A stretch of 64,000 nucleotides of DNA, taken from Candidatus Multivoradales bacterium. GTDB lineage: Bacteria > Acidobacteriota > Thermoanaerobaculia > Multivoradales > J023. A program made the position numbers and the translations under genes. Numbering within the stretch: the stretch's first letter is position 1; the number at the start of each line of letters is the position of its first letter. The notes beneath the pieces were generated by a model. It had not been told where the DNA came from. It made no database searches and saw only the letters and a list, made by a program, of their open reading frames with translations. The stretch spans positions 800,001 through 864,000 of the forward strand of contig CBDFLE010000006.1 in NCBI GenBank assembly GCA_965248925.1. Reading direction: 5' to 3'. Below are positions 1 to 64,000 of the stretch, piece by piece.

Positions 1-28
1 AAAAGCTGACGGAATCGGCGATCGGCAT
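1..28 (-). CDS. 5' end of a gene running off the left edge (MPIADSVSF...)
   Basis: ATG at 28-26 on the minus strand with an AGGAG RBS 7 nt upstream; only 9 codons are visible. Confidence 0.4.
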
Positions 29-100
29 GTTAACTCTCCTTAACGGGTCGGCGGCGACCCAAATCGGCCGATCAACAAAACGGCCGGCGGTGCGCTCAAT

Positions 101-130
101 GTCTACAGAGATCTACTGAGATCTATAGAG
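101..130. repeat. 3 x 10-bp tandem repeat (RTCTAYWGAG) in a divergent intergenic region
   Basis: gtctacagag atctactgag atctatagag. Confidence 0.6.
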
Positions 131-449
131 AGCATTTTTCATGCCACCCCCCAACACAGCGAGCCACACCGGTTCGATCCTGGCACCGCCCACTAAGTTG
201 GCGCACTCACTCTTCTCCAATGCCAACTCCGGGTTCACCTGCCAACCATCTGGACAATCGCCTCACGGATTTTGACGGACTGAGAAATCTCCTTTTGCAG
301 AGGATTTTTCCCCAGCTTTTGTAGCCTGCCAGCAACCGTTCGGCACAGTGGTAATCTGCACCGAGAGAACATGCCTGCAAGGCAGCACTAGCCAACCTGA
401 TGGTCCAGCGAGCTCTGCGAGGCTCAGCGACCGCGACGAGGAGCCCAAC

Positions 450-686
450 ATGAGCTGGGACGAGGAAGACGATAAGACTGTATACAAGGTAGTCATCAAC
501 CACGAAGAGCAGTACTCCATCTGGCCCGTCGATCGGGAAAACGCCCTCGGCTGGAACGATGTCGGCAAAGAAGGCACCAAGAAAGAGTGCCTGGATCACA
601 TCGAAGAGGTGTGGACCGACATGCGCCCATTGAGCTTGCGCAAGAAGATGGAAGAGATGGAGAGAGAGGCCGCCAAAAGCGAGTGA
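450..686 (+). CDS. mbtH: MbtH-like NRPS adenylation-domain chaperone
   Basis: [13 protein letters not shown]...GW...[18 protein letters not shown] signature; GAGGAG RBS before ATG 450. Confidence 0.95.
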
Positions 687-812
687 GCCACGGCAGACTC
701 GCCAAATTCAGCACACTTGGATCCGCGAGCAGTGACCTAGTACCGTGATCTAGCACTGAAATCTAGCGTACTGCTCAAACACTCTGCTCAAACACCGTGA
801 GGAGGACGACCC

Positions 813-1151
813 ATGGCCGAAATGGGTGCCTACTGCAAAGCCTACTACGCCAAAGACTTCCGCCAGTTCGACGACTGGAAGGAGAATATCGAGGCGCTAC
901 GTCCAGAAAGCCGGGAAGAGAACGGCCAGGAGATCGAGGAACCGCGCTCCGAACTCAAGGACGACGACATCCTCTACCTGCAAGAAGACTACGTCGTCAC
1001 CGACGGCATCATGAAGGACGAGAACATCATCTTCGACCAGGTCACCGATCTGTGGAAGACCTTCTGCGCCGAGACCTTGAGCTTTGAGATCCCGGTCTAT
1101 GAACCGATCGAGATCAAGACCAGCGAAGAACCGGCCGACGCCGAAGCCTGA
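813..1151 (+). CDS. Acidic 112-aa hypothetical protein next to mbtH
   Basis: GAGGAGG RBS, host-like codon usage, motifs GAYCKAY and LYLQEDYVVTDGI. Confidence 0.85.
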   Translation: MAEMGAYCKAYYAKDFRQFDDWKENIEALRPESREENGQEIEEPRSELKDDDILYLQEDYVVTDGIMKDENIIFDQVTDLWKTFCAETLSFEIPVYEPIEIKTSEEPADAEA

Positions 1152-1248
1152 CCCCACTAGCCCGGCCGGGAACGCCCGACCGGGTACTAACCCCAACATC
1201 ATCGACCGCAGCTACCTGCCCGCCCCCACCGAGGGAGGCGCCGCAGAG

Positions 1249-2010
1249 TCAGAGCATCTGCGCCGGAACCACCTTCCAACCCGTCGCCCGCAGACCATGG
1301 CGTTCGACGCACAACGCACCGGCGTAGCCCGAGGCCGGACGCAAATCCACCAGGGCCCAAGCTGCGGCGCTTTCGGCACTTCCATCCAAGCGCAGCATTC
1401 GCGCCTTCTCTCCCGGAGCCAGGGTCAGGTCGAAGCGATCCAGGGGTGCCGAAAGCCCGTCTCCAGTCGCTTTCAGATAAGCCTCTTTTCGCGTCCAGCA
1501 GTTGAAGAATCCCACGGTCCGCTGGCTGCTTGGCAAGGCGCGAAAGACCGCCGCCTCGGTGCTCGAAAAAAAGCGTTCAGCAATGCTGCCGGCGTCGGGT
1601 AGGGGACGCAGGTGCTCGATATCCACGCCCAGAGGCAGGGCTCGAGTAAAGCCGATCAACACCCGCTCCTCGGAGTGAGAGACGTTGAAAAACAGCAGCT
1701 CTTGATCGCCGGTCGCCAGCGAAGGCTTACCCTTGGCACCGTAGACGAAACGGTGGCTGGCCGGCGGCCGGCGCAAATAGGCGCTCAACAAATGACGCAG
1801 CATTCCCCGGGCAACGATAAATCGCCGCCGGTCGCGGTCAAAGTGAAAGCGGGCCGCGCGCTCGAGTTCGTCGACCGACAAGACCGCACGCATCCGACCC
1901 TGATCCGCCGCACCAGGGTCGAGAGCCGCCGAGTAGAGGTGTACCTCGTCTTGCTCGAGTTCTGGTTGACCGAGCACCCCACCGTAGACAATGAACCGCA
2001 GACCGCTCAC
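1249..2010 (-). CDS. Sfp/HetI-type 4'-phosphopantetheinyl transferase
   Basis: GKP, FNVSHS, LGVDIE and WTRKEAYLKATG motifs; GTG start overlaps the thioesterase stop. Confidence 0.95.
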   Translation of the reverse strand: MSGLRFIVYGGVLGQPELEQDEVHLYSAALDPGAADQGRMRAVLSVDELERAARFHFDRDRRRFIVARGMLRHLLSAYLRRPPASHRFVYGAKGKPSLATGDQELLFFNVSHSEERVLIGFTRALPLGVDIEHLRPLPDAGSIAERFFSSTEAAVFRALPSSQRTVGFFNCWTRKEAYLKATGDGLSAPLDRFDLTLAPGEKARMLRLDGSAESAAAWALVDLRPASGYAGALCVERHGLRATGWKVVPAQML

Positions 2011-2774
2011 TGGGCGGGCATCACCTGAGCCAGGTCAGCGGCCACCGCCGCCAGCAAACGGTCCATCTGCGGATGTAGAAAGAAGTGATCGCCAGGAAAC
2101 ATCCGCAGCCGGAAGCGCGCCTGGCTAACAACCTGCCAGGCCTCCAGGTGCTGGCGCTCGACTTCGGGATCCTCGAGCCCCCCATAGGCGAACATCGGCA
2201 CCGCCAACGGCGGCCGTTCGCCCGGCGTGTAGGTTTCGATCAGTTCGAAATCAGCCCGCAGCAAAGGCAACATCAAAGCCATCAACTCCGGATTCTCAAG
2301 CACCGCCTCGGGGGTGCCGTCGAGTTCTCGCAGCTTGGCCTTGAACTCGGCCTCGGGCAAGCCGTACATCGGCGGATCATCGTCGGGAAGGTGCGGCGCC
2401 CGACGGCCCGAAACCAACAGAGCGAGAGGCTCTTGACGACCCTCGAGGCGCAACTGATGCGCCAGCTCGAAAACGATCGCCGCCCCCAAGCTGTGACCAA
2501 AGAACGCGAAGGGCTGATCCATGAAGGGAGATAGAGCCGGGATCAGAGAATCGATCAGCGGCTCAAAGCTAACAAAGGGCCTCTCCATCAGGCGCGATTC
2601 GCGACCGGGAAGCTGCACTGGCAGGACTTCGATTTCGGCGGCCGCGAGTGACTTCCCCCATTGCCGATAGATCGAAGCTCCGCCGCCGGCGTAGGGGAAG
2701 CAAAATAGCCGCAAGCGGGCCCGCGGGTTAGGTTGACGAAAAAATATCCAAGGCTTGTCCTGAGCGACGGGCAC
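2007..2774 (-). CDS. Type II (editing) thioesterase
   Basis: LFCFPYAGGGA, LPGRE, GHSLG, LRADF and GDHFF motifs; AGGAGG RBS. Confidence 0.95.
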   Translation of the reverse strand: MPVAQDKPWIFFRQPNPRARLRLFCFPYAGGGASIYRQWGKSLAAAEIEVLPVQLPGRESRLMERPFVSFEPLIDSLIPALSPFMDQPFAFFGHSLGAAIVFELAHQLRLEGRQEPLALLVSGRRAPHLPDDDPPMYGLPEAEFKAKLRELDGTPEAVLENPELMALMLPLLRADFELIETYTPGERPPLAVPMFAYGGLEDPEVERQHLEAWQVVSQARFRLRMFPGDHFFLHPQMDRLLAAVAADLAQVMPAQ

Positions 2775-2882
2775 GATCTCTACCTCCTGGTGGGGTCGTC
2801 AAGCCTGGAGAGGCGCGGTAGCTGGAAGGTGAATTTACACCAGCCGCGAGAGGCGATCCAGCCTTAGTAGCTCCGCAGAGAA

Positions 2883-4382
2883 TCATTCACCAAAGGCATC
2901 ACGGTCGAGCAACTGCTCAGCGACCTGGTGCCGCAGCTCGACCAACTCTGGCCGTTCGCCACAGCGCATCAACGCTTCTTGCAGCGTTGCCATAGCTCGC
3001 TCTGGCCAGCGGTTGGCCAGCAACCGACGAATCTCCGCGGTCATCTGCTCCAGCTCTTCGGCGCTGACCTCTCGCCGCTGACCCACGGCGGTCCGCTGGT
3101 CGCCTTCGGCCAGGGTCGAATTCGAGCTTTGCCGAGCGGCCCGCTCCGCCAGTTGGTGTTCAATTTCTACCGCCAGTCTGCGGCCCTCGGGATTGGACAG
3201 GGAAATATCGAGCGCTGCTCGCGCCTTGCCGAGCGCATCCTCGAGCTGGCCCTGAGCACGTAGCTCATTCGCTTGCCGGCAAAGCTGAGCAAAGCTCTGC
3301 CGCCGCTGCTGACACTGACGTTCCCGAGCTGACGGCGACGGACTGGCTAGCGTCGGCGCAGCGGACGGTAGGGAGTCCTCGGGCCGCCCCACTGCAACCG
3401 CGGGTCGCGCAACGACGACGGTGGGAGCATCGACCCACTGCACCCTAGCCGGCCGCGGTGTCGCCACCGTGGTTTGTTCGGCTGGCGGCGTGGGACGCCG
3501 CAAGCCTATTTCGAGATCCTCGGCGGCGCAGGGATGAGCCGCGCCGAGAAACTCCACCGAGCGCAACATGCCGGCCGCATCTCGGGGTCTCGCGGCGGCA
3601 TCCTTGGCCAAGGCGGCGAGCACCAGCCGGCGCAGCTCATTGGGCACCCGCCGCTGCGGGTCACTGCGAGCGAACTCCAGCGGTGATCCGCTGAGGTGGC
3701 CGGTGATCAGCTGTTCGACACTGCTGCCGGCGATCGGATGCTGGCCGGTGAAGAGCTGGTAGAAAACCACCCCCAGTGAGTAGAGATCGCTCTGCGGCAC
3801 CAGTAAGCCTTCGGACAACATCTCTGGCGCGGCATACCGCAACCAGTCCAGCGGCCAAGAGCGCGGCGGCGCGGTCGCATCATCGAGCTGCGGCACCAGC
3901 CCAGGTTCCACCAGCTTGACCTCCGGGCCACCCTCAACATGCCGCGCCAGCATCAGGTTGTCAGCCGACAAGTGGCGGTGTACTACCTGGTGGCGATGCA
4001 GATGGCCCACCGCGCGCAACACCTGACGGGCGATCGCCAAGCCCAATCCCAAAGGCGGCGGAGTGCCGCTAGAGACCAGTTCCTCAAGGCTGATTCCGGC
4101 GACATATTCCAGCACCACATGGGCCAAGCCTTGGTTGTCGATCGAGAAATCGTAGAGCCGGGCAATATTGGGATGGCTCAAACGGCTGACCGCCTGTGCC
4201 CGGGCAACAAATGCGTCGCGCAATGCCGGATTATCGAGCCGCGGCTGCAGCACCTTGGCGACCCGCAAGTCACCGAGCAAGCGGTGGCGAACCTGGTACA
4301 AGCTACCGCTGGATCCTTGATGGATCCGCTTGACGATCTCGTAAGCCTCGGTGAGTTCCGCGGGGATGCGACTCATCGCCAC
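2883..4382 (-). CDS. Hanks-type Ser/Thr kinase-fold protein, probable pseudokinase, with C-terminal TPR-like helices
   Basis: HPNI, LEY, YAAPE and SDLYSLG are retained; HRD is replaced by HRH and DFG by EPG. Confidence 0.85.
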   Translation of the reverse strand: MAMSRIPAELTEAYEIVKRIHQGSSGSLYQVRHRLLGDLRVAKVLQPRLDNPALRDAFVARAQAVSRLSHPNIARLYDFSIDNQGLAHVVLEYVAGISLEELVSSGTPPPLGLGLAIARQVLRAVGHLHRHQVVHRHLSADNLMLARHVEGGPEVKLVEPGLVPQLDDATAPPRSWPLDWLRYAAPEMLSEGLLVPQSDLYSLGVVFYQLFTGQHPIAGSSVEQLITGHLSGSPLEFARSDPQRRVPNELRRLVLAALAKDAAARPRDAAGMLRSVEFLGAAHPCAAEDLEIGLRRPTPPAEQTTVATPRPARVQWVDAPTVVVARPAVAVGRPEDSLPSAAPTLASPSPSARERQCQQRRQSFAQLCRQANELRAQGQLEDALGKARAALDISLSNPEGRRLAVEIEHQLAERAARQSSNSTLAEGDQRTAVGQRREVSAEELEQMTAEIRRLLANRWPERAMATLQEALMRCGERPELVELRHQVAEQLLDRDAFGE

Positions 4383-4434
4383 ACCTCGGCCCGCGAGGCG
4401 GCAGGTCTAGAGTTCATGAACAGCTTTCGCCAGG

Positions 4435-5730
4435 CTAGAAATAGCTCAGTATCTCGCGCGCCGAGGCGGCTTCCGGATGCCCCGGCGCCAACTCCAAGAA
4501 GCGTTCTAGATGACGTCGCGCCGGGCCGGTCTCGCCGGCTGAGGAGTGGCACAAGCCCAGGGTGTAGTGGGCATCGGCCATCTCCGGCCGCAGTTCGAGC
4601 AAGTGGCTCAGTGCCGCTTTCGCCGGCTCCAGGGCACCGGAGCGAAAGTCCATCTCCGCCCGGCGGTACAGCATGCCGATGGCGGCTTCTGGGGCAACTG
4701 CCAGGTAATCGTCAAAGGCCTCCAGGGTGGCGGCATCCTGGCGCGCATCTCGCGCCAAATAGCGAATGCGGAAACCGGGCTCACTCTGGGGCGCCTGCAG
4801 GACCAGGCGCTCGGCCATGGCCAGGGCTTGGTCATACTGCCCCCGATTGAACAGCAGAGTGGCGAGTGTTTCGAGCGGTTGCGCTAGGGTTGGGTCGAGT
4901 TCGCTGGACTCACGCAGCAGTAGGATAGCTCGGTCGATATCGTCGGCCTGCACCGCCGCGACCCCTTGGTTGTAGGCATCGGCCGCCAAGCCGGCGGTAG
5001 CTTCGAGAGCCGTGAGGCGTTCGATCAGCTGAGTCCTCTCTGCTGTCCCCTCCCGCCGCAACGCCAAGCGATAGGCCAGCCGCAAGCCTTGGGGATGGTC
5101 TGGACGAACCGCCAACAAAGCCGTGATCGCTTCATCGGCGGCAGCGTTCTCGCCATCGTGAAAGTAGATGTCGGCAAGCCCAAGGAGAGCTTCCGGCATC
5201 TTCGGTTGCTTGGACCGAGCGAGTAGGAACTTGGCTTTCGCCGTAGCCATGTCCTCGGCTTGAAATGCTTGCACTCCCTCGTTGTAAGCCAGCGCCGCCT
5301 CTCGCCGCGCCGCCGCCTGGTCGTCCACCAAGCGGAACTCGAGCTGTTGCCGCATCCCTGACTCGATCAACAGCGAGGTGCGATAGGGGCCATAGCCCTC
5401 CTTGGTCAAGGCAAACTGATAGTTGCCGCCTTCCGGCAGCTCGACTTCGAACCTGCCCTGCTCGTCGCTGCGCGTTTGCCGCTGCACCGCCGCATCGCCC
5501 GCCGCATCGATCAGCACTTCGACACCACTCAGCCGCGCGCCAGCCTGGTCGATCACCTGCCCTTCGATCTGGCAAGCTTTCTGGCGCGATTTCTTACCCT
5601 TCTTGGCCACCGCCGGTGCCGCCACTCCAAGCAGCAGGGCTGCGGCGAGCGTCCCAGCCAAGGCCGACGAGGCAATTCGAGTCCTCATGCCACTGATCTC
5701 CAGTTCAGGTTCCGTGAATCGCTCATTCAC
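4435..5730 (-). CDS. Secreted protein with a carboxypeptidase-regulatory-like domain and TPR repeats
   Basis: Signal-like N-terminus, IEGQVID...SDEQGRF...KEGY Ig-like module, several TPR motifs (AYNEG, AHYTLG). Confidence 0.85.
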   Translation of the reverse strand: MNERFTEPELEISGMRTRIASSALAGTLAAALLLGVAAPAVAKKGKKSRQKACQIEGQVIDQAGARLSGVEVLIDAAGDAAVQRQTRSDEQGRFEVELPEGGNYQFALTKEGYGPYRTSLLIESGMRQQLEFRLVDDQAAARREAALAYNEGVQAFQAEDMATAKAKFLLARSKQPKMPEALLGLADIYFHDGENAAADEAITALLAVRPDHPQGLRLAYRLALRREGTAERTQLIERLTALEATAGLAADAYNQGVAAVQADDIDRAILLLRESSELDPTLAQPLETLATLLFNRGQYDQALAMAERLVLQAPQSEPGFRIRYLARDARQDAATLEAFDDYLAVAPEAAIGMLYRRAEMDFRSGALEPAKAALSHLLELRPEMADAHYTLGLCHSSAGETGPARRHLERFLELAPGHPEAASAREILSYF

Positions 5731-6409
5731 TCGCCGAGGTCACTGCGGCGGCATCCACCCACAGCTTTCCTGCCGCTTCACTACCGATCGTCACGTCCAC
5801 GCCGTCGCCAGCCCGCAGGGTCACCGAATCCGCAATTCGATCGCGACCTCGCACCGCCACCTGCGCCCCCGGCTTGAGCCCATGCCGTTCGGCAAACTTG
5901 AGAAACGCCTCGTCTTGATCACTGACCCGGACGATCTGCGCCGACCGGCCGGCTGGACACTCCGCCAGGCTGATCACCTCAGTGGCATGCAAAGCGCCGC
6001 TCAGATCGGGAATTGGGTCGCCGTGGGGATCGGTGCGAGGGAAACCGAGCAGCGCGTCGATGCGGTCCACCAGCTTGTCCGACATGGCATGTTCGAGGCG
6101 TTCAGCCTCCTCGTGCACCTCCGACCAATCGAGCCCGAGCGTCTCGACCAGGAAGAGTTCGATCAAGCGATGCCGGCGCAGCACAAACAACGCCTGACGG
6201 CGCCCCTTCTCGGTCAGGCGCACCCCGCTGTAGGGCTCATAAACCAGATCCGCGCTGCGCTCCAACGCCTTGACCATCGCCGTCACCGTACCCGGAGCAA
6301 CCTCTTGAGCGACCGCGATCTGGCCCATGTTGACCAGCTCACCCTCGCCCAGACGCTCCTCCAGCATCAAGATGGTCTTGAGATAGTCCTCAACAGTGCT
6401 GGTCGCCAT
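5723..6409 (-). CDS. mntR: DtxR/MntR-family metal-dependent regulator with C-terminal FeoA domain
   Basis: VEDYLK, RRHRLIELFL, EEAERLEH and DPHGDPIP motifs; start taken at MATST (6409). Confidence 0.9.
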   Translation of the reverse strand: MATSTVEDYLKTILMLEERLGEGELVNMGQIAVAQEVAPGTVTAMVKALERSADLVYEPYSGVRLTEKGRRQALFVLRRHRLIELFLVETLGLDWSEVHEEAERLEHAMSDKLVDRIDALLGFPRTDPHGDPIPDLSGALHATEVISLAECPAGRSAQIVRVSDQDEAFLKFAERHGLKPGAQVAVRGRDRIADSVTLRAGDGVDVTIGSEAAGKLWVDAAAVTSASE

Positions 6410-6556
6410 GACCCGAGGATACCGCAGGCCGGCATACCAATGCACCCACCACGGCATGCTGCCGGCTGGGGGAGTCGATCGGGTTCTTGAGTGCCCCTGC
6501 TCCCCAATCAACTGGACCGCCTAAGTGGCTAAATAGACTCCCAGCGAATGCCGCTA

Positions 6557-7762
6557 CTAGAAAAGGAGATCTGTGTCGAACAAGACGATCTCTGACCGGC
6601 GGCCGGATCTGACACTGTACGCCAGCACCGCGTGTCGGCCACTGCGATATGGCCGCGGAAAAGTCCCATCTTTGGCTACTTGCTGAGGAAGGCTCCATTG
6701 CTCATCGGTCGGCTTCTTGAACCGGGCGAGAATTCGTTGTCCGGCAGCGCCTGAGGCCTCGAACAAGACCGCCAAACGGCCGTCAGGCAACATGCCGATC
6801 TCTGGCCTGGAAACAAAGCCTGTTGCGGCGTCCGGGATAGCAATAGCCATGCGAGAAGCAAAAGTCCTGCCGCCATCGTTGGAGAAAGCGACATAGATCC
6901 CGGGTTCTGCGCCGGTGAACCAGACCGCCCACAGCACCCTCTCCCCGTCCAGCACCATCCGGGGTCCGGCGTGGGGGCAGCCGTTTAGCCGCCAGTCATC
7001 GCGGGAAACCCATCCCAAACGAGCGAAGCTCCGCCCACCGTCCTGGCTACGAGCCACCGCGATGTCGCGCAGCTCGCCCACTTCGCGATCGCGGTAGGCC
7101 AGCCAAACACCAGCGCTGGAGTCGACGGCTAGCGCCGCCGTGCAACACTCACAAACCACCTTATCAACGGTCAAGTTCTTGCCAATCTTCCCTGCCGGTT
7201 CAATCCGGGCAATACGCACTCCTTGCTCACCTTCGCGCTCATCGAGCCAGCTCAACAACATCTCACCAGACTCGATCCGTAGGCCATCGAGGAAAGACCG
7301 CGAGCCGACCTTGCCATCGTCGTGTATCGCTTGCGGTTCGCTCCAGGAGCGACCACCATCGCTCGAATGTTGCAGATGGATATCAGCATCCCATTGGCCC
7401 GGCGGCGAAGCAACGTAGACCACTGTCAACTCGCCTCCCCGGTGCCAGACCAAGACCGCTGGGCTATCACCCGATGTCTGCACTCGGTACTTCAACGGCG
7501 AGATTGGAATCGGTCCCATTGAATCAGCGCCAAATCGCCGATACTGAAGCCTTGAGTCCTTATCCTCATAGGCGACGTGAAGCCCACCGTCGTCACTCCA
7601 CGCGAGACCGGGGAAACGGCCCGCAAAACGCTCTTCGATGGATCGAGCTTCGACCTGGGGCAGCGCTTGCGCGAACCCAAGAATCGGCAACAGACAGAAA
7701 ACTCCGGCACAACACAACAGAACCCGTAACTCAGCCGGAATCAACCAACCCAGGAATGGCAA
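6557..7762 (-). CDS. Secreted BNR/Asp-box (sialidase-fold) protein with CECC and CPH motifs
   Basis: Three SxDGGxS/TW/F-like Asp boxes (SSDGGRSW, SQDGGRSF, SNDGGRTF), VCECC, GCPHAGP. Confidence 0.8.
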   Translation of the reverse strand: MPFLGWLIPAELRVLLCCAGVFCLLPILGFAQALPQVEARSIEERFAGRFPGLAWSDDGGLHVAYEDKDSRLQYRRFGADSMGPIPISPLKYRVQTSGDSPAVLVWHRGGELTVVYVASPPGQWDADIHLQHSSDGGRSWSEPQAIHDDGKVGSRSFLDGLRIESGEMLLSWLDEREGEQGVRIARIEPAGKIGKNLTVDKVVCECCTAALAVDSSAGVWLAYRDREVGELRDIAVARSQDGGRSFARLGWVSRDDWRLNGCPHAGPRMVLDGERVLWAVWFTGAEPGIYVAFSNDGGRTFASRMAIAIPDAATGFVSRPEIGMLPDGRLAVLFEASGAAGQRILARFKKPTDEQWSLPQQVAKDGTFPRPYRSGRHAVLAYSVRSGRRSEIVLFDTDLLF

Positions 7763-7882
7763 AATGACTCACCTCCGAACACCCACCGATTAAGAAACTA
7801 GTGACCACGGCGAAGAGGGTAGCGATCTAGACACCGCCCTCCGCACCGAGTTCAACAGTCGCGGCAACCGCTCTATTCTACC

Positions 7883-8584
7883 TCACTTCAGGCGAAACAC
7901 CAGAGCACTGCGCAACGCAGACTCGAATCCATCTGAACCCACGCCGACGCCAACGCCAATGTTGAAAGTAAAGCGTTCTGACGGCTCGGAATAGAGCCCG
8001 AGGAGAATCTCATGCTCATCTTCCTCGAAGCTACCTTGCACCTCCAAACCAAGAGCCCAGTCTTCGCCAAACAAGCGCCGGAGGCCAGCCGCGTAGCCCC
8101 ACTCAACCTCGGCCCCGCCGCCCTGATCTTCGCTAGCAATCAAATTGGCGCCGAACAGCCATAAGTCTCCGGCTTGCGATATAGCCAGGCGCAATTCGGC
8201 ACGGTCCTCATGATCGTCGAGGTGCGCGATCTCGTACTCAAAAGAAAGAGAGAGGCCGAAAAGCGACTCCTCCGAATTCAACCGATAGTGCAAGGCTGGG
8301 GACGTCGATTCGTATTCGAAAGACTCGCTTCCCTCCTTGGCGATGTGGGCATGAACCTCGACCGAGAAACGGTTCGTAAGAGCAAAGAGTAAGGTCGGCT
8401 CGACCTCAATCTCTTCCTCCTCGCCCTCGTCGATGTAGCTCGCGGAGGGGATGAAATAGAACTCGCCACCGTGGGGTGTCTCTGAGGTTTGTACCAGCAG
8501 AAAATCGCGACCGTGGTGCGCCGCCAGAGGGGCGGCTACCAGAAAAGTAAGAAGAAGAAGGCGCAGAGTTCGGACAGTAACCAT
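7883..8584 (-). CDS. Putative outer-membrane beta-barrel protein, acidic, with N-terminal HH
   Basis: Signal peptide ending LAA-HHGRD, amphipathic strand pattern, C-terminal LVFRLK; AGGAG RBS. Confidence 0.7.
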   Translation of the reverse strand: MVTVRTLRLLLLTFLVAAPLAAHHGRDFLLVQTSETPHGGEFYFIPSASYIDEGEEEEIEVEPTLLFALTNRFSVEVHAHIAKEGSESFEYESTSPALHYRLNSEESLFGLSLSFEYEIAHLDDHEDRAELRLAISQAGDLWLFGANLIASEDQGGGAEVEWGYAAGLRRLFGEDWALGLEVQGSFEEDEHEILLGLYSEPSERFTFNIGVGVGVGSDGFESALRSALVFRLK

Positions 8585-8873
8585 TGAAGTCTCCTTGAAA
8601 CGTTAGCCAAATCATCAGTCAGCGCGCAGATCCCTGGGAATCTGCGGATTCATTGTCGGTTCGTCCGGTCCCATGTTGGAAGGGCACCAGGCAAACTGTC
8701 AGACGATGGTGGGAACGCGAGGAGAGTCTATGATGGCGGCTTAGGCGGATCATTCGGCACAAGTGAAAGAGGTAGGAAACAGTACCAAAGGGAAAAACCC
8801 GCCACCACCAAAGGCTCGATCGCTGCCAGCCTGGTCCCGACACCCTTGACTGAATTGCTAGACGTCAGGCTAG

Positions 8874-10370
8874 CAGCCCGTGGTGAAAGTCCCGATTACG
8901 GCCGTCTTGGCGATCTTCCCTGGTAGAATCTTTCCACCCGAGGGAGGTAGCGACCATGGCGATGGGCAGGCGAAGCAATCGAAGACAGCGGCAGCTCTGG
9001 GTGGAAACCCAGGCGCTGGCCAAGTCCCCAGGACATCCTTTCTACGAGCGTCTGTCCAAGATTCTCGACAAGCACGGTTTCGATCGCTTTATCGAGGAGC
9101 AGTGCGCGAGGTTTTACGCTACGAGGATGGGACGGCCTTCGCTGGCGCCCGCGGTGTATTTTCGGTTGCTGTTGATCGGCTTCTTCGAGGGTATCGACTC
9201 TGAGCGAGGTATCGCATGGCGGCTTGCGGATTCGATGACTCTGCGCGACTTTCTGGGCTTCGAACTCTCGGACCAGACCCCGGACCATTCGACGCTCTCT
9301 CGGACCCGTCGCCTGATCGATCTCGAGACCCATGAGGCGGTGTTTGCTTGGGTTTTGCAAGTACTGGCGAAGGCTGGCTTGCTCCGGGGAAAGACGCTGG
9401 GCATCGATGCGACGACCCTCGAGGCGAACGCGGCGATGCGCAGCATCGTGCGTCGAGACTCGGGCGAGAGCTACGAAGAGTTTCTCACGCGCCTGGCCGA
9501 GGCTTCGGGTGTGGAGACCCCGACGCGAGCGGATCTGGCGCGTTTTGACCGCCAAAGGAAGAACAAAAAGACGTCGAACGGCGACTGGAAGAACCCCCAC
9601 GATCCCGACGCCAAAGTCACGCGAATGAAGGATGGGCGGACGCATCTGGCGCACAAAGCCGAGCATGCGGTGGATATGGAGACGGGTGCGGTTGTGGCGG
9701 TGACGGTGCAACCTGCAGACCGAGGGGACACGTCGAGCCTAGAGCGGACGTTGGATGAAGTCGCTGCGGTGCTGGAAGATGTCGTTGAGAATTCGGAGGC
9801 TGGCGATCACTTGAGCGAGAAAGTCCGTTCAGAGCTGGTGGCTGACAAGGGCTATCACAGTAACGCGGTCATGAAGGCACAGCGTCAAGGGAAGATTCGA
9901 ACCTATATTTCGGAACCGGATCGAGGCCGACGCAACTGGTACGGCAAAGAGGCGGAGAAGCAAGCGGTGTATGCCAACCGTCGACGGATCAAGGGTCGTC
10001 GAGGCCGCGAGCTGTCGCGGCGTCGAGGAGAGAAAGTAGAACGCACCTTTGCCCATTGCTACGAGACTGGCGGTATGAGAAGGACCCACCTTCGAGGTCA
10101 CGACAACATCCGCAAAAGGTTGCTGATTCACATCGCGGGATTCAATCTTGGGCTGCTGCTTCGTCAAATGTATGGAGCCGGCACTCCACGGGCCCTTCAG
10201 GGCTTTCTTTCGGCTCTCGAACAGGGCTTTCGCGCCGTATGTAGCTTGCTGAGCTGGCTTCTGCCGCACGAGAGCGGATATTGGCCACTAAGATCTTCGA
10301 TCAGACCACCTGCGCCGGCTGGCCTCAATTTAGGCCACATTTTGTAGAAACGGACTTCTGCCACGGGCTG
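8874..10370 (+). mobile_element. IS1182-family (IS4/IS5 superfamily) insertion sequence
   Basis: Terminal IRs CAGCCCGTGGTGAAAGTCC and GGACTTCTGCCACGGGCTG; CTAG on both flanks (8870-8873, 10371-10374). Confidence 0.9.
8956..10347 (+). CDS. IS1182-family DDE transposase
   Basis: GRPS, PDHSTLSR, IDATTLEANA, DPDA, ADKGY and VERTFA motifs. Confidence 0.93.
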   Translation: MAMGRRSNRRQRQLWVETQALAKSPGHPFYERLSKILDKHGFDRFIEEQCARFYATRMGRPSLAPAVYFRLLLIGFFEGIDSERGIAWRLADSMTLRDFLGFELSDQTPDHSTLSRTRRLIDLETHEAVFAWVLQVLAKAGLLRGKTLGIDATTLEANAAMRSIVRRDSGESYEEFLTRLAEASGVETPTRADLARFDRQRKNKKTSNGDWKNPHDPDAKVTRMKDGRTHLAHKAEHAVDMETGAVVAVTVQPADRGDTSSLERTLDEVAAVLEDVVENSEAGDHLSEKVRSELVADKGYHSNAVMKAQRQGKIRTYISEPDRGRRNWYGKEAEKQAVYANRRRIKGRRGRELSRRRGEKVERTFAHCYETGGMRRTHLRGHDNIRKRLLIHIAGFNLGLLLRQMYGAGTPRALQGFLSALEQGFRAVCSLLSWLLPHESGYWPLRSSIRPPAPAGLNLGHIL

Positions 10371-11320
10371 CTAGGGCCGGCCGCCCCCCCTCGCTCGTTA
10401 CAGTTCCAGCCTGCCTGGCGCTCACCCTGGTGGTCGCAGTCCATGAAGTCGTGCCCTTTCAGTCGACAGAGCACACAACATCCATCGCTAATCTCGCAAG
10501 CAGCGGAGCTGCCATCGCGGACCGCGGAGGCAATCTGCACGACATTGCTCCACAACATCAGCACCACTACCAGGACGCAGTGAGCCCTACGAACACAGGA
10601 CCCTTTATCAGCCAGAGATATCATGTCTTCCCAGATCGAGCCTCCTACCAGCGACTAACCCTGGGCCGCCAGCTGCTCAAAGCTGGCCATGCCGAGTTAA
10701 CGATCGCCCATCGAGGTTTTGCGTTGTCGATGATCGCGGCGATTCGGCCATGCCCCGCTTTATTCTCGGAATCTGCGGAAAGCCGATTCTCAAACAGAAC
10801 ATTTGGTCGTGAACTCCGTGGTGAAAAAACGGCTAGGACCTGGGAGCTATCCTGAGGTGTTCGTATCAGATCCCTTCATGACCCTCTCTGTTTGAGGCAA
10901 ATTCCACTGAACTATCTGCTGACTTCTTTCTCGCAAGTCCTGGCCACTCGCGGACCACATTCACAAAAAGCCAAGTGTTCCATTACTTTAGCAGGCTCTA
11001 TATTTCTCGCTGGCCAGCCCGCTTTCCGAAGGGGTTCTGAACGAACTTCTCCCAGAGAAGATTTCAGCATGAACGGCTTTCATACTCATATCCGACCGAC
11101 ACCGAGAGCAACTCCCGCGCACCTACCAGCCAGGCGCGCCTGAACATCTCGACGTCGACAAGTTCGAGAGCGACGACAGGTACAGACTGCACATGGGCAG
11201 CCAAAATCAGGCCCGGCTAACGCTACCGAGAATCCCTGAGCTGGCGAACTCAAGCATCTAATATTGATCAGAAATGGACAGAATGCTCGGCCAATTGATC
11301 ATCGAAACCAGCTGTGTTAG

Positions 11321-12034
11321 TCAGTAAATACCACCAGGCTCGAGAGTCAACACTTCACAAGCTACACCACGCTCGCGGAGAGCTCGTTCGAACCCTGCCG
11401 GAGTACCAGTGAGCAGCGGAAAGGTGCCCCAGTGGATCGGGATCACTTGTCGTACTTCGAGGAATTCACAGGCTCGGGCAGCTAGCTCGACACCCATGGT
11501 GAAGCGGTCGCCGATGGGCAGGAAGGCGAGTTCTGGGCTGTAGATTTCGGCGATCAACTTCATGTCGGAGAACAGGCCGGTGTCGCCCGCGTGGTAAAAG
11601 GTGTAACCCCCCGGCAGGCGGACCACGTAGCCGGATGGATCGCCAGCGTAGATCATCTGCTCGCCCTCCATCAGGCTGGAGGTGTGTTGGGCATGGACCT
11701 GGGTGACGGTGGTGCCTAACACCTGCTGGCTGCCGCCGATGTTCATCGGTGAGCAACCCTCGACCCCTTTCGATTCCAGCCAGGTACATATTTCGAAAGT
11801 CGCCACGATGGTTCTTGGCCGGTAGCGCCGGGCGATCTCTACCGTGTCGCCCATGTGGTCGAAGTGGCCGTGGGTAATCAAAATGGCATCGACGCGCTCT
11901 AGCTGATCGATGTCTAGCGAGCAAGAGGGATTGCCGTTCACCCATGGCTCGATCAAGATGCGCTCGCCATTGGGCAAGTCGCACAAGACGGTGGAATGAC
12001 CGAGGTAGGTGAAGGTGGGGCGCTGTTCAGACAT
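11321..12034 (-). CDS. Metal-dependent hydrolase, metallo-beta-lactamase fold (UPF0173-like)
   Basis: YLGHS, THGHFDH, YHAGDT, LPIGDRFTMG and IPIHWGTF motifs. Confidence 0.92.
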   Translation of the reverse strand: MSEQRPTFTYLGHSTVLCDLPNGERILIEPWVNGNPSCSLDIDQLERVDAILITHGHFDHMGDTVEIARRYRPRTIVATFEICTWLESKGVEGCSPMNIGGSQQVLGTTVTQVHAQHTSSLMEGEQMIYAGDPSGYVVRLPGGYTFYHAGDTGLFSDMKLIAEIYSPELAFLPIGDRFTMGVELAARACEFLEVRQVIPIHWGTFPLLTGTPAGFERALRERGVACEVLTLEPGGIY

Positions 12035-12063
12035 CAGTCTTCTCCGGATGAGTAATGAACCTT

Positions 12064-12897
12064 CTACGGTCGGGAGCGGTTCTCCGCGACGACAAAGCGA
12101 GTCGCAGGCACTGGCTCGCCACGCAAGGCCGCCAGCAGACGACCGGGCACTGAGCCGTCGAGGATCCAAGATTCGATTCCGAGCCGAGCCATGGCGCGGG
12201 CAGCCTCCAGACGGTGGGTCATGCCGCCGGTGACGTCGGTGCCAGCCGAGCCGCCGGTCGAGCGACGGACAGCGGCAAAACTATGGCGGTCGATCTTGGG
12301 GATCAGGCGGCCGTCGTCATCGAGCACACCTGCGGTCACGCCGGCCCACACCACCCGTCGCGGCCGCCGACCGACTCTTGCCAACCGGCGGGCCAAAGCC
12401 AGAAGCACGGACTCGGTGGAGCAAATCGAGGCGCCGCGCTGGCGATCGAGCACAATATCGCCCCTGACCACCGGCAGCAGCCCTAGATCAAGCGCCCGCC
12501 GCAGAGGTTCGAGAGCCACCGACACCGGCTGTCCGGAGCTGGCAACCAAGCTGCTGGATGGAGCCAGTGAGAATGGCTCAGCGCCAGCTTGGATCAAGGC
12601 CTCAATTAGCAGCCGGTGGAGCTCTGCCGCCTGCCACTGAGTCACGCTGACGCCGACCAACGGTTGGCGCTCGCCGGTCGGGCCCACAAGACCTTGACCG
12701 AGATCGTAGCGCTGTGCTGCAACATGGCCGAAAGAACCACTACCGTGGCCCAACACCAGCTGTTCGGGCAGTTCGGCGTGAGCCGTCGCCACCTCCTGTG
12801 CCAGGCGTGCGATGACCACCGAATGCGCTTGCGATTCACCTCTCTTGTCGGTCAGCAGGCTGCCACCGAGCTTGATCAGAATGGGGCCAGCGGCCAT
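12064..12897 (-). CDS. ipk: Isopentenyl phosphate kinase (amino-acid kinase family)
   Basis: IKLGGSLLTDK, the IPK-specific HGSGSFGH, GD, and DVTGGM; sits in a mevalonate cluster. Confidence 0.88.
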   Translation of the reverse strand: MAAGPILIKLGGSLLTDKRGESQAHSVVIARLAQEVATAHAELPEQLVLGHGSGSFGHVAAQRYDLGQGLVGPTGERQPLVGVSVTQWQAAELHRLLIEALIQAGAEPFSLAPSSSLVASSGQPVSVALEPLRRALDLGLLPVVRGDIVLDRQRGASICSTESVLLALARRLARVGRRPRRVVWAGVTAGVLDDDGRLIPKIDRHSFAAVRRSTGGSAGTDVTGGMTHRLEAARAMARLGIESWILDGSVPGRLLAALRGEPVPATRFVVAENRSRP

Positions 12898-12905
12898 GGC
12901 ACGGT

Positions 12906-13907
12906 TCAGAATAGGTGCTCGCTCTCGCTGCGCGGACCGTGGCCGACCTGGTCTTCGATCACTTGGCTGACGCCAGCGGTCTCGGCCAAGCGACGAGCAA
13001 CTCGTGTCGCCGACTCCGGCCGGCAAATGACGTGGACGTTGGGACCGGCATCGAGAGTGCTGTAGGCCTCGACCCCGTCGCGACGTAGCTGGCGCACCGC
13101 CGACAACACCTCCAGAGTAGCTGGCTGCCAGTAGAAGATCGCCGGTAGCGAGGTCATCGCCACGCAGTGCAGATCGACGGCCTCGGCTTCGATGGTCTCG
13201 CCCAAAGCGGTCAAGTCGCGCTCTTCGAGGGCCCGTCGGACGATCTCCAGGCGGTCCGGCAATGCGCCTTGGCGGGCCCGCCAGTAGGGGCTTGAGCGGG
13301 CCCGCCTGTGCCCTTCGAGAGACGAGGTTCGCTTCGGTTCGGTGGCCACCAGGGCGATGACATCGGCCAGCTGCCAATGATCGGCCGAGTGAATCTGCTC
13401 CGCCCAGCCATCTTCAGCCGGGCCGAACGGCCATTCGACATAGCCACCACTGACCGAGCGCGAAGCGGAACCGGAGCCGCTCATCCGGGCCAAGCGCGAG
13501 GCCTCGAACTCACTCACCGAACGGCCTAGAGCAGCCACCGTCGCCAGGGTCAGAGCAGCAAAGCCGGAGGCCGAGGAGGCCAATCCGGCGGCGGCAGGAA
13601 ACGAATTCTCGGTGGCGACGCGGAAATGACCCTCGACCTCTGCCCAACGCCGCAGATTGCCCAACTGACCGAGGATGCGAGAAGCGAAATCCGGCGGCGC
13701 CTCCTCGAGCGCACCAGCACCACCGCGCCACCGCACTTGACCATCACCCGCGGCGGCGAGCCACTCCACCGTGGTGCGGCTACGACAATGCTCTAGGGTC
13801 ATCGAGATCGAGGGATTGGCCGGAATTGCCCGACCGAGATCTTTGGCCCCCCAATACTTGATGAAGGCGATGTTCGAAGGTGCGGAGATCGTTGCCTTGT
13901 GCGACAT
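12906..13907 (-). CDS. mvaD: (Di)phosphomevalonate decarboxylase, probably acting on mevalonate 5-phosphate
   Basis: APSNIAFIKYWG, NPSISMTL, GLASSASG, SGSASRS and TLDAGPNVH motifs. Confidence 0.92.
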   Translation of the reverse strand: MSHKATISAPSNIAFIKYWGAKDLGRAIPANPSISMTLEHCRSRTTVEWLAAAGDGQVRWRGGAGALEEAPPDFASRILGQLGNLRRWAEVEGHFRVATENSFPAAAGLASSASGFAALTLATVAALGRSVSEFEASRLARMSGSGSASRSVSGGYVEWPFGPAEDGWAEQIHSADHWQLADVIALVATEPKRTSSLEGHRRARSSPYWRARQGALPDRLEIVRRALEERDLTALGETIEAEAVDLHCVAMTSLPAIFYWQPATLEVLSAVRQLRRDGVEAYSTLDAGPNVHVICRPESATRVARRLAETAGVSQVIEDQVGHGPRSESEHLF

Positions 13908-14004
13908 GGATTCCTTCCGATAAGTGAGACGATTGCGAGGATGATCATAGACCAGATTCAGCCCTCCTTGCAGCCCGGGAGGGGATCCCCTACCTGCCTC
14001 TTGG

Positions 14005-14033
14005 TTGACACTCCCAAAGGGCCGTGAGACCAT
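14005..14033 (+). promoter_or_regulatory. Candidate sigma70 promoter for the squalene/phytoene synthase gene
   Basis: TTGACA, 17-nt spacer, GACCAT. Confidence 0.4.
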
Positions 14034-14187
14034 CAATTCAACCCTTGAAACTGCTGCACCACCGGCGTCTGGCCCAGCACCCCGAGCCCTCTGGAGCAGC
14101 GCGGCTTTACCGCCAGCGTGGCGAGTTCACCACAATCGCTAGTGCATGGGTTCGCCGACTAGCACAGCCCACTGATCGACAGTCTTC

Positions 14188-15225
14188 ATGAGCCAGACCC
14201 CACCCTTACCTGACATTCCAACAGGCCCGCCACAGGCTCTCGTCGACGCCTACTCCAGTGCTGAGACCATCGCCGCCCGCGACCTCAACAACCTGTATTT
14301 GACCAGTTGCTATTTTGCCGACCGACAACGCTATTGGGCATTCTGCGCCATGTATTCGGTGATGCGGGTGGTCGATGATCGGATCGATGCGATCCCCTCG
14401 CGAAGTGATCTTGATACTGACCAGCGCCAGCGTGAACATGCCGTAGTGGATGCTTGGGCGGCAGCTCTCGAAGGAGCCCAGCGCGGCGCCCCGGCGAGCC
14501 GGCGGCAGATCGCTGCCTGCGAAGACCCCCAAGCCGCCGACCTGCTGCAAGTCTGTGCCGACGCCATGCACCGCTTTCCCGTGCCGCTGTCTCTTTGGCG
14601 CAATTTCTTCGCCGCCATGCACCTGGACCTCGACCAACCTCGTTTCGCCACTTACCAGGGCTTTCTCGACTACACCGAGGGAGCCAGCGTCGCGCCGACG
14701 ACGATCTACCTGTATCTGATCAGCGCCCAACAAGCAGCGCCGGGTGAGCCCTATCTGTTGCCCGCCGACTTCGACCTGATCGGCTGCGGGCGTCATCTCG
14801 GCACCTTCGCTTATCTCGGGCATATCGTCCGCGACTTGGCCGAGGATCTGGCCACCGGCGACGAGGGTTTGATCTATGTCGCGACCGACGATCTGACTCA
14901 CTTCGGACTCGACGAAGCGGCCCTTCGGCGCGACCTAGCGGCCAAAAAAGCGAGCCCTGCGCTACGCCAGCTAGTGGCCGAACTGCGCCTCCGTTCAGGC
15001 CGCCACTTGACAGCGGGTCGCCGTCTGCTAGCGCCGCTCAGCGGCAGCCTGGCCGCCGATTGCTCCTACATCTTGGAGTTGATCCTGACCATCTACCAGC
15101 GGGTCTTGGGGAAGATCGAGCAAGCAGGTGACGATCCGATGGCCGAGCGCCACCGTCTCAGCATGGAGGAGAAAGAAGAGATCGCTCTCGAAGTCGCCGA
15201 GCGGGTAGGATTCGCTCCGGAGTAG
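14188..15225 (+). CDS. Squalene/phytoene synthase family (head-to-head prenyl condensation)
   Basis: YSVMRVVDDRID (DDxxD), AMHLDL, HIVRDLAED second Asp-rich motif, IY. Confidence 0.85.
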   Translation: MSQTPPLPDIPTGPPQALVDAYSSAETIAARDLNNLYLTSCYFADRQRYWAFCAMYSVMRVVDDRIDAIPSRSDLDTDQRQREHAVVDAWAAALEGAQRGAPASRRQIAACEDPQAADLLQVCADAMHRFPVPLSLWRNFFAAMHLDLDQPRFATYQGFLDYTEGASVAPTTIYLYLISAQQAAPGEPYLLPADFDLIGCGRHLGTFAYLGHIVRDLAEDLATGDEGLIYVATDDLTHFGLDEAALRRDLAAKKASPALRQLVAELRLRSGRHLTAGRRLLAPLSGSLAADCSYILELILTIYQRVLGKIEQAGDDPMAERHRLSMEEKEEIALEVAERVGFAPE

Positions 15226-15267
15226 GCCCGAAGTGGGCTCTTGGCGAACCCGGCGGAGTCCGCAGGC

Positions 15268-16344
15268 TCAAGCGACCTCGCGTCGCAGCCCTTCGGCGCC
15301 GAGCCGCAGATCGAGCCGTTCCAAGGGTTTGAGGAACGGCCAACTCTCGACCCGCGCGCTGGGGTGATAAACCAACAGACTGCCAGCGCCAGAGCCGGTC
15401 AATGCGCCGGCTCCGGAGATCTTTGCCGCGCCACCCTTTTCTTCTATTAGGCGTACCAGCCGTCGCACCGCTGCTGGCACCACCCCGAGAGCTTCGAGTT
15501 CTCGCTCGAAGACGCGGATCAAGCGAATAACCCGGTGGCCGCTCTCAGACGGCCCTTCGAGTTCCAGTCGTAGTTCGGCGGTGGCCGCAGCCATCCGGTC
15601 GAGGCGCTCCTGGAATGCCTCTTGGTTGTTCTCACCCAATCGTCGCACCGCCGCCACCACCGCTCCAGTGGACTCATTGGGAGTGCCACTGTTGTAAATC
15701 CGGATGTTCTCCAGCAGCGCTGAGCGAGTGTGCAGCGATTCGACCCGCAAGGCTCCTGATTCTCGCCGACGAGTCTTCAGCAGCCCCCCTTGGATGACGG
15801 CGGCGTTGTCGACCCCGGACGGCAGGCCATGCTGCCGCCGCTCGACTTCGAGGGAGGTGTGGTGCAGAGCGCGCCGACCTACTTTGGCCCCGCGCAGGCA
15901 GAAGTAAGCGTGCTGAACCGCCACCGCCGCCGCTGCGGAACTGCCGAAGCCTGCCCCTTGCGGGATTCGCGAGTCGATTCGCAAGACGAGGGATGGGCCA
16001 CCATCTTCTTTCAGGAACTGCGCCGCCTCGCCCAACGCCACTTTGACGACATGGGCCGGATCGGTGCCGCGAACACTAGTGAAAATCGACGGATCGGGAT
16101 CGCGCCGGTAGGCCTCCCAGCGCAGCCGAGCTGCCCGTGAATAGTCGATCAACTCAGGCCAAGGGACTTGCTCGTCAACCCCCAATTGGGGCAGATCCAG
16201 CTGAACGCCCGAGAATCCGCCAGTGGCGGTCATCACCACCGTCAACCGTCGATCCACCGCGGCGACCAGAGCCGGCCGGCCGTAAACTGCGGCGTGCTCG
16301 CCCATCAGGATGGTCTTGCCCGGTGCCGATACTTTGACCTTCAA
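15268..16344 (-). CDS. mvk: Mevalonate kinase
   Basis: SAPGKTILMGEHAAVYG, GAGFGSSAA, HGLPSGVD and KISGAG motifs; TTG start with GGAG RBS. Confidence 0.92.
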   Translation of the reverse strand: MKVKVSAPGKTILMGEHAAVYGRPALVAAVDRRLTVVMTATGGFSGVQLDLPQLGVDEQVPWPELIDYSRAARLRWEAYRRDPDPSIFTSVRGTDPAHVVKVALGEAAQFLKEDGGPSLVLRIDSRIPQGAGFGSSAAAAVAVQHAYFCLRGAKVGRRALHHTSLEVERRQHGLPSGVDNAAVIQGGLLKTRRRESGALRVESLHTRSALLENIRIYNSGTPNESTGAVVAAVRRLGENNQEAFQERLDRMAAATAELRLELEGPSESGHRVIRLIRVFERELEALGVVPAAVRRLVRLIEEKGGAAKISGAGALTGSGAGSLLVYHPSARVESWPFLKPLERLDLRLGAEGLRREVA

Positions 16345-16483
16345 GAGTTTCTCCAGAATTGGGCTATCCCGTGCATGGCCAGTCGGCCTGCGGTGCCCGT
16401 TAGTCATTTTCTGTGAGAACCCGCCCATTATGTCAGAAGGCGCAAGGGCGACAGAACTACCCTTTTTGCCAATCTCTACCGGC

Positions 16484-17761
16484 TCAACCTGGCGCTGGAT
16501 TGCCGCGGCCCAGAGTGGCGTGCGCCCGCGCCAAGTCACGCGATGAGAGGGCCGCCAGCAACGAAAGCTCACCGGCCAGCACGGTCGCCCCGACAATCTC
16601 AGCCAACCGCCCGACAGCAGCGCCAGGCCGGGCCGGATCTACCGCGATATGCAGCAAATCGAGAGCCTGGCGCTGGCAAGCTAAGCCGGTACCGCCACCG
16701 ATCGCCGCCAAGGGCAGGTCGGGCAAGTAGACCGAGGCCACCACACTCTCCGGGCCCCGCTGCTCGATACAAGTCACTCCGATCGCCGCTTCCGCCACCT
16801 GCGCCGGGTCTTGGCCAGTGGCCACAAATAGGGCCGCCAGAAGATTGGCATAGTGAGCGTTGTAACCCAGTGAGCCGGCCGCTACCGAACCGATCAGGTT
16901 CTTGCGGTACTGCACCTCGACCAGCGCCCGAGCAGTGGTCTTGAAGATCTTGCTGAGCACTTGCTGATCGAGTACCACCTCGGCGAAGACCCGCTTGCCG
17001 CGGCCCTCCTGAAAGTTGATCGCCGCCGGCTTCTTATCGGTGCAAAAATTGCCTGATAGTGAGACGCACTCGACTCCGGTACCGGGTTCGATCAGCTCTT
17101 TGATCACCTTGTCGCAGGCCAGGGTCACCATGTTCATACCCATCGCATCGCCGGTGTCGAAGCGGAAACGTAGGAATACAGTGGTACCGATGGCGCGCGC
17201 GTCAACCTCAAGCAGGCGCAGGTGCTTGCTGTCGCCTTCGGTGAGCTGGCAAATCTCCTGCCGGTGCTGGTCGACCCAGCGGACGAATTCTTGAGACTGG
17301 ACGATGCCGGAGGTGCGAAAAACCGGCGCCCGAGTCATGCCGACGTTGTCGACTCGCACGACCGCCCCGCCAGCCTCGGTCAGGGCGCGCGCGCCACGGT
17401 TGGCGCTGGCTACCAGTGCCCCTTCGGTGGTTGCCAGGGGAACGTGGATCTCTTCGTCGTCGATCCACTCGCCGCGAATGCGCAACGGCCCGATGACCCC
17501 CACTGGCACCTGGATGACCCCGATCATGTTCTCGCAGTGCTGACTAGAGGCACGTTCGTCGTCGAGCGAGTAGCGCCCCAGGTGGCCGAGATCAGCACCG
17601 GTCTTCTGCTCCAAGGCGCGGCGGCGCAACTCAATTTTTTCTCGCGCCGACAATTCGGCCGGCAAATCGTGGAAGCGGCGACTGCCGGAAGCCAACTCGG
17701 CAACCAGGCGGTCTTGGTCGTTGTTCACCACTGCTCTCTTTACCATCGTGGCAAGTTGCAT
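16484..17761 (-). CDS. hmgA: Class I (archaeal/eukaryote-type, NADPH) HMG-CoA reductase
   Basis: CENMIG, PLATTEGALVAS, GDAMGMNM, SGNFCTDKK, GQDPAQ and GELSL motifs. Confidence 0.93.
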   Translation of the reverse strand: MQLATMVKRAVVNNDQDRLVAELASGSRRFHDLPAELSAREKIELRRRALEQKTGADLGHLGRYSLDDERASSQHCENMIGVIQVPVGVIGPLRIRGEWIDDEEIHVPLATTEGALVASANRGARALTEAGGAVVRVDNVGMTRAPVFRTSGIVQSQEFVRWVDQHRQEICQLTEGDSKHLRLLEVDARAIGTTVFLRFRFDTGDAMGMNMVTLACDKVIKELIEPGTGVECVSLSGNFCTDKKPAAINFQEGRGKRVFAEVVLDQQVLSKIFKTTARALVEVQYRKNLIGSVAAGSLGYNAHYANLLAALFVATGQDPAQVAEAAIGVTCIEQRGPESVVASVYLPDLPLAAIGGGTGLACQRQALDLLHIAVDPARPGAAVGRLAEIVGATVLAGELSLLAALSSRDLARAHATLGRGNPAPG

Positions 17762-17764
17762 GCT

Positions 17765-18877
17765 CTATCCTCCAGACCCGACCGGGGTCGTCATGGCCGA
17801 ATCAAACTTCGTCGCACCAGGAACCGCCGAAACCAGCGGTGAACGCCGTAGCGCCTCGAGATCGCCGGCCCCGACACAGAACATCGCGGTGCGAAGTTCC
17901 TCGGTTATCCGCTGTAGCCGCTCTTCTACCGCCACCGCCGACTCCAGGGCGGGAGCCAAGAAAGGCTGGGCCAGGCCGACCAAATCGGCACCTAGGGCGA
18001 TCGCCTTGGCCGCATCGACGCCGGAACGCACGCCGCCCGAGCCGATCACCTGCAGGCCGTCGATCGCCGCCAGCTGGCGAATGGACTCCGGAGTGGGTAC
18101 CCCCCAATCGGCAAACAACTCGCCGAGGTCCAGGTCGGCGGCCCGCGCCGCTTCGATCCGTGCCCAGCTGGTACCACCCAAGCCAGCGCTATCGATAATC
18201 CGCACACCCACGTCGCGCAGCGCCCGAGCGGTCTTTCCCGAGATACCGCAGCCAATCTCCTTGACTACCACCGGCACCTCGAGTTCATTCACCAATCGGC
18301 CGATCTTGGCCAGCAGGCCGCGGAAATCGCATTGGCCTTCCGGTTGGATCGCCTCCTGCAGTGGATTCAGATGTAGAGCCAGGGCATCGGCACCGACCAT
18401 CTCCACCGCTCGGCGGCATTCGTCGACACCGTAGCCGTAGTTCAGCTGCACGGCGCCGAGGTTGGCCAGCAGCGGCACCGTCGGCGCCAACTGCCGCACG
18501 GCGAAGGTTCCAGCGGTGCGGGGATCCTCGAGAGCCTTGCGCTGCGAGCCGACGCCGAGGGCCACTCCAGCTTGCTCGGCGGCCAGCGCCAGATGCCGAT
18601 TAATGTTCGAAGCGCTGTCGGTACCACCGGTCATGCAGGAGATCAGCAGCGGCGCGCGCAGCGGCTTGCCTAGAAAGCGAGTATTGAGATTGACCTGCTG
18701 GCGATCAATCTCCGGCAAGGCCTCGTGAACAAAGCGCAGCGAGTCGAAGAAGCGCACGTCGAGCTGGGTGTGGCGAGCCAATGCCAGCTCGATGTGCTCC
18801 AGCTTGCGATCGCGCTCGCCCAGCGCCGCCGGGCTGTTGGGGGAATCGGCCACCATGGTTATTGCCCTAGTCATCAA
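17765..18877 (-). CDS. fni: Type 2 FMN-dependent isopentenyl-diphosphate isomerase
   Basis: RKLEH, MTGG, GSQR, HLNPLQE, KEIGCG, GGTSW and SGGVRSG motifs. Confidence 0.95.
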   Translation of the reverse strand: MMTRAITMVADSPNSPAALGERDRKLEHIELALARHTQLDVRFFDSLRFVHEALPEIDRQQVNLNTRFLGKPLRAPLLISCMTGGTDSASNINRHLALAAEQAGVALGVGSQRKALEDPRTAGTFAVRQLAPTVPLLANLGAVQLNYGYGVDECRRAVEMVGADALALHLNPLQEAIQPEGQCDFRGLLAKIGRLVNELEVPVVVKEIGCGISGKTARALRDVGVRIIDSAGLGGTSWARIEAARAADLDLGELFADWGVPTPESIRQLAAIDGLQVIGSGGVRSGVDAAKAIALGADLVGLAQPFLAPALESAVAVEERLQRITEELRTAMFCVGAGDLEALRRSPLVSAVPGATKFDSAMTTPVGSGG

Positions 18878-18890
18878 TCCTCGGCCGGGC

Positions 18891-19667
18891 TCAAATGCTG
18901 TGACCGATCAGCTCCTGCAAGCGCTCGCGGTAGCTGCGGCTCAAAGTCAGGCGCTGGCCTTCTTCCAACACCACCAGGTAGTCACCGTGAAACTGCTGTT
19001 GCAACTCTTGGATACGCTCCACATTGATGATCGTCGAGCGGTGAATGCGCAAGAACTTCTGTGGATCGAGGCGCCGCTCGAGACCGGCCATGGTCTCCCG
19101 CAGGAGATGGCTCTCGCCTCCGTGCAGGTTGAGCTTGACGTAGTTGCCCGCGGCATCGACCCAATCGATCTGCGCCACCTTGATGAACACCACCCGACCA
19201 CTGGATTTGACCACCAGACGTTCGGCAAAGACCGGCCGCTGTTGCCGCACCTCGTCGAGCAGACGCCGTAGCTGGTCTTCCATGCCGGTAGGGGCGGCGG
19301 GCTGGCCGAGGGTCTCCCGCACGCGGCTCATGGCAGCGGTGAAGCGCTGTTGATCGAATGGCTTGAGCAGGTAGTCGATGGCGTGGACATCGAAGGCGCG
19401 GATGGCGTATTGGTCGAAAGCGGTAACAAAAACGATGGCTGGCAACACCTCAGGATCGAGGCTCTCCAACACTTCGAAGCCGTCGAGTTCGGGCATCTGC
19501 ACGTCGAGAAAAACCAGGTCTGGCCGCAGCCGTTCAAGGGTCTCCAAGGCCTCCTTGCCGTCGCGGCACTCGGCGATGATCTCCACATCCGCTTCACGCT
19601 CCAAATAGCGGCGGATCTTGACCCGCGCTAAAGGCTCGTCATCGGCAATGATCGTTCTAATGTCCAC
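18891..19667 (-). CDS. LytTR-family response regulator
   Basis: DDE, FLDVQMP, FVTA and YLLKP receiver motifs; FLRIHRS LytTR domain. Confidence 0.95.
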
Positions 19668-19779
19668 AACGCTTTCAAGTATCTCTCCACCGGCTCGATT
19701 CCGCTGTCAGAAAAGGAGCGGAAGTGTCATAGAAGTGTCATGCGCCTCTCCGCCTCACTTCTACGGTAGGATTTGCTCC

Positions 19780-20769
19780 ATGCTGCGTCGCAACTCAGCC
19801 CCCATCCTAGTGATCTGTTCGATCTACCTGATCGCCCTGTTGGTGACCACCGGCTTGTTAGTCTTCTGGGTCGCCGTGGTGCAGCGCTTCGAGGGTGAGA
19901 TCAACCAGATGATCGGCCGCCTGGGGCTGGAATCGAACTACTTCCACTGGTTCGTCGGCACCACCGGCTATGGCCTTTTCTTCCTGGTCATCTTGGCCCT
20001 GACTTACCTTTTGGCGGTGACCCTCTCCGAGCGACGTTACTCGCGTAAGCAGAACGACTTCCTGTCCAACGTCACGCACGAACTGAAATCCCCGGTGGCG
20101 GCGATCAAGCTGCACGCCCAGAGCCTGGAGCAGAGCGACGTGCCGCAGGACGAACGCCAACGCTCGGTGGGATACATCCTGCAAGAAGCTGAGCGCATCG
20201 GCGCTTTGGTCGACAATCTGCTGGAATCGAGCCGCTTGGAGGCCGCTGCCGGCGGGCGGCTTGAGGCGATCGACCTGCGAGCCTTCTTCGCCGACTATCA
20301 GAACGCGGTGCGCGGACGCTTCGACCTCGCCCAGATCGATCTGCGGTTCGAGGTCTCGAGCCGGTCGGCGGTGATGGCCACCGCCGAGGGTTTGCAGCGG
20401 ATCCTCGACAATCTGATCGGCAACGCGGTGCGCTTTACCCGCCGCGGCGGTCGCATCCTCTTGACGGTGCGCGACCGTGGCCGCGGTCGCGCCGAGATCG
20501 TCGTCACCGACGATGGCGTCGGCATTCCCAAGCGCGACTTGGAGCGCGTCTTCGACCGCTTCCACCAGCTCGGCCGCGGGCTCCGCGGCCACCACGGCAC
20601 CGGTCTCGGGCTATCGATCGTCCGCGGCCTGGTGGAAGAGTTGCGGGGCCGCATCCGTGCCGTCGCTCCCGAGGGCAATACCGGCGGCGCCCGCTTCGAA
20701 ATCGAACTGCCAACCTCCACTGAACCGCCCCTAAACTCGTGCGCCAGGGAGCCCGCGGATGGCGACTGA
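19780..20769 (+). CDS. Membrane sensor histidine kinase
   Basis: Two TM segments, THELKSP, NLIGNA, DDGVGI, GTGLGL. Confidence 0.92.
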   Translation: MLRRNSAPILVICSIYLIALLVTTGLLVFWVAVVQRFEGEINQMIGRLGLESNYFHWFVGTTGYGLFFLVILALTYLLAVTLSERRYSRKQNDFLSNVTHELKSPVAAIKLHAQSLEQSDVPQDERQRSVGYILQEAERIGALVDNLLESSRLEAAAGGRLEAIDLRAFFADYQNAVRGRFDLAQIDLRFEVSSRSAVMATAEGLQRILDNLIGNAVRFTRRGGRILLTVRDRGRGRAEIVVTDDGVGIPKRDLERVFDRFHQLGRGLRGHHGTGLGLSIVRGLVEELRGRIRAVAPEGNTGGARFEIELPTSTEPPLNSCAREPADGD

Positions 20770-21490
20770 GCCGCGCGCCAAGAACCGCATCCTGCTGGTC
20801 GAAGACGAAGAGGCTCTGGCTCAAGGCTTACTCGCCAACTTGCGTCGCAAAGGTCATCAAGTGCAGCTGGCCAAGGACGGTGAACGGGCCCTGGAATTGG
20901 CCGCGGCCCAGACCTTCGATCTGGTGATGCTCGACGTCATGCTGCCCGAGATAGATGGCTTCGAGGTCTGCCGCCGGCTGCGCGAGCGGCGCGATTTCAC
21001 CCCCGTGCTGATGCTCACCGCCCGCGACCAGGCCGACGATGTGGTCTACGGCTTGAAGAACGGCGCCGACGATTACATGGTCAAGCCCTTCGACCTGGCC
21101 GAGTTGCTGGCCAGAGTGGAGGGAATGCTGCGCCGGGCCGGCTGGACTCAGCGCCCAGCCGCCACCGACTCGGCGAACAACAGCGAGCCTCGCTTCGAGT
21201 TCGGCGATGGCTTCTGGATCGACTTTGCAACCTGGCGCGCCCAAACCCGCCACGGCGAAGTCGAGCTGTCGCGCAAGGAACTTGAGGTGATGCGCATCTT
21301 CGCCCAGCGGCCACAGCAAGTGATCACCCGCCGCGAGCTGCTCGAACAAGTCTGGGAACTGCCCAACCATCCCAACACCCGAGTGGTCGACAATGTCATC
21401 GTCGCATTGCGCAAGTCCTTCGAAGAAAACGCTTGGCGGCCGCGCCACATCCACAACGTGCGCGGCGTTGGCTACCGTTTCGAGCCCTAG
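20759..21490 (+). CDS. OmpR/PhoB-family response regulator
   Basis: VEDE, LDVMLP, LTA and KPF receiver motifs; winged helix ending VRGVGYRF; overlaps the kinase stop. Confidence 0.95.
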   Translation: MATEPRAKNRILLVEDEEALAQGLLANLRRKGHQVQLAKDGERALELAAAQTFDLVMLDVMLPEIDGFEVCRRLRERRDFTPVLMLTARDQADDVVYGLKNGADDYMVKPFDLAELLARVEGMLRRAGWTQRPAATDSANNSEPRFEFGDGFWIDFATWRAQTRHGEVELSRKELEVMRIFAQRPQQVITRRELLEQVWELPNHPNTRVVDNVIVALRKSFEENAWRPRHIHNVRGVGYRFEP

Positions 21491-21590
21491 CAGTCCTCTC
21501 TGGAGTGCTAGCACTGCCGTCCAGCCAGCGTGCAAGGCTGTCTGAACAATTGCCGAAAAGCCGTTGTAGCATAAAAACGCCCACGCTATA

Positions 21591-24116
21591 GTGACATCGA
21601 TGAGCGTTCCTCGGACCTTCCTCTTCCAAGAACCCCAGTATTCGCCCTCCGGCCCCTTGGCAAGATCGGGAAAGTCTGAGGCGACAAAACCAGGCAGCAG
21701 ACAGCGGCATCGTCAAAGCGTCGCGGCGGGAATCGCAGCTACCGATCGTTGGTGGCTCGCGGGCTTGTTCTGCCTGGTGATCTTTGGCGCCCTGGTCAAT
21801 TTTCAGACCTTTCGCGACTACGTCTTCGAAGACTCTTACATCACCTACAGCTACGCCCAGAGTCTCGCCGCCGGTGATGGGCTGGTATTTAACCAGGGCG
21901 AGCGGGTGCTGGGCACAACCACTCCCTTTTTCGCTCTGTTGCTCGGCCTGCTGGGCATGCTGGGCTGTAACATCCCGGCTGCCTCCGGTGCCCTTTTTGC
22001 CGCCAGCCTGGGTGGAATCGGCCTGATCGGCGCGCTTCTGCTAGGCCGTTTTGGCGCTTGGCGAGCGGGCTTGTTCTTCGCCTTGCTCACCGCTTGGGGG
22101 AGCGGAAACTGGCTGTGGTTGTGGGGCATGGAGACGCCATTCTTTACCGCGATCCTGCTCAGCGCGCTGTGGTTGCTGCTCGAAGAGCGCCCGCTAGGCG
22201 CCGGCATCTGCCTCGGCATTGCCTTTGTAACCCGCTACGACGCCGCCCTCTTCGTCATTTCATTGCTGCTGCTGGAAAGTGTAAGAAAGCGTCGCTTGCC
22301 CCTGCGCTGCGCTTGCGCCGCGGCTTGCGTGGCCTTGCCCTGGTTGGCCTTCGCACAGCTTTACTACGGCTCAGTGCTGCCCAACACGCTGGGCGCGAAA
22401 ATGGCCTCGACCACCATGCCCGAGTACCTCTGGGGCTCGCTGGTCAAGCAAGTCCGGAATTTCCTATCGCCTCTCCACCGCCTGGTCTCGGAGCGCCAGC
22501 TGGGGCCGGAGATCCACCAGCTCACCGGTGGACTGCTCTTGCTGCCGATCTTGGTCGCCAGCCGGGCTTTGCTGAGACGCGAGCTGCTCATCGCCCAGTT
22601 GTTGTTGTTTCCCCTGATGTCATGGGTCGGCTACGCCATCATCGGCCCCGGCACCGGCCATTCTTGGCATCTGCTGCCGGCGATGTGCTGTGCCGTACTG
22701 CTAAGCCTGCTGGCCTGGAGCCAGCTGCTCGCTAGGCTGCGGTTTCGCCCCTGGATGGATGGGTGCCTGTCACTGGCCTTGGCTGCGGCCCTGCTCGGAC
22801 TACCACTGGCAGCCGCCAACCAAAACCAGCAGCTGGTCGACAACGGCTTTTACCGCGGTCGTATCGGCGCCTACACGGATATTGCGCGATGGATCAATGA
22901 AAAAGGGCTGAACGATCTCAAGATCCTCATGCAAGAGCCCGGCTACCTGCATTTCCTGACCGGCAACCCGATAGTGGATGCCGTCGGCCTGATCACACCC
23001 AACGTGGTTGTCCACGACGGCGAGCGCCGCCGCGTCGAGGTCAATGAGCTGGTCGAAAAACACCGACCCGATCTCATCGTCACCCCCACCCGATACTGGG
23101 CGGGGCTCGACCTCAATGGCTTCTTGCCCCTCTTCCACGCCGTTCCCCTACGCACTGTCTACATCAGCAAGGCGGCGTACAAGAAACGTTTCGACGCCCT
23201 CGCCGACCGCTGGCTAACTCCCCCCGCGAGCACTCCGCCGGAGCTTGATCGAGCCAACTCCCTGCGGGTCGACTTCACGGCTGGCGACAGCAATGACTTC
23301 ATCACCACCGGCAGGCTCGGCGGTAACTTCATCACCAACGGGGTGGGGGCCCGGGCCGTCGCCGGGCTAGAACCCCCGTTCCTGTCGACCCAGGGTGATC
23401 GCTGGGGGGGGATCGTCACTCCTTCCTTCACCATCGACTTCGACGAGATCTCGTTCCAATTTGCCGCCACCAGCAGCTCAGTCACCATCGCCCGCCTGCT
23501 GATTGACCGCCAGGAGGTCTATCGCGCCACCGGCGGCCGGCGAAGCCCACCTCCGGTGCAGGAGGTGCGCTGGCCGGTAAGCCAATGGCGGGGCAAAGAA
23601 GCCGTCGTGCAGTTTCAGGATCTGGCCCGCGGCGGCAAATTCCTGGCCGCGGATCGGCTGCGCTCTTGCCGCCATCAGCGGGTCGAGCTGTTGGCCGACT
23701 TTGAAGACCCCGACTACGGCGACCTGTGGCAGACCACCTTCGGCGACCAGCCACAAGCGCTCCGTGGGCTAGCCATCGAGCGCGGGGTGCCCTTCCTGCA
23801 CGGGCGCTCGGCGGCCATGAGTATGGGCCTCGAAGGCCCGCGGCGAATGACCTCGCGTCCCTTCAAGACCGATCGTACACAGCTGTCCTTCGCCGCTCTC
23901 GACTTCGCTGGCCGCGAAAGCCAGATCGTGTTGTGGGCCGAGGATAAGATAGTGCGCCGTTGGCGGGGGCGCAACACTCGCCGCTCTCAGCCGGTGGTCT
24001 GGGAGCTATCGCGGTGGATCGGCAAGTCACTGGTGCTCGACATCATCGACCCCACTGAAGAGCCCGGACAGTGGATCGGAATCGATGAGCTGCGGCTGTT
24101 CGACAGCGGCTGCTGA
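21591..24116 (+). CDS. Polytopic GT-C-like membrane glycosyltransferase with C-terminal soluble domains (paralog 1)
   Basis: EDSYITYSYA...GLVFNQGERVLGTT, GMET, TRYD, PNT..AK, many TM helices; true start uncertain. Confidence 0.75.
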   Translation: MTSMSVPRTFLFQEPQYSPSGPLARSGKSEATKPGSRQRHRQSVAAGIAATDRWWLAGLFCLVIFGALVNFQTFRDYVFEDSYITYSYAQSLAAGDGLVFNQGERVLGTTTPFFALLLGLLGMLGCNIPAASGALFAASLGGIGLIGALLLGRFGAWRAGLFFALLTAWGSGNWLWLWGMETPFFTAILLSALWLLLEERPLGAGICLGIAFVTRYDAALFVISLLLLESVRKRRLPLRCACAAACVALPWLAFAQLYYGSVLPNTLGAKMASTTMPEYLWGSLVKQVRNFLSPLHRLVSERQLGPEIHQLTGGLLLLPILVASRALLRRELLIAQLLLFPLMSWVGYAIIGPGTGHSWHLLPAMCCAVLLSLLAWSQLLARLRFRPWMDGCLSLALAAALLGLPLAAANQNQQLVDNGFYRGRIGAYTDIARWINEKGLNDLKILMQEPGYLHFLTGNPIVDAVGLITPNVVVHDGERRRVEVNELVEKHRPDLIVTPTRYWAGLDLNGFLPLFHAVPLRTVYISKAAYKKRFDALADRWLTPPASTPPELDRANSLRVDFTAGDSNDFITTGRLGGNFITNGVGARAVAGLEPPFLSTQGDRWGGIVTPSFTIDFDEISFQFAATSSSVTIARLLIDRQEVYRATGGRRSPPPVQEVRWPVSQWRGKEAVVQFQDLARGGKFLAADRLRSCRHQRVELLADFEDPDYGDLWQTTFGDQPQALRGLAIERGVPFLHGRSAAMSMGLEGPRRMTSRPFKTDRTQLSFAALDFAGRESQIVLWAEDKIVRRWRGRNTRRSQPVVWELSRWIGKSLVLDIIDPTEEPGQWIGIDELRLFDSGC

Positions 24117-24150
24117 ATAGGCAGAGGCCGTCAAATCGAGGACCCAGAGC

Positions 24151-26598
24151 TTGCTCTTCAAGAATAATTTCGCTGTCAAGACATCTTCAGAGACTCACCG
24201 CTGCTCATCCCGGCACAGCGCCGACCGCAGGTGGCGGATCTGTCTCTGGGTCGTCGTCGGCTTCGCGGCACTAGTCAACTTCTCGACCTTCAAGGACTAT
24301 GTCTTCGAAGATGCCTACATTACCTACAGCTACGCCCAGAATCTGGCGGCCGGCAATGGGCTGGTGTTCAACCAGGGCGAGCGGGTGCTGGGCACGACGA
24401 CACCTTTCTATGCTCTGCTGCTCGGCCTGTTGGCGTGGCTGGGCGGCGACATTCCGCTTCTGTCCGGTGTCCTCTTTGCAGGCAGCATGGCTTGGATTGG
24501 CCTGCTCGGCGGCTCGTTACTCGGCCGCTGGGGTAGTTGGCGAGCGGGCTTACTCTTCGCCCTGCTGATCAGCTGGGGGGCCGGCAACTGGATCTGGTTG
24601 TGGGGCATGGAAACGGCGTTCTACACCGCGCTCCTCTTAACCGCTCTGTGGCTGACCCTTGAAGAGCGCTCGCTGGCGGCCGGAATCTGCCTCGGCATCG
24701 CCTTCGTAACCCGCTACGACGCTATCCTCTTTGCCCTGACTCTGTGGTTCCTCGACACCGTGAAGCAGCGCCGGCTGCCGCTGCGCAGCATCTTGGCCGC
24801 CACCGGAGTAGCCCTGCCCTGGCTGCTCTTCGCCCAGCTTTATTATGGTTCGGTGGTGCCCAACACCCTTGGCGCCAAGATGGCCAAGACCCCCATGGGC
24901 GAATACCTGTGGGCCTCCTGGATTCGTCAGCTGGACCAGCTGATTTCGCCGCTGCTGCGATTCTCCCCCCCGCGGCGACTGATCCCCGCTCTCCGCAACA
25001 TTGCCTCCTGGCTGCTGCTGCTACCGATCCTGGTCGCCGGATGGAGGGTTGTGCGGCGTGAGCTGCTGGCGACGCAACTCTTGCTCTTTCCCCTCGCCCT
25101 GTGGTTCGGCTATTCGCTGATCGGTCCGGGTACCGGTCATTCCTGGCATCTGCTGCCGGCGCTGTGCTGTATCTTGCTACTGAGTCTAATCGCCTGGAGC
25201 CGGCTGCTCACCCTGGTGAAAACCGCACCTTGGTTGAATTTCTGCCAGCTGTTGGTGCTGGTGGCGGCACTGATCTGGCTGCCCATATCGGCGGCAACCC
25301 ACGCTCGCCAGTTGACCGACAACGGCTTCTATCGCGGCCGGGTGGAGGCCTATGCCGACCTCGCGGGGTGGATCAACGATCAGCGGCTGAATGAGCTCAA
25401 GATCCTCACCCAAGAACCCGGCTATATACGTTTTCTGACCGGCAATCCGATGATCGATGCCGCGGGTCTGACCACCCGCGGAGTGGTCACTCATCAGGGT
25501 GAGCGGCAGAAAATGAGCTTCGCCTCGATGATTGAGCAGCACCAGCCAGAGCTGATCATGGCGCCAGGACCCTACCGCTCAGGACTCGATCTCTCGGACT
25601 TCATACCGCTGATCTACCCGCTGCCGATAGGTACCGTCTTCATCCGCAGGTCGACCCACCGAGAACACTTCAACCACTTGGCCGAGAGTTGGTTGACGAG
25701 CGGCCCACCCACTGCTCGGCAACTCGCCTTGCCGACCGAACTGCGGGTCGATTTCGCAGCCGGCGATAGCGTCGACTTCTCCACTAGCGGCAGACTGGGC
25801 GGTAGCTTCGTCCGTCAGAAGCGAGCGCGCAAAAAGGCGCCCGAGGGTCTCGACCCGCCCTATCTGTCGACCCATGGGGAGCGCTGGGGAAGCATGGTCA
25901 CGCCTCCTTTCCGCATTGAGTTCGACGAGCTCTCATTCCAATTCGCCGCCACCAACCCCTACGGCACCCTGGCCCGCCTGCTGATCGACCGCCAAGAGGT
26001 GTATCGCATCACTGGCGAAGCGAAAGACCCGCCGCCGGTACACACCGTGCGCTGGCCGGTGGGACACTGGCGCGGCAAGGAAGCGGTGATCCAGTTCCAA
26101 GATTTACTCCGCGACCCGCGGTATCTAGCCGCCGATCGCCTGCGGTCCTGCCGCCATCGGCGGGTCGAGCTGGTCGCCGATTTCGAGAGCCCCTCCTACG
26201 GCGGGATCTGGCAAACCACCTTTGGTGAGCGGCCTACTCCGTTGCGCGGCCTGGCGGTCGAACGCGGGGTGCCCTTCTTGGTCGGTCGCTCCGCCGCCAC
26301 CAGCATGGCGCGTCCCGGCCCACAGCGAATGACCAGCCGGCCCTTTGTCCTCGATCACGACCATTTCTCGTTGGTGGCCTTCGATTTCGCCGGCCCGGAG
26401 AGTCGCATTGAGCTACGACTCGCGGGCCGGGTCGTCCGCCTCTGGCGCGGCGGCAACACTCGCCGGCTGCAACCGGTGGTCTGGGACCTGGCGGATCTTC
26501 ACGGCAAGACCCTGGTGCTCGACATCATCGACCCCACTCCCCAAGCCGGACGGTGGATCGGCATCGATGAGCTGCGACTGTTTGACAGTGGTTGCTGA
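24151..26598 (+). CDS. Polytopic GT-C-like membrane glycosyltransferase (paralog 2)
   Basis: Collinear with paralog 1 and ends in the same WIGIDELRLFDSGC. Confidence 0.75.
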   Translation: MLFKNNFAVKTSSETHRCSSRHSADRRWRICLWVVVGFAALVNFSTFKDYVFEDAYITYSYAQNLAAGNGLVFNQGERVLGTTTPFYALLLGLLAWLGGDIPLLSGVLFAGSMAWIGLLGGSLLGRWGSWRAGLLFALLISWGAGNWIWLWGMETAFYTALLLTALWLTLEERSLAAGICLGIAFVTRYDAILFALTLWFLDTVKQRRLPLRSILAATGVALPWLLFAQLYYGSVVPNTLGAKMAKTPMGEYLWASWIRQLDQLISPLLRFSPPRRLIPALRNIASWLLLLPILVAGWRVVRRELLATQLLLFPLALWFGYSLIGPGTGHSWHLLPALCCILLLSLIAWSRLLTLVKTAPWLNFCQLLVLVAALIWLPISAATHARQLTDNGFYRGRVEAYADLAGWINDQRLNELKILTQEPGYIRFLTGNPMIDAAGLTTRGVVTHQGERQKMSFASMIEQHQPELIMAPGPYRSGLDLSDFIPLIYPLPIGTVFIRRSTHREHFNHLAESWLTSGPPTARQLALPTELRVDFAAGDSVDFSTSGRLGGSFVRQKRARKKAPEGLDPPYLSTHGERWGSMVTPPFRIEFDELSFQFAATNPYGTLARLLIDRQEVYRITGEAKDPPPVHTVRWPVGHWRGKEAVIQFQDLLRDPRYLAADRLRSCRHRRVELVADFESPSYGGIWQTTFGERPTPLRGLAVERGVPFLVGRSAATSMARPGPQRMTSRPFVLDHDHFSLVAFDFAGPESRIELRLAGRVVRLWRGGNTRRLQPVVWDLADLHGKTLVLDIIDPTPQAGRWIGIDELRLFDSGC

Positions 26599-26674
26599 AC
26601 AGAGATTGCTGAACAGAGATTGCTGAACAGAGGTTGCCGAAGAGTGGTTGCCGAAGAGTGGCTGCTGAGGGAGG
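26591..26674. repeat. 14-bp tandem repeat, 5-6 copies, between convergent genes
   Basis: RTTGCTGAACAGAG x3, GTTGCCGAAGAGTG x2, one degenerate copy. Confidence 0.8.
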
Positions 26675-26689
26675 AATTGGGCGGCGAGC

Positions 26690-27607
26690 TTAGTGATCGG
26701 ACCCGGCGTACTTCTTCTCACCTGCCACGATCGCCACTTTCAGCTTGTTCTGCAACGGTGGCAAGGGGCAGGTGGCGAAGGGGGTGAAGGCGCAGGGAGG
26801 GTTGTAGGCGAGGTTGAAATCTACCGTGATGCGACCCTCGGCATCGGCCAAAGGCACATAGAGAAAACGGCCGCCGCCATAGGTCTCACCACCGTTGGTG
26901 CTATCGCCAAAAATCAGAAACAGCTCGGCGTCGCCACCGGGCAGAGCATCGAGATGGTAGCTCTTGCCACCATGTTCGAACACCACCGCGCCCGGCGATA
27001 GCTGCTCGCCGACCGTGCCCAGCACATTGGGCACCGGCACCGACTTCGGCGGATCGTAGGCTTCGAACCGGGCCGTCAACCGCCAGGAGGTATCGATCGG
27101 GAAGTAGTCGAGGCCCTGAAAATACGCCAATGCCGGATGGGCGCGATCCTTGACCCGCAGACCGATCCGGTCGCCGCGCTGGATGGCGTAGAAGAGCACG
27201 CTGCTGTACTCCACCACCGTCGGCGAGCCGGTGCTGTCAGGCGCCAGCACGGATTGCCGTTCGACCTTGCCATCGACGGTCGCTTCGACCCCCTCGGCGA
27301 GCTGCAGCCGCAGCTCACCTGCGTCCAGCTCGACGGTGGCGAAAAATGCCGGCACCGCCGCCGGTAGCCGCACCTCGTTATCGGCGCCGCTTCCCAGTTT
27401 GCTGCGACCCTCTTGCAGCCAGTGCAAGCCGGTCAAGCTGAGCCAGCCATCGTCGCGGGTCAGGCGCTCCAAGCGTTCCGCTCGCCACGCCTCGACCTCG
27501 CCTTGGTGAGCGCCGTCGGCACTCAACGACATCGCCCAGCAAGACCAGGCGCAGGCGCCAACGAAAATCAAAATCGGTACTTCAGTAGAACTTCCCAAGC
27601 GTTTCAT
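26690..27607 (-). CDS. DUF1684 family secreted protein
   Basis: GWLSLTGLHWL, DSTNGGETYGGGRFL, DFNLAYNPPCAFTPFATCPLPP..N. Confidence 0.9.
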   Translation of the reverse strand: MKRLGSSTEVPILIFVGACAWSCWAMSLSADGAHQGEVEAWRAERLERLTRDDGWLSLTGLHWLQEGRSKLGSGADNEVRLPAAVPAFFATVELDAGELRLQLAEGVEATVDGKVERQSVLAPDSTGSPTVVEYSSVLFYAIQRGDRIGLRVKDRAHPALAYFQGLDYFPIDTSWRLTARFEAYDPPKSVPVPNVLGTVGEQLSPGAVVFEHGGKSYHLDALPGGDAELFLIFGDSTNGGETYGGGRFLYVPLADAEGRITVDFNLAYNPPCAFTPFATCPLPPLQNKLKVAIVAGEKKYAGSDH

Positions 27608-27786
27608 GGTCCGCTAGCTTAGCAGGTGCTCCCAGATGGTCGGCCCCGAGGCTGGTTTGAAGCGGCAACGGCGTGCTACCCTCCGGCTCCCCACGCTGCC
27701 GGCATCGTCGGCGCCGCGTCCAACTCCATCGAGCCAACCCAGGCCTTATTCCCCGGAGCAGTCCAGTGCCCGCTCAAAAACCGACC

Positions 27787-29595
27787 ATGACCCGCGACGA
27801 CCTGCGCAACCTGGCGATCATCGCCCACGTCGACCACGGCAAAACCACCCTGGTGGACGGCCTGCTGTGGCAGAGCGGTATTTTCCGCGACAATCAAGCG
27901 GTCGCCGAGCGGGTGATGGACTCGATCGATCTGGAGCGCGAGCGGGGCATCACCATCATGTCCAAGAACACCGCGATTAATTTTCGCGGTACCAAGATCA
28001 ACATCGTCGACACCCCCGGCCACGCCGATTTCGGCGGTGAAGTCGAGCGCATCTTGAAAATGGTCGACGGCGTGTTGCTGCTGGTGGATTCGAGCGAAGG
28101 ACCGATGCCGCAAACCCGCTTCGTGCTCAAGAAAGCCCTCGAAGCCGGCCTGCCGCCGATCTTGGTGATCAACAAGATCGACCGCCACGACGCCCGCATC
28201 CAAGGGGTGATGAACGAAGTCTACGACCTCTTCATCGAACTCGACGCGCCGGAAGAGCTGCTCGATTTCCCCGTGCTCTACACTAACGCCAAAGACGGCA
28301 TCTGCCGCCGCCAGCCAGACGGCGAAGACGAAACCCTGGTGCCCCTCTTCGAAGCCATCCTGGAGCACATCCCAGCACCGAGCTACGAGCCCGAGGCGCC
28401 TCTGCAACTGCAGGTCACCACCCTCGACTACGACGAGTACCTCGGCCGCCTGGCCATCGGCCGAGTCTACAACGGCAATGCGAAGCGCGGCCAGGCAATA
28501 GTGCGAGTCAGCGCCGAAGGTGAGCCCAAGCCGGCCAAGATCGCTGGTCTGCTGGGCTACGAAGGGCTTGCCCGCAAGCCGATCGAAGAGGTCGGGCCGG
28601 GCGACATCGTCGCCGTCGTCGGCCTCGACGAGGTGTCGATCGGCGACACCCTCTGCGAGCCCGACTTCCCCTTGCCGATGCCGCCGATCGTCGTCGATGA
28701 GCCCACTTTGGCGATGACCTTCAGCATCAACGACTCGCCCTTCGCCGGCCTCGACGGCAAGCATGTGACCTCCCGCAAGTTGCGCGAACGGCTGCACAAA
28801 GAAGCGCTCACCAACGTCTCCATCCGGATCACTAACACCGAAGCCGCCGACGCCTTCCAGGTCGCGGGTCGTGGCGAGCTCCAACTCGCCATCTTGATCG
28901 AGATGATGCGTCGTGAAGACTTCGAGTTGACCGTCGGCAAGCCCGAGGTGCTGACCCGCGAGATCGACGGCAAAAAGCACGAGCCGATGGAAATGCTGGT
29001 AATCGACACTCCCGAAGAGCACATCGGCGTGCTGACCCAGAAGCTCGGACCACGCAAAGGCAAGATGCTGAAAATGGCCAGCTATGGCTCGGGCCGAGTG
29101 CGGCTCGAATTCCGGGTACCATCGCGGGGCCTGATCGGCTTCCGCACCGAGTTCCTCACCGACACCCGCGGCACCGGCATCATGAACCACCGCTTCGACG
29201 GCTGGGAGCCCTGGCAGGGAGACATCCCCCACCGCTCCACCGGCTCGCTGGTCGCTGACCGCGCTGGCAAGACCACCTCCTACGCGATCGAAAACCTCCA
29301 GCCCCGCGGCACCCTGCTGGTCGGTCCCACCACCGAAGTCTACGAAGGCATGATCGTCGGCGAGCACTCCCGTTCCAACGACCTCGATGTCAACATCACC
29401 AAAGAAAAGCGGCTGAGCAACATGCGCTCCTCCACTTCCGACATCTACGAACGCCTGGTCCCCCACCGCCGCTTAAGCCTCGAACAGGCCCTGGAGATGA
29501 TCCGCCAAGACGAAGCGGTCGAGGTGACGCCGAAGAGCTTCCGCCTGCGCAAGAAGCTGCTGCGAGCGGTGGATCGCAAGCGCAAGAATCGCTAG
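27787..29595 (+). CDS. typA: Translational GTPase TypA/BipA
   Basis: [41 protein letters not shown] and EVTPKS motifs. Confidence 0.98.
28963..29594 (+). repeat. 632-bp direct repeat, copy 1 (typA 3' end)
   Basis: Matches 48787-49418 by eye; overlapping ORF translations in both copies are identical. Confidence 0.95.
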
Positions 29596-29692
29596 GGGGT
29601 GGAAAGGGCATCGGAGGGCTGGGCTGAGCAGAGGGGCGTGGTGCTAGTGCTTGGGCTTGCAAATCCCCGAATCTGACCGACCCAAATCAGTG

Positions 29693-32467
29693 TCACTCAT
29701 CACTGATCTCGACCATGCCTTCGATTCCGAGGTCTGCCAGTGCCTGATGTAGATCGGCGCACAAGCTCTTGACCACCGCCCCATCAACCGTGACGCGCAA
29801 GTCAATCCCAACCTTCAGATCGGCACCAGACCGCAACTTGGGAAGCAGTTTCGTGCCAAGCCGATTCCACAACTCAGCCGGAACCTCCCCGTGGATGCGA
29901 AGTGCTCGCTTGCTGGCACTTGGCTCCAGGTCCGGGTCAGGCCTTGGTTCCGGCGCGGGCTCTTGGCCCGGTACGGATTCTGGATCCGGTGCGGGCTCTG
30001 GATCCGTACCGAACTCTGGTGGGGCAACCAGGATCTTTGCCCTGTCTTTCAAGAGCAGGAACACATCGGATTCGAAGGTGACCTCGTCCGGTCCGACCGG
30101 CCCGCGGAACCACACGCGCTCGTAGGTGCCATCCGTCTTCTGGCCGGAGGCCAGGCCAAATTCCCCTTTGCCGACGAGCTCGACGACCTTCGACTTCAGC
30201 ACGGCGTCGGGATCGACCAGTCGGGTCAACGCACCATTGAGGAAACTCTGCCGCAGACTCACCAACGGCCAGGCACCTGATTCCTTCAATGCTGGCGGCC
30301 AGTTGCGCTCGAGGTAGCCGGCACCCACCGACTCGTTGAGTACCGCTCTAGACTTGAGCGCAGTGATAATACGCCCGCAGAGGCTCTCACCGCCGCTGGC
30401 GTGCCCGGCGCCGAGGTCGATGACCGCCAGCCCATCGACTTCGCTGTTATCGGCAAACACTACGTAGCGATAGTCGCCCCAGACCTCGTCGCGCGCAGTT
30501 TCTTCGGCATCGGCTACCCTAGTCTTGATCTCGGCACACTCGGCAGGCGCGAATTCGCCACCGAGCGTGCCCTCAGCAATCTCAGTGGCAACCCGCCGCC
30601 ACGCGAGCCAGAATTCCACCTTTGCTCGTAGATCACGGCCCGGCTTCTTGATCACCCATACAATGGCACCAGGATAGAGGCGGGGCGACTTGCCGCGATG
30701 CTTCGTCCATTCAGCCAGATCTTCTCGCACCCGGCCGCTCCCCGACCAGTTGCTGTTGGGGTCAACCACCACCAGCGTAAGCCTCGGCGAGTCCTGAATC
30801 GCAGCCCCATCAGCAGGAAAGTACTGCCGTGGAATACTCGCGCCTTTGTCGAACTCCTTCTGAATCAACGACCTCATGGCCGGCTGAATCTCTGACTGCT
30901 CATCCAACGAAGCCCGGCGGTCGCTAACCACTTTCTTCAAGGTCGGCTGATGGCTGATCTTGAACCCGTCCGAGCCAACTCGGCGAATGAAGTAGGCCCG
31001 ATCCTCGAGGGCCAAAGTAGCGGTGTCTACCGATGTCGTGTCCACATCGGGTTCACCTAGCGCAAAACGCAGCTCCGGCAGGTGGGCCACCTTGTCTACT
31101 TGTCCACCCGAAGACTCGAATAGAACTGCCATCCCCACACGCCGGTGAATATCGAGTAGGGGGGCCTTGGTATCCGCATCCAGCGCGCGGGCGTGCGATT
31201 GTGCTCCCGCAATATCGGTTTCGATAGCTGCCATGAGGCGTGGCTCGCCGAGTTGGCCGAGAACAACGCTCCGGAGCTCAGGCTGGTCGAGGGGTGCCGA
31301 GCCGAGTGTGATCAGGGGCTCGCGGCGCGCCTTGGCGAAGGCATCCTTCTGCGCCCAGGAGATCCACTGGGCCAGCATGGCGAGGGTGCCTCTGGTCTGC
31401 TGAAACTGAGGCAATGCCTGCCATTTGCGTTGAAAGACCGAGAGTGTCGCTGGGTGGAACGGGTAGCAAGACTCGAAGCGGGCGCGCAGGTGCTCGCGCG
31501 CTTTGGCTTCCGTAGCAGTGCTGTCCACCGCCGTCCACTCAGGCGGCAGCCGCGCCCGGCGTTCGAAGCACCAGTCGGCGTAGATCTTGGAAACCTTCTT
31601 GCGCTGGCGTTCGGGTCCAATATCGTCAAACAGGCGCCGACGCACGACTTCGCCGATCTCGGCTTCGTCGTTGGCGATCAGATCCTTGGCCACTCGCCTC
31701 ACGACCTTGGTGATCTTCTCCTGCCACTCGAGATCGAATTCGGTCATCTCGACCTGGCTGCGCGGCAGGCTGATCACCACCGCCCCCCGCGTGGTGGCGG
31801 TCATTGCCACGGTCAGGTTCTGGATGAATGCGTAGAAGGAGTCGGCGAGCTTGCGATGACGGTTGACGAAGTTCAATACCTCGTCAAAGAGCACCAGGAC
31901 CGGCGCGTTCGCAGCGGTAAAAATTCGCCCCAAGGCCTCTGTGCCGGGGGGCGTCGTCTTTGCTTCCGTGCCGAGTTCAGCTACGCCTCGATCGCCAGCG
32001 ATCTGACCGGCAAGATCGATCCAGGGCGTCTCGCGCCCTTCTCGAGGATCCCAGGCGTTGCCAACAAATGCCGCGACCTTCGCTTGCGGCGCTTGCGAGA
32101 GACCGGCACCTTGCAGCAGGTCAGCGACCCCGTCCAGACCGTTCACGTCATGGCCGGAAGTGACCAGATGATAGAGGGCTGTCAAGGTGTGCGTCTTGCC
32201 GCCGCCAAACTGAGTCACCAGCATCATCACCGGCGACGTGTTCGCCGTTTTCCCGGCCAATCGGCGCAGCACCATCCCAGAATGTTCACGCAGAGCCCGG
32301 GTAAAGCAGGTGCGGGCGAAGAATTGGGTCGGGTCGCGATAGTCTTCCGGCGCCGTCCCGCCCACCACCTGTTCCAGATGGATGGCGAACTCGTCGGGAT
32401 TGAAGGAGCGTCCTTCGCGCACCTCCTGGCGCGGTGTGGCGACTTTGTACCAGGGTTCGAGAGCCAT
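29693..32467 (-). CDS. DUF499 AAA+ ATPase (BrxC-related)
   Basis: EFAIHL, TQFGGGKTH Walker A, LFDE Walker B, YPFHP, FQQTRGTL. Confidence 0.9.
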   Translation of the reverse strand: MALEPWYKVATPRQEVREGRSFNPDEFAIHLEQVVGGTAPEDYRDPTQFFARTCFTRALREHSGMVLRRLAGKTANTSPVMMLVTQFGGGKTHTLTALYHLVTSGHDVNGLDGVADLLQGAGLSQAPQAKVAAFVGNAWDPREGRETPWIDLAGQIAGDRGVAELGTEAKTTPPGTEALGRIFTAANAPVLVLFDEVLNFVNRHRKLADSFYAFIQNLTVAMTATTRGAVVISLPRSQVEMTEFDLEWQEKITKVVRRVAKDLIANDEAEIGEVVRRRLFDDIGPERQRKKVSKIYADWCFERRARLPPEWTAVDSTATEAKAREHLRARFESCYPFHPATLSVFQRKWQALPQFQQTRGTLAMLAQWISWAQKDAFAKARREPLITLGSAPLDQPELRSVVLGQLGEPRLMAAIETDIAGAQSHARALDADTKAPLLDIHRRVGMAVLFESSGGQVDKVAHLPELRFALGEPDVDTTSVDTATLALEDRAYFIRRVGSDGFKISHQPTLKKVVSDRRASLDEQSEIQPAMRSLIQKEFDKGASIPRQYFPADGAAIQDSPRLTLVVVDPNSNWSGSGRVREDLAEWTKHRGKSPRLYPGAIVWVIKKPGRDLRAKVEFWLAWRRVATEIAEGTLGGEFAPAECAEIKTRVADAEETARDEVWGDYRYVVFADNSEVDGLAVIDLGAGHASGGESLCGRIITALKSRAVLNESVGAGYLERNWPPALKESGAWPLVSLRQSFLNGALTRLVDPDAVLKSKVVELVGKGEFGLASGQKTDGTYERVWFRGPVGPDEVTFESDVFLLLKDRAKILVAPPEFGTDPEPAPDPESVPGQEPAPEPRPDPDLEPSASKRALRIHGEVPAELWNRLGTKLLPKLRSGADLKVGIDLRVTVDGAVVKSLCADLHQALADLGIEGMVEISDE

Positions 32468-32471
32468 AGGG

Positions 32472-33437
32472 TTACTCCATGGGCCAGCGCAGTTTGTCGA
32501 AGAGCGCCAAAGATGACTTCTTTAGTCGGGCGAGATTCGCATAGGCGATCGGTGCGAAGCTTTGCTTGCAATCGAATGCACGGTAACGGAATCCGTCGGT
32601 TACCACCACGTCTCGGGGAGTACCTAGTTTAGCTACATACGCTTCCGCTTGCTGACGTGCACCTTCGAGCCCGGTACCGAGGCGCTTGGCCTCGATCACG
32701 AAGCAGCAGCTCTCCGGCCTGCGTGGCAGCGCTTCGAAAAGTGCCACGTCGATACGGCGCCATTCGATGGCGATGTTCTCTGGTGGCCAGCCGAGTGCTC
32801 GCAAGAACGGCACGGTGAAGTGGGCTACCATCTCATTCTCGTTGGGGGCGGCACCCATGCGCTCCTCGTCACCATACAGTCCGGCCAAGTCCCGCGCCAA
32901 GCCCACCACGTTGCGCAGATTCGCCGGCACCTCGTCCAACGGCGCTTCCACCGCCGGCAGAACGGGCAGTGGCGCCTCTTGCCAGCGAGTGAGGCCAGAA
33001 GCGAGGAAGCTATGAGCATAATCCAGCACCTCGGCACTCTGCACTCGCGAGCAGCGCATCGGGCTAGCACCCAAGACGGAGCCTTCAAAGCGGTACGTTT
33101 CCGGCAACGGGCACCAGCGCACTCTCCTACCGTGCCGTAGATCCCAACCGTTGACGTCATCGAACGGCTTCAGGTACTCGTACCCACCGGCTACCAGGCC
33201 GACCGCGGCAATGGTGTCAACGGCGGTACGGAGGAGCAGAAGATCGTCGACCTCGAGGTCTTGCGCAAAGCGGCGCAAGAAACCGTACTTCTTGCCGTGA
33301 CCATGTTCTGGTCGCCAGGGGCCATCCCCACCCGGGCCGAGCAGCGCCACACCGTATTTCAGAAAGACCTCGGCATATGGGCGGCCCACCGGCCCGCCCG
33401 AGATCTGCCAGACGGCGGGAGTGCGCGCCCCCCTCAT
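32472..33437 (-). CDS. Putative restriction endonuclease: N-terminal PUA/EVE-like domain plus HsdR-N-like PD-(D/E)XK domain
   Basis: NE..V...VPFLRALGW, IDVAL, IEAK, QA..Y and VVTDG motifs in the C-terminal half. Confidence 0.65.
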   Translation of the reverse strand: MRGARTPAVWQISGGPVGRPYAEVFLKYGVALLGPGGDGPWRPEHGHGKKYGFLRRFAQDLEVDDLLLLRTAVDTIAAVGLVAGGYEYLKPFDDVNGWDLRHGRRVRWCPLPETYRFEGSVLGASPMRCSRVQSAEVLDYAHSFLASGLTRWQEAPLPVLPAVEAPLDEVPANLRNVVGLARDLAGLYGDEERMGAAPNENEMVAHFTVPFLRALGWPPENIAIEWRRIDVALFEALPRRPESCCFVIEAKRLGTGLEGARQQAEAYVAKLGTPRDVVVTDGFRYRAFDCKQSFAPIAYANLARLKKSSLALFDKLRWPME

Positions 33438-34584
33438 CGGCCTGCCCTCATCCGCGCCGCCTTCCAATCAGCAGATCTCACCCCGTCCTGCCCCATCGGC
33501 TCTGGACGAACTTGACTGCCTCGTTGATCGGGAGGGCCCGGGTGGCGTTGCCTGAGCGAAGGAAGAAGGTCGCGCTCGGACCCTCCTTAACGTACACCGC
33601 GTGATCACACGCCTCGATGGTGATCTGACAAACGTCCTGGCCGTCGATCGCGTGAAAGGTGACCGTGAGAAACGGCGCCACGGCCTCGCCCAAGTCTCTC
33701 CCCGCGAGTTGCCTCAGGTGCAGCTCGAAGCCGTCCCGGTCCTTCTTCCTCAGAGAGTCGTAGTCCGTGCCGATCCCAACGGCCTTGCCGTCGTCATCGA
33801 CACCGATGAGCAGGGTGCCGCCGTTCTTGCTGTTCAAGAACCCGGCCGCTGTCTTGATGACGACCTTCTCCAGCGCCTTGTTGACCTTGCCCTCCCTGCG
33901 GTCCCAACGCAGGCTCGACTTGAACTCGAAGGTGTCGCTCTCACCGGCAGCCATGCGCTGCCTCACTGCCGCCTCGTCGGTGGGATCGTCGGAATCGACC
34001 GGCGACCAGCTGGCGATGAAAACATTCATCGCTTCGGCGAGCTGATGGCGGCGTGCGGCCAGGAAGTCGAGGTAGTTCTCGGGATCCCAGAGCGTGCGGT
34101 CCATGGGGACGCACTGGGCGCGCAGAGCGCCAGGCTGGTTGTCCTCCACCTGCGGCAGGTACTTGTCGGGCGGGGTCGACGAGATCGACCGGTTCGCTTT
34201 TCGGGTGAGGAAGGCTCGGTTGGCCAGCTTGCCTATTCCGACGAAACTGACCAGCCATTCCGATCGAAACCGACCACTTGTCGGAGCGAAGCGACGCTGG
34301 CGCTCTCCTCAGTTGTAAGTGTCCACTTTCGCTGTAGCTGGAGCCCTCCTTCCGGCTCTTCTTCTTGATTGATTGTATTCAAATAACCCGTCGTCGGGGC
34401 TGTGCGTAGCTGTGGGAAACGCAGGTTGGGGGGCAGGGGGGCGTTTTCCAAGCGGTTGTGGGAATCGCAGAGCGATTTCCACAACCGCGGCAGCTTCCAC
34501 AGTCCATCTTGGGTCGGGTCCGGATCGGGCCGCAGGCCCGCTGATGGGTCAGGATCGGCGATCGCTTCAGCATGCTCTTGGATC

Positions 34585-35349
34585 TCACCTTGCCTCTCGC
34601 TGGGCGGCCTTGCGAATACCGCCGGCTCTCTTCGCCCGCATGGAGTCACCGTCCACCGCGAGCTTGTAGGCGCCGTGGACAATGCGATCGAGGATGGCGT
34701 CGGCCAAGGTCGGATCGCCGATGACCTCGTACCAGCTCTCAACCGGTAGCTGGGAGGTCACCAGCGTGGAGCGGTTGCCGTAGCGGTCCTCAAGAATCTC
34801 GAGCAGGTCGCGCCGCTCGCTGGCCCCGATCGGCGCCAGCCCCCAGTCGTCGAGGATGAGCAGGTCTGTGCGAGCATAGCTCTTGAGCAGCTTCTCGTAG
34901 CTACCATCACCCCGCGCGATGGCGAGCTGGCGAAACAGCCTCGGCACCCGCAGGTACAAAGCGGTGTAACCCTCCCGACATGCCTTGTGCGCGAAGGCGC
35001 AGGCGAGAAAGGTCTTGCCCACCCCGGCCTTGCCGGTGATCAGCACGTTGAGATGCTCGGCGATCCACTGGCACGAGGCCAGGCGCAGGATCTGGCCTTT
35101 GTCCAGGCCCCTCTTGGCTCGCCAGTCGATGTCTTCGATGGCCGCCTGCTCGCGCAGCTTGGCTTTTCGCAACCGCGCTATCAAGCGGCGGCTGGATCGC
35201 TCGGTCGCTTCGCGCTCGACCAGCAGCCCGAGGCGCTCTTCGAAGGAGAGCTCTGAGACATCGACCATCGACAGCTGCTCCTCAAAGGCTTTGGCCATAC
35301 CGTGGAGCTTGAGCGCGGCGAGTTGATCGAGCGTCGCGTGCCTCAGCAT
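34585..35349 (-). CDS. istB: IS21 helper ATPase IstB
   Basis: GKAGVGKT, LLILDDWG, TSQLP and DAILDR motifs. Confidence 0.95.
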   Translation of the reverse strand: MLRHATLDQLAALKLHGMAKAFEEQLSMVDVSELSFEERLGLLVEREATERSSRRLIARLRKAKLREQAAIEDIDWRAKRGLDKGQILRLASCQWIAEHLNVLITGKAGVGKTFLACAFAHKACREGYTALYLRVPRLFRQLAIARGDGSYEKLLKSYARTDLLILDDWGLAPIGASERRDLLEILEDRYGNRSTLVTSQLPVESWYEVIGDPTLADAILDRIVHGAYKLAVDGDSMRAKRAGGIRKAAQREAR

Positions 35350-36917
35350 GGCGGCGTCTCCTCGCGGCGCGCGGCACTGTAGTAGCTGGCGCCGCGGACG
35401 TTGCGGTGCTCGATCGGCGCCGTCACTTCGGTGGGCTCGGGCGCTGCTTGCTGGTCCAGGCCGCTCTTCAGGATCGACTTCACGCTCTTGTAGGACAGGC
35501 CGTGAATGGCGAGCGCGCGGCGGCACGCAGCCTCCAAACGATTGGCACCATAGGTCTTGCCCAGGCGCATCAGCCCCAGACACGAGCGAAAGCCGTGCTG
35601 AGGATGGGAGCGGTTAAGCATGATGGTCTCCACCAGTTCGGCCGTCGCCTGGCCTGTTTTCGCCGCCCAGCTGATCAGCCGTGTCGGTGTCCACTCCAGG
35701 TACGCCTGGTGCGCTTTGGGCATGTGCTCGCTTTGGGTCGTGTGCCGGCCCCGACACCGATTCCGGCGATGAGCAGCCACACGCTTGCCGCGATCGAGCA
35801 CCTCCACCAGTTGCGCCGTCGCCCGCAGATCGAGCTGCTTCTTGATCAGCTGGTACGGCACACTGTAATAGTGGCCCTCGAACTCGACGTGGTAGTCCGG
35901 GGCAACGCGTACCTTCTTCCATTCGGCAAGCTCGTAGGGCTGGAGCGGCAAAGCACCCAGAGCAGGACGATCGACCTGCTCGAACAGCGCTCGGCGCGAG
36001 ACGCCCAACACCTTCAGCGGACGGTCGTTAAGCTCGACCAGAAGCTTCGCGATGCTCTCGTTGAGCTCTCGCAGGCTGAAGAACTGCTGGTTACGCAGCC
36101 GGGCCAGAATCCAGCGCTCCACTTGCAATACACCGTTTTCGACCTTCGCCTTGTCTTGGGGCTTCCTCACCCGCGCCGGCACCACCGCCACGCCGTAGTG
36201 CTCGGCCAACTCCGCGTAGGTGCGATTGATCTCCGGCTCGTAGCGGCACGGGCTGGTCACGCCGCTCTTCAGATTGTCCGGCACCACCAGCTCGCTCACC
36301 CCGCCCAGAGCCGCGAAGGTCCGCACATGAGAGCCGAGCCAGTCCTCCAGGCCCTGGCTCCACGTTGCCTCGGCATAGGTGTAGTTGCTCGCCCCCAGCA
36401 CCGCCACGAAGATCTGCGCTTCGCGCTCTTTGCCAGTCGCCGGGTCGATCACCCTCACGGTCTGTCCGGCGTAGTCGACGAACAGCTTCTCGCCCGCCCG
36501 GTAGGCTTGGCGCAGGCACACATCCAGGCGACCTTCCCAGATCCGGTACAGCTGACAGAAGCGGCTGAAACCGTAGCCGTCGGGATGGTCCTCCCGGTAC
36601 TCTTGCCACAGCAGCGACAGGGTTACGCCCTTCTTCTTCAGCTCGCCATGCACCTTGGTCCAGTCGGGCAAGGCTCGCTGACTACCCCTCCGAAGCGGCT
36701 GCGGCCGAGGGTACAGGCGTTGCTCCAGCTCAGCGTCGCTCAAAGCTGCTACTTGCTCCCAGCTCAGGCCTTCAACCTTGGCTCGCAGCAGGTAGTTGCA
36801 CACCGTCCCGTGGCCCAGCCGAACCGACCGTCCGATCTGGCGGTGCGACAGGCCATGCTGCCATTTCAGTCTCAGTACCTCGCGTATCTTGCGCATCGAT
36901 GTCCTCACTCTCGGCAT
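35343..36917 (-). CDS. istA: IS21 transposase IstA
   Basis: N-terminal HTH, VDYAG, VPDNLK, DKAKVE, YSVPY. Confidence 0.95.
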   Translation of the reverse strand: MPRVRTSMRKIREVLRLKWQHGLSHRQIGRSVRLGHGTVCNYLLRAKVEGLSWEQVAALSDAELEQRLYPRPQPLRRGSQRALPDWTKVHGELKKKGVTLSLLWQEYREDHPDGYGFSRFCQLYRIWEGRLDVCLRQAYRAGEKLFVDYAGQTVRVIDPATGKEREAQIFVAVLGASNYTYAEATWSQGLEDWLGSHVRTFAALGGVSELVVPDNLKSGVTSPCRYEPEINRTYAELAEHYGVAVVPARVRKPQDKAKVENGVLQVERWILARLRNQQFFSLRELNESIAKLLVELNDRPLKVLGVSRRALFEQVDRPALGALPLQPYELAEWKKVRVAPDYHVEFEGHYYSVPYQLIKKQLDLRATAQLVEVLDRGKRVAAHRRNRCRGRHTTQSEHMPKAHQAYLEWTPTRLISWAAKTGQATAELVETIMLNRSHPQHGFRSCLGLMRLGKTYGANRLEAACRRALAIHGLSYKSVKSILKSGLDQQAAPEPTEVTAPIEHRNVRGASYYSAARREETPPC

Positions 36918-39806
36918 CCAATCCTCCTTTCAAGGAGGCTGGAATACCCCAATTGTGAGGAGCGCGCTACCGTCGAACTCCGCCGTGGCCAGGATTCCGA
37001 TCCAATCTGACCACCCATTCCGATCGACCCGGAAAAGTGGTCACTTTCGATCGGAATCGATGGTCAGATTCCGTTGGAATCACTGGTCACTTTCAATCGG
37101 AATCGGTGGTCGGTTTCCGTCGGTGCAGGCAGCCAGCTCGTTGATCACCTTCTTGTCTTCGGTCCCGTCATACCCCTCTTTTCGGAGCACCGCCTTGGGA
37201 ACGATGTGGTGAGATTCAAGCCCGTTCTTCCTCCCCACTGCCTTGTCGTAGAGACGGATGCCGGTGAACCAATCCCGCGCCTCGCGGGCCCGGGCCAGGA
37301 CATAGCTGAACTTGGCCAGTGGGGTGCCTGCGCCTCCCACGGCCAGATCCGAGGCTTCAAGCTCTATGCGCCCACGCTCACGCAAGATTGCGCTCTCCAG
37401 CTCCGGGGTCGGATCCGGATCGCGTCCAGCAACCAGCGCCACGTCCTGCTGCAGCTTGGTTTCGGTCGAGCCGGAATAGCGCGCCCAGATCCCCGCCAGG
37501 TACATCCAGCGGATGAACCGGCGCTTGATGGCAGCCGTGGGGAAGGCGCCATCCTGTCGCGCCAGGTAGATCGTCATTGGTACCAGAACATAGTTCGTAG
37601 GCAGGTCCCGGAGATCGTCCACAAAGGCGTCGTGACGCAGGACGTTGACAAGGTGTTCGAAAGCGGTCTGCATCTTCTTCCACCCAGCCTGCAGGTCTTC
37701 CGCTGCGACGTGAATGAACGCGCCTTCCAGCATCACCGAGCCGGTGGCGACGCCGGCAAGGCAGCGCACAATGAAGTTGAAGTCGACTCCGAATCCGTGG
37801 CCGCGCATGGCGCCCTGGAACGTGCGCATCTCTTCGCGGGCCTCAGGCCAGATGCTACAGATGTGGGCAAGGGCAAGGTCGGCTTTGGTCAGGGTCGTAC
37901 CCGCCTTGTTCACCCGATTGAAGATGTCGACCACTTGCTCGACCGTGAACTCGTCACCGGAGACCTGGTCGACGGTGTAGGTGTAGTCGCGGATCTGATC
38001 GAGCCGACTCAAACGGCCTAGGTTCTGCTGGATGAGCTCGCGCTGCGCCTCCCCGAGCTTGCCCAGGTTCTCAAGCATTAAGCTCAGCCCCTGGCGCAGG
38101 AATTCATGGACGCTCATCCAGGCCGGGTTCTTGTTCATCAGCGTTTTCTGCCAGAACCGAAACTCCTCCGTCTGGATATTGAAATAGAGATCGAAGAAGA
38201 GGGATTCGCCCTCGTAGAAGGGTGGCGCCTTGCCTTCGAAGAGCACATGCAGGCTGGTCAGACGTTGCTGCCCATCAAGAAGCAGCAGCGAGTGACCATC
38301 CCCGCGCACCTCTCCGCCGCGAACCGCAGACGGCTTGTAGGTCTTCCAGATGAGCAGGTGCCCGGTGGGGTGCTTGCGGTAGAGGGACTGAGCGAGACCT
38401 CGGACCTGAGCGCGACTCCACACGTAGCCGCGCTGGAACTCGGGCAGCAGAATCTCTCCGCGGCGAATCTGACTGAGCAGATCCTGGATCGATCTCACCT
38501 CGTGCATGGGTTTTTCCTCGCCTCAATGATCATGGCCTCTAACTCCCTCATCGCGGTACCGCCAGGAGCATGGCGTCGAGGAGGCGTTTTTCCTCGCAGC
38601 CCTTGGGATAGAGCGCCGAGAGCGCGTTGGCGAGACGCAAGAAGTCCGGACCGCGGTCCTGCTCAGCACTGAGCAGACGGCGGAGTGCGTTGGCCTGACC
38701 GCTCGCTTGTAGCAACATCGCCGCATGCACGCGGTCCAGCGTCGTGGCGTCAGGGGACTGGAGCTCGGCGTCGCCGCCGAGGATCGCTTTCTTTGTACGG
38801 CTGCGGGCTTTCTTCTTTGGCGCGGCTGCCATCTCGGGGAATAGTTTGCCTTGCAGGTCGCCACTGGCATCGCTCTCTATCCAATCTGCAGCGGCGCGGG
38901 TACCGTCCTCGCCGAAAAGCGCCTTGGCCCGCTCAGATACAGGTAGAAGGCGCACCACACCCTTGTCTTGGACGATGATGCGATCGGTCCAGACGTCGAG
39001 ATCGATGCCCATCGGCTGAGCAATGCGGCGCACTACGTCGAAGGGGAGACTGAAGCCCTTGGCGGCGACCTTGGCGATTGCTTCGTCGTCGCCATCTCCT
39101 TGCTTGCCGTTCTCCTCACCTGCCTCGGTACTTTCAAACGTCCAGAGGAAGAGCGCGGTTAGCCGCGCGTCCTCTTCCAGCGCTCCGGTCGTGGTATCGC
39201 CGTTGCCGAGCACCTGCCCCAGCGCGGCGCGGCCCACCACCTCCCAAACCTTCTCCAGGTACTCGGGGAGGCCAACCTCGCGACCCTCGGGGGTCTCCAC
39301 CGTCCGGTAACGACTGAAGATCTCCAGCGCCGGCCCAATGCAGGCAAAGACCAGATCCGCGCCGCGGATGCCCTCACTCTGCAAGCGCTCGATCCAGGCG
39401 GCGACGCGGGGTGGAAGCTCACGCAGAACCTCGGCCCAGTCGCCGATCCGCGCGTCGTCGGGCCGCGGTCGGCAGATGAGGTGGACGCTGGTGGCGAGTG
39501 CAGCGGAGTTGCGGGCGCGCAGACGCGTTGCCATCTCGGTAGCGATAGGCCAGGATCCGGTGATGGTCCAGCCGCCGCGGATCATGCCTGAGAGGAGTGC
39601 TTCCCAGCCCTCCGTGGTCTTGTGGGCAAAGACTACCGACCCAATACCGTCTTCGCGAAGGATTCGGCGACCTTCCGCAAATGCAGCAGCCATACCGTCC
39701 TCGAAAAACTTTTGATCCTTGTCGCTATATCGCTCCGAATCCCAATGTGACATCTCACACAGTTCCCCAGCCTTTGGAGTCCAGAACTCCTGACATACCC
39801 TTTTTC

Positions 39807-42200
39807 TCAAATGTCCGGTTGAGCCTCTCCGGAGGTGTTCCGAGGCCCTGGGAAGGCCAGGCTCCGGGGTGGCGCCTTCTTGATCGCGAACCGCATCCGT
39901 AGCTCGGTGCCGGGGAAGTGGGTGGCGGTAGCGTTGAGTTCTTCGCAGACGGCGGCGATCGCCGCCGTCTTGTGGGGAGAGCTGAGCGGGTCGATGGAAA
40001 GGAGCAGCACGGTGTCGGTAACCTCCATATCGCCGCCGGCCGCGAAAGCGCTTTGGATCAGGGTGCGTCCCTCCTGCTCGGTGCGGCGGTAGTGGGGTGA
40101 TAGGAGCCGGAGAAGATCACCTTCGGCCTGGTAGGCGACCATCTTGAGAATATCGGTGAGGTGCTTGCGCTCGACGGACAGCTTGATGACATCCGCTTCG
40201 ACGACCTCTTGGACGGGGACGCGGACGGGGAGGGTCGCGCGCTGGTTCTCGAGTTCGGTGATCTGCTCTATCGCTGCCCGGACCCTGGCGGAGATGGCGG
40301 CGTTGGCGATCTTGAATCCGCGCATCGTGCGCCGCCGATCCTCGCGGTTTTCAAGAGCAGCGATCCCGATGTGGGCCCGGAGCTGCTCGAGATGTGCGTG
40401 AGCTTTGCGCAGCTCTGCATTGATCTTGCCGCGCTCGGGATTCGGCACATCGCGGGCAGCGTCCGCTGGCTCGGTGCCATAGTCCACCAGGGCATCGAGT
40501 GCGAATTCTTCGCGCAGGTATTTGAAGAAGTTCTCTTGCCTCCAACGATCGAACATGCGGTAGGCGACCTCGAGTGTGGAGAGGTCGCGGCGGGAGGTGA
40601 TGATGGACGTCTGGTGGCCGTTGTCGCAGAGGCGGGTGACCTGGCGCAGGTACAGCCGCTTGCGCTTCTTCCTCGGGCCATACTCGAGGTAGATACGCTG
40701 ATCGGCGAGGAGGTACTCGAGCTTCCGCCCGTGGATCGTGTCCTTGATCTGCCCGAACTTGCTCAACGGCACCGGACGAAAGGGGGCCTTTCGGTATGTG
40801 AGGATGTCGAACTTCTTGGCGATGAGCTTCGCAAACAGCTTCGGGCTCCAACCCCCACGGTCGAAGACGACGGTGACTCGCCGGTCTCCGAGTAGCTTTC
40901 GTACCTCTTCGAGAATGAGGGGAAGCATCGTCGCAAGCCCCTTGTTGGCCTCGGTGGGGACCACGAAGAGAGGCTCGCTCTCAGCATCGTTGACCCAGTA
41001 GTCGGTGGTGGCCGGCATCGCGATCCGCATCCGCGCTACGTGTGTCTTGGGAATCTCTCGGCCACCGTGGTAGGCGCGCACATGCCCGTCCACGTAGAGG
41101 AAGCCCATGGCATGGCCCCTGGTGGCGACCCGGCGCTGAGCGAGGGCGCGACCGAGATCCGCGGCCAGGCCATGCGCGGCCAGCCGAGCGAGCTTGTTGC
41201 GCAAGGTTTTCACTTCCGGCGCTCGGTCGAGCCCGAGAAGCTGACCCAAATGCCGGGGTGAGCGCTCCTTGAGCCCTTCGGGTCGCTTGACCCGCAACAG
41301 TGCCATCAGCAGCAGGGTTACCAGAGTGGTGCGCAGCCCATAGAAGGCCGGCCCGATGCTGCCGTACAGCTCCTGCGCGATGGAGAGCACGCCGCTGTCC
41401 ACCAGGGCGGGAATCGCCAGCAGAGCACCGGCGCCCGGTAGCTGGGTCGCCGCTCCGAAGATCGGCGCCGCATCATCGAGGAATCCCAGCCTCGCCAGCA
41501 GCCGATCGCTGGCGCGATCCGCTGGATCGAGGTCCAGCGAGAGGGGAACCTGATCTTGCTCGGACGCAGAAGCGGACAGTTTTGGGTCCGCAGCCGCTGG
41601 GTCACCGCCACCCTCAGCGTCGAGCGCAAGATCCGCAGTTTTCAGGGGGCCGTCGACCTGCTGCTCATCAGAGGCGGACAGTTTTGGGTCCGCACTCTCG
41701 AAGGGCATCGTCATCTGCACTACCGACCGCTCTTTCCAGCCCAGGCGCTTGGCGAGCTTGCGAACGGCCTTCTCATCGATGCCCAGCCGCCGGCCAATCT
41801 CGCGATTCGACACACCCTCGGCCTTCCAGCCGTTGACCGCGTCCAGGCGGCCCTGCGCTACCCGAGACTGACCCCGGGGAAAACCGCGCGGCCGGCCCAG
41901 AGCAGCCAGCCCACCTTCTTCGAAGCGGCGCTGATTCCGGCGCACAGTCCGCACATCACAAGCGAACGCAAGGGCCACCTCGCGTTGCTGTGCCCAGCCC
42001 AATTCAACGAGACTCACCATCGCGTGGGCCTCGCCTGTCCTGTCGCCGGCAGCGAAGTGAGCGAGCGGCATGCCGCTGACCACCACCACCCGATAGCCGC
42101 CCCTCTGCTGGAGGCGGCAGCGGTCGTTGATCACCACAACCCCATCGGGGACCCCGGCGTGGTCTGGGAACAGGACGGTGTGCTCGCTCGTCAGTGCCAT
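39807..42200 (-). CDS. 797-aa DDE transposase with two N-terminal HTHs
   Basis: APEVKTLR, YVDGH, FDRGG and RWRQENFFK motifs. Confidence 0.88.
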   Translation of the reverse strand: MALTSEHTVLFPDHAGVPDGVVVINDRCRLQQRGGYRVVVVSGMPLAHFAAGDRTGEAHAMVSLVELGWAQQREVALAFACDVRTVRRNQRRFEEGGLAALGRPRGFPRGQSRVAQGRLDAVNGWKAEGVSNREIGRRLGIDEKAVRKLAKRLGWKERSVVQMTMPFESADPKLSASDEQQVDGPLKTADLALDAEGGGDPAAADPKLSASASEQDQVPLSLDLDPADRASDRLLARLGFLDDAAPIFGAATQLPGAGALLAIPALVDSGVLSIAQELYGSIGPAFYGLRTTLVTLLLMALLRVKRPEGLKERSPRHLGQLLGLDRAPEVKTLRNKLARLAAHGLAADLGRALAQRRVATRGHAMGFLYVDGHVRAYHGGREIPKTHVARMRIAMPATTDYWVNDAESEPLFVVPTEANKGLATMLPLILEEVRKLLGDRRVTVVFDRGGWSPKLFAKLIAKKFDILTYRKAPFRPVPLSKFGQIKDTIHGRKLEYLLADQRIYLEYGPRKKRKRLYLRQVTRLCDNGHQTSIITSRRDLSTLEVAYRMFDRWRQENFFKYLREEFALDALVDYGTEPADAARDVPNPERGKINAELRKAHAHLEQLRAHIGIAALENREDRRRTMRGFKIANAAISARVRAAIEQITELENQRATLPVRVPVQEVVEADVIKLSVERKHLTDILKMVAYQAEGDLLRLLSPHYRRTEQEGRTLIQSAFAAGGDMEVTDTVLLLSIDPLSSPHKTAAIAAVCEELNATATHFPGTELRMRFAIKKAPPRSLAFPGPRNTSGEAQPDI

Positions 42201-42249
42201 GCTCGATCATGCCTCGGCACCGAAAAAAGCGGACAGTTTTGGGTCCGCA
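41572..42249. repeat. Three identical 21-bp quasi-palindromes GCGGACAGTTTTGGGTCCGCA
   Basis: Copies at 41572-41592, 41674-41694 and 42229-42249. Confidence 0.85.
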
Positions 42250-44023
42250 CCACCTCTGAGGGGCGGTCCTGTGTTTTCAGAGGGTTAGGAGGGGTAGGTC
42301 AGGAGGTCTGGAGTCAGCCCGTTCATTGGATCAAAGGGGTCGCGCAGCAGAGGATGGCCGGGCAAGATGCGCTTGAGCCATACGAAGAAGAAGTCGGAAA
42401 GGTCCGCGTAGGGAACCGCAAAGTAGTAAGGCGGATCCGTGAACCAAACCCCGGCGGACTGGTCCGGCAGCGGGTGATCCGTAGCATCGGCGAGTTGAAC
42501 TATCCCTTTTGAAGAGCGCGGTGACGCTTCGACGATTTTGGCAACGATGTCATAACCAGACTTCCAGTTGCCTGGCGCCTTGGCAATGGGAACGACCTCG
42601 GCAAAGTCCCACACCATCGGTAGGGCTTGGCGCCCAAATGTATGCTGCATTTTCTCGGCGGTCGCGTTCCAACGCGTGCAAGACATCCCACTCATGGCAA
42701 CGCGGCTCAACGCGCAGGCCAGTAGTTCCGACATTGCCTGTTCTTCAGTGTCCACCGCGAGTGCAATTATTCTTCCCAAGGTGATCAGTGCCACCTTTTG
42801 CCGTGCCGTGAAAAGGTCGCCCCAGGTATTCACTCCGTAGAGCGGCACGTTGAAGGTCCCGCTCATTAGTGGGAGTGTTTCATCCGGCACCGGGCACAAC
42901 CCCTGCTTACCACTACGTTCCCACTTTGCGAGGATCTCCGCAACACGCCCCTGCGCCTGGCACACTGCCGCGTAGTCACCTGCGGTCGGCAATCGAAAGT
43001 GCCGGCCCTTCTCGCCGGGCCTGAGCGTGACCACCGCCGATATCCTTGCCCCGCCTGTACGATTGCCTTCGGTGTCGAAGACTGCATCCGCGCCGCCGTT
43101 CTGGGCCGAGAGCTGTGCTCGCACCCGCTCCGGCGGAAGCACGCCACCACAGCAAGGGCAGCTCGCCTTGGCGCGGGTCACGGTGCCCGGCGCAACTTCC
43201 TTGTCGCTAGAGGGTTGGAAGATCTCGAATTCCACCCGCGGCGGCTGGCCCTTTGGTCGTACCGCCCTGATGCGTAGCGCCTGCCCACAAACAGCCTTCT
43301 TCTTGCATAGCCACAGCGAACGCAAGAGCGGAATCTCCGTCCCACAGTTGGGCGACTCGCACCGAACCGTCCGTGCCCAGAGATAGGCGATCGGCGTCGA
43401 ACCATCAGAGTCGGCCGGGTAGAGGGCACCCAGTTGCTTACCAGCAGCTTCGTTGATCTCGTCGCCTACTTTGCGCAGCTTCTTTGCCAGCTCTGGTCCA
43501 TGGTGTGGAATGCTCTTTAAGAGTACCTTGAGGATTAAGCAGGCTACGGGATTGAGATCGGTAGCGAAGGCCTCACAAGCAAGCCGCAATGCCTCCAGCG
43601 GGATCGATCCACCGCCGGAGAAGGGATCAACCACCAACGGTGTTTCCTCCGGGTGGGCGGCGCGGATAAGGTTGCGAGCGACCTTGAGATAGATAGGGTG
43701 AGAGGACATGTCCCAGCTGGCGAACGATCCGATGAACCAGAGTAGAGCTCTCTGAAGCTCTACGTCACCCGTGGGCGCCTGCCGCACTTCGCCCAAAACC
43801 CGCCGTGCCTGAATCTTGAACTCCTCCGGGCAGTGAGTGTCACACGGGTCGGGCAACAGTAGCGCCATTAGCACAGCCCGCGAAGACGCCAGTGGTCGCC
43901 GCGCCCACCACAGGTGCAACATCGAGGGATGTCCCTTTGGTCCCGACTTCCCCCGCGCCGCGTGCTTCGAAACCTCGGCGATCGGAAAGTCGACTTCGGC
44001 CAAGCGTTTGCACTGCTTGGGGA

Positions 44024-45169
44024 TCACTCGGCGTCTCCTTCAAGCAAGGCGGCTCGGCGCTCCTCGAGCACGGCCCGCGTCCGCTCGATCTCGGCGATCA
44101 GCTCGGTCTCATCGGGCAAGGCCGTGCGGTACTCCGCGGCCATGACTTGGTTGGGCAGACCCTCCAGTGCGTAATGTGCCACGGCGGCATCTCGTTCGGC
44201 GCACAGGATCAAGCCCACCGGCGGGTTCTCGCCCGCGTGGGTCCAGTGCTGGCGGGCGTAGTTGAGATACAGGTGCATCTGCCCCGCGTCGGCGTGGGTG
44301 AAGGCCCCAATCTTTAGGTCGATGACCACCAGGCAGCGCAGCCGCCGGTGGAAGAAGATCAGGTCCACGCGATACCAGGCAGCGCCCACCCGCAGGCGCT
44401 TTTGGCGCCCGATGAAGCAGAAATCGCTGCCGAGTTCCAGCAGGAAGGTTTCCAAATGCTGGATCAGGGCGGCTTCGAGATCGCTCTCGGAGTACTCGTC
44501 CTTGAGGTCGAGAAACTCCAAGACGAAGGGATCCTTGATCGCCTCCTGCGGAGTGACGGCTTCCTCGGGCAGAGCTTTCTGCCCCTTCCCCAGCATGGTC
44601 GCCTTGTCCTTCGACAGAGCCGTGCGCTCGTAGAACTGAGAGTCGATCTGGCGTTTCAGTTGGCGCACCGACCAGCCGCCGCGCAGGGCCTCGGTTTCGT
44701 AGAAACGGCGAGCGTTTTCGTTCTTGACCGAGAGCAGGCGCACATAGGCAGACCAGGGCAGAACAAAGCGGGATTCCTTGCCTGTGGGAGCCAATTCCGC
44801 AGACGACGTCGGCAGAATGTTCCTGGGCCGGGATTCTGCAGACGGTGTCTGCGCAATCCCGCGCCCCTCGGCCTCCGGCCAGGCCAGATAAAAGGCCTTC
44901 ATGTGCCAGAGGTTGCGGACCGAGAAACCCCGCCCATAGCGCGCCGACAAATCGGCGGAGAGACGCTCGACCAGCTGGTCCCTATAGCCGGCACGCTCTT
45001 GCCCACTCTGGTCATGCTCGACAATCCGTTGGCCGATGAGCCAGTAGGCCGTGGTCATGACCGAGTTGACCGTGTGGGCCACCGAGTTTCTGGCCTCTTG
45101 GACAACTCTTGCGAGATCAGCCAGAATCGCCTCGTAGCCATCCTGCTTCGACACGGGTTGGTTCGTCAT
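44024..45169 (-). CDS. YhcG/DUF1016 PD-(D/E)XK nuclease-family protein
   Basis: YWLIG, GRGFS..NL, LPWSAY, KDPFVLEFL, DL.FFHR.L, GQMHLY and PVGLILC motifs. Confidence 0.92.
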   Translation of the reverse strand: MTNQPVSKQDGYEAILADLARVVQEARNSVAHTVNSVMTTAYWLIGQRIVEHDQSGQERAGYRDQLVERLSADLSARYGRGFSVRNLWHMKAFYLAWPEAEGRGIAQTPSAESRPRNILPTSSAELAPTGKESRFVLPWSAYVRLLSVKNENARRFYETEALRGGWSVRQLKRQIDSQFYERTALSKDKATMLGKGQKALPEEAVTPQEAIKDPFVLEFLDLKDEYSESDLEAALIQHLETFLLELGSDFCFIGRQKRLRVGAAWYRVDLIFFHRRLRCLVVIDLKIGAFTHADAGQMHLYLNYARQHWTHAGENPPVGLILCAERDAAVAHYALEGLPNQVMAAEYRTALPDETELIAEIERTRAVLEERRAALLEGDAE

Positions 45170-48100
45170 CCTCCGTCCCCGTAAGTCGATCGATCCTCGC
45201 AGACCTCCATCGGTTGGGTCATCGCATCCACTTTCAAGTAGTAGTGCTGCACCTTGCGGACCTCATGCCAGTCGTACTGAATAGGGTCCAGAATGGGCGT
45301 CTGCAAAGTGGGCTCAGTGGCACAGCTAGTGACGACGTAGAGCCAATAACAGTCGCGACGGTCCTCGGCCACACGCTTCTCGTTGGGCGACCAGAGGATG
45401 GTACCGGTGGCTGCGGCGAGGCCTTTGACCTCGATCAGGCGGATCTCGCCGGATCGCGTGTCGAGGCTGGTGATGTCGTAGCCAAGGTTCTTGGCGCTGA
45501 CGTCCTTCACTTGGCAGCCGCGGTCTCGCTCGTGCTCAATGACGACCGACATCGCGACAGCCTCGGTCTCGAGATTGGGGCGGAGATTCTTGACCTCGCT
45601 CGACTCGCGCTCAGGATGGGGCAAGACCAGCACGCAGGTGAGCCGCTCTACCGCCTGTAACGACAGCGCGCGCTGGCGTCCGAGCTCCTGGCGGCGACGC
45701 TCGCGGCGAGAGAGCAGCTCGGCGTGGCGATTCTCTGCCTTGACCAGACGGCCTTCGGCACCTTGTTTGCCTTCCTCCACCTCGCTAGCAGCGCGGCCAA
45801 TCTCATCGTCGGTGCGCTGCAGCAGCTCGGTGAGCGAGAGCTCGACGTGCTCAGCAATGCACTCGACCTCATTGAGACGCTCCGCTCGAGTCTCCTCGAG
45901 GAAAGGCGTCAGGGCGTTCTCTTGCAGCCAGTCAACGGGATCAGCGGCGGCGGCAATGGAGGGTAGCTCGGCAGGTGCTTCGGCGGGGCTGAAGTTGCCC
46001 AGCGCACTCGGCTCGCGGAGTTCTGGTTCGCCGTTGTCGCAGAGTTCCACGGCGAACAGGTTCTCATGCACGATCCGGCCCAGTCCGTCCACCACACGGG
46101 CGCGGTAGAAGTCGATGCGCGCCGGCTCGTCGTGGGAGAGTGAATGGAAACAGGCGCCGTGGGCGAAGGGTTCCATGGCGCACGCGCGGGTGTGGCGGCG
46201 GATCGACTCGAAGAGCGGGTGGCCGGGGGTGACCCACTCCAGATGGTGCTCGTCCGCGGTCTCGCGGTCGGTGGAGCAGCGGGGGTAGTGGTTGGCGAGC
46301 TCGGGGAGCTTCCAGTCCTCCTCGCGCTCGTAGCGGCGCAGAACGCCAGGCGTGCGGGACGGCTCGAAGGTGTGAGGCAAGCTCTCGATGGGTTTGAGAT
46401 TGAGCGGCACGAACTCGGCCGCCTCGCGGATGAAGCGGGCGATGCTCTCCGGCACCAGGCGGCGCTCCTGGGCACGGGCACGGCGCTCGACCAGCATCTC
46501 CAGGTTGAGCTTCTTGGCGGCGAGGCCCTCCAGGGCGCTTTGGCAGATGGCACGGAAGCGGCTTTCGTCCACGTCTTTCAGGAGCCGATCCTCGAGGTCC
46601 TCGTCGCCGAGCTTGCCTGCGTAATAGTCGCGCAGCACGCGCTCGACGTGGGATGCGGGCAGCACCTCGCCTACGACGTTGAAGACACTGTCGTCGTCCA
46701 GTGCGTCGCGGATCTCCTGCAGCTTGTCGAGCAGGCGCCGCAGGACCCTGCCCTCGATGGTGTTGGTAGCGACGAAGTTGAAGATCAGGCAATCCTCGAG
46801 CTGGCCGTAGCGATGGATGCGCCCCATGCGCTGCTCGAGGCGGTTTGGGTTCCAGGGGATGTCGTAGTTGAAGAGGATGTTGCAGCACTGCAGGTTGATG
46901 CCCTCGCCCGCGGCCTCGGTAGCGACCAGAACCTGGATCTCCCCTTCGCGGAACTGCTGCTCGGTGAAGATGCGCGTCCCAGGCTGGTCGCGCGAGCCGG
47001 GCTTCATACCTCCGTGGATGACGCCGACGCGGAAACCCCATGATTCCAGGTTCTCGACCAGGTAATACAGAGTGTCCTTGAACTCGGTGAAGAGCAGCAG
47101 GCGCCGGTCGGGATGGTCGAAGAAACCCTCGCTCTCGAGCAAGGCTCTCAACTTAACAAGCTTGGCCTCGGCGCCGCTCTGCTCGACGCCTTCGGCCTCT
47201 TCCGCCAGCTCACGTAGCTCGGCGATCTCCTGGTGAACCTGGTCGGCGTTACCTGCCAGGGTGACGGCCTCGAGTAGGCGTTCGAGCTGCTCGCGCTCGG
47301 CATCTTCCATCTCTTCGATCTCTTCCCAATCGGGCAAGTCCGGAGCAGCGGTGCTGGCAAGGCTCTGAGCCTCCTTCAACCCCTTGTCGAGCCGTTTGGC
47401 ACGGTTCTCGAGACTGCGCCGCATGGCGCGGGTGCTGGAGGCGAGGCGGCGCTGGTAGAGGGCCATCAGAAAGCCGACGGCCCGAGCGCGTGGGTCGTCA
47501 CTCTGGGCCGCGGCGCGGGCGCTCTGACGTTTCACGAAGCGGGTAATCTCGCGGTACAGCTCGAACTCTTCGCCATCGATGGTGAAGGCCACCGTGTGCG
47601 GGATGCGCCTGGTGAAGATCTTGCGGGCTTCCCAGGTTCCGTCGTCGCCTCGCTCGGGGAAGTAGACCATCGCCTCCTTGGTGCGGCGCAGGTAGAAGGG
47701 CGCGCGCTGGCGGCTCATGGCCTCGCGAATCGAGCGCACGTCGGCGTATGCATCTCGGTCGAGGAGCTGCAAGAAGAGGGTGAAATTGACCGGATCCCCC
47801 TTGTGGGGCGTGGCGGTGAGCAGCAGGTAGTGGTCGGATGTGTCGCGCAGCAGCTCGCCCAGCTTGTAGCGCAGGCTCTTATGCGTCGCGTCGCGGGCCG
47901 ACATGCGGTGGGCCTCGTCGACGATGACGAGATCCCAGTGGACCTGGCGTAGCCCGGGCAGGACGTCGTCTCGCTTGGCGAGGTCAAGGGAAGTGATGAC
48001 CTTCTTCTGCTCGATCCACAGGTTGACACCGAACTGATCGCGCAGGTCGCTGCCCTTGAGCACCAGGAACTTTTCGTCGAATTTCTCCTTGAGCTCGCGC

Positions 48101-48600
48101 TGCCACTGGAAGGCGAGGTTGGCGGGAGCGACGATGAGGATGCGCTCGGCGAGACCGCGCAGCTGCAGCTCGCGGATGAGGAGTCCCGCCATGATGGTCT
48201 TGCCTGCGCCCGCGTCATCGGCGAGCAGAAAGCGGACCCTGGCGAGCTTCAACAGATGGTCGTAAACAGCCTCGAGTTGGTGAGGAAGAGGATCGACCCT
48301 GGAAATCGACAGACCAAAGTAGGGGTCGAATTCCCAAGCAATTCCGAGGGCAAATGCCTGTAGGCCGAGACGCAGAAGCCTACCGTCGCCATCGTAGCCA
48401 AATCCCGGCTGGTAAATGGAAAGGGAGGCGAGATCCTCCGCTGTCAGCTTGACTTTGCGAAAAAGCTCAGTCCGGGTACCAACGAGGCCAGCCATCCAGG
48501 AACCATCGGCACACTCGCGCACGGTCTCTACTCGCATCGGTTCGCTGAATAGGGCCCCTTCGAGGATCTGGGATTCCTGGAGAAAGCAAGCAATACTCAT
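45166..48600 (-). CDS. SNF2-family helicase with C-terminal DUF3883 (NOV_C) nuclease
   Basis: LADDAGAGKT, DEAH, TATPH, EGINLQ, EQRMGRIHRYGQ; GYDI...IEVKG...SPNE. Confidence 0.92.
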   Translation of the reverse strand: MSIACFLQESQILEGALFSEPMRVETVRECADGSWMAGLVGTRTELFRKVKLTAEDLASLSIYQPGFGYDGDGRLLRLGLQAFALGIAWEFDPYFGLSISRVDPLPHQLEAVYDHLLKLARVRFLLADDAGAGKTIMAGLLIRELQLRGLAERILIVAPANLAFQWQRELKEKFDEKFLVLKGSDLRDQFGVNLWIEQKKVITSLDLAKRDDVLPGLRQVHWDLVIVDEAHRMSARDATHKSLRYKLGELLRDTSDHYLLLTATPHKGDPVNFTLFLQLLDRDAYADVRSIREAMSRQRAPFYLRRTKEAMVYFPERGDDGTWEARKIFTRRIPHTVAFTIDGEEFELYREITRFVKRQSARAAAQSDDPRARAVGFLMALYQRRLASSTRAMRRSLENRAKRLDKGLKEAQSLASTAAPDLPDWEEIEEMEDAEREQLERLLEAVTLAGNADQVHQEIAELRELAEEAEGVEQSGAEAKLVKLRALLESEGFFDHPDRRLLLFTEFKDTLYYLVENLESWGFRVGVIHGGMKPGSRDQPGTRIFTEQQFREGEIQVLVATEAAGEGINLQCCNILFNYDIPWNPNRLEQRMGRIHRYGQLEDCLIFNFVATNTIEGRVLRRLLDKLQEIRDALDDDSVFNVVGEVLPASHVERVLRDYYAGKLGDEDLEDRLLKDVDESRFRAICQSALEGLAAKKLNLEMLVERRARAQERRLVPESIARFIREAAEFVPLNLKPIESLPHTFEPSRTPGVLRRYEREEDWKLPELANHYPRCSTDRETADEHHLEWVTPGHPLFESIRRHTRACAMEPFAHGACFHSLSHDEPARIDFYRARVVDGLGRIVHENLFAVELCDNGEPELREPSALGNFSPAEAPAELPSIAAAADPVDWLQENALTPFLEETRAERLNEVECIAEHVELSLTELLQRTDDEIGRAASEVEEGKQGAEGRLVKAENRHAELLSRRERRRQELGRQRALSLQAVERLTCVLVLPHPERESSEVKNLRPNLETEAVAMSVVIEHERDRGCQVKDVSAKNLGYDITSLDTRSGEIRLIEVKGLAAATGTILWSPNEKRVAEDRRDCYWLYVVTSCATEPTLQTPILDPIQYDWHEVRKVQHYYLKVDAMTQPMEVCEDRSTYGDGG

Positions 48601-48624
48601 CCAGAGTCTTCTTCTATCTTACTG

Positions 48625-48786
48625 CTATTCATGTACTCTTTCCGCGGAAGCTGAATAGGGTTCTTCGTACTCCAGCGCTGCAACAAGATCTGCGAGTCTC
48701 ATCTTACTGGAAACGCCAAGGATTCGATCTCGCGCTCCTGGGTCGGCCGTCGTCACCACCGTCTCCTCCACCACACCTCCACTGAA
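48625..48786 (-). pseudogene. Probable 3' remnant of a gene truncated at the island junction
   Basis: Frame is open from the repeat junction to a TAG 24 nt before the SNF2 ATG, with no convincing start or RBS. Confidence 0.4.
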
Positions 48787-49419
48787 ATCGACGGCAAAAA
48801 GCACGAGCCGATGGAAATGCTGGTAATCGACACTCCCGAAGAGCACATCGGCGTGCTGACCCAGAAGCTCGGACCACGCAAAGGCAAGATGCTGAAAATG
48901 GCCAGCTATGGCTCGGGCCGAGTGCGGCTCGAATTCCGGGTACCATCGCGGGGCCTGATCGGCTTCCGCACCGAGTTCCTCACCGACACCCGCGGCACCG
49001 GCATCATGAACCACCGCTTCGACGGCTGGGAGCCCTGGCAGGGAGACATCCCCCACCGCTCCACCGGCTCGCTGGTCGCTGACCGCGCTGGCAAGACCAC
49101 CTCCTACGCGATCGAAAACCTCCAGCCCCGCGGCACCCTGCTGGTCGGTCCCACCACCGAAGTCTACGAAGGCATGATCGTCGGCGAGCACTCCCGTTCC
49201 AACGACCTCGATGTCAACATCACCAAAGAAAAGCGGCTGAGCAACATGCGCTCCTCCACTTCCGACATCTACGAACGCCTGGTCCCCCACCGCCGCTTAA
49301 GCCTCGAACAGGCCCTGGAGATGATCCGCCAAGACGAAGCGGTCGAGGTGACGCCGAAGAGCTTCCGCCTGCGCAAGAAGCTGCTGCGAGCGGTGGATCG
49401 CAAGCGCAAGAATCGCTAA
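48787..49419 (+). pseudogene. typA: Duplicated typA 3' fragment (repeat copy 2)
   Basis: Same as 28963-29594 but ends in TAA instead of TAG; lacks the G domain. Confidence 0.92.
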
Positions 49420-49449
49420 GGGTGGACAGGGCAGCGCCCACAAGACGCC

Positions 49450-49479
49450 TTGCCCATCACACAACGTCTTGTGTAAGCT
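49450..49479 (+). promoter_or_regulatory. vapBC promoter with palindromic operator
   Basis: TTGCCC-18 nt-TAAGCT with ACACAA-cgtc-TTGTGT (49459-49474) in the spacer. Confidence 0.6.
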
Positions 49480-49497
49480 AATGCCGAGGAGGTCACC

Positions 49498-49704
49498 ATG
49501 GCGACGAACTTGGCTTTGGACGACACGCTGATTCAGGAGGCTGTTGAGGTAGGCCATCACCGGTCCAAGAAGGCAGCGGTCACCGCGGCGCTTGATGAGT
49601 ACGTCAAGAGCCGTCGACGGCTGGCCATTCTCGACTGGATGGGTCGCGTCGATTACTACGCCGACTACGATCACAAGCAGCTGCGCCGGGCCAGCTCAGA
49701 GTGA
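49498..49704 (+). CDS. vapB: VapB-family antitoxin
   Basis: MATNLALDDTLI...KKAAVTAAL RHH-like pattern; GAGGAGG RBS; overlaps the PIN gene. Confidence 0.88.
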   Translation: MATNLALDDTLIQEAVEVGHHRSKKAAVTAALDEYVKSRRRLAILDWMGRVDYYADYDHKQLRRASSE

Positions 49705-50117
49705 TTGTCCTAGTCGACACCACGATCTGGTCCCTGGCGCTTCGCCGGCGGCCTGGCGTTCTGGGGTCAGGCGAACGATTGCTGGTCGAGGAGTGGGTTC
49801 GGCTAGTGCGCTCTGGCGAGGCGGTTCTGATCGGCCCGATCCGCCAAGAGATCCTCTCGGGAATCCGCTCCCAGCGTAGCTTTGATGCGATACAAGAGAG
49901 CCTCGGCGATTTCAGATATGTCGAGATCCTAGCTACCGATTACGATCAGGCGGCCTGCTTTTTCAACCGTTGCCGCAGCCATGGCATTGCTGGCACAGCG
50001 GTCGATCTCCTGATCTGTGCCGTAGCTCACCGCGTCGACATCCCAGTCTTCACCACCGACGGCGACTTTCGCCGCTATGCACCGCATGTCGGGATCCGCT
50101 TGCACGGCTCGGCCTGA
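49701..50117 (+). CDS. vapC: VapC PIN-domain toxin
   Basis: VLVDTTIWS, QEILSG, DLLI and TTDGDF acidic PIN residues. Confidence 0.92.
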   Translation: MIVLVDTTIWSLALRRRPGVLGSGERLLVEEWVRLVRSGEAVLIGPIRQEILSGIRSQRSFDAIQESLGDFRYVEILATDYDQAACFFNRCRSHGIAGTAVDLLICAVAHRVDIPVFTTDGDFRRYAPHVGIRLHGSA

Positions 50118-50185
50118 TCTGTCTTTCGCTCCTGAGCCTGCGAAGGTCCTTGGGGGGCCCGAGGAGTCCAGAGAACTTCCCTCAT
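50118..50185 (-). pseudogene. Frameshifted, truncated RelE/ParE-like toxin start
   Basis: ATG overlaps the antitoxin stop: MREVLWTPRA, then (shifted frame) KDLRRL. Confidence 0.45.
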
Positions 50186-50436
50186 CACTCGAGGCCGAGC
50201 CGCCGCCTGGCCTCCTGGTGGGAGACGTGCAACCCACCCTTGGCCTGACGGCGAGCCTCTGTGAGGCCACCGTCAATGTCATCGTCATCAGACTCATCAT
50301 CGGCTGGAGCTGAACGCAGCGCGCGGAGAACCGGGTCCGTGGTAGTTCGAAGAGCCTCCGGGACGCGCTGCACCTTCGGCAGGTTGCCTTCCGGCAGATC
50401 GTCGGCGATTCGAAGAAGAACTTTTCGTGCAGTCAT
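50185..50436 (-). CDS. Small acidic antitoxin-like protein (83 aa)
   Basis: DDLPEG...DPVLRALRSAPADDE...G..VSHQE...LG pattern typical of RelE-associated antitoxins. Confidence 0.6.
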   Translation of the reverse strand: MTARKVLLRIADDLPEGNLPKVQRVPEALRTTTDPVLRALRSAPADDESDDDDIDGGLTEARRQAKGGLHVSHQEARRRLGLE

Positions 50437-50486
50437 GACAGGTGGTCCGCGGGGACACTCGCCGGGCGAACCTGCATTACCACTCT

Positions 50487-53400
50487 TCAGTCCACTTCGA
50501 GGCGTAGCAGGTCGTTGGCCGCGACCGCCAGGCGACTGGCGATCTCTCCCACCCGAAGGGTGTACTCGCCCTCGGGCAGCCCGCCGATCACCAGCGGCAG
50601 CTCGGGACTCAACCAGGCTCCCACGCCGATGCGTTGGCGGAGAAGGGAGAGGTTCCAGCCGTCTGCAGAGATCAACTCCACCCAACCCTCCAGCTGCCGC
50701 GCTTCAAGCTTGACCGCTCCAGTCTCGCCAGACTCAAGATACAGCTGGCGAGTGCTGTCCAGATCCTCCCAGGCCCCTAGCACCCAACCACCATCGTCCA
50801 CCGCAGCCGCTCGCAAGCGCCGCGGATAGGGCGGCCGAAGCTCGACCCGAGCGACCCCAGCGGAGTCCAAGGTCAGGCGACGACTCTGGTGGTCGTCCCG
50901 CTCGAGAAAAACGAAAGCACCGGCAGCCGGCCCGCCATCTTGTCGGCCGACACGGATTTCCACCACTTCCCGGGCTTCTTCGGCCAGCACCAAGTACACC
51001 GGCTCACGGTCTTCGGGGGCCACCACCACGACTTCGCTACTGCGCGCTCCTGCAAGGGCGAAGAGCTGCTGGACGCCCATCTCAAGACCGGTCAGGGTGA
51101 AGGCTCCGGCAGCGTCGGTGCGCGCCACCGCGATACCCCCCACCGTCTGCACTCGCGCCCCAGGCACCGGCTGGTCGGCGCTATCCAGCACCACCCCCGC
51201 GATCCTGCGGCCAGGAAAATTCAACCGCACCGCATGCACAGCTACCGCCGGCAGCTCGACCCTCTGCGGGGCGCTGACCGCCCCGGATTCGAGCCATAGC
51301 ACGCTCCAGGTACCAGGCCGCAGACCCTCGCTGAAGAACTCTCCCGCGCCGTCGAGACTCACCTCCACCTGCGGCCGGCCAGCGCCGTAAATCTGCTGCG
51401 ACCGCGCTCCGAGCGCCGACCGGCGATGATTGATCAGCCCATGTACCGCGGTGTCCTCAGCACTCTGCCACAGCAGCCTGCCGCCGCTGGCGGGCTCGCC
51501 CCCGACGGTCACCGAGCCGGACACCCGCAGGGGCGATTGCTGACAATCTACCTCGCTCAATCCGGCCTCGGGGACCTCGACCTGCTGCTCGCAGAGCAGT
51601 TTGCGATCGAGCAAGACCGAGATGTTGGCCAGCCCCGGCGGCACATGCAGAAACTCAGCCTGGCCATCGACCACGGTGGCCGACAGCATGTCCATCTCCA
51701 TCCACCGGCGCCGCAGATCTAGACGCACGGTCGCACCATTGGCGACATCCTCGGCAAAGACCAGCACCCTGCTGCCGGCCTGCAAGTAGATCTCTCCCAG
51801 ATCAAGCAGCGACTCTTCGGTGTCGACCGTCAGGTGGCGACGGGCCAGGCCTGGAGCGTCGATGCGTAGCAGGGTTGGCTGCCGCGGCAGGCCGGTGAAC
51901 TCGAACTCACCCGTGGCGCCGCTCTGCGCCTGCAGCAGATCCCCCTGAGCCCAGGCGACCAGCGCCCCCTGCTCCCCCAAGCGCGGCGCCCACACCCTGG
52001 CGCCAGTGATCGCCGAGCCGTCAGTTTGGCGCAACAGCCGGCCCCGAACTTCGACGCCCTGCGGCGCCAGCAAGTCACCGAGGTCGCGAAGCTCCCCGCG
52101 GCGGCCGGATTGCAGGTGAACCGCCAGCTCGCGGGTTCTCAAGGAGCGCAACAGCAGGCGGCTCGGCAGGCCGGGCTGCAAGTCGAGTTCGAAACGCCCA
52201 TCAGATTGCAAATCGTAATCTTGATAGTGATGGCCATGCTCCACCCGCACGCTGCCGGCAGCGACCGCCACCCCCTCTGCATCCAGCAATCTGCCGGTGA
52301 CTCCAAAAGCCCGTTGCAACACCACCACCGGCGGCTCTTTGGGAAAGGGCGGCTGCACGGTGGGGCTGGCTGCGAGATGGCCGGCGGCGCTGACCTCCAG
52401 ACGCAGGGGCTCGCTGGCGGAGACTCCGGCGAGCCGCGCCTGGCCGGCGGCGTCAGTGGTGGCCGTACGTCCGCCCCCAGCGCTGAGGGCCGCGCCCGCC
52501 ACCGCCCGGCCCCTATCGTCGCGCACGATCAGCACCAGCGTTGCAGCGGATTGCAGCGTCACCTCGCCCAGGTCGGCGCTGCCCGCCGCCAGGTCGAGAC
52601 GAGTCTGGAAGGGCGCGAAGCCATCGCGGTGAGCCAACAGTCCGGCTTCACCAGCGGGCAAGCCGGCCAAGGACCAGGCCCCCGAGGGATCGCTGGTAGT
52701 CCCCCGTCCGGCCAAGGCAGCATCGCCCGCCAGCCACACCTCTGCCTTGACCTCCACCCCCTCCAGGCCCTCACCCGCCGGGTCTAGAAATCGGCCGCGG
52801 ACCGTGGCTCCGACTGGCAGCTGGACCCTCGGTGGTAAGGCTACCACCCGGCCGTCCCACGCCACCGAGGCGTGCTGCCGCTCACTGAGGATCAACTTCA
52901 GCGAGGCATGGTCCGGCAACGCTTGCAGCTCGACCGCACCCCCGGGCCCGGCGACCCACTGCGCCCACACTCCGCCACCCTTGCCAGTGCTGGCAACCGC
53001 CAATGCGGTCACCGCCGAGCTGGCCAACGGCTGGCGATCCGCACCGACAATCTGAAGGAAGTGATTTTCAGCCACCTCCGCCACGAGCACCGCCCGCTGT
53101 TGCCTCGGCCGTACATCCAGCCACCAAGATCCCTGATCCTCGCCCACCAGCCGCAGTCGCCAGGGGCGACCGTCACGAGGCAAACGAAGCACCGAACGAC
53201 CGCCCAATTGCCAGGCCGGCAACAGCGCTTCCGGCACCTGCTGCCACATCTCCAGCGGCGCCGCTCGCAGACTCAGCGCCGCCTCACCCTGCTGCGCCCC
53301 ACGGACCCGTACTTCCAGGGTCTGCGCCGCCGGGGCAGTCTCCCAAGCAGCCAGCTCTGCCGGCGCCAAGCGCACCGGCGGCGAGGCCTCGCTCCACAGC

Positions 53401-53567
53401 CAGACTTGCTCGAGCCCCGCCGGCAACTCACTCGGCAAGGTGTCGACCGCTTCAAAACGACCCTGCGAGAACACCAGGACCGCCGCCGCTTGCAGATCGC
53501 TGCAAGGGAGCAAGAACAAAGTCAAAGCCAAGGCGATGGGAAAGGTTACTTTGACAGATCCGTTCAT
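50487..53567 (-). CDS. Large secreted protein with repeated carboxypeptidase-regulatory-like (Ig-like) domains
   Basis: Signal peptide; repeated V.G.V.D..G.PV.GA.V...TD..G.F.L.GL modules; ATG overlaps the upstream stop. Confidence 0.85.
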   Translation of the reverse strand: MNGSVKVTFPIALALTLFLLPCSDLQAAAVLVFSQGRFEAVDTLPSELPAGLEQVWLWSEASPPVRLAPAELAAWETAPAAQTLEVRVRGAQQGEAALSLRAAPLEMWQQVPEALLPAWQLGGRSVLRLPRDGRPWRLRLVGEDQGSWWLDVRPRQQRAVLVAEVAENHFLQIVGADRQPLASSAVTALAVASTGKGGGVWAQWVAGPGGAVELQALPDHASLKLILSERQHASVAWDGRVVALPPRVQLPVGATVRGRFLDPAGEGLEGVEVKAEVWLAGDAALAGRGTTSDPSGAWSLAGLPAGEAGLLAHRDGFAPFQTRLDLAAGSADLGEVTLQSAATLVLIVRDDRGRAVAGAALSAGGGRTATTDAAGQARLAGVSASEPLRLEVSAAGHLAASPTVQPPFPKEPPVVVLQRAFGVTGRLLDAEGVAVAAGSVRVEHGHHYQDYDLQSDGRFELDLQPGLPSRLLLRSLRTRELAVHLQSGRRGELRDLGDLLAPQGVEVRGRLLRQTDGSAITGARVWAPRLGEQGALVAWAQGDLLQAQSGATGEFEFTGLPRQPTLLRIDAPGLARRHLTVDTEESLLDLGEIYLQAGSRVLVFAEDVANGATVRLDLRRRWMEMDMLSATVVDGQAEFLHVPPGLANISVLLDRKLLCEQQVEVPEAGLSEVDCQQSPLRVSGSVTVGGEPASGGRLLWQSAEDTAVHGLINHRRSALGARSQQIYGAGRPQVEVSLDGAGEFFSEGLRPGTWSVLWLESGAVSAPQRVELPAVAVHAVRLNFPGRRIAGVVLDSADQPVPGARVQTVGGIAVARTDAAGAFTLTGLEMGVQQLFALAGARSSEVVVVAPEDREPVYLVLAEEAREVVEIRVGRQDGGPAAGAFVFLERDDHQSRRLTLDSAGVARVELRPPYPRRLRAAAVDDGGWVLGAWEDLDSTRQLYLESGETGAVKLEARQLEGWVELISADGWNLSLLRQRIGVGAWLSPELPLVIGGLPEGEYTLRVGEIASRLAVAANDLLRLEVD

Positions 53568-54649
53568 AGCAGGAACTCCGCAAACACCAGCTTCGAGGGC
53601 GTGGCTTTAGTCTTATGAGGCAAGGTGGCACCACTTTGGTAGAGCAGAAATACCGCTTCCTTGCCTCTGAGATCGGCATGCAAATGCCCATGGTCGGAAG
53701 GAAAAGTCAGTGGCAGATCGAGCCACAGCGGTGGCTTACCGCGGTAGAGCACCACCAGCCGCCAAGACACCACCCCGGCGCCTGAGACCCGGCGAGTGAT
53801 CAGGCCGATCTCGCCACCGACCGGCAAGATCTCATCAACGATCTCAAATTGGTTGATCCAAGCACGACGGGCGAGCACGTCTCGCGACAGGAGGTCCCTC
53901 TTCTCTTCCGAGTGGTCGCAGCGCATGCCAATACCCAAGGGCTCGGTCTCCCAGGTGTAGACCTGCTTGGCGGATGCGTCGAGCAGAAAGACATCAGGTT
54001 CCGCGCCGGGCACCAGCACCAGGGAGCCATCGGCGAGGAAACGCAAGACTCCCAGCTCACTGACACGGCAGAAATCAAAGGCCCGTGCGCCAGGGCCGGT
54101 CTGCGAAAATTGAATTGGGCGAAACTCGACCGACTCTCGCCCCAGCCTGGCCAGCCAGCCGATGCCGCCAGTGGGTGCCAGCTGGCGGTCGTCATCACGG
54201 CGGATACCCAGCACTGCCAGCCGATCTCCGAACAGGGCGATGTCCTCAACAAACTCGAAGTACTGCTTATCCGCCAACCCCTCAGCCTGACCGTGACGCC
54301 GCCAACCGACCTCGTAGATCAAAGAGGCTACCCCCAAGTAGCTGTCAGAACGGGCCAGGAGACTGGTCATGACCACCTCCCCTGATCCGTGCCCAGTACG
54401 GCTGAGAATCCTCGGCGCCGCCTCGTCAAGAGAATAGTTCACTGCCCCAAACGGAGAGACTGCGAGAAAAACCGCCTTTCCCTCAGCCCAGCGGACATCC
54501 TGTGCCGCTGCAATATCGCCTCTGAGTAGCAACTCCGACTGGACTTTGACCTCCAGGCTTTGGAGGACGGTCGGGGCCAGCATTAGAGCCGAGAACTGAA
54601 CGAACGCCAGGACTGCCCGCCAGCACTCGCGTATACCGAGGATTCCCAC
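53564..54649 (-). CDS. Secreted hypothetical protein, probable beta-propeller
   Basis: Signal-like N-terminus; short beta-strand-rich segments (DVRW, DIALFGDRLAVLG, LRFLADGSLVLVPG). Confidence 0.7.
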   Translation of the reverse strand: MGILGIRECWRAVLAFVQFSALMLAPTVLQSLEVKVQSELLLRGDIAAAQDVRWAEGKAVFLAVSPFGAVNYSLDEAAPRILSRTGHGSGEVVMTSLLARSDSYLGVASLIYEVGWRRHGQAEGLADKQYFEFVEDIALFGDRLAVLGIRRDDDRQLAPTGGIGWLARLGRESVEFRPIQFSQTGPGARAFDFCRVSELGVLRFLADGSLVLVPGAEPDVFLLDASAKQVYTWETEPLGIGMRCDHSEEKRDLLSRDVLARRAWINQFEIVDEILPVGGEIGLITRRVSGAGVVSWRLVVLYRGKPPLWLDLPLTFPSDHGHLHADLRGKEAVFLLYQSGATLPHKTKATPSKLVFAEFLL

Positions 54650-54661
54650 CTTCAGCCCCCG

Positions 54662-54883
54662 TCAGGGCCTGCAGCTAGATCCGTTGGTGACGCAGTAGCC
54701 GCCGGTCTTGTTCTCGACACACTCCGTACAGCCGCCACCACTGCCCCCGCACCAGTAACTACCTCCAGCGCTCACGATCCCGGAGTTGGAATAAGTCTCA
54801 CAGCCAGCGCCTTCAAGGGTCAGGGCTCCAGTCACCAAGATCACCGCGGACAGTCCGGATAGAAGTACTTTTCTTGCGCGCAT
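54662..54883 (-). CDS. Small secreted Gly/Cys-rich peptide (6 Cys)
   Basis: GGAGG RBS, Sec-type signal, mature part GCETY...WCGGSGGGCTECV...YCVTNGSSCRP. Confidence 0.8.
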   Translation of the reverse strand: MRARKVLLSGLSAVILVTGALTLEGAGCETYSNSGIVSAGGSYWCGGSGGGCTECVENKTGGYCVTNGSSCRP

Positions 54884-55450
54884 AATCCAGCCTCCAAAAC
54901 AAAAGAGTTTTCTGCTTAGTGTTTCTCAAACAGGGCCAAGGAACGACAAGAGGCGGGCAAGGCGGCGCACGGCATTCGGGCAGGAGCGGACGAGTATTAT
55001 TTCGCAAGCTGCCTCCAACAACAATAGAGAGTCCAGCGTGGCTGCTCAAGGACCGACAAAAACCATTTGGTAACAAGAGAGCCGGACCAAGCGCCACTCG
55101 GCCCCCTCCTTGCCGAGGGCAGCCAGCACTTCTTGCATGCGCCGATCAAAAACTCTCAAAAAACGATTGCAACGTACCACAAGCGGCAGAGAGAGTCCAG
55201 GCCGGATCCGTGGCAGCGGAGGCAGCGCCGGGGTGGTGCCACTCATTTCTCGCCGATCAGCCGCCCGCACCCGATGCAGCGGTTGAGTCCATCCCTAATC
55301 GAGGCGTGCTCGCCGTCATTCAGCGCGCCAGACAGGCGCCCATAGTAGTTGCTCATCGCCGAAACGCAGCCGGCGGTCCGTCCCAGCCGCTCGGCGATGA
55401 GCCTGTCCGGTGCCGTACTGCCAAGGAGGTGCCAGTCATTTCATCGGCCG

Positions 55451-56638
55451 TCATTTCTTCGGGGCATGCTCGCCGCCATCAGGACGCCACAGAGGCACCT
55501 CATAGTAGTGGCGCATCGTCCTGATGTTGCCGACTGGCCGTCCCAGCCGCTCGGCGATGACCCGGTCCGGTGCCGTACCGAGCAGGGCGATCTCCTCGGG
55601 CTTCCACTTGCGCTGCTGACGCACGGCCGGAATCCCCATGGCGGACCGTATTGCGCCAACCCTTGTCTTCGACAAACCGACATCCTGGGCGATCTCTTTG
55701 TCGGTATCGCGGCCGAGCCGAGCCACCAGCTGAGGCGTCCAGCGCAGCTCCGGCTCGGAAGCCGCTGTGATGCCCTGCTCTGCTCGAAGTTTGGCGATGG
55801 TGGGCCTCGACAGACCGGTACGTGCGCGAACCTCTTTGCTCGGCAGCCCGAGCAACGCGTTCAGCTCGGGAGTTCTCACCACGGACAGCTTGGCATGCGG
55901 CTTGGCAGCGATGCCGAGTTCCTGGCGTTTCTTGCCAGCGCTCGCTGGCGACATGCCGTGCCGGTGCGCGATCGCGGTATCGCTCTCCTTGCCGAGCCGC
56001 TCGGTCATCTCGTCGCTCCAGACGATCGGTGGCCCCTTGGGGTTGTGTGCCTCGATGCCGAATTGCTGACGCTTGATGGTTACCGACGACGCGGCGATCC
56101 CAAATCGCTTGGCCGCCGCCCGATCTGTCATCGTGCCGAGCAGAGCCTTTCGTTTCTCTGTCCAACGAAAGCGGTTGGGGGATGAGTGCGGCGGAGGGTT
56201 GCAAGCAGCGATGCCAAGCACAATCCGCTTGCGAGTGACCGTCTCTTTGCACACGCCGAGCTGCTCAGCGACAGCGCGGTCACTGTCGGCTCCCAAGCTG
56301 GCGATCATCTCGTCGGTCCACACCACGTCAGGGCGCCGTGGGCGAAAGGCGGATATCCCGCGTCGAATCCGCTCGCGACGGACCTTGGTGCCGCTGATCC
56401 CGAATTTTTTGCCGAGCGTCTCGTCAGGGGCCTCGCCGAGCAGAGCAACCAGCCGCGCGGGACAACGAAACCGCTTCCTGGCAATTGGCTGGCGCTCGAT
56501 CTCCACCCGCCTGGCGGGCGCCGGCGGCCGGTCTTGCGCCGGCTGTTCGCGCATCCGTAGGAGGCCCTCGGTGAGGGAACGATGGCGCCCTGGTTCTGTG
56601 CGGCGGCGTGCTCTCGGAGGTGTGGAGGACTTGGACAT
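55451..56638 (-). CDS. Protein of 7 tandem ~46-aa HTH-like repeats
   Basis: Consensus WT.E..A.LG...D..IA..LG.....V...R...GI; start uncertain. Confidence 0.8.
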   Translation of the reverse strand: MSKSSTPPRARRRTEPGRHRSLTEGLLRMREQPAQDRPPAPARRVEIERQPIARKRFRCPARLVALLGEAPDETLGKKFGISGTKVRRERIRRGISAFRPRRPDVVWTDEMIASLGADSDRAVAEQLGVCKETVTRKRIVLGIAACNPPPHSSPNRFRWTEKRKALLGTMTDRAAAKRFGIAASSVTIKRQQFGIEAHNPKGPPIVWSDEMTERLGKESDTAIAHRHGMSPASAGKKRQELGIAAKPHAKLSVVRTPELNALLGLPSKEVRARTGLSRPTIAKLRAEQGITAASEPELRWTPQLVARLGRDTDKEIAQDVGLSKTRVGAIRSAMGIPAVRQQRKWKPEEIALLGTAPDRVIAERLGRPVGNIRTMRHYYEVPLWRPDGGEHAPKK

Positions 56639-56842
56639 CGTGGCAATCCGAAGGAGAGTAGAGAGAGAGGGTGACAAGTCACTTCTCGGCTAGCTACGGG
56701 GAGAGTCTATCGCTTCATCCTGAAGTGCAGGCGGATCCGATCACGGCGACAGATCACCAGACTCGAAATCGTCAGCAAAGACCTCTTCACGGCTCGACAA
56801 AGACGCGCGAGAGCGCGGCCCTCAGCGTAAACTGGCCGCGAC

Positions 56843-57736
56843 ATGGGCGGAGACTCTAGCACTGGCGGCACGATTCTGGTGACCGGTGCCGCCGGCAAGA
56901 CAGGCCGGGCGGTGCTGCGAGCATTGCGCGACTGCGAAGCACCGGCTCGGGCACTGGTGCGGCGGCGCGAGCAGGAGGAGGTGGCGCGAGCCGCCGGCGC
57001 CAGGGACGTGATGCGCGGGGATCTCCGCGATCCGCAGGCGATGGTGCAGGCTACCGCTGGTGCGGCGGCGGTGTACCACATCGCTCCCAACATGAGCCCC
57101 GACGAAATCGAGATCGGTCGCACCGTTCTTGCCGCCGCGCACCGGGCGGGAGTGCGCCGGTTCGTCTTCCACTCGGTCCTCCACCCGCAGACCGAGGCCA
57201 TGTCACACCACTGGCGCAAGCTCCGGGTCGAGGAGCAGCTGCTCGAGACGGGCTTGCCCTTCACCATCTTGCAACCGGCCGCCTACATGCAGAACGTCCT
57301 GGCCCAGCGGCAGCGCCTGCTCGAGGAAGGCAGCTACTCGGTTCCCTACGACAGAGCGACCCGGATCGCCATGGTGGACTTGGTGGACGTGGCCGAGGTG
57401 GCGGCCAAGGTGCTGACGGAGGACGGCCACCTCGGCGCCACCTACGAGCTTTGCGCCGAGAATCTGACCCAGGACGAAGTCGCGGCCCAGCTGGGAGAGG
57501 CGCTCGGCCGCCCGATTCGCGCCGTCACTGTCCCCCTCGAGCGGTGGCGAGCGCAAGCGCGATCCTCCGGGCTGGACGAAGCGCGGTGTGAGGCCCTGCT
57601 CACCATGTTCCGCTTCTACCAGCGTCACGGTTTCACTGGCAACCGCAACGTGCTGCGCTGGCTGCTGGGCCGCGAGCCCACGAGCTTCCGCGATTTCGCC
57701 TCGAGGGCTGCTCAGTCCCGGACACCTGTGGGATGA
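56843..57736 (+). CDS. NmrA-family NAD(P)-binding protein (atypical SDR)
   Basis: ILVTGAAGKTG, GDL.D, K..VE..L, LQPAAYMQN and DVAEVAA motifs. Confidence 0.9.
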   Translation: MGGDSSTGGTILVTGAAGKTGRAVLRALRDCEAPARALVRRREQEEVARAAGARDVMRGDLRDPQAMVQATAGAAAVYHIAPNMSPDEIEIGRTVLAAAHRAGVRRFVFHSVLHPQTEAMSHHWRKLRVEEQLLETGLPFTILQPAAYMQNVLAQRQRLLEEGSYSVPYDRATRIAMVDLVDVAEVAAKVLTEDGHLGATYELCAENLTQDEVAAQLGEALGRPIRAVTVPLERWRAQARSSGLDEARCEALLTMFRFYQRHGFTGNRNVLRWLLGREPTSFRDFASRAAQSRTPVG

Positions 57737-57820
57737 CTGGAGCGGTCTGAGATGCTGCTCGCCAGGACCTACGCACTACAGCTGCTGCAGGTGCCACTCA
57801 CTTCTTGGCAGCCTGAAGAC

Positions 57821-58582
57821 CTAGCTCGGAAGATAAGCCCGCATCTGCCCACTATCCACTAGGCTCAACCATTGCTCCGCCAACCGCCTGGCGAAGGTCT
57901 GATCTTCGATCAGCACCCCTACTTCGAGGTTGCGGTAGAGGCCGCGGTCGGTGAAGTTGGCGGAGCTGACCAGCACCCAGCGATGGTCGACGACGGCGCA
58001 TTTGGCATGCAGGCTGGCAAGGGCGCCGGGGGCGATGGTGCGGGGGTCGTAGTAGAGCGCCGGGCGGGGCAGGCCGAAGGGCCAGTTGTCGGCGTAGAAG
58101 CGTTCGCAGGCCTGGCTGGCGTGGCGTTGGGGATCGCTACCTCGGGGGGCACGTTCGATATCGAGGAAGAAAGTGGCCTCGACCCCTCTCTCGACCATCA
58201 CCCGATGCAGCGGCCGCAACAGCTCGGCGCCGTGGTCGAAGCGGTAGCCGCCGACCAACACCTGCTGCTCGGCCTTGCTGAACAGCTCGCGCACCACCAC
58301 CGCGCTGTCGCGGGCCGGGCGCAGACCGGCTTCAGGGCCGGTCCACACCAGCTCGAGGTGGGAGCTGGGGTGATGGCGGCGTTCGGCAATCACCGCCTCG
58401 AGGGCCGGCAAGGCCTGTTCCGCGGCGAGAGCCTCGAGGGGACCCAGGCGATCGGCCAGCTGGGCCAGGCCCAGGGTGGTCAGCGAGGCGGCGTCGAGTT
58501 GGCGGATCTTGCCGTGCCGCAGGGCTCGCCGCAGCAGCTCGAGGTCGGCGGTGGCGACACCGGTCAGACCGAGATCAGGCAC
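57821..58582 (-). CDS. drmC: DISARM phospholipase D-family nuclease DrmC
   Basis: LVWTGP, HAKCAVVD (HxKxxxxD), SANFT, NLEVG; downstream of drmB. Confidence 0.9.
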   Translation of the reverse strand: MPDLGLTGVATADLELLRRALRHGKIRQLDAASLTTLGLAQLADRLGPLEALAAEQALPALEAVIAERRHHPSSHLELVWTGPEAGLRPARDSAVVVRELFSKAEQQVLVGGYRFDHGAELLRPLHRVMVERGVEATFFLDIERAPRGSDPQRHASQACERFYADNWPFGLPRPALYYDPRTIAPGALASLHAKCAVVDHRWVLVSSANFTDRGLYRNLEVGVLIEDQTFARRLAEQWLSLVDSGQMRAYLPS

Positions 58583-60431
58583 CTAGGTCGGCCACCGAGA
58601 AGTAGGCCAGGTCGGCAGCCTGGCCCAGGGTGGGCACCAGCAGAGCGCGGTCGAGGAAGCGGTTGAAGCGCTCGCAGGAGGGCTCGGCGATGAACAGGCA
58701 GCCGTGGCAGGCAGCCCCTTCAAGGAAGCGTTCGGCGTAGTCGCCATCGGGGGAGTGGCTACCGCAGACCGGGTCGTTGGCGCACAGCGAGCCCAGGTCG
58801 AGCGCCCGCCTGAGGTGCTGGACAATCCGCCGGCCTTCCTCGACCAATCCTCCCAGAGTGCCCTCGGTGCCAGCCGAACCGGTCGACAGCAAGACCCCGG
58901 CCATCGGCCGCTCGCCGTCGTGAGCGGCGCAGTAGATGCGCTCGCGGATCGCCGCCGAGGGGTAGCCGCAGCGCAGTGAGATGGCGTTGATCAGCAGGTG
59001 GGAGAGGGAGTGCAGCAGGTAGAAACGGACGCCGGGATAGACTAGGTGGGAATCCGTGAGACCCCTGCTCCAGGCGGCAAAGCCGGCTTGCAGCTGGCGA
59101 TCTCGCTCGATCACCGCCGGCCGCTGCTCCCAGGCGTACAAGCGCTCCTCATCGAGCTCGATCAGCACCCCCTCGCCGCGGATCTCGCTAGCCGGCAGCC
59201 AGTCGGTGCTCAGGCCGAGGCGCTGGGATTGCACGCCGAGGTCGAACTCGCCTTCGAGGTCAGGGGTCACCGGCTCCAGGCGGGTGAACCCCACCTGCAC
59301 CCGCACCTCGCGCAGCTTGGGCGCCAGCACCAGGCTGGCAAGCCCTTCCGGCAAGCCCGCCGCAGGTAGAAAGCGACGGGCGAAGAAGTCCACTCCGGGA
59401 GGCGGCAACTCGCCGGGACGCTCATCGGGCTGGGCGCGGAAATGCTCGATCTCGGCGCTGCGCAAGGCCAGGCGTGGCATCGCCTCGCCACGACGAATGG
59501 CGGCAATGGTGGCCAGCACCTCCTGATCGGAACCAGCGACCGCCGCCCTGACCTTGGGCACCCTGCGCAAGGCCGGCAGATCCTCGGCGGTGGCCTCGGA
59601 CAGCACGTCCCACACCCCGCGGACCCGCTCTTCCAGCTGCCGCGCCGGATCGGGGATCGACAGGGCGCTGACGATCTGGGCAAAGTAGGCATTCGAGGCG
59701 CTGCGCACCAACAGTCGCTGGCGTTGATCGCAGGTCTCACGCCCCTCGACGCCGAGCCACGGACGGTGGCCGGGGCAGGGCAAGGCGAGATCGTGGATCA
59801 TTGCTCGCGACAGCCGCTGGCCGGCGCTGCAAGCGTCACAGACCACCCGGATCTCCGAGAAGTCGCCGGTGACGCCTTCGAGCAGCCGCAGCCGGGGCGC
59901 GGAACAGTGAGTCTTGGACTCGAGATGAGCGAAGCGGATCCAGGGAAAGTCTTGCAGGTGGCCATCGCTACAGGCGCTGAGGAAGCGCACCGGCACGGTC
60001 TCCGACGGCTTGTCCCGGCCGCAGTCGTGGACGTAGCGCTGGCGCTTCAGCAGCAGGGCATGCTTGCCGACCAGGGCGCGACAGCGGGGATTCTGGCAGA
60101 CGAACCAATTCGGCAGCTGCAAGGCCTGGACGCCATTCCACCGACCCGGCTCGCCATCGAGGCAGGCCGGCGGCAGGCGAAAGGGCTGATCTTCCGCCAA
60201 GTGGATCGGCGGCTCAATCTGGGCCAGGCGCTCCACCAGCTTGTCGCGCAGCCGGGGCTCGGCGACCGTCGGCAGAGGGCGATTGCCAGCATAGCTCCAG
60301 AAGTCCAAGCCACCGACCACCACCGCGTGGTCGAGCAGGTCCACCAACGAGCCAGGGCCATAGGTGCCGACCATCTGGCTACGGCGGATCTCGCCCTGGG
60401 GTGGCTCGCTGCGGCGCCGTCGGCGGCTCAT
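58575..60431 (-). CDS. drmB: DISARM DUF1998 protein DrmB
   Basis: IRRSQ...GPGSLVD, GEG, HSLSHLL, GTLGGL, C.NDPVC, ACHGC...E.SC. Confidence 0.92.
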   Translation of the reverse strand: MSRRRRRSEPPQGEIRRSQMVGTYGPGSLVDLLDHAVVVGGLDFWSYAGNRPLPTVAEPRLRDKLVERLAQIEPPIHLAEDQPFRLPPACLDGEPGRWNGVQALQLPNWFVCQNPRCRALVGKHALLLKRQRYVHDCGRDKPSETVPVRFLSACSDGHLQDFPWIRFAHLESKTHCSAPRLRLLEGVTGDFSEIRVVCDACSAGQRLSRAMIHDLALPCPGHRPWLGVEGRETCDQRQRLLVRSASNAYFAQIVSALSIPDPARQLEERVRGVWDVLSEATAEDLPALRRVPKVRAAVAGSDQEVLATIAAIRRGEAMPRLALRSAEIEHFRAQPDERPGELPPPGVDFFARRFLPAAGLPEGLASLVLAPKLREVRVQVGFTRLEPVTPDLEGEFDLGVQSQRLGLSTDWLPASEIRGEGVLIELDEERLYAWEQRPAVIERDRQLQAGFAAWSRGLTDSHLVYPGVRFYLLHSLSHLLINAISLRCGYPSAAIRERIYCAAHDGERPMAGVLLSTGSAGTEGTLGGLVEEGRRIVQHLRRALDLGSLCANDPVCGSHSPDGDYAERFLEGAACHGCLFIAEPSCERFNRFLDRALLVPTLGQAADLAYFSVADLGA

Positions 60432-63400
60432 CGCCCACCCCCGCCGAGGGGCTGGCGCTCCAGCCACAGGTGGACGGTGGGCTCGACATCGCGCATCGAA
60501 GTCGGCGCCGCGAAGCGAGCCTCCTCAGGGCCGCGATCGGCCGCCGTCTCGTCGAGGACGGTGAAGAGCAGCGGCGGTCCGCCGGAACGGTCGAGATCAA
60601 AGGGGGAGTAGCGCCGGCCACCGGCGGCGCCGCGCGCCTGCTCCATCACCAGCTGCCAGCTGTCGAGCAGCGCCTTGCCGATCTGCTCCAAGTCCCCGGT
60701 CCGCTGGCGCAGCGCCGCCTGGTCGAGGGAGCGGTGGCGACTGGCCCGCTCCACCAGCACCGCCACCGCCGCTTCGCCGAGCTGGCGGTGATCTTCGAGC
60801 TTCGTAACCGCCGGCCCGGGGGTCATCAGCGGATCGAGATGCCTCACCAGGGCAACCAGCGCGCCGGCCAGGCCGCGCTCCAGCGCCGGGCCGGAGAAGG
60901 GGGTCAGGCTCGACGCCTCGACATTGCGGTAGAAGCTCTCGTGGTAGGCGGTGAAGTGCTCGTAGTGGGAGCGATCGCGGGGCCGGTAGACGTTGAAGCA
61001 AGTCACCACCAACCCCGGTCTATCCTCCGGTTGGCGGCCCACCCGGCTCGACGCCTGGATGTACTCCGCGGTGGTCTTGGGCTGGCCCGCCACCACCATC
61101 AGGCCGAGGCGGCTGATGTCCACCCCCACCGAGATCATATTCGAGGCCAGCAGCACATCGACGTGATCGCGCTCGGCGTGGCCCCGGTCGAGCCGCGCCT
61201 TGGCCTCGGCGATGCGGCCGGTCGCCTCGCGGCTGGTCAGCTCTACCGGCTCGGCGGCCAGCCGGCGATCGCGCCACCAGCACCGCGGATCGGCGCCCTC
61301 GGGATGGCGACCGGTCTGCCGCCGGCAGCGCGACACCACCTCGTCTTCCACCAGCCGGCGCATGCCGCCGAGCTCGCGCAAGCTATTGAAATAGCCCACC
61401 AGAGTCATGTAGGCGTCGGCGGTGCTGTCACCACCGCGCTCCTGCCACAGCCGCTGGGCGGCGGTCAGCAAGATCACGTAGGTGCGCAGCAGCAGAGCCT
61501 TCATCGGCCGCCCAGGCGCCGCCAGACCGATGTAGAGCCGGCCCGGACTCTGGCGATCGACGGTAGCGAAGAAGGTCTCGCCGTCGTCGATCCCCGGCGG
61601 CGGAAAGATCGCCGGCGGCGCGGTGCGGCCAAACAGCGCCCGCACCTGCTCGGTGGCCTGGCGGACGGTGGCGGTAGCGGCGATCACCTTCGGCAAATAG
61701 GAAGAGCCCTCGCCGTCGCTGCTCCGGCAGAGAGCCTCGACGACGGTCTCGTAAAGCCCCACCATGGTGCCCAGGGGACCCGAGATCAGGTGCAGCTCGT
61801 CTTGCACAATCAGCTCCGGCGGCCGCAGGCCCTCCGGTAGCTGTCGGGCGTCGCGGGGCGGCTGATCGAGGGGGCCGTAGAACAAGCGTCCGTGTCGCCA
61901 GCTGGCGCGGCCGAAGAGCAGACCGGTTTCGCCACGCCAAGGCAGCATCGCCAGCTTGTCGACCGTAGCCACCAGGAAGCAGGGCAGCTCGCGGTAGATC
62001 TGCTCGTCGACAAAGAGCACCGGCAGGCCCTCGGGGCTCTCGTCGACATGGAAGGGGCAGTCGTCGGCACCGCAGTGGACGTGTACCTCGGTGGGCTGCT
62101 GCTGCGGATGCACGCGCAAGCTGCCCGGTTCGAAAGGGGTCTTGCACCAGGGGCATTCACTGAGCGGGAAGGGCGAGCTGGCGGTGCGACCCCGGCTGTT
62201 CTTGTAGGCAGTGATCTGCCGCGCCACTTCCTTGATGGTGTTGGCCGTGGCGCTCCTGCCCACCCACAGGCCGATCGCAAAACGGGTCTGGCCGAGGCGC
62301 GCTGGCTGCTCGCGGCGCAGCAGCTCGAGGGCACAGATCAAGGTAGCGGCGCGGCCCAACTGATCGAGGGTTAGCAGGCGCAGGGTGTAGCGCAGCAAGA
62401 TGGCGACCCCATCGCCACCGTCGAGACGCCCAGTACCGCGCAGGCGGCGCAACAGCAGAGTGACGGCAATTACCCCCAGATAGGCTTCGGTCTTGCCACC
62501 ACCGGTGGGGAAATAGATCAGCTCCACCCGCTGGCGGTCGGGGTGGGCAGGGTCGGCGATCGAGGGCAGATTGAGCAGCAGGAAGGCGAGCTGGAAGAGG
62601 CGCCACTCAGGCACCATGCCGGGGCGGGCCGATCGCGCCTGCAGTGCCATCGCCCGGTTCATCCAGCCAAAGGCCAGGCGCGCCTCGGCATCGCCGGCCA
62701 GCAGCTCGATCCCCTGGCGAACACGCTGCGAGGCGCGCTGGGCGTCGGCCATCAGCTGATCACGGGTTCGGCGGCGGTTATCGCTGCCCGGATCGACTGT
62801 CGCCTGCTCGGCGATCCAGCTCTCGTAGGCCGCCGGCAGCGCTTCCAAGCCACGGCGCAAAGCCTCGGGATCGTCCAGCTCGGCGAGTTCCTCCATGCCG
62901 ATGGTCAGTCCCTGCACCTGGACCGACTGCACCCGCCGGACCTCAGCGCGGGGGATCCAGGTGGTGCGCACCCGCCGCACCGGCTGACCCGCTGGCACCT
63001 CCGGCACCGCCACCGCCACACCGTGGCCGACAGCGACCTCAGTGCAGTGGCGGAACTGCAAATCGGCGATCAACTCGTCGGCATCCTCGGCGCTCTCGCC
63101 GCGCCAATTGGGCCGCGGTACGAACCCGTCGCCACACTCCAGCTCGAGGCTGACCTGGAACATGTAGCGCTCGTCGGCACGCCCCTGCTCCCCTTTGCCG
63201 CGGCGGTTGACCACGAAGAGGGACAGGGCCCGCGTGCCGGCAGCCAGACCCGGCGCCGCGGCGACCTCCAGCCGCCCTTGCAACCAGACACCGGCCGCCT
63301 CGGGCAGCTCGATACCGCGCGCCAACTGCGGCCGATCGAGGGGCAGGTCGAGGCTCAGCGGCAGCCGCGGCTGGCGACGCCAGAAACGCCGCTGGCGGCT

Positions 63401-63805
63401 CTCGCCGGTGGTCGGGTCCGAGTCCTCATGGTCTTCAGCCAAGTAGTCGGCCCAGCGCAAGGTGACGCGGACTTGGTCGTCACTCCCCTCCTGCCTCGCC
63501 GGCAGCAGCACCGACAAGCCGAGCGAAGCCGGCAGCAGATGACGCCGCTTCGGCCCGGCGTCGTCACTGCCAGCGTCCTCGTCGTCCAGGTCCGAGCCGG
63601 CGGCAGCGCCATCATCCAGCGGCTCGTTCTCGACCTCCCGCGCTTCCATCGGCGCCAGAAAACCGGTCAAATACCAGCGCGATGGCGGCAGGGGCAGCAG
63701 CTCGTCGCAGCGGTCGGGGCCGGTGGGGAGGTCGTAGGGACCGATCAGGTCGGCTTCGAGGGCGCGGACCAAGTACTCGCGGCTTTGAGTCAAATCGTTC
63801 GGCAT
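60428..63805 (-). CDS. drmA: DISARM helicase DrmA
   Basis: PTGGGKTEAY, YTLRLLT, QDELH, ISVGVD, EYIQASSRVGR, SMRDVE. Confidence 0.93.
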   Translation of the reverse strand: MPNDLTQSREYLVRALEADLIGPYDLPTGPDRCDELLPLPPSRWYLTGFLAPMEAREVENEPLDDGAAAGSDLDDEDAGSDDAGPKRRHLLPASLGLSVLLPARQEGSDDQVRVTLRWADYLAEDHEDSDPTTGESRQRRFWRRQPRLPLSLDLPLDRPQLARGIELPEAAGVWLQGRLEVAAAPGLAAGTRALSLFVVNRRGKGEQGRADERYMFQVSLELECGDGFVPRPNWRGESAEDADELIADLQFRHCTEVAVGHGVAVAVPEVPAGQPVRRVRTTWIPRAEVRRVQSVQVQGLTIGMEELAELDDPEALRRGLEALPAAYESWIAEQATVDPGSDNRRRTRDQLMADAQRASQRVRQGIELLAGDAEARLAFGWMNRAMALQARSARPGMVPEWRLFQLAFLLLNLPSIADPAHPDRQRVELIYFPTGGGKTEAYLGVIAVTLLLRRLRGTGRLDGGDGVAILLRYTLRLLTLDQLGRAATLICALELLRREQPARLGQTRFAIGLWVGRSATANTIKEVARQITAYKNSRGRTASSPFPLSECPWCKTPFEPGSLRVHPQQQPTEVHVHCGADDCPFHVDESPEGLPVLFVDEQIYRELPCFLVATVDKLAMLPWRGETGLLFGRASWRHGRLFYGPLDQPPRDARQLPEGLRPPELIVQDELHLISGPLGTMVGLYETVVEALCRSSDGEGSSYLPKVIAATATVRQATEQVRALFGRTAPPAIFPPPGIDDGETFFATVDRQSPGRLYIGLAAPGRPMKALLLRTYVILLTAAQRLWQERGGDSTADAYMTLVGYFNSLRELGGMRRLVEDEVVSRCRRQTGRHPEGADPRCWWRDRRLAAEPVELTSREATGRIAEAKARLDRGHAERDHVDVLLASNMISVGVDISRLGLMVVAGQPKTTAEYIQASSRVGRQPEDRPGLVVTCFNVYRPRDRSHYEHFTAYHESFYRNVEASSLTPFSGPALERGLAGALVALVRHLDPLMTPGPAVTKLEDHRQLGEAAVAVLVERASRHRSLDQAALRQRTGDLEQIGKALLDSWQLVMEQARGAAGGRRYSPFDLDRSGGPPLLFTVLDETAADRGPEEARFAAPTSMRDVEPTVHLWLERQPLGGGGR

Positions 63806-63880
63806 AATCTTCTGCGGTCAACTGAGTCTTTTACACTCTTTTGCGAGGCAGCAAGGCAGGAGTCCCTCGGGCTTCTCACA

Positions 63881-64000
63881 TCACTCGAGGCCGAGCTGCA
63901 ATTTGGCTACCTTGTGGGAGATGTGCAACCCTTTCTTGGCTTCACGGCGAGCCGCTGCAAGGCCTCCGTCAAAGTCGTCGTCATCAGACTCGTCATCGGC
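63881..64000 (-). CDS. 3' end of a second copy of the small antitoxin-like gene (runs off the window)
   Basis: ...ADDESDDDDFDGGLAAARREAKKGLHISHKVAKLQLGLE*; about 21 mismatches in 120 nt versus 50185-50304 by hand count. Confidence 0.75.
   Translation of the reverse strand, partial: ADDESDDDDFDGGLAAARREAKKGLHISHKVAKLQLGLE

Follow-up and report, generated by a model that had tools for sequence, protein, structure and literature searches.

An Hma defence island between two identical typA 3' ends in an acidobacterial genome

The insertion of restriction–modification (R-M) units with a long target duplication was reportedly described by Nobusato et al. in 2000. A different kind of insertion, the Campbell-type single crossover of non-replicating circles and suicide vectors, turns the shared segment into a pair of repeats, leaves one intact and one truncated copy of the gene, and can be reversed by RecA. 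In integration of the prophage type, as by e14 and phage 21 at icd, the 3' end of a protein gene is the target and a replacement for that end is brought in.

The portion of Furuta et al. (2010; PMC2853133) available to us describes R-M units of less than 20 kb that are flanked by target duplications of 46–423 bp, that lack other mobility genes, and whose insertions often span a stop codon; it already proposes amplification and release via the repeats, so the Campbell/amplification idea taken up below is not new. In the available portion of Johnson et al. (2023; PMC10250203), the defence systems of the P. aeruginosa cDHS accumulate between fixed core markers and show no scars of mobile elements, homologous recombination in the flanking sequences is the proposed means of transfer, and the assembly of integrase-free defence hot spots is an open question. 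For the defence system Hma, the accessible part of a preprint (10.1101/2024.01.29.577857) gives embedded genes in 62.7% of 1,485 systems.

Here, we consider a stretch of 64,000 nt, henceforth the window, at positions 800,001 to 864,000 of contig CBDFLE010000006.1 (C6) of Candidatus Multivoradales bacterium (assembly GCA_965248925.1), a host described as a soil Acidobacterium. Positions are those of the window unless preceded by C6.

The duplicated typA end and its cargo

Two 632-nt stretches, R1 and R2 (Table 1), show zero differences and lie 19,824 nt apart from start to start. The intact typA is proximal, the cargo follows, and the 5'-truncated copy, which has no typA 5' part at all, is distal, with both repeats in direct orientation. 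The repeat has two copies in the genome by blastn, being a direct duplication of more than 30 bp and unique, and a tblastn search of the genome for a diverged third typA fragment found none. Each of 40 relatives carries one full-length typA ortholog (DNA identity 67–77%), and a second typA end was found in 0/40. Because the duplication spans the stop codon, typA stays whole, with a 19-kb anti-phage packet between the copies.

Table 1. Features of the typA–Hma region and of the neighbouring DISARM-like system (window coordinates)
Feature	Position	Strand	Evidence or remark
typA/bipA, complete, 640 aa, stop TAG	27673..29595	+	Pfam GTP_EFTU 9e-54, EFG_C, BipA_C 5e-44
R1, repeat copy: typA codons 431–640 and stop bases 1–2	28963..29594	+	exact match to 48787–49418
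Tail 1: third stop base and 97-nt spacer to hmaC stop	29595..29692		first ~15 nt homologous to tail 2
hmaC (DUF499 AAA+ ATPase)	29693..32467	-	PADLOC HmaC 6.9e-96, Pfam DUF499
331-aa gene embedded in Hma, no family assigned	32472..33467	-	no Pfam or PADLOC match
DUF262 (GmrSD_N, HEC-05-like) and AlbA_2 fusion, split by IS21	33478..38507	-	GmrSD_N 6e-27, AlbA_2 5.7e-17, PADLOC HEC-05 6e-36
IS21-family element (IstA 35343–36917, IstB 34585–35583)	34230..37131	-	Pfam IstB_IS21 3.5e-76, rve, Mu-transpos_C_2
hmaB, C-terminal part	38548..39776	-	PADLOC HmaB 1.9e-23, profile positions 611–799
IS with Transposase_29 gene (39807–42200), within hmaB	39777..42315	-	Transposase_29 2.5e-76; termini placed to within a few bases
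hmaB, N-terminal part (DUF1156 methyltransferase)	42316..44027	-	PADLOC HmaB 4.7e-80, Pfam DUF1156
YhcG-type PDDEXK nuclease, between hmaA and hmaB	44024..45169	-	Pfam YhcG_C 1.9e-56, PADLOC PDC-S02 4.3e-136
hmaA (SNF2 helicase with NOV_C domain)	45166..48600	-	PADLOC HmaA 1.6e-170; Pfam SNF2-rel_dom, Helicase_C, NOV_C
186-nt stretch upstream of hmaA, ending at novel joint 48786|48787	48601..48786		unique in genome
R2, repeat copy: 5'-truncated typA 3' end, stop TAA 49417–49419	48787..49418	+	identity, Pfam, tblastn
Tail 2 and resident vapBC (VapB 49486–49704, PIN 49701–50117)	49419..50117	+	Pfam VapB_antitoxin 5.9e-16, PIN 8e-11
DrmB and DrmA, DISARM-like	58575..63805	-	PADLOC DrmB 1.2e-75, DrmA 1.4e-256

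The two edges of the repeat differ in kind. On the left there is a single mismatch at 28962/48786, beyond which two more bases agree, and this boundary is an unrelated junction with only those 2 bases in common. On the right, the sequences after the stop codons are related but diverged over about 15 nt, since 12/14 bases agree under the scored offsets, a level reached by only 68 of 2,000,000 random draws of places on C6 (P ~3.4e-5). A comparison by eye with both tails shifted gives 13/14, and there are 3 differences in ~18 positions. The tail motif follows typA in 0/19 relatives and is thus not a family-wide motif. Scans around both tails and the joint found no promoters or terminators; the joint region, when compared with the DrmD/PRT spacer, gave a 22-nt match at best (E 0.43), and no homolog in longer proteins was found for a 53-aa frame across the joint, a result of little weight.

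The repeats are 19,192 nt apart, or ~13.7 kb without the two IS elements, and a single operon, Hma, whose genes are co-oriented, takes up this space of less than 20 kb between tail 1 and the joint, leaving spacers of 97 nt and 186 nt at its two ends. By the PADLOC definition, hmaA, hmaB, and hmaC are all present. Removal of the IS and one target duplication by script restores the DUF262-AlbA_2 gene as a single 706-aa frame, and its counterpart in one of the HmaC loci (L046) is an intact ORF of 701 aa; the in-frame removal of the other IS likewise gives one hmaB frame of ~980 aa. The activity of this Hma is doubtful, since hmaB is interrupted by an IS. Homologs of the embedded 331-aa gene adjoin hmaC in three other loci (L036, L038, and L041).

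HmaC homologs were found in 14 loci of species-representative genomes from many phyla (65–73% identity), many of these loci being on short contigs. Within the family, an ortholog is present in 1/23 genomes (G010, 63% identity), where it lies on a contig other than that of typA. The cargo moves horizontally, as is evident from this scatter over phyla, from its presence in a single family genome, and from its position there away from typA. L046, the sole HmaC locus near typA, was rejected as an equivalent site, as Hma lies on the other side of the gene and neither DUF1684 nor PRT is present. The G+C content of the island (0.60–0.67, against 0.62 for the genome) fits a related donor.

Both IS elements are later insertions and not the vehicle of the island, as follows from their many copies in the genome and from the separate target duplication around the IS21 copy. 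The IS21-family element has inverted ends, a 7-bp target duplication (GCCAGCT), and 20 further full-length copies in the genome with at least 99% identity, and the Transposase_29 element has 25 further full-length copies with at least 99.7% identity. Nor do the two form the ends of a composite transposon: both lie inside island genes, and the ends of the island are typA sequence.

Six-frame searches for tyrosine and serine recombinases had no match closer than ~97 kb to the far end of the accessory stretch. PF00589 has 38 matches in the genome, of which the one at C6:969321 is nearest, and PF00239 has four, none of them near; neither family has a match between C6:531037 and C6:969321. A tRNA scan of the window found no tRNA genes. 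RecA is present in the genome, and Ku was not found (the genome is 96.9% complete). ComEC was found, which is not diagnostic, since 10/14 control genomes carry it.

The first-pass annotation had described a defence island between two identical 632-bp typA ends that match up to the stop codon and then show related, diverged tails, and the exact repeat with its two genome copies, the 12/14 block, and the identification of Hma bear it out. Its further statement that there is no recombinase gene holds for tyrosine and serine recombinases (PF00589, PF00239) but not strictly, as two IS transposase genes lie inside the island.

The site downstream of typA and the source sample

A survey of what follows typA in relatives, which the same annotation had proposed as a check, was run on 18 of them, and on this basis the gap between typA and PRT is a variable site. 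A PRT-TPR-unk471-epimerase block lies 0–8.4 kb after typA in 4/18, while here it lies 42.5 kb from typA, with the conserved PRT gene at C6:872101. The 42.5-kb gap holds Hma, the second typA end, VapBC, and a DISARM-like system, such that both of its halves carry defence systems; beyond the window end, the DISARM-like system continues with an MmeI-like methylase and an SNF2 helicase, assigned by Pfam domains and position. By Pfam, no defence genes lie next to typA in the relatives, one of which has a CHAT-TPR gene there. The collections searched hold no close relative, the best typA DNA identity being 77%. In metagenome contigs, an exact 24-nt typA-end pattern had 0 matches, and a search with the neighbouring DUF1684 protein kept 80 loci, whose best segments had 37–67% identity, too distant in every case to stand in for an empty site or a donor.

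For one metagenome-like sample, there are public contigs built with k=31 from four runs, which can neither phase a 632-nt repeat nor give the depth of the flanks. They do contain the joint 48786|48787, at island depth, in all four runs, and in 4/4 runs the repeat is a separate 632-nt contig with a depth 1.3–2.0 times that of the island (34.2/17.7/38.4/25.6 by run, against 16.3–17.6/9.4–12/19.1–22.6/15.7–19.5). No contig of the four runs skips the island or either IS. Four odd joints occur in the contigs and are low-depth or short (depth 2.1–25.7, sides of 21–43 nt).

Origin of the island

The reading towards which we lean is that a foreign allele of the typA-downstream region came to be stacked before the resident one by a homologous crossover in the typA 3' end together with an illegitimate join (or, equivalently, by a circle that entered Campbell-style). 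The space from typA to PRT-TPR-epimerase would be a recombinase-free hot spot for accessory, mainly defence, genes, and the resident allele would have run from typA through tail 2 and vapBC onward to the DISARM-like system. The incoming DNA would have come from a related lineage with the allele typA, tail 1, and Hma, and would have been added rather than swapped in by one RecA-type homologous exchange inside the typA 3' end and one illegitimate join, the latter between typA base 1291 and the DNA upstream of hmaA. An equivalent route would be a circle closed at that same join and its Campbell-type entry; such a circle is indistinguishable from a linear fragment with one homologous and one illegitimate event. 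The product would be an intact typA, then the Hma island of 19.2 kb, then a 5'-truncated typA end before the old allele; later IS hits broke hmaB and the DUF262-AlbA_2 gene. We infer the order of events, the donor, and the circular or linear form of entry. Recombination between the 632-nt repeats could, moreover, delete or amplify the island and leave typA whole.

The first-pass annotation had proposed that a typA-3'-plus-island fragment from a sister strain circularised by an illegitimate join and integrated Campbell-style. Its stacking of alleles agrees with the intact gene being first and the truncated copy distal, with a repeat that ends where the homology of the alleles ends, with the island edge beside R1 continuing as a homolog of the resident flank, and with the lack of an integrase; no circle was found, nor any empty site or donor in the collections and metagenome contigs searched. 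The scar is of the type expected when DNA is added by the recombination machinery of the host and not by a dedicated integrase. The identity of the repeats counts against a plain crossover, which with a diverged donor would be expected to make the two copies differ; for 632 nt to show no difference beside diverged tails, either the donor would have to be very close or gene conversion would have to follow.

Gene conversion is central to another explanation, which we consider unlikely, namely that the duplicated frame is a standing one in which the beheaded typA end predates Hma and is kept identical to typA, while the cargo is swapped by double crossovers. An identity of 100% over 632 nt next to diverged tails is the pattern of concerted evolution, and the tuf pair, which is 99.3% identical over 1184 nt at a distance of 16.7 kb, indicates that conversion between distant copies operates here. 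However, an earlier insertion-duplication of the same kind would still be needed, the likeness of the tails is explained no better than by allele stacking, and the second typA end is absent from all 40 relatives.

It is rather improbable that Hma entered a break without homology and that repair of the break left a copy of the same 632 nt of target sequence on each side. The R-M units in the available part of Furuta et al. (2010; PMC2853133) are a precedent for this, and the copying of the recipient's own sequence would give 100% identity without conversion. Homology-free insertion nevertheless predicts no homology between the first ~15 nt of the island and the sequence after R2, and 632 nt exceeds the cases in that part of the paper.

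A remnant of a site-specific integrative element at the typA 3' end, which would have supplied the gene with a substitute end in the manner of prophages at icd and since lost its integrase, is a very improbable source. The topology (intact gene, element, displaced 3' end) is alike, and the IS activity in this genome could delete genes, but the six-frame search found no integrase or remnant of one, and the single Hma operon with its short spacers fills the island. Moreover, the end borne by an element should differ from that of the host, yet there is not one difference in 632 nt. An att of that length would be far beyond the usual core sizes. Among the 14 Hma loci, many of them on short contigs, none has an integrase next to a typA fragment.

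Barely credible is an artefact of assembly or phasing (a chromosome with typA and tail 2 alone and Hma on a separate circle or tandem array, or two haplotypes stitched together), which the metagenome-like source and the short-word contigs that cannot phase the repeat would allow, but which sits badly with a joint at island depth in four runs, with a repeat at about twice the island's depth and an island no rarer than one copy per chromosome implies, with a 5.2-Mb contig that crosses dozens of 2.5–2.9-kb IS copies of at least 99% identity and thus suggests reads well over 632 nt, and with the expectation that a 19.8-kb circle without a replication gene should not persist at chromosome depth.

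Recurrence and comparison with known systems

The same integrase-free topology is found at a sigma-54 activator gene and at a sulfatase gene, which makes at least two further scars in this genome; this recurrence suggests that the route of allele stacking by insertion-duplication has been used repeatedly. A far more tentative idea is that the genome routinely captures accessory and defence DNA without a recombinase by insertion-duplication at gene 3' ends, such that its hot spots would be stacked alleles whose layers are RecA-reversible and amplifiable. If this were true, each layer would be a cassette bounded by a gene end that halts at the stop codon. The capture sites would include typA with Hma, the sigma-54 activator with CHAT/TPR, the sulfatase gene, and possibly tauE with Shango.

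The typA case cleanly exemplifies an event of a known kind, the process having been described since 2000, and our account of it is drawn from a single genome. It is closest to the long target duplications in the accessible part of Furuta et al. (2010; PMC2853133), with which it shares a methylase-bearing unit of less than 20 kb, no integrase, and long direct repeats that span a stop codon. The unit has genes of the modification and restriction type considered there (the HmaB methylase, the HmaA helicase with NOV_C, and the YhcG nuclease), and, the tyrosine and serine recombinases being absent and the IS internal and later, no other mobile element is responsible. It differs from the cases in that part of the paper in the repeat (632 nt, against 46–423 bp), in the cargo, which is Hma and not a classical type I–IV system, and in the homology of the insert edge to the resident flank, a sign of a homologous crossover.

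The likeness to a Campbell-type insertion lies in the direct repeats and in the one intact and one truncated gene copy; the difference is that the event here would be a natural one, the insert measures 19 kb, and the circle is hypothetical, as is its closure by an illegitimate join with 2 shared bases. As at icd with e14 and phage 21, there is an intact gene, inserted DNA, and a displaced gene end, but here an integrase is lacking, the repeat is several times longer, and two copies that would be expected to diverge are identical.

The locus resembles the known Hma systems (PADLOC, PMC8565338; preprint 10.1101/2024.01.29.577857, each in the portion available) in that its hmaA, hmaB, and hmaC are accompanied by embedded genes in the same orientation, one of them a GmrSD-like relative of HEC-05; in comparison with the systems covered there, the embedded DUF262 protein bears an AlbA_2 domain, and both this gene and hmaB are broken by IS. 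Finally, the comparison with the cDHS in the available part of Johnson et al. (2023; PMC10250203) is instructive in two respects. The hot spot here is backed by only 4/18 distant relatives. Furthermore, a double crossover in the flanks replaces DNA without leaving a trace, whereas here a trace exists: the duplicated typA end is a scar that, with its pair of homologous tails, would mark one allele added before another rather than replacing it, to give the 42.5-kb stack of Hma, VapBC, and the DISARM-like system.

Duplicated typA ends and their cargo

The duplicated typA ends around the Hma defence system are real and well formed. As the first-pass annotation had claimed, they match without a difference for 632 nt (28963-29594 and 48787-49418 of the window) and start 19,824 nt apart. 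The repeat begins exactly at typA codon 431, close to where the EFG_C and BipA_C domains begin, and ends two bases into the stop codon (TAG in copy 1, TAA in copy 2). DNA-level and protein-level searches across the 7.98-Mb genome (six contigs, no N) found no third copy. The sequences directly past the two stop codons (tails 1 and 2), described earlier as related but diverged, share 12 of 14 bases in a block at the scored offsets, or 13 of 14 by eye once both are shifted; random genome places matched tail 1 equally well in 68 of 2,000,000 draws, and the motif is found downstream of typA in 0 of 19 relatives. The rarity of such a match and its absence from relatives indicate, at the level of sequence, that tails 1 and 2 are homologous rather than instances of a conserved signal.

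Depth was read from k=31 contigs of four public runs (one sample, one study), in which the repeat copies are not phaseable to their tails. In all four, a contig at island depth crosses the joint (48786|48787) from the island interior to 30 nt inside copy 2, and the repeat forms its own 632-nt contig, without variant letters, at 1.3-2.0 times island depth. Coverage, proposed earlier as a check, is thus consistent with the repeat occurring twice for each copy of the island. Since the 5.2-Mb contig passes dozens of near-identical IS copies of 2.5-2.9 kb, long reads presumably underlie the assembly.

The defence island announced by the first-pass annotation was confirmed by PADLOC matches to hmaA, hmaB, and hmaC and by a PDC-S02 nuclease between the repeats, where every gene lies on the minus strand. 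The IS21 copy is flanked by a 7-bp target duplication, and its scripted removal unites the DUF262 and AlbA_2 ORFs in one 706-aa frame. This gene (window 33478-38507) joins a GmrS-like, HEC-05-like DUF262 domain to a Schlafen AlbA_2 domain; the DUF1524 nuclease domain, the usual partner, was not detected in it, and an intact 701-aa ortholog exists in a Vicinamibacterales MAG (L046:1431-3536). In-frame removal of the Transposase_29 element restores an hmaB of ~980 aa, matching the PADLOC profile length. These hits and restored frames show that the island is an Hma system with embedded genes, and that hmaB and the DUF262-AlbA_2 gene were lately broken through IS insertion; from the broken frames, both are predicted to be inactivated here. 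Both IS families are in a recent genome-wide expansion. According to a 2024 preprint (10.1101/2024.01.29.577857), 62.7% of Hma systems carry embedded genes, as this island does.

Features of the typA region and of similar loci (window positions unless prefixed; C6, contig CBDFLE010000006.1, of which the window covers 800001-864000; L, other extracted loci)
Feature	Position	Strand	Remarks
typA, complete, 640 aa	27673-29595		copy 1 is its 3' end
hmaC	29693-32467	-	PADLOC 6.9e-96
331-aa gene	32472-33467	-	no hit
AlbA_2 ORF	33478-34149	-	Pfam
IS21-family element	34230-37131		20 other full-length genome copies at at least 99% identity
DUF262/HEC-05-like ORF	37080-38507	-	Pfam, PADLOC
hmaB, two pieces	42285-44027 and 38548-39810	-	PADLOC 4.7e-80 and 1.9e-23
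Transposase_29 element	~39777-42315		25 other full-length genome copies at at least 99.7% identity
YhcG-type nuclease	44024-45169	-	PDC-S02 4.3e-136
hmaA	45166-48600	-	PADLOC 1.6e-170
vapBC	49486-50117
DISARM-like system	58575-63805 + L147:1305-8869		directly against conserved PRT gene
Sigma-54 locus	C6:1254922-1289878 (L149, L150)		repeat 1074 nt, 4 mismatches, 99.6% identical
Sulfatase locus	C6:1695037-1713088 (L151)		repeat 1389 nt, 5 mismatches, ends at stop codon
tauE/Shango locus	C6:3375703-3387498 (L154)		second tauE 64% identical overall

The gap between typA and the PRT block

A divergent DUF1684 gene upstream of typA is kept in 8 of 19 relative loci. Downstream, up to 12 kb was surveyed in 18 of 40 relatives, hand-picked from the listed typA places (two on contigs ending early), and the neighbours differ among them. 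A PRT-TPR-unknown-epimerase block lies 0 to 8.4 kb past typA in four of the 18 (G004, G009, G010, and G016), whereas here it begins at C6:872101, 42.5 kb past the typA stop; the gap is therefore a variable site, here with two defence-bearing layers that each open on a typA end followed by one of the two related tails. The survey, suggested by the first-pass annotation, gave variable neighbours, a block shared by four relatives, no defence genes beside typA by Pfam, and a CHAT-TPR gene there in one relative. This gap is occupied by the Hma island, followed by the second typA end and vapBC, together with several genes without assignment and a DISARM-like system (DrmB and DrmA, plus a methylase of MmeI-like type and a helicase of SNF2 type assigned by Pfam and position).

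A small minus-strand gene of 275 nt, with an acidic stretch and antitoxin-like by eye, occurs in two copies 82% identical, one after vapC (window 50162-50436) and one within the DISARM-like operon (C6:863858-864132), with none elsewhere in the genome. An 86-nt stretch of the PRT-side spacer (C6:871969-872054) recurs, 82.6% identical, 16.6 kb leftward at window 55285-55369 (and 55459-55578), possibly as a flank of the hot spot that was duplicated earlier on that side. In the Vicinamibacterales MAG (region L046:10001-17187), an Hma system with the same embedded DUF262-AlbA_2 gene is separated by 2.6 kb from a downstream typA 59% identical to the one here; this proximity is probably coincidental, since orientation and neighbours differ. 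Elsewhere in the window, 12064-18877 looks like a mevalonate-type isoprenoid cluster (HMG-CoA reductase, GHMP kinase, an amino-acid-kinase-family gene, FMN-dependent dehydrogenase, and squalene/phytoene synthase), and at 21591-26598 a pair of neighbouring genes (841 aa and 815 aa), with no Pfam or PADLOC hit, are 85% alike over their final 101 nt.

Proposed routes of entry

One repeat boundary is the point where the likeness of the two typA-downstream alleles ends; at the other, an arbitrary point within typA, unrelated DNA is attached via 2 shared bases. Such boundaries are what would be left if DNA carrying a typA 3' end, tail 1, and Hma underwent one homologous recombination and one illegitimate closing, which is the more likely reading here. 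Either a circle would have entered Campbell-style, or a linear piece would have had its far end joined to typA base 1291. The boundaries are as expected of the Campbell-style entry first proposed, but the linear route fits the sequence equally well. For the repeats to be perfect while their tails differ, either the donor's typA must have been almost the same or gene conversion must have followed; conversion is plausible because two tuf genes 16.7 kb apart are 99.3% alike. RecA was found in the genome (96.9% complete), and a search of it did not find Ku.

A homology-free "long target duplication" would account for the perfect identity of the repeats but leaves the homologous tail unaccounted for, and is unlikely. 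The claim that recombinase genes are lacking holds for integrases: the six-frame search of the whole genome gave 38 tyrosine-recombinase and 4 serine-recombinase matches, none between C6:531037 and C6:969321, though the two IS inside the island do carry transposases. There is no tRNA gene in the 64,000-nt window. A decayed integrative element that has lost its integrase is very improbable, given the missing integrase, the identical gene ends, and an island taken up in full by the Hma operon.

Similar loci and known systems

Self-comparison of the genome gave 63 low-copy intra-contig repeats, and eight pairs were looked at. In one, a sigma-54 activator (response regulator) gene is followed by a 32.4-kb cargo with CHAT-TPR genes, IS, and a kinase, and then by a copy of its residues 133-473, without the receiver domain. 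In another, a sulfatase gene is followed by 14.4 kb (MacB/FtsX, NUDIX, B12 radical SAM, MatE, and two rve IS) and a 5'-truncated copy (residues 263-738). No integrase occurs in either cargo. A Shango system (SngA, SngB, and SngC) sits between tauE and a more diverged second copy, whose last 382 nt, ending 1 nt beyond the stop, are 97.4% identical. A vapBC-like pair repeats its 5' part, unlike the 3'-end cases. The tuf, Tn3 transposase, and FG-GAP paralog pairs are ordinary.

Johnson et al. 2023 (PMC10250203) describe core defence hot spots and pose the question of how they are built. The typA/Hma structure is a further case of a known type of event, with no new mechanism. Furuta et al. 2010 (PMC2853133) report restriction-modification units without other mobility genes, flanked by target duplications that often lie across a start or stop codon, and propose amplification and release via the repeats. 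The structure here likewise lacks an integrase and spans a stop codon; its repeat is 632 nt, against 46-423 bp in those units.

Follow-up and report, generated by a model that had tools for sequence, protein, structure and literature searches.

Within the window, which is the whole 64,000-nucleotide stretch of Candidatus Multivoradales bacterium DNA analysed here, positions 33478-38507 of the minus strand very probably represent one defence gene, encoding a 706-residue protein with a BrxU-like GmrSD core and a Schlafen/AlbA_2 domain, that was cut by a recent IS21-family insertion (Table 1). The 2,902-bp element lies between two copies of GCCAGCT, and excision of 34230-37131 together with one of these copies produced a single minus-strand frame of 706 residues. 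When we allowed the deletion to take in k = 0 to 11 flanking bases, the 12 variants gave a single open frame for k = 1, 4, 7, and 10 only, and k = 7, which corresponds to removal of one copy of the duplication, gave the 706-residue protein with the junction peptide quoted in an earlier note on this DNA. The joined protein aligned over its entire length (residues 1-706 on 1-706, no gaps) with the intact 706-residue proteins P0003 (87.0% identity) and P0004 (89.0% identity), and in an alignment with 111 near-full-length homologues it deviated at one single column among those conserved at ≥95%; across these 112 sequences 206 of the 706 positions were conserved at ≥98%. The proposal of the earlier note that an IS21 element had split one gene is thus borne out by the frame that its removal restores and by the gapless match to intact proteins, and the gene boundaries and excision it gave are exact. 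We also considered whether two genes might stand in frame by chance, which was ruled out by the gapless 87-89% full-length alignment and by the finding of both PF03235 and PF04326 in 114 of the 120 best clusters.

The inserted element is an IS21-family insertion sequence: it carries an istA and istB pair, has terminal repeats, is bordered by a short target duplication and is present in multiple copies. A search of the genome with the full element (1-2902) returned 21 sites including the present one, at 99-100% identity and in one case 100%, and because the full-length query recurs at these 21 places the ends of the element are fixed independently. Within the HNH motif the insertion point separates the two conserved Asn residues, and therefore neither nuclease can be made within the full protein; the gene is most likely dead in the present genome. 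Two fragments are still open, namely a 475-residue N-terminal fragment and a 223-residue ORF (33478-34149) holding only the Schlafen part.

Table 1. Features of the split gene, the two insertion sequences and the surrounding Hma locus (positions in the window)
Feature	Position	Strand	Evidence
HmaC (DUF499 AAA+ ATPase), core gene	29693..32467	-	PADLOC HmaC 6.9e-96; PF04465
331-residue second embedded gene, immediately downstream of the split gene	32472..33467	-	family not assigned by profiles
Split gene, 3' part	33478..34229	-	PF04326 7.6e-17; aligned to SLFN11 and SLFN13 chains; 82% identity to P0003 residues 455-705
Target-site duplication GCCAGCT, 7 bp, left copy	34223..34229		identical to 37132-37138
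IS21-family insertion sequence, 2,902 bp	34230..37131	-	ends TGCCT..., imperfect terminal inverted repeats
istB helper ATPase	34585..35349	-	PF01695 1.5e-76; NF038214 4.1e-80, above cut-off
istA transposase	35343..36917	-	NF033546 transpos_IS21 1.9e-86, above cut-off; Mu-transpos_C_2 and rve (Pfam)
Target-site duplication GCCAGCT, 7 bp, right copy	37132..37138		identical to 34223-34229
Split gene, 5' part, codons 1 to ~459	37132..38507	-	PF03235 5.5e-27; PADLOC HEC-05 5.3e-36; 90% identity to P0003 residues 1-459
hmaB 3' part (DUF1156-type N6-adenine methylase)	38548..39776	-	PADLOC HmaB 1.9e-23, profile positions 611-799
Second insertion sequence, ~2.54 kb, Transposase_29 family	39777..42315	-	PF21804 2.5e-76; 24-nt terminal inverted repeats
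hmaB 5' part	42316..44027	-	PADLOC HmaB 4.7e-80; PF06634 DUF1156
DUF1016/YhcG PD-(D/E)XK protein, PADLOC candidate PDC-S02, embedded gene	44024..45169	-	PDC-S02 4.3e-136; PF06250 and PF17761
HmaA (SNF2-type helicase, NOV_C domain)	45166..48600	-	PADLOC HmaA 1.6e-170; Pfam

The split gene is embedded inside an Hma (Type-1 BREX-related) locus, a context that the earlier reading overlooked and that is itself broken by a second insertion sequence. The names HEC-05/06 are in use for GmrSD-like genes that lie within Hma systems, and the HEC-05 model matched P0003 (1.4e-42) as well as the N-terminal part of the split gene, which lies in the same orientation as its neighbors. The gene sits between HmaB and HmaC on the same strand, as it does in locus L003, and the homologue in L004 is found between HmaA and HmaB; both of these further Hma loci come from other phyla. 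The 331-residue gene next to the split gene had no match in Pfam, PADLOC or NCBIfam; across three loci compared it adjoins the homologue in L003 and was not found in L004 or L026, and its look-alikes in the atlas carry DUF8426 and HSDR_N-type domains, which we take as a lead only.

The second insertion sequence splits hmaB, the two parts of which are contiguous in L003, and deletion of 2,540 nt yields a frame of 979 residues. Its flanks hold no clear repeat that would mark a target duplication, and 25 further full-length copies occur in the genome at 100% identity; both it and the IS21 element are in a genome-wide burst, with >20 near-identical copies each. These observations bear on whether the split could be functional, with the insertion sequence serving as a reversible switch or with both fragments still acting, perhaps driven by the element. 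The fragments do remain open frames, and DNA from another sample contains the junction without the element: one 215-nt low-depth contig (run X5) connects 34222 with 37132, 7 letters being shared. However, the element interrupts the HNH active site, it is only one of the many copies of a bursting family, the neighboring hmaB is broken by the second one, and the sample containing the entire stretch (runs X1-X3) gave contigs that end at the IS ends, none of them spanning the empty site, although contigs cannot show absence. We consider a functional split very improbable; the double damage looks like decay rather than regulation, and at this locus two bursting IS families are taking a defence island apart.

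The uninterrupted protein consists of three parts, a BrxU-like GmrSD core, a short flexible linker and a C-terminal Schlafen/AlbA_2 domain with an Ex4ExK + Asp site, in agreement with the DUF262, HNH and AlbA_2 architecture claimed in the earlier note. In the core, a DUF262/ParB-like NTP-binding domain carrying DGQQR is followed by a helical linker and then by a predicted DUF1524 His-Me (HNH) DNase. A profile of the family matched BrxU (7p9k) with an E-value of 9.1e-48 over residues 6-538 against 7-582, i.e., the whole chain including DUF1524, and it matched the C-lobes of SLFN14, 11, 12, 5, and 13 (3e-10 to 1e-4) over residues 539-697. For the intact homologue P0003, an AlphaFold model reached a pLDDT of 88.4 and fell below 50 at residues 535-540 only. 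Foldseek returned BrxU first (3.9e-17), then SspE and DndI, and then AlbA_2, SLFN, and SAMD9 chains. The Schlafen motif that had been read as E..EFK is indeed retained, in that Ex4ExK and the downstream Asp can be aligned to the rat SLFN13 active-site region and also to SLFN11. The HH...N...N motif of the HNH is present in the read-through protein and in all close relatives, and in the window it is physically split by the element. The insertion divides these features between the two parts. In the 5' part are the DUF262/ParB-like region with DGQQR, the helical linker and the opening half of the His-Me (HNH) motif. The 3' part has the remaining half of that motif with its invariant Asn, then a helical region, a short linker and, with its Ex4ExK and Asp, the Schlafen/AlbA_2 domain; the stop codon is at 33478-33480. 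Of four close homologues that were scanned, only P0010 exceeded the Pfam GmrSD_C cut-off (24.4 vs 23 bits), which leaves the BrxU profile match and the motif as the main basis of the HNH assignment. No PADLOC model matched the Schlafen part, and the fusion protein had no NCBIfam model.

Intact fused homologues are abundant, as the 114 clusters already indicate. The earlier note had called for a search for them and would have given up its reading had none existed; their abundance means that it stands on this point. Among the 150 best representatives at 50% identity, 44 likewise carried both parts, and the long form turns up frequently in metagenomes and accompanies Hma loci in different phyla. 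Natural intact long forms include the 706-residue type of L003/P0003 and a gene on pSymA of S. meliloti (L001). A scan of genome contigs found 2 loci only, because the single protein used as a query reaches close relatives only. Among 46 diverse fused homologues, DGQQR was found in 44, the Schlafen residue set, Ex4(E/D)xK + Asp, in 43, and the HNH Asn460 in all; the HNH His was present in 38 and absent in eight, so the DNase is not universally kept, and seven of the eight retained the Schlafen set. The Schlafen label requires at least 16-17 gains or losses on a tree built from 104 core sequences, from which it follows that the Schlafen domain is a swappable add-on. The same C-terminal slot is occupied by RAMA and Mrr_N in a related GmrSD core (P0197) and, with weak matches below the Pfam cut-off, by HEPN_Swt1 in two relatives.

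The novelty of the fusion had been overrated. A GmrSD with a C-terminal AlbA_2 was already noted in the 2017 His-Me finger classification, which takes AlbA_2 as a DNA/RNA-binding domain and, in the accessible part, mentions neither an RNase role nor a defence test or Hma setting (PMC5714182), and 'DUF262-Slfn' is the pSlfn7 class of prokaryotic Schlafens (PMC13056530). The split gene is the long, HNH-bearing form of this published class: PF04326 with its motif and, once the element is removed, DUF262 are found in the same chain, the arrangement of an N-terminal DUF262, a C-terminal Schlafen/AlbA_2 with Ex4(E/D)xK and a defence-island context is common to both, and the published pSlfn7 list contains WP_014554916.1 (708 residues), which is the full-length homologue H3 of the split gene. 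Since the design is already catalogued, the case is largely ordinary, and as a dead copy of a catalogued architecture this instance adds little biologically. It is a recently inactivated new representative of a known architecture, and the dual action discussed below is something that we infer.

The earlier note also suggested that sensing of modified DNA may trigger both DNA restriction and RNA cleavage, which is not supported in that form. The DNA of phage T7 is unmodified. The only DUF262-Slfn protein tested, EcoSlfn7 of E. coli UC4224, provides phage defence that is best against T7 (PMC13056530). EcoSlfn7 has 589 residues and resides in a P2-like prophage, whereas the split gene encodes 706 residues in an Hma locus; both carry DUF262 and Schlafen parts, but a profile comparison of the two matched in the DUF262 region only, and no GmrSD_C/HNH was detected in EcoSlfn7 by the methods used, whereas the long form has a complete BrxU-like core. 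This difference between EcoSlfn7 without a detected HNH and a long form with two predicted nuclease sites is little described: 'HNH' does not occur in the main text of PMC13056530, neither 'HNH' nor 'DUF1524' occurs in that of its preprint, and 'GmrSD' occurs in neither version. The main text of Machnicka 2015 (PMC4619093) likewise does not mention AlbA, and no searchable paper text was found to describe a dual nuclease of the GmrSD/HNH-Schlafen kind, or such coupling. The nearest relative of the core is BrxU/HEC-05, which gave the whole-chain profile match, the best Foldseek match and the best PADLOC model and is also embedded, in the same orientation, in a larger methylation-based system; unlike the split gene, BrxU has no Schlafen domain. 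A comparable pairing of a GmrSD-type core with an RNase-type domain is known from HEPN fused to ParB(DUF262)+HNH (PMC3710099), the RNase superfamily there differing from Schlafen. In mammalian SLFN11/13/14 the Glu...Glu-x-Lys and Gly-Val-Asp-Asp stretches of the C-lobe of the N-terminal nuclease align with the split gene, which differs in having one lobe only, no helicase domain and a restriction enzyme as partner.

For the intact homologues we suggest that an NTP-gated GmrSD core would recognise invading phage DNA, the HNH site would then cut that DNA, and the Schlafen site would cut tRNA as a second, growth-arresting layer. It is possible, and we put it forward tentatively, that long-form GmrSD-Slfn proteins are dual-substrate immune enzymes in which one ParB-like NTP switch would license both an HNH DNase for direct restriction and a Schlafen tRNase for arrest when restriction fails, and that the family records a repeated slide from restriction to abortive infection. 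The points cited for the slide are the loss of the HNH His in 8/46 homologues, the gain or loss of the C-terminal module at least 16 times, and EcoSlfn7 with no detected HNH. Among prokaryotic Schlafens, tRNA cleavage has been shown only for the pSlfn5 and Cash classes (PMC13056530 among other sources).

The same observations could be taken to mean that the Schlafen RNase is the sole effector and that the GmrSD core, HNH included, acts just as an infection sensor or NTP switch, so that the protein would act purely by abortive infection as EcoSlfn7 may. EcoSlfn7 defends without a detected HNH, the HNH His is lost in some homologues while the Schlafen part stays, and PMC13056530 treats fused domains as sensors. 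Against this, HH...N...N is kept in the split gene and all close relatives, Asn460 is invariant, and the core resembles BrxU from end to end, BrxU having been described as a stand-alone defence system; we therefore think a sole Schlafen effector unlikely. Conversely, AlbA_2 might be a nucleic-acid-binding or sensor module rather than an RNase, which would make the protein a type IV restriction enzyme carrying an additional reader domain, as the binding role assigned to AlbA_2 in PMC5714182 would suggest; Foldseek also matched the DNA-binding AlbA_2 domain of SAMD9 (7ksp), and the domains in the same slot of P0197 are reader-like. This we judge to be quite unlikely, as the Ex4(E/D)xK + Asp set, needless for a pure binding module, is so widely kept, not least by homologues that lost the HNH His, and as the same motif is required for the toxicity of RorSlfn5 (E15A,D20A mutant; PMC13056530). 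The family may merit specialist attention, as a single long-form chain combines the full BrxU-like restriction core with a Schlafen active site.

The window also holds a lesson for annotation, in that an insertion sequence hides a 706-residue defence gene as two unrelated ORFs. The annotated 475-residue ORF spans 37080-38507, its last 16 residues being encoded by the element, and this fragment from the window has already been deposited as protein P0001.

The gene under study, which fuses a GmrSD-type core to a C-terminal Schlafen (AlbA_2) domain, is a real and recently inactivated member of an already catalogued architecture. In the window it is disrupted by an IS21-family element, with istA and istB lying between the two ORFs of the split gene (see table). 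An earlier note claimed that excising 34230-37131 and one GCCAGCT heptamer rebuilds a 706-residue frame. When we tried 12 deletion variants, a single open frame was obtained only if the element and 1, 4, 7 or 10 flanking bases were removed, and removal of the element plus 7 bases (one duplication copy) gave 706 residues with the same junction peptide that the note had quoted; the reading of a split gene is correct and precise. The 2,902-bp stretch between the GCCAGCT copies carries imperfect inverted repeats at both ends, and the full element (1-2902) occurs 21 times in the 7.98-Mb genome, the window copy included, at 99-100% identity, one of the other copies being 100% identical to that in the window. 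Since the full-length query recurs across the genome, the ends of the element are independently confirmed. The element splits the HNH motif: the first conserved Asn and the Leu-Ala next to it precede the insertion point, and the invariant Asn460 comes after it. A search of the whole 7.98 Mb found no second copy of the fusion gene. In sequencing run X5, which comes from another sample and another study, one 215-nt contig runs from 34222 straight into 37132 with 7 letters shared at the joint. Its shorter arm is 48 letters long and a single letter in 167 differs; this is direct, if weak, evidence that an IS-free (empty-site) form exists in another sample.

Features of the split fusion gene and of the Hma locus around it
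Feature	Position	Strand	Remark
HmaC	29693-32467	-	PADLOC
331-aa gene	32472-33467	-	embedded in Hma locus; 10 nt downstream of fusion gene
ORF, 223 aa	33478-34149	-	AlbA_2 domain
Heptamer GCCAGCT, two copies	34223-34229 and 37132-37138		target duplication
istB	34585-35349	-	between the two ORFs of the split gene
istA	35343-36917	-	between the two ORFs of the split gene
ORF, 475 aa	37080-38507	-	GmrSD start; last 16 residues read from foreign DNA
HmaB, two pieces	42285-44027 and 38548-39810	-	PADLOC
Second IS, ~2.54 kb	39777-42315		splits hmaB (38548-44027); Transposase_29 gene, 24-nt inverted ends
DUF1016/YhcG PD-(D/E)XK gene	44024-45169	-	PADLOC candidate PDC-S02, 4.3e-136; embedded between hmaA and hmaB
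HmaA	45166-48600	-	PADLOC

Of 8,000 candidates scored in a search with the N-terminal part of the protein, 5,745 reached E ≤ 0.001. The intact fused homologues that the earlier note had suggested looking for were found, with PF03235 and PF04326 occurring together in 114 of the 120 best clusters; the six exceptions were P0001 (the window's own 475-residue fragment), P0002, P0022, P0043, P0052, and P0105, and the length was 690-720 residues in 111 of the 120. The read-through protein aligned without gaps from 1-706 to 1-706 with the homologues P0003 (87.0% identity) and P0004 (89.0% identity), and was 87.2% identical to P0005 over residues 1-703. In an alignment of 112 sequences, 206 of the 706 positions were at least 98% conserved. 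At columns with conservation of 95% or higher, the read-through protein departed from the consensus just once, having Val for Phe at 436, a change also present in the close homologue P0005; the gene was therefore under normal constraint until the insertion.

Pfam placed GmrSD_N at residues 7-216 and SLFN_AlbA_2 at about 553-689. A profile of 46 diverse fused homologues (A1) matched the whole BrxU chain 7p9k (9.1e-48, residues 6-538 against 7-582), and its residues 539-697 matched the C-lobes of SLFN14, SLFN11, SLFN12, SLFN5, and rat SLFN13, as well as CbCash (3e-10 to 1e-4). An AlphaFold model of P0003 had a mean pLDDT of 88.4, falling below 50 only in the hinge that precedes the Slfn domain (535-540); Foldseek ranked its matches in the order BrxU (3.9e-17), SspE and DndI, the AlbA_2 protein 3lmm, several Schlafens, and the SAMD9 tRNase/DNA-binding domain. 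In the C-terminal part of the window protein, Gly-Glu-Ser...Phe-Glu-Phe-Lys and Gly-Val-Asp-Asp align with the corresponding stretches of 5yd0, which contain the catalytic residues of SLFN13 (Glu, Glu, and Asp). All three motif sites are intact in the window gene, which retains DGQQR, the HNH His and Asn460, and the Slfn set (Glu / Glu-or-Asp / Lys / Asp-or-Glu); Ex4ExK is described as the catalytic motif of Schlafens (PMC13056530). Among the 46 fused proteins of A1, which are 27-86% identical to P0003, DGQQR was present in 44, Asn460 in all 46, the His at the HNH position in 38, and the Slfn set in 43, including seven of the eight that lack the HNH His. This His-less group includes P0121, the 50%-identity representative nearest P0003.

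Related proteins have been described before. C-terminal AlbA_2 is reported as frequent on DUF1524-group GmrSD proteins (PMC5714182), HEPN has been found fused to ParB(DUF262) and HNH (PMC3710099), and a CRISPR-associated Schlafen is reported to cleave tRNA (PMC13462974). The closest prior work is PMC13056530 and its preprint, which classify 5,930 prokaryotic Schlafens and define DUF262.pSlfn as class pSlfn7 (109 members; defence score 0.76); there EcoSlfn7 is reported to lower T7 plating 538-fold and to affect other T phages too. The pSlfn7 list includes NC_017457.1 52940-55066 (WP_014554916.1), a protein that we found to be 33% identical to P0003 over 99% of its length, with Pfam GmrSD_N, GmrSD_C, and SLFN_AlbA_2. 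Because this full-length homologue is on the list, the window gene's family lies inside pSlfn7. In the first 30 of the 109 rows, 9 ORFs are at least 2,100 nt and 21 are about 1,750-1,800 nt. EcoSlfn7 (589 residues) and a second E. coli member (598 residues) have GmrSD_N and SLFN_AlbA_2, with no Pfam match to GmrSD_C in either, and EcoSlfn7 aligns to only the first ~260 columns of the family profile; on these two grounds the tested EcoSlfn7 is a short form with no HNH detected. The EcoSlfn7 gene (E. coli UC4224, NZ_CP104472.1 4519514-4521283) belongs to a P2-like prophage, where it has replication/DinI-like genes on one side and the portal gene on the other.

The part worth following is the long form, with its two predicted nuclease sites. 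NTP drives the opening of BrxU, and, judging from the families involved, the ParB-like NTP-binding domain would gate the enzyme, the HNH site would cut phage DNA, and the Slfn site would cut tRNA and so bring about growth arrest, as in pSlfn5. Growth arrest by pSlfn5 is reported in PMC13056530, and BrxU and SspE are described as intertwined dimers (preprint 10.1101/2024.01.29.577857). We consider the chances evenly balanced that both nucleases are active in the intact long form; coupling of DNase and tRNase as a two-layer response is a more doubtful proposal. Modified DNA is a candidate trigger purely by analogy with GmrSD and BrxU; the best reported target of EcoSlfn7, the short form, is T7 (PMC13056530).

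An exhaustive search with P0003 gave 13,496 representatives at E ≤ 0.001, 6,153 at 1e-10, and 814 at 1e-30. Sorting the best 150 by architecture, we found the core with a Slfn part in 44 (the Ex4[ED]xK pattern present in 42), the core only in proteins of at most 600 residues in 56, the core with another C-terminal extension in 30, the Slfn end only in 13, and short pieces in 7. Pfam searches of the 30 other-extension proteins found SLFN_AlbA_2 in P0227 (missed by BLAST), RAMA, Mrr_N, and DUF4357 in P0197, and, below cut-off, DUF5655 in P0204 and weak HEPN_Swt1 in P0158 and P0206; the extensions of the other 25 had no Pfam match. On a quick FastTree of 104 complete core regions, where some core-only rows may be broken genes like that of the window, the Slfn label needed 17 changes, of which well-supported branches force 16; the C-terminal module is therefore exchanged often. 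In the window's phylum, 16 of 401 sampled genomes matched at 1e-30, the window's own counted, and five others matched nearly the whole query, one match ending at residue 682 and two having an in-frame stop. The full-length homologues at G164:C4:576573-578678 and G170:C1:1558488-1560614 each have a single in-frame stop, TGA in one and TAA in the other, and may be further decayed copies.

The fusion gene is embedded in a locus of Hma, since renamed as a BREX-related system (PMC12839542), in which GmrSD-type HNH enzymes and Schlafen RNases are described as separate auxiliary or backup effectors (PMC12839542). The best PADLOC model for the GmrSD core was HEC-05; HEC-05, which is 99.2% identical to BrxU, and HEC-06 are GmrSD-like genes embedded in Hma (preprint 10.1101/2024.01.29.577857). 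Removing 2,540 nt from hmaB restored a 979-residue frame, with no clear repeat in the flanks to mark a target duplication, and the Transposase_29-type element responsible has 25 more full-length copies in this genome, all 100% identical (26 with the window copy); two IS families, IS21-type and Transposase_29-type, are in a burst here. The fusion gene is most likely inactive in this genome, and the Hma locus is probably inactive too, because hmaB is split and hmaC, read in the same operon direction, lies downstream of both insertion sequences.

At L003, from a Planctomycetota MAG (85% identity), HmaA is followed in order by an intact HmaB, the fusion gene, the 331-residue gene, and HmaC. At L004, from a Chloroflexota MAG (71%), HmaA and HmaB stand on either side of the fusion gene, and at L026 (68%) it is flanked by two HmaB-like genes. 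The second of these, downstream of the fusion gene (G073, 14574-18889), gave five separate matches and is perhaps a broken copy. With these queries, Hma proteins were not found at the distant full-length homologues L001, L002, L027, L028, and L029, save for a short stretch at the L029 edge that matched the helicase domain of HmaA; the surroundings of L001 and L002 are defence-island-like. The DUF1016/YhcG gene was not found at the corresponding place in L003. The 331-residue gene had no match in Pfam, PADLOC, or NCBIfam. It adjoins the fusion gene in L003 too, but neither L004 nor L026 yielded a match, and it may be one more candidate defence gene embedded in Hma. As a lead only, its Atlas look-alikes have DUF8426 with HSDR_N- or NucS-type PD-(D/E)XK domains.

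Follow-up and report, generated by a model that had tools for sequence, protein, structure and literature searches.

A conserved secreted cassette linking a small disulfide-rich protein, an NHL-like propeller and a tandem sandwich-domain protein in Acidobacteriota

Three contiguous genes with signal-like N-termini

The window, a stretch of 64,000 nucleotides from a Candidatus Multivoradales bacterium, carries three contiguous genes on its minus strand, which we refer to by their products as the peptide, propeller and giant genes:

54662-54883, minus strand: small Cys-rich peptide gene; ORF of 73 aa with six Cys and a signal-like N-terminus
53564-54649, minus strand: propeller gene; ORF of 361 aa with a GTG start and signal-like residues 1-30
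50487-53567, minus strand: giant gene; ORF of 1026 aa with a signal-like N-terminus
54891..54895, minus strand: Shine-Dalgarno-like GGAGG, read from the sequence, 7 nt upstream of the peptide ATG

An initial sequence-only reading described these genes as a tight operon whose three products all bear signal-like N-termini, and both descriptions hold. A gap of 12 nt separates the peptide stop codon from the propeller GTG, and the end of the propeller gene shares 4 nt (ATGA) with the start of the giant gene, a spacing that suggests translational coupling of the three genes. The signal peptides were assigned by visual inspection, on the strength of a positively charged n-region, a run of hydrophobic residues and a cleavage site with small residues; in the AF2 models, the N-termini of the propeller (residues 1-30) and of the giant (residues 1-25) are of low confidence. 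The gene-caller version of the propeller (P0001, 339 aa) starts at an internal ATG (M23), which widens the gap to 78 nt and removes the signal-like segment; we prefer the GTG start because homologues have N-terminal hydrophobic segments. The three ORFs are more than chance, since all of them are conserved, with the Cys framework, in other genomes. Scans for promoters and terminators gave nothing exceeding the shuffled expectation, and no membrane anchor, lipobox, sorting signal or ligand was identified for the trio.

A propeller family of NHL-like fold

The middle protein, initially called propeller-like, is predicted to be a six-bladed NHL-like β-propeller occupying approximately residues 31-361 of the 361-aa protein (AF2 model with pLDDT 93.1 and pTM 0.89). 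Its best fold match is the NHL domain of Brat (1q7f_A, Z 21.2, rmsd 3.5, 253/279 residues, VIA-align), with other NHL domains at Z 20.2-20.6, 7qrv_A (Z 20.6) among them. PknD (1rwi_B, Z 19.3) and teneurins and a teneurin-like protein (Z 17.6-19.1) follow, all of these NHL matches extending over residues ~31-361 of the model, and further matches are the LDLR, LRP and nidogen propellers (Z ~17). The fold is common to NHL propellers such as those of Brat, TRIM2/TRIM71, the PknD sensor and the teneurins; unlike them, the window protein is a stand-alone secreted protein, and it is matched by neither the NHL repeat nor any further propeller model of Pfam. Its identity to the structural matches is 8-13%. 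It matches no Pfam family at E<=1 and none in NCBIfam or PADLOC. Among 110 family members, 109 lack any Pfam match at E<=0.01 and none matches PF01436 (NHL repeat) at that threshold, and the family profile finds no sequence match below E 0.08 among solved structures. The family keeps a DVRW motif, two near-invariant Cys (C194 and C244) and several charged residues that are invariant or near-invariant across the 110 members (D51, R53, R203, R286 and D326). No transmembrane segment follows the signal peptide in the AF2 model. A library of 1.84 billion proteins contains 464 representatives of this family.

A giant protein of tandem transthyretin-like domains

The third protein, initially read as a multi-Ig protein, does consist of tandem sandwich domains, which are more exactly transthyretin-like (CarboxypepD_reg) sandwiches, about 11 in tandem. 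A conserved, Trp-rich N-terminal region (residues ~28-160) precedes ~10 further tandem transthyretin-like β-sandwich domains, two Cys (C659 and C675) are invariant, and the protein is conserved along its full length in relatives. It matches Pfam families PF13620 (E 1.1e-41, four stretches, 141.5 bits for a cut-off of 32.3) and PF13715 (E 6.9e-15), and its AF2 model is all-β (pLDDT 81.4, pTM 0.61). A fold search with the whole model returned generic multi-sandwich matches only (TM 0.05-0.10), single domains alone being alignable. The latter superpose with rmsd of 1.4-2.2 and match the SusC NTE domain 9hfj (Z 12.7), the carboxypeptidase D TTR domain 5aq0_B (Z 11.7) and the teneurin-2 TTR domain (Z 11.6). 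As regards protease traps of the alpha-2-macroglobulin type, the match to the MG4 family of Pfam is sub-threshold (E 0.072; 13.8 bits, cut-off 24.7), A2M chains come up only as generic sandwich matches with TM below 0.1, the model has no helical domain, and C659 and C675 are the only invariant Cys.

By its PF13620 and PF13715 matches the giant joins the tandem CarboxypepD_reg/TTR-like proteins, which include bacterial repeat proteins, NOMO-type rods and the SusC N-terminal extension. It differs from CarboxypepD_reg repeat proteins in lacking a TonB-dependent barrel, a catalytic domain and an anchor, in its family-specific Trp-rich N-terminal region, and in its obligate linkage to a propeller gene. 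As a lead only, the Atlas neighbours of its N-terminal part carry CarboxypepD_reg and NOMO1-like domains.

A family of small, acidic or neutral, Cys-rich proteins

The peptide comprises a signal-like N-terminus (residues ~1-26) and a mature part of ~47 aa with six Cys in the pattern C28-x16-C45-x6-C52-x2-C55-x8-C64-x6-C71, exactly the spacing first read from the DNA; its Gly/Ser richness was also borne out, these two residues making up 40% of the mature part. We take this spacing not to be that of EGF domains. Homologues with the same Cys framework adjoin propeller genes elsewhere and define a family core, C-x2-Y-x-N-S ... C-x6-C-x2-C, in which the C-x2-C is invariant; in many family members the mature protein is 90-140 aa long. 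No match to this family was found in Pfam, NCBIfam or PADLOC, its profile finds no sequence match among solved structures at E<=10, and its relatives in the protein database bear only the name 'hypothetical protein'. Two candidate properties were rejected: a lipoprotein nature of the peptide, as GAG, SGG and EAE precede the first Cys in three homologues, none of which we consider a lipobox; and amidation of the peptide by a PAL-like propeller, given that peptide C-termini are not conserved and have no terminal Gly.

Conservation and plasticity of the cassette

Within the phylum, 14 of 401 genomes carry the propeller family, and every one of them belongs to the order or class of the window genome; since 9 of the other 13 come from a single genus, these genomes are not independent. 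The giant adjoins the propeller in 18 of the 21 genome loci outside the window. A search for small Cys-rich ORFs beside propeller homologues, proposed at the outset as a check, was positive: at 8 of these 21 genome loci and 10 of 12 metagenome loci, the propeller has a small secreted neighbour whose core reads C-x(5-7)-C-x2-C, and the gene order takes three forms. Two of the metagenome ORFs, counted by motif and position, have weak HMM support (E 0.13 in L045 and E 0.28 in L046). At eleven of the 21 genome loci no small Cys-rich gene is found within range; a single genus, in which they are second or third paralogues, accounts for most of them. The three genes do not always occur together, since three propeller loci (L026, L027 and L028) lack the giant.

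The order peptide-propeller-giant is found in the window and in L031, L032, L033 and L013, propeller-peptide-giant in L003 and L004, and giant-peptide-propeller in L037/L038. In one protein (P0071, 1342 aa) propeller and giant are fused, the propeller lying directly in front of the conserved N-terminal region of the giant. In the 14 loci compared, no conserved neighbour exists besides the propeller and the giant. We conclude that the cassette is self-contained, vertically conserved and secreted, and that it belongs to Acidobacteriota of the order and class from which the window comes. Conservation extends to two linkages, that of the propeller with a small disulfide-rich protein and that of the propeller with a ~1000-aa transthyretin-like sandwich protein, and their persistence through gene-order shuffling, paralogue expansion and one fusion is strong genomic evidence of joint function.

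Comparison with known systems

The initial claim of an undescribed extracytoplasmic module gains support from the conservation of the trio and from the lack of curated family matches for peptide and propeller. Among the matches listed in the literature searched by title and abstract, no description of a peptide-propeller-giant module was found, and the term 'NVEALA' matched nothing.

Eukaryotic extracellular receptors likewise bring together a six-bladed propeller, small 6-Cys modules and TTR domains, as in the YWTD-EGF pairs of the LDL receptor and in teneurins (EGF, TTR and NHL). A review (PMC6425310) describes bacterial teneurin-like proteins with β-sandwich repeats, TTR and NHL domains. 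In the cassette, by contrast, the modules are three separate polypeptides, with no YD shell, FN-plug or toxin domain, and its likeness to eukaryotic ectodomains is an analogy of architecture only.

The initial reading drew a loose analogy with Bacteroidota, in which six-bladed propeller genes (DUF5128/TolB-like) are neighboured by small peptide genes, so that a small secreted protein is likewise encoded beside a six-bladed propeller. The Acidobacteriota peptide is unrelated by sequence to the Bacteroidota peptide families of Pfam and NCBIfam, and PF17170 and PF15869 are matched neither by the window propeller (E<=1) nor by the 110 family members (E<=0.01). As a lead only, clusters carrying DUF5128 and NHL are among the neighbours of the window propeller by Atlas features (scores 0.90-0.91). 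The absence of modification enzymes and transporters, claimed at first for the window, extends to its relatives: no RiPP or bacteriocin feature (modification enzyme, leader protease or exporter) is present in the window or conserved in the 14 loci. No described system or family fits the cassette, which is not a demonstration of a new mechanism.

Genomic setting

In the window genome, the cassette lies between DISARM-type and helicase-methylase defence genes, next to VapBC, with DrmA/B/C and an HmaA/DrmD-type helicase flanking the region. The description of the locus as a variable defence region is therefore accurate for this genome but not for its relatives, whose loci share no defence gene and lie in housekeeping neighbourhoods, with ORFs assigned by eye as RNase E-like or pseudouridine synthase-like. 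PADLOC models, including those for DISARM, match none of the three proteins. These results speak against the defence or immunity role first suggested, and we take the position of the cassette inside a defence island as incidental.

Possible functions of the cassette

The best reading, which we hold tentatively, is that of an extracytoplasmic binding or scaffold complex. The three mature products would meet outside the cytoplasm, in the periplasm or at the cell surface, and form one complex, in which the chain of sandwich domains would serve as a rod or scaffold. The propeller would dock on the conserved N-terminal region of the giant; one natural protein fuses a propeller directly before that region. 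As an accessory subunit, the small acidic disulfide-rich protein would bind to the propeller, an interaction that we infer solely from gene linkage. A complex prediction for propeller residues 30-361 (alignment of 110 rows) and peptide residues 27-73 (6 rows) scored 0.05 and 0.02 against a mark of 0.32, with the fold of the partner itself uncertain, and counts neither for nor against the pairing. Most likely, the complex would bind or capture a ligand from outside (a polymer, a surface or a metal) or contribute to envelope architecture, and the folds, both extracellular binding modules (NHL propeller, Z 21.2; TTR-like domains, Z 11-12.7), speak in favour of this. Against a binding role, the invariant charged residues of the propeller (D51, R53, R203 and R286) might just as well belong to the active site of an enzyme. 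A role in killing, signalling or phage defence is less likely.

A bolder and more doubtful proposal goes beyond this binding or scaffold complex. The small protein might be an obligate cap or plug of the propeller, the pair riding on the TTR-like rod as a bacterial multi-polypeptide counterpart of LDL-receptor- or teneurin-style ectodomains, or the cassette might encode a new heteromeric periplasmic enzyme whose small subunit has a reactive CxxC centre.

It is rather unlikely that the propeller is an enzyme (hydrolase, lyase or oxidoreductase), with the small protein as subunit, CxxC redox partner or substrate and the giant as a tether only. Many six-bladed propellers are enzymes, and the fold neighbours of the window protein include peptidyl-hydroxyglycine lyase (3fw0, Z 19.8), lactonases (8djf, Z 19.4, and 3dr2) and strictosidine synthase, phytase and the Trx-NHL protein NHLRC2 (Z 18.0-18.1), to which the conserved charged residues, D326 included, and the invariant C-x2-C of the small proteins can be added. 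A common fold, however, does not prove a common function; the propeller has no sequence match to any enzyme family, and neither an invariant His nor a metal-ligand triad exists among its 110 members. Methylamine dehydrogenase and quinohemoprotein amine dehydrogenase offer a precedent, since in each of them a propeller subunit of the periplasm is partnered by a small subunit rich in Cys, but their propeller is seven-bladed, their small subunit has a conserved Trp and they have accessory maturation genes, whereas the best fold matches here are six-bladed, the small proteins have no conserved Trp and no such accessory genes are conserved nearby in the 14 loci.

Very unlikely is a secreted defensin-like toxin, as first suggested, or a bacteriocin, with propeller and giant as immunity factor, receptor or delivery scaffold. 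The peptide is indeed small, secreted and disulfide-rich, and the window locus does adjoin defence genes and VapBC, but none of 18 small proteins is cationic, all being acidic or neutral (net charge -17 to 0; -1 for the window peptide). Nor did the suggested test for hypervariability reveal any: identity between loci is 32-67% for the peptide core (the upper value coming from 12 aligned residues only) against 27-52% for the propeller, and the core evolves no faster than its partners. Moreover, each locus carries the gene once, its conserved surroundings contain no exporter, protease or modification enzyme, PADLOC finds nothing, relatives adjoin housekeeping genes, and the family is limited to one order or class rather than patchy. 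The cassette, then, does not look like a toxin or phage-defence system.

Least probable is a diffusible signal or pheromone with the propeller as its extracellular receptor: the peptide-propeller pairing is conserved and other proteins use NHL and YWTD propellers to bind ligands, but the conserved neighbourhood includes no kinase, no regulator and no membrane transducer, the propeller lacks a transmembrane segment downstream of its signal peptide, and many of the small proteins, at 90-140 aa, are large for a pheromone.

Significance

Acidobacteriota are abundant, poorly characterised bacteria of soils and sediments, and the cassette joins two families without a curated model, a small Cys-rich protein and a propeller, to a large repeat protein. 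It also illustrates that a place in a defence island is no evidence of a defence role for a gene. If the capped-propeller or heteromeric-enzyme proposal were true, it would add two new protein families and a new Acidobacteriota-specific envelope complex. Learning the ligand or activity of the module would provide a function for several hundred 'hypothetical' proteins and could reveal a new type of envelope complex.

Organization and translation signals of the module

Three head-to-tail genes on the minus strand of the window constitute a real, conserved and undescribed secreted module:

54662-54883, minus strand, small cysteine-rich protein (73-aa ORF)
53564-54649, minus strand, propeller protein (361-aa ORF, GTG start)
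50487-53567, minus strand, giant protein of tandem sandwich domains (1026-aa ORF)

We found no description of such a propeller-peptide-giant module in the literature searched. The ATG of the small gene is preceded by GGAGG at a distance of 7 nt, 12 bases separate its stop codon from the GTG of the propeller gene, and the propeller and giant genes overlap by ATGA. The small protein begins with a positive n-region and a hydrophobic stretch, and the N-terminal segments of the other two proteins, modeled with low confidence by AF2, look signal-like by eye. As annotated by a gene caller (P0001, 339 aa), the middle protein would begin at an internal ATG and be without its signal-like segment; we prefer the GTG start because the N-termini of the homologues are hydrophobic. 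Beyond the giant gene, 50 nt to its 3' side, the minus strand carries an acidic 83-aa ORF without Pfam match (50185-50436), which converges with VapC (49701-50117).

Propeller proteins of known fold but new sequence family

The middle protein has no match in Pfam or NCBIfam, 109 of the 110 family members scanned have no Pfam match at E<=0.01, and a search of solved structures with the family profile yielded no sequence relative (best E-value 0.08). Its AF2 model, built from a 110-row alignment, has a mean pLDDT of 93.1 and a pTM of 0.89. Foldseek returned generic propellers, and the top matches in an all-against-representatives structural search were six-bladed NHL domains (1q7f_A, structural-alignment score Z 21.2, rmsd 3.5 over 253 residues; 7qrv_A, Z 20.6; 8suc_A, Z 20.4), with further six-bladed propellers ranking lower (Z ~17-20), namely PAL lyase, lactonases, the PknD sensor, and the NHL domains of teneurins and YWTD domains of LDL-receptor type. 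The fold of the propeller is therefore a known one, NHL-like, whereas its sequence family is new and lies outside all curated families. The main alternative to a binding or structural role is that this protein is an enzyme, as six-bladed propellers include many hydrolases and lyases; the charged residues D51, R53, R203 and R286 kept across the family and the CxxC kept in the small protein are in line with this. Nevertheless, we found no invariant metal-ligand set in the family and no conserved accessory gene nearby, and catalysis is rather unlikely.

An exhaustive profile search recovered 464 propeller representatives at E<=1e-3, 287 of them at E<=1e-30, and a word-indexed search only eight relatives, the window's own included. 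The propeller occurs in 14 of 401 sampled genomes of the phylum: the genome studied here, 12 others of its order and one of its class. It is present in all nine genomes of one genus (9/9), with 1-3 copies each, and the titled records that contain it are Acidobacteriota / Thermoanaerobaculia MAGs. One library protein, P0009, is a tandem double propeller.

A giant protein made of transthyretin-like sandwiches

The giant protein matches the Pfam families CarboxypepD_reg (PF13620, E 1.1e-41, four stretches) and CarbopepD_reg_2. Its AF2 model (13-row alignment; pLDDT 81.4, pTM 0.61) is all-beta and, taken whole, has no global match among solved structures; only single domains of ~80 residues could be superposed, on the SusC N-terminal extension (Z 12.7) and on the transthyretin-like (TTR) domains of carboxypeptidase D (Z 11.7) and teneurin (Z 11.6). 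The sequence-only reading had described a multi-Ig protein; given the Pfam matches and the TTR superpositions, ~11 tandem transthyretin-like sandwiches is the better description, and by fold the giant belongs with the CarboxypepD_reg repeat proteins. Its best conserved part is a family-specific Trp-rich region in the first ~130 residues. In the loci of one genus (L031-L036), whose genomes each encode between one and three paralogous pairs of propeller and giant, the giants carry an extra four-Cys segment within the N-terminal 100 residues and the propellers have long inserts (430-530 aa in all).

The small cysteine-rich protein

Cysteine spacing in the small protein is C-x16-C-x6-C-x2-C-x8-C-x6-C, exactly as first read, and Gly and Ser make up 40% of the mature form. 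It is outside all curated families by sequence (no match in Pfam or NCBIfam), has no match by sequence among solved structures, and its database relatives are annotated only as 'hypothetical protein'. The sequence-only reading had likened it to a defensin-like toxin, and a toxin/immunity system (defensin, bacteriocin) would predict properties that these proteins do not have: their net charges range from -17 to 0, with none of 18 being cationic, and the 14-locus ORF comparison revealed no modification enzyme, protease or exporter conserved nearby. Hypervariability, proposed as a test of that reading, was not observed either, since the identity of the cores between loci (32-67%, the 67% pair having only 12 aligned residues; 32-52% for pairs with 19 or more aligned residues) is comparable to that of propellers (27-52%) and giants (31-55%). 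The toxin analogy is thus unsupported and improbable, and a signal/receptor system is slightly more improbable.

Conservation of the gene neighborhood

We inspected 21 non-window genome loci: L002-L004, L026-L036 (in 16-kb spans), and L013, L015-L018, L022 and L024 (with 1.5-kb flanks), L025 being a duplicate of L004. The giant gene adjoins the propeller gene in 18 of them, including L002, where only the first 76 residues are on the contig and were recognized by eye; it is absent from L026 and L027, which belong to one genome, and from L028. In one library protein (P0071, 1342 aa) the propeller is fused ahead of the giant. An all-against-all ORF comparison of 14 loci found no other gene common to them, the remaining ORF clusters being alternative-frame shadows of these two genes.

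Looking for small Cys-rich ORFs beside propeller homologues, as the first reading had proposed, proved productive. In 8/21 genome loci (L003, L004, L026, L027, L031, L032, L033 and L013) the propeller gene adjoins a small ORF that encodes a signal peptide and a C-x(5-7)-C-x2-C core, the core being preceded in closer relatives by C-x2-Y-x-[ND]-S. At the equivalent place, L029 and L030 encode a small secreted protein with four Cys, that of L029 matching the peptide HMM weakly (E 0.0018). The other 11 loci have no small Cys-rich gene within reach. One genus accounts for nine of the 11 through extra paralogues, its genomes also carrying a peptide-bearing copy; six of the nine were viewed with only 1.5 kb of flank. 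Metagenome contigs returned 14 loci, from which L049 and L050 (82-residue matches only) were set aside. The small ORF lies beside the propeller in 10 of the remaining 12 (L037-L039 and L041-L047, L037/L038 being identical and L041/L044 near-identical), and none is seen in L040 and L048, though both have short flanks. Eight of the ten match the HMM (E 3.8e-8 to 0.0051); the matches of L045 (E 0.13) and L046 (E 0.28) are weak, so their assignment rests on motif and position.

Gene order varies: peptide-propeller-giant in the window, L031, L032, L033 and L013, propeller-peptide-giant in L003 and L004, and giant-peptide-propeller in L037/L038. The main evidence that the three products act together is that their neighborhood has been kept through rearrangement, fusion and paralogue expansion.

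Some loci have peculiarities of their own. The small Cys-rich gene after the L027 propeller (8625-9258, plus strand) is apparently frameshifted, its signal-like segment and Cys-rich part lying in different frames, and L026 has another secreted ORF (~235 aa, no Pfam match) in place of the giant. L028 encodes two tandem 90-aa secreted proteins of a different family with 10-11 Cys each (3774-4340, minus strand), ~3 kb downstream of a propeller gene that lacks an adjoining giant or usual small protein; the one scanned (3774-4046) has no Pfam match.

Setting in a defense island

Genes of the defense island around the module

60428-63805, minus strand, DrmA (PADLOC E 1.4e-256)
58575-60467, minus strand, DrmB (PADLOC E 1.2e-75)
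57821-58582, minus strand, DrmC, PLD-family protein (PADLOC E 4.9e-62)
45166-48600, minus strand, HmaA/DrmD-like SNF2 helicase with NOV_C domain
44024-45169, minus strand, PDC-S02 / YhcG nuclease
42285-44027, minus strand, N-part of a DUF1156 adenine methylase
39807-42200, minus strand, Transposase_29 ORF, apparently splitting the methylase
38548-39810, minus strand, C-part of the DUF1156 adenine methylase
37080-38507, minus strand, GmrSD_N-domain protein, a defense-type gene (Pfam E 6e-27; PADLOC HEC-05)

The DISARM-type genes (57821-63805, minus strand) lie ~9 kb from the helicase-methylase block (38548-48600, minus strand), and the stretch between them contains the trio, an NmrA-like gene, an HTH-repeat gene, VapBC, also part of the island, and a typA fragment. 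The latter is a 202-aa ORF (48811-49419, plus strand) whose sole domains are EFG_C and BipA_C, and it corresponds to the C-terminal third of TypA/BipA; it abuts the helicase gene start and could be a remnant marking an island boundary. Just upstream of the trio, a 408-aa protein (55451-56677, minus strand) has ~8 tandem helix-turn-helix-like repeats of ~45 aa (by eye); HTH_23 is its only Pfam match, it has no PADLOC match, and its gene is not kept beside the trio in other genomes.

The region is thus a defense island, as first read, but no trio protein matches any PADLOC model and the relatives' loci lie among unrelated genes (by eye, esterase-like and RNase E-like ORFs in L003, PadR-like and decarboxylase-like ORFs in L004). 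We accordingly rejected the trio as a known defense system, and its presence in the island is probably incidental.

Possible role of the module

Dehydrogenases that pair a propeller with a Cys-rich small subunit, and the Bacteroidota gene pairs of six-bladed propeller and small peptide, are among the closest analogies to the trio, all of them architectural. So are eukaryotic YWTD-EGF receptors and teneurins; the latter combine TTR, NHL and Cys-rich repeats (PMC6425310). Tests for membership placed the trio in none of these groups. The three secreted products would assemble outside the cytoplasm, where the sandwich array of the giant may form a rod or scaffold. The propeller might dock on the conserved N-terminal region of the giant, the natural fusion P0071 joining exactly these two parts, and the disulfide-rich acidic protein would be an accessory subunit of the propeller. 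Since NHL propellers, TTR sandwiches and small Cys modules are typical of extracellular recognition proteins, we tentatively favor a role of the trio in ligand or surface binding, or in envelope architecture.
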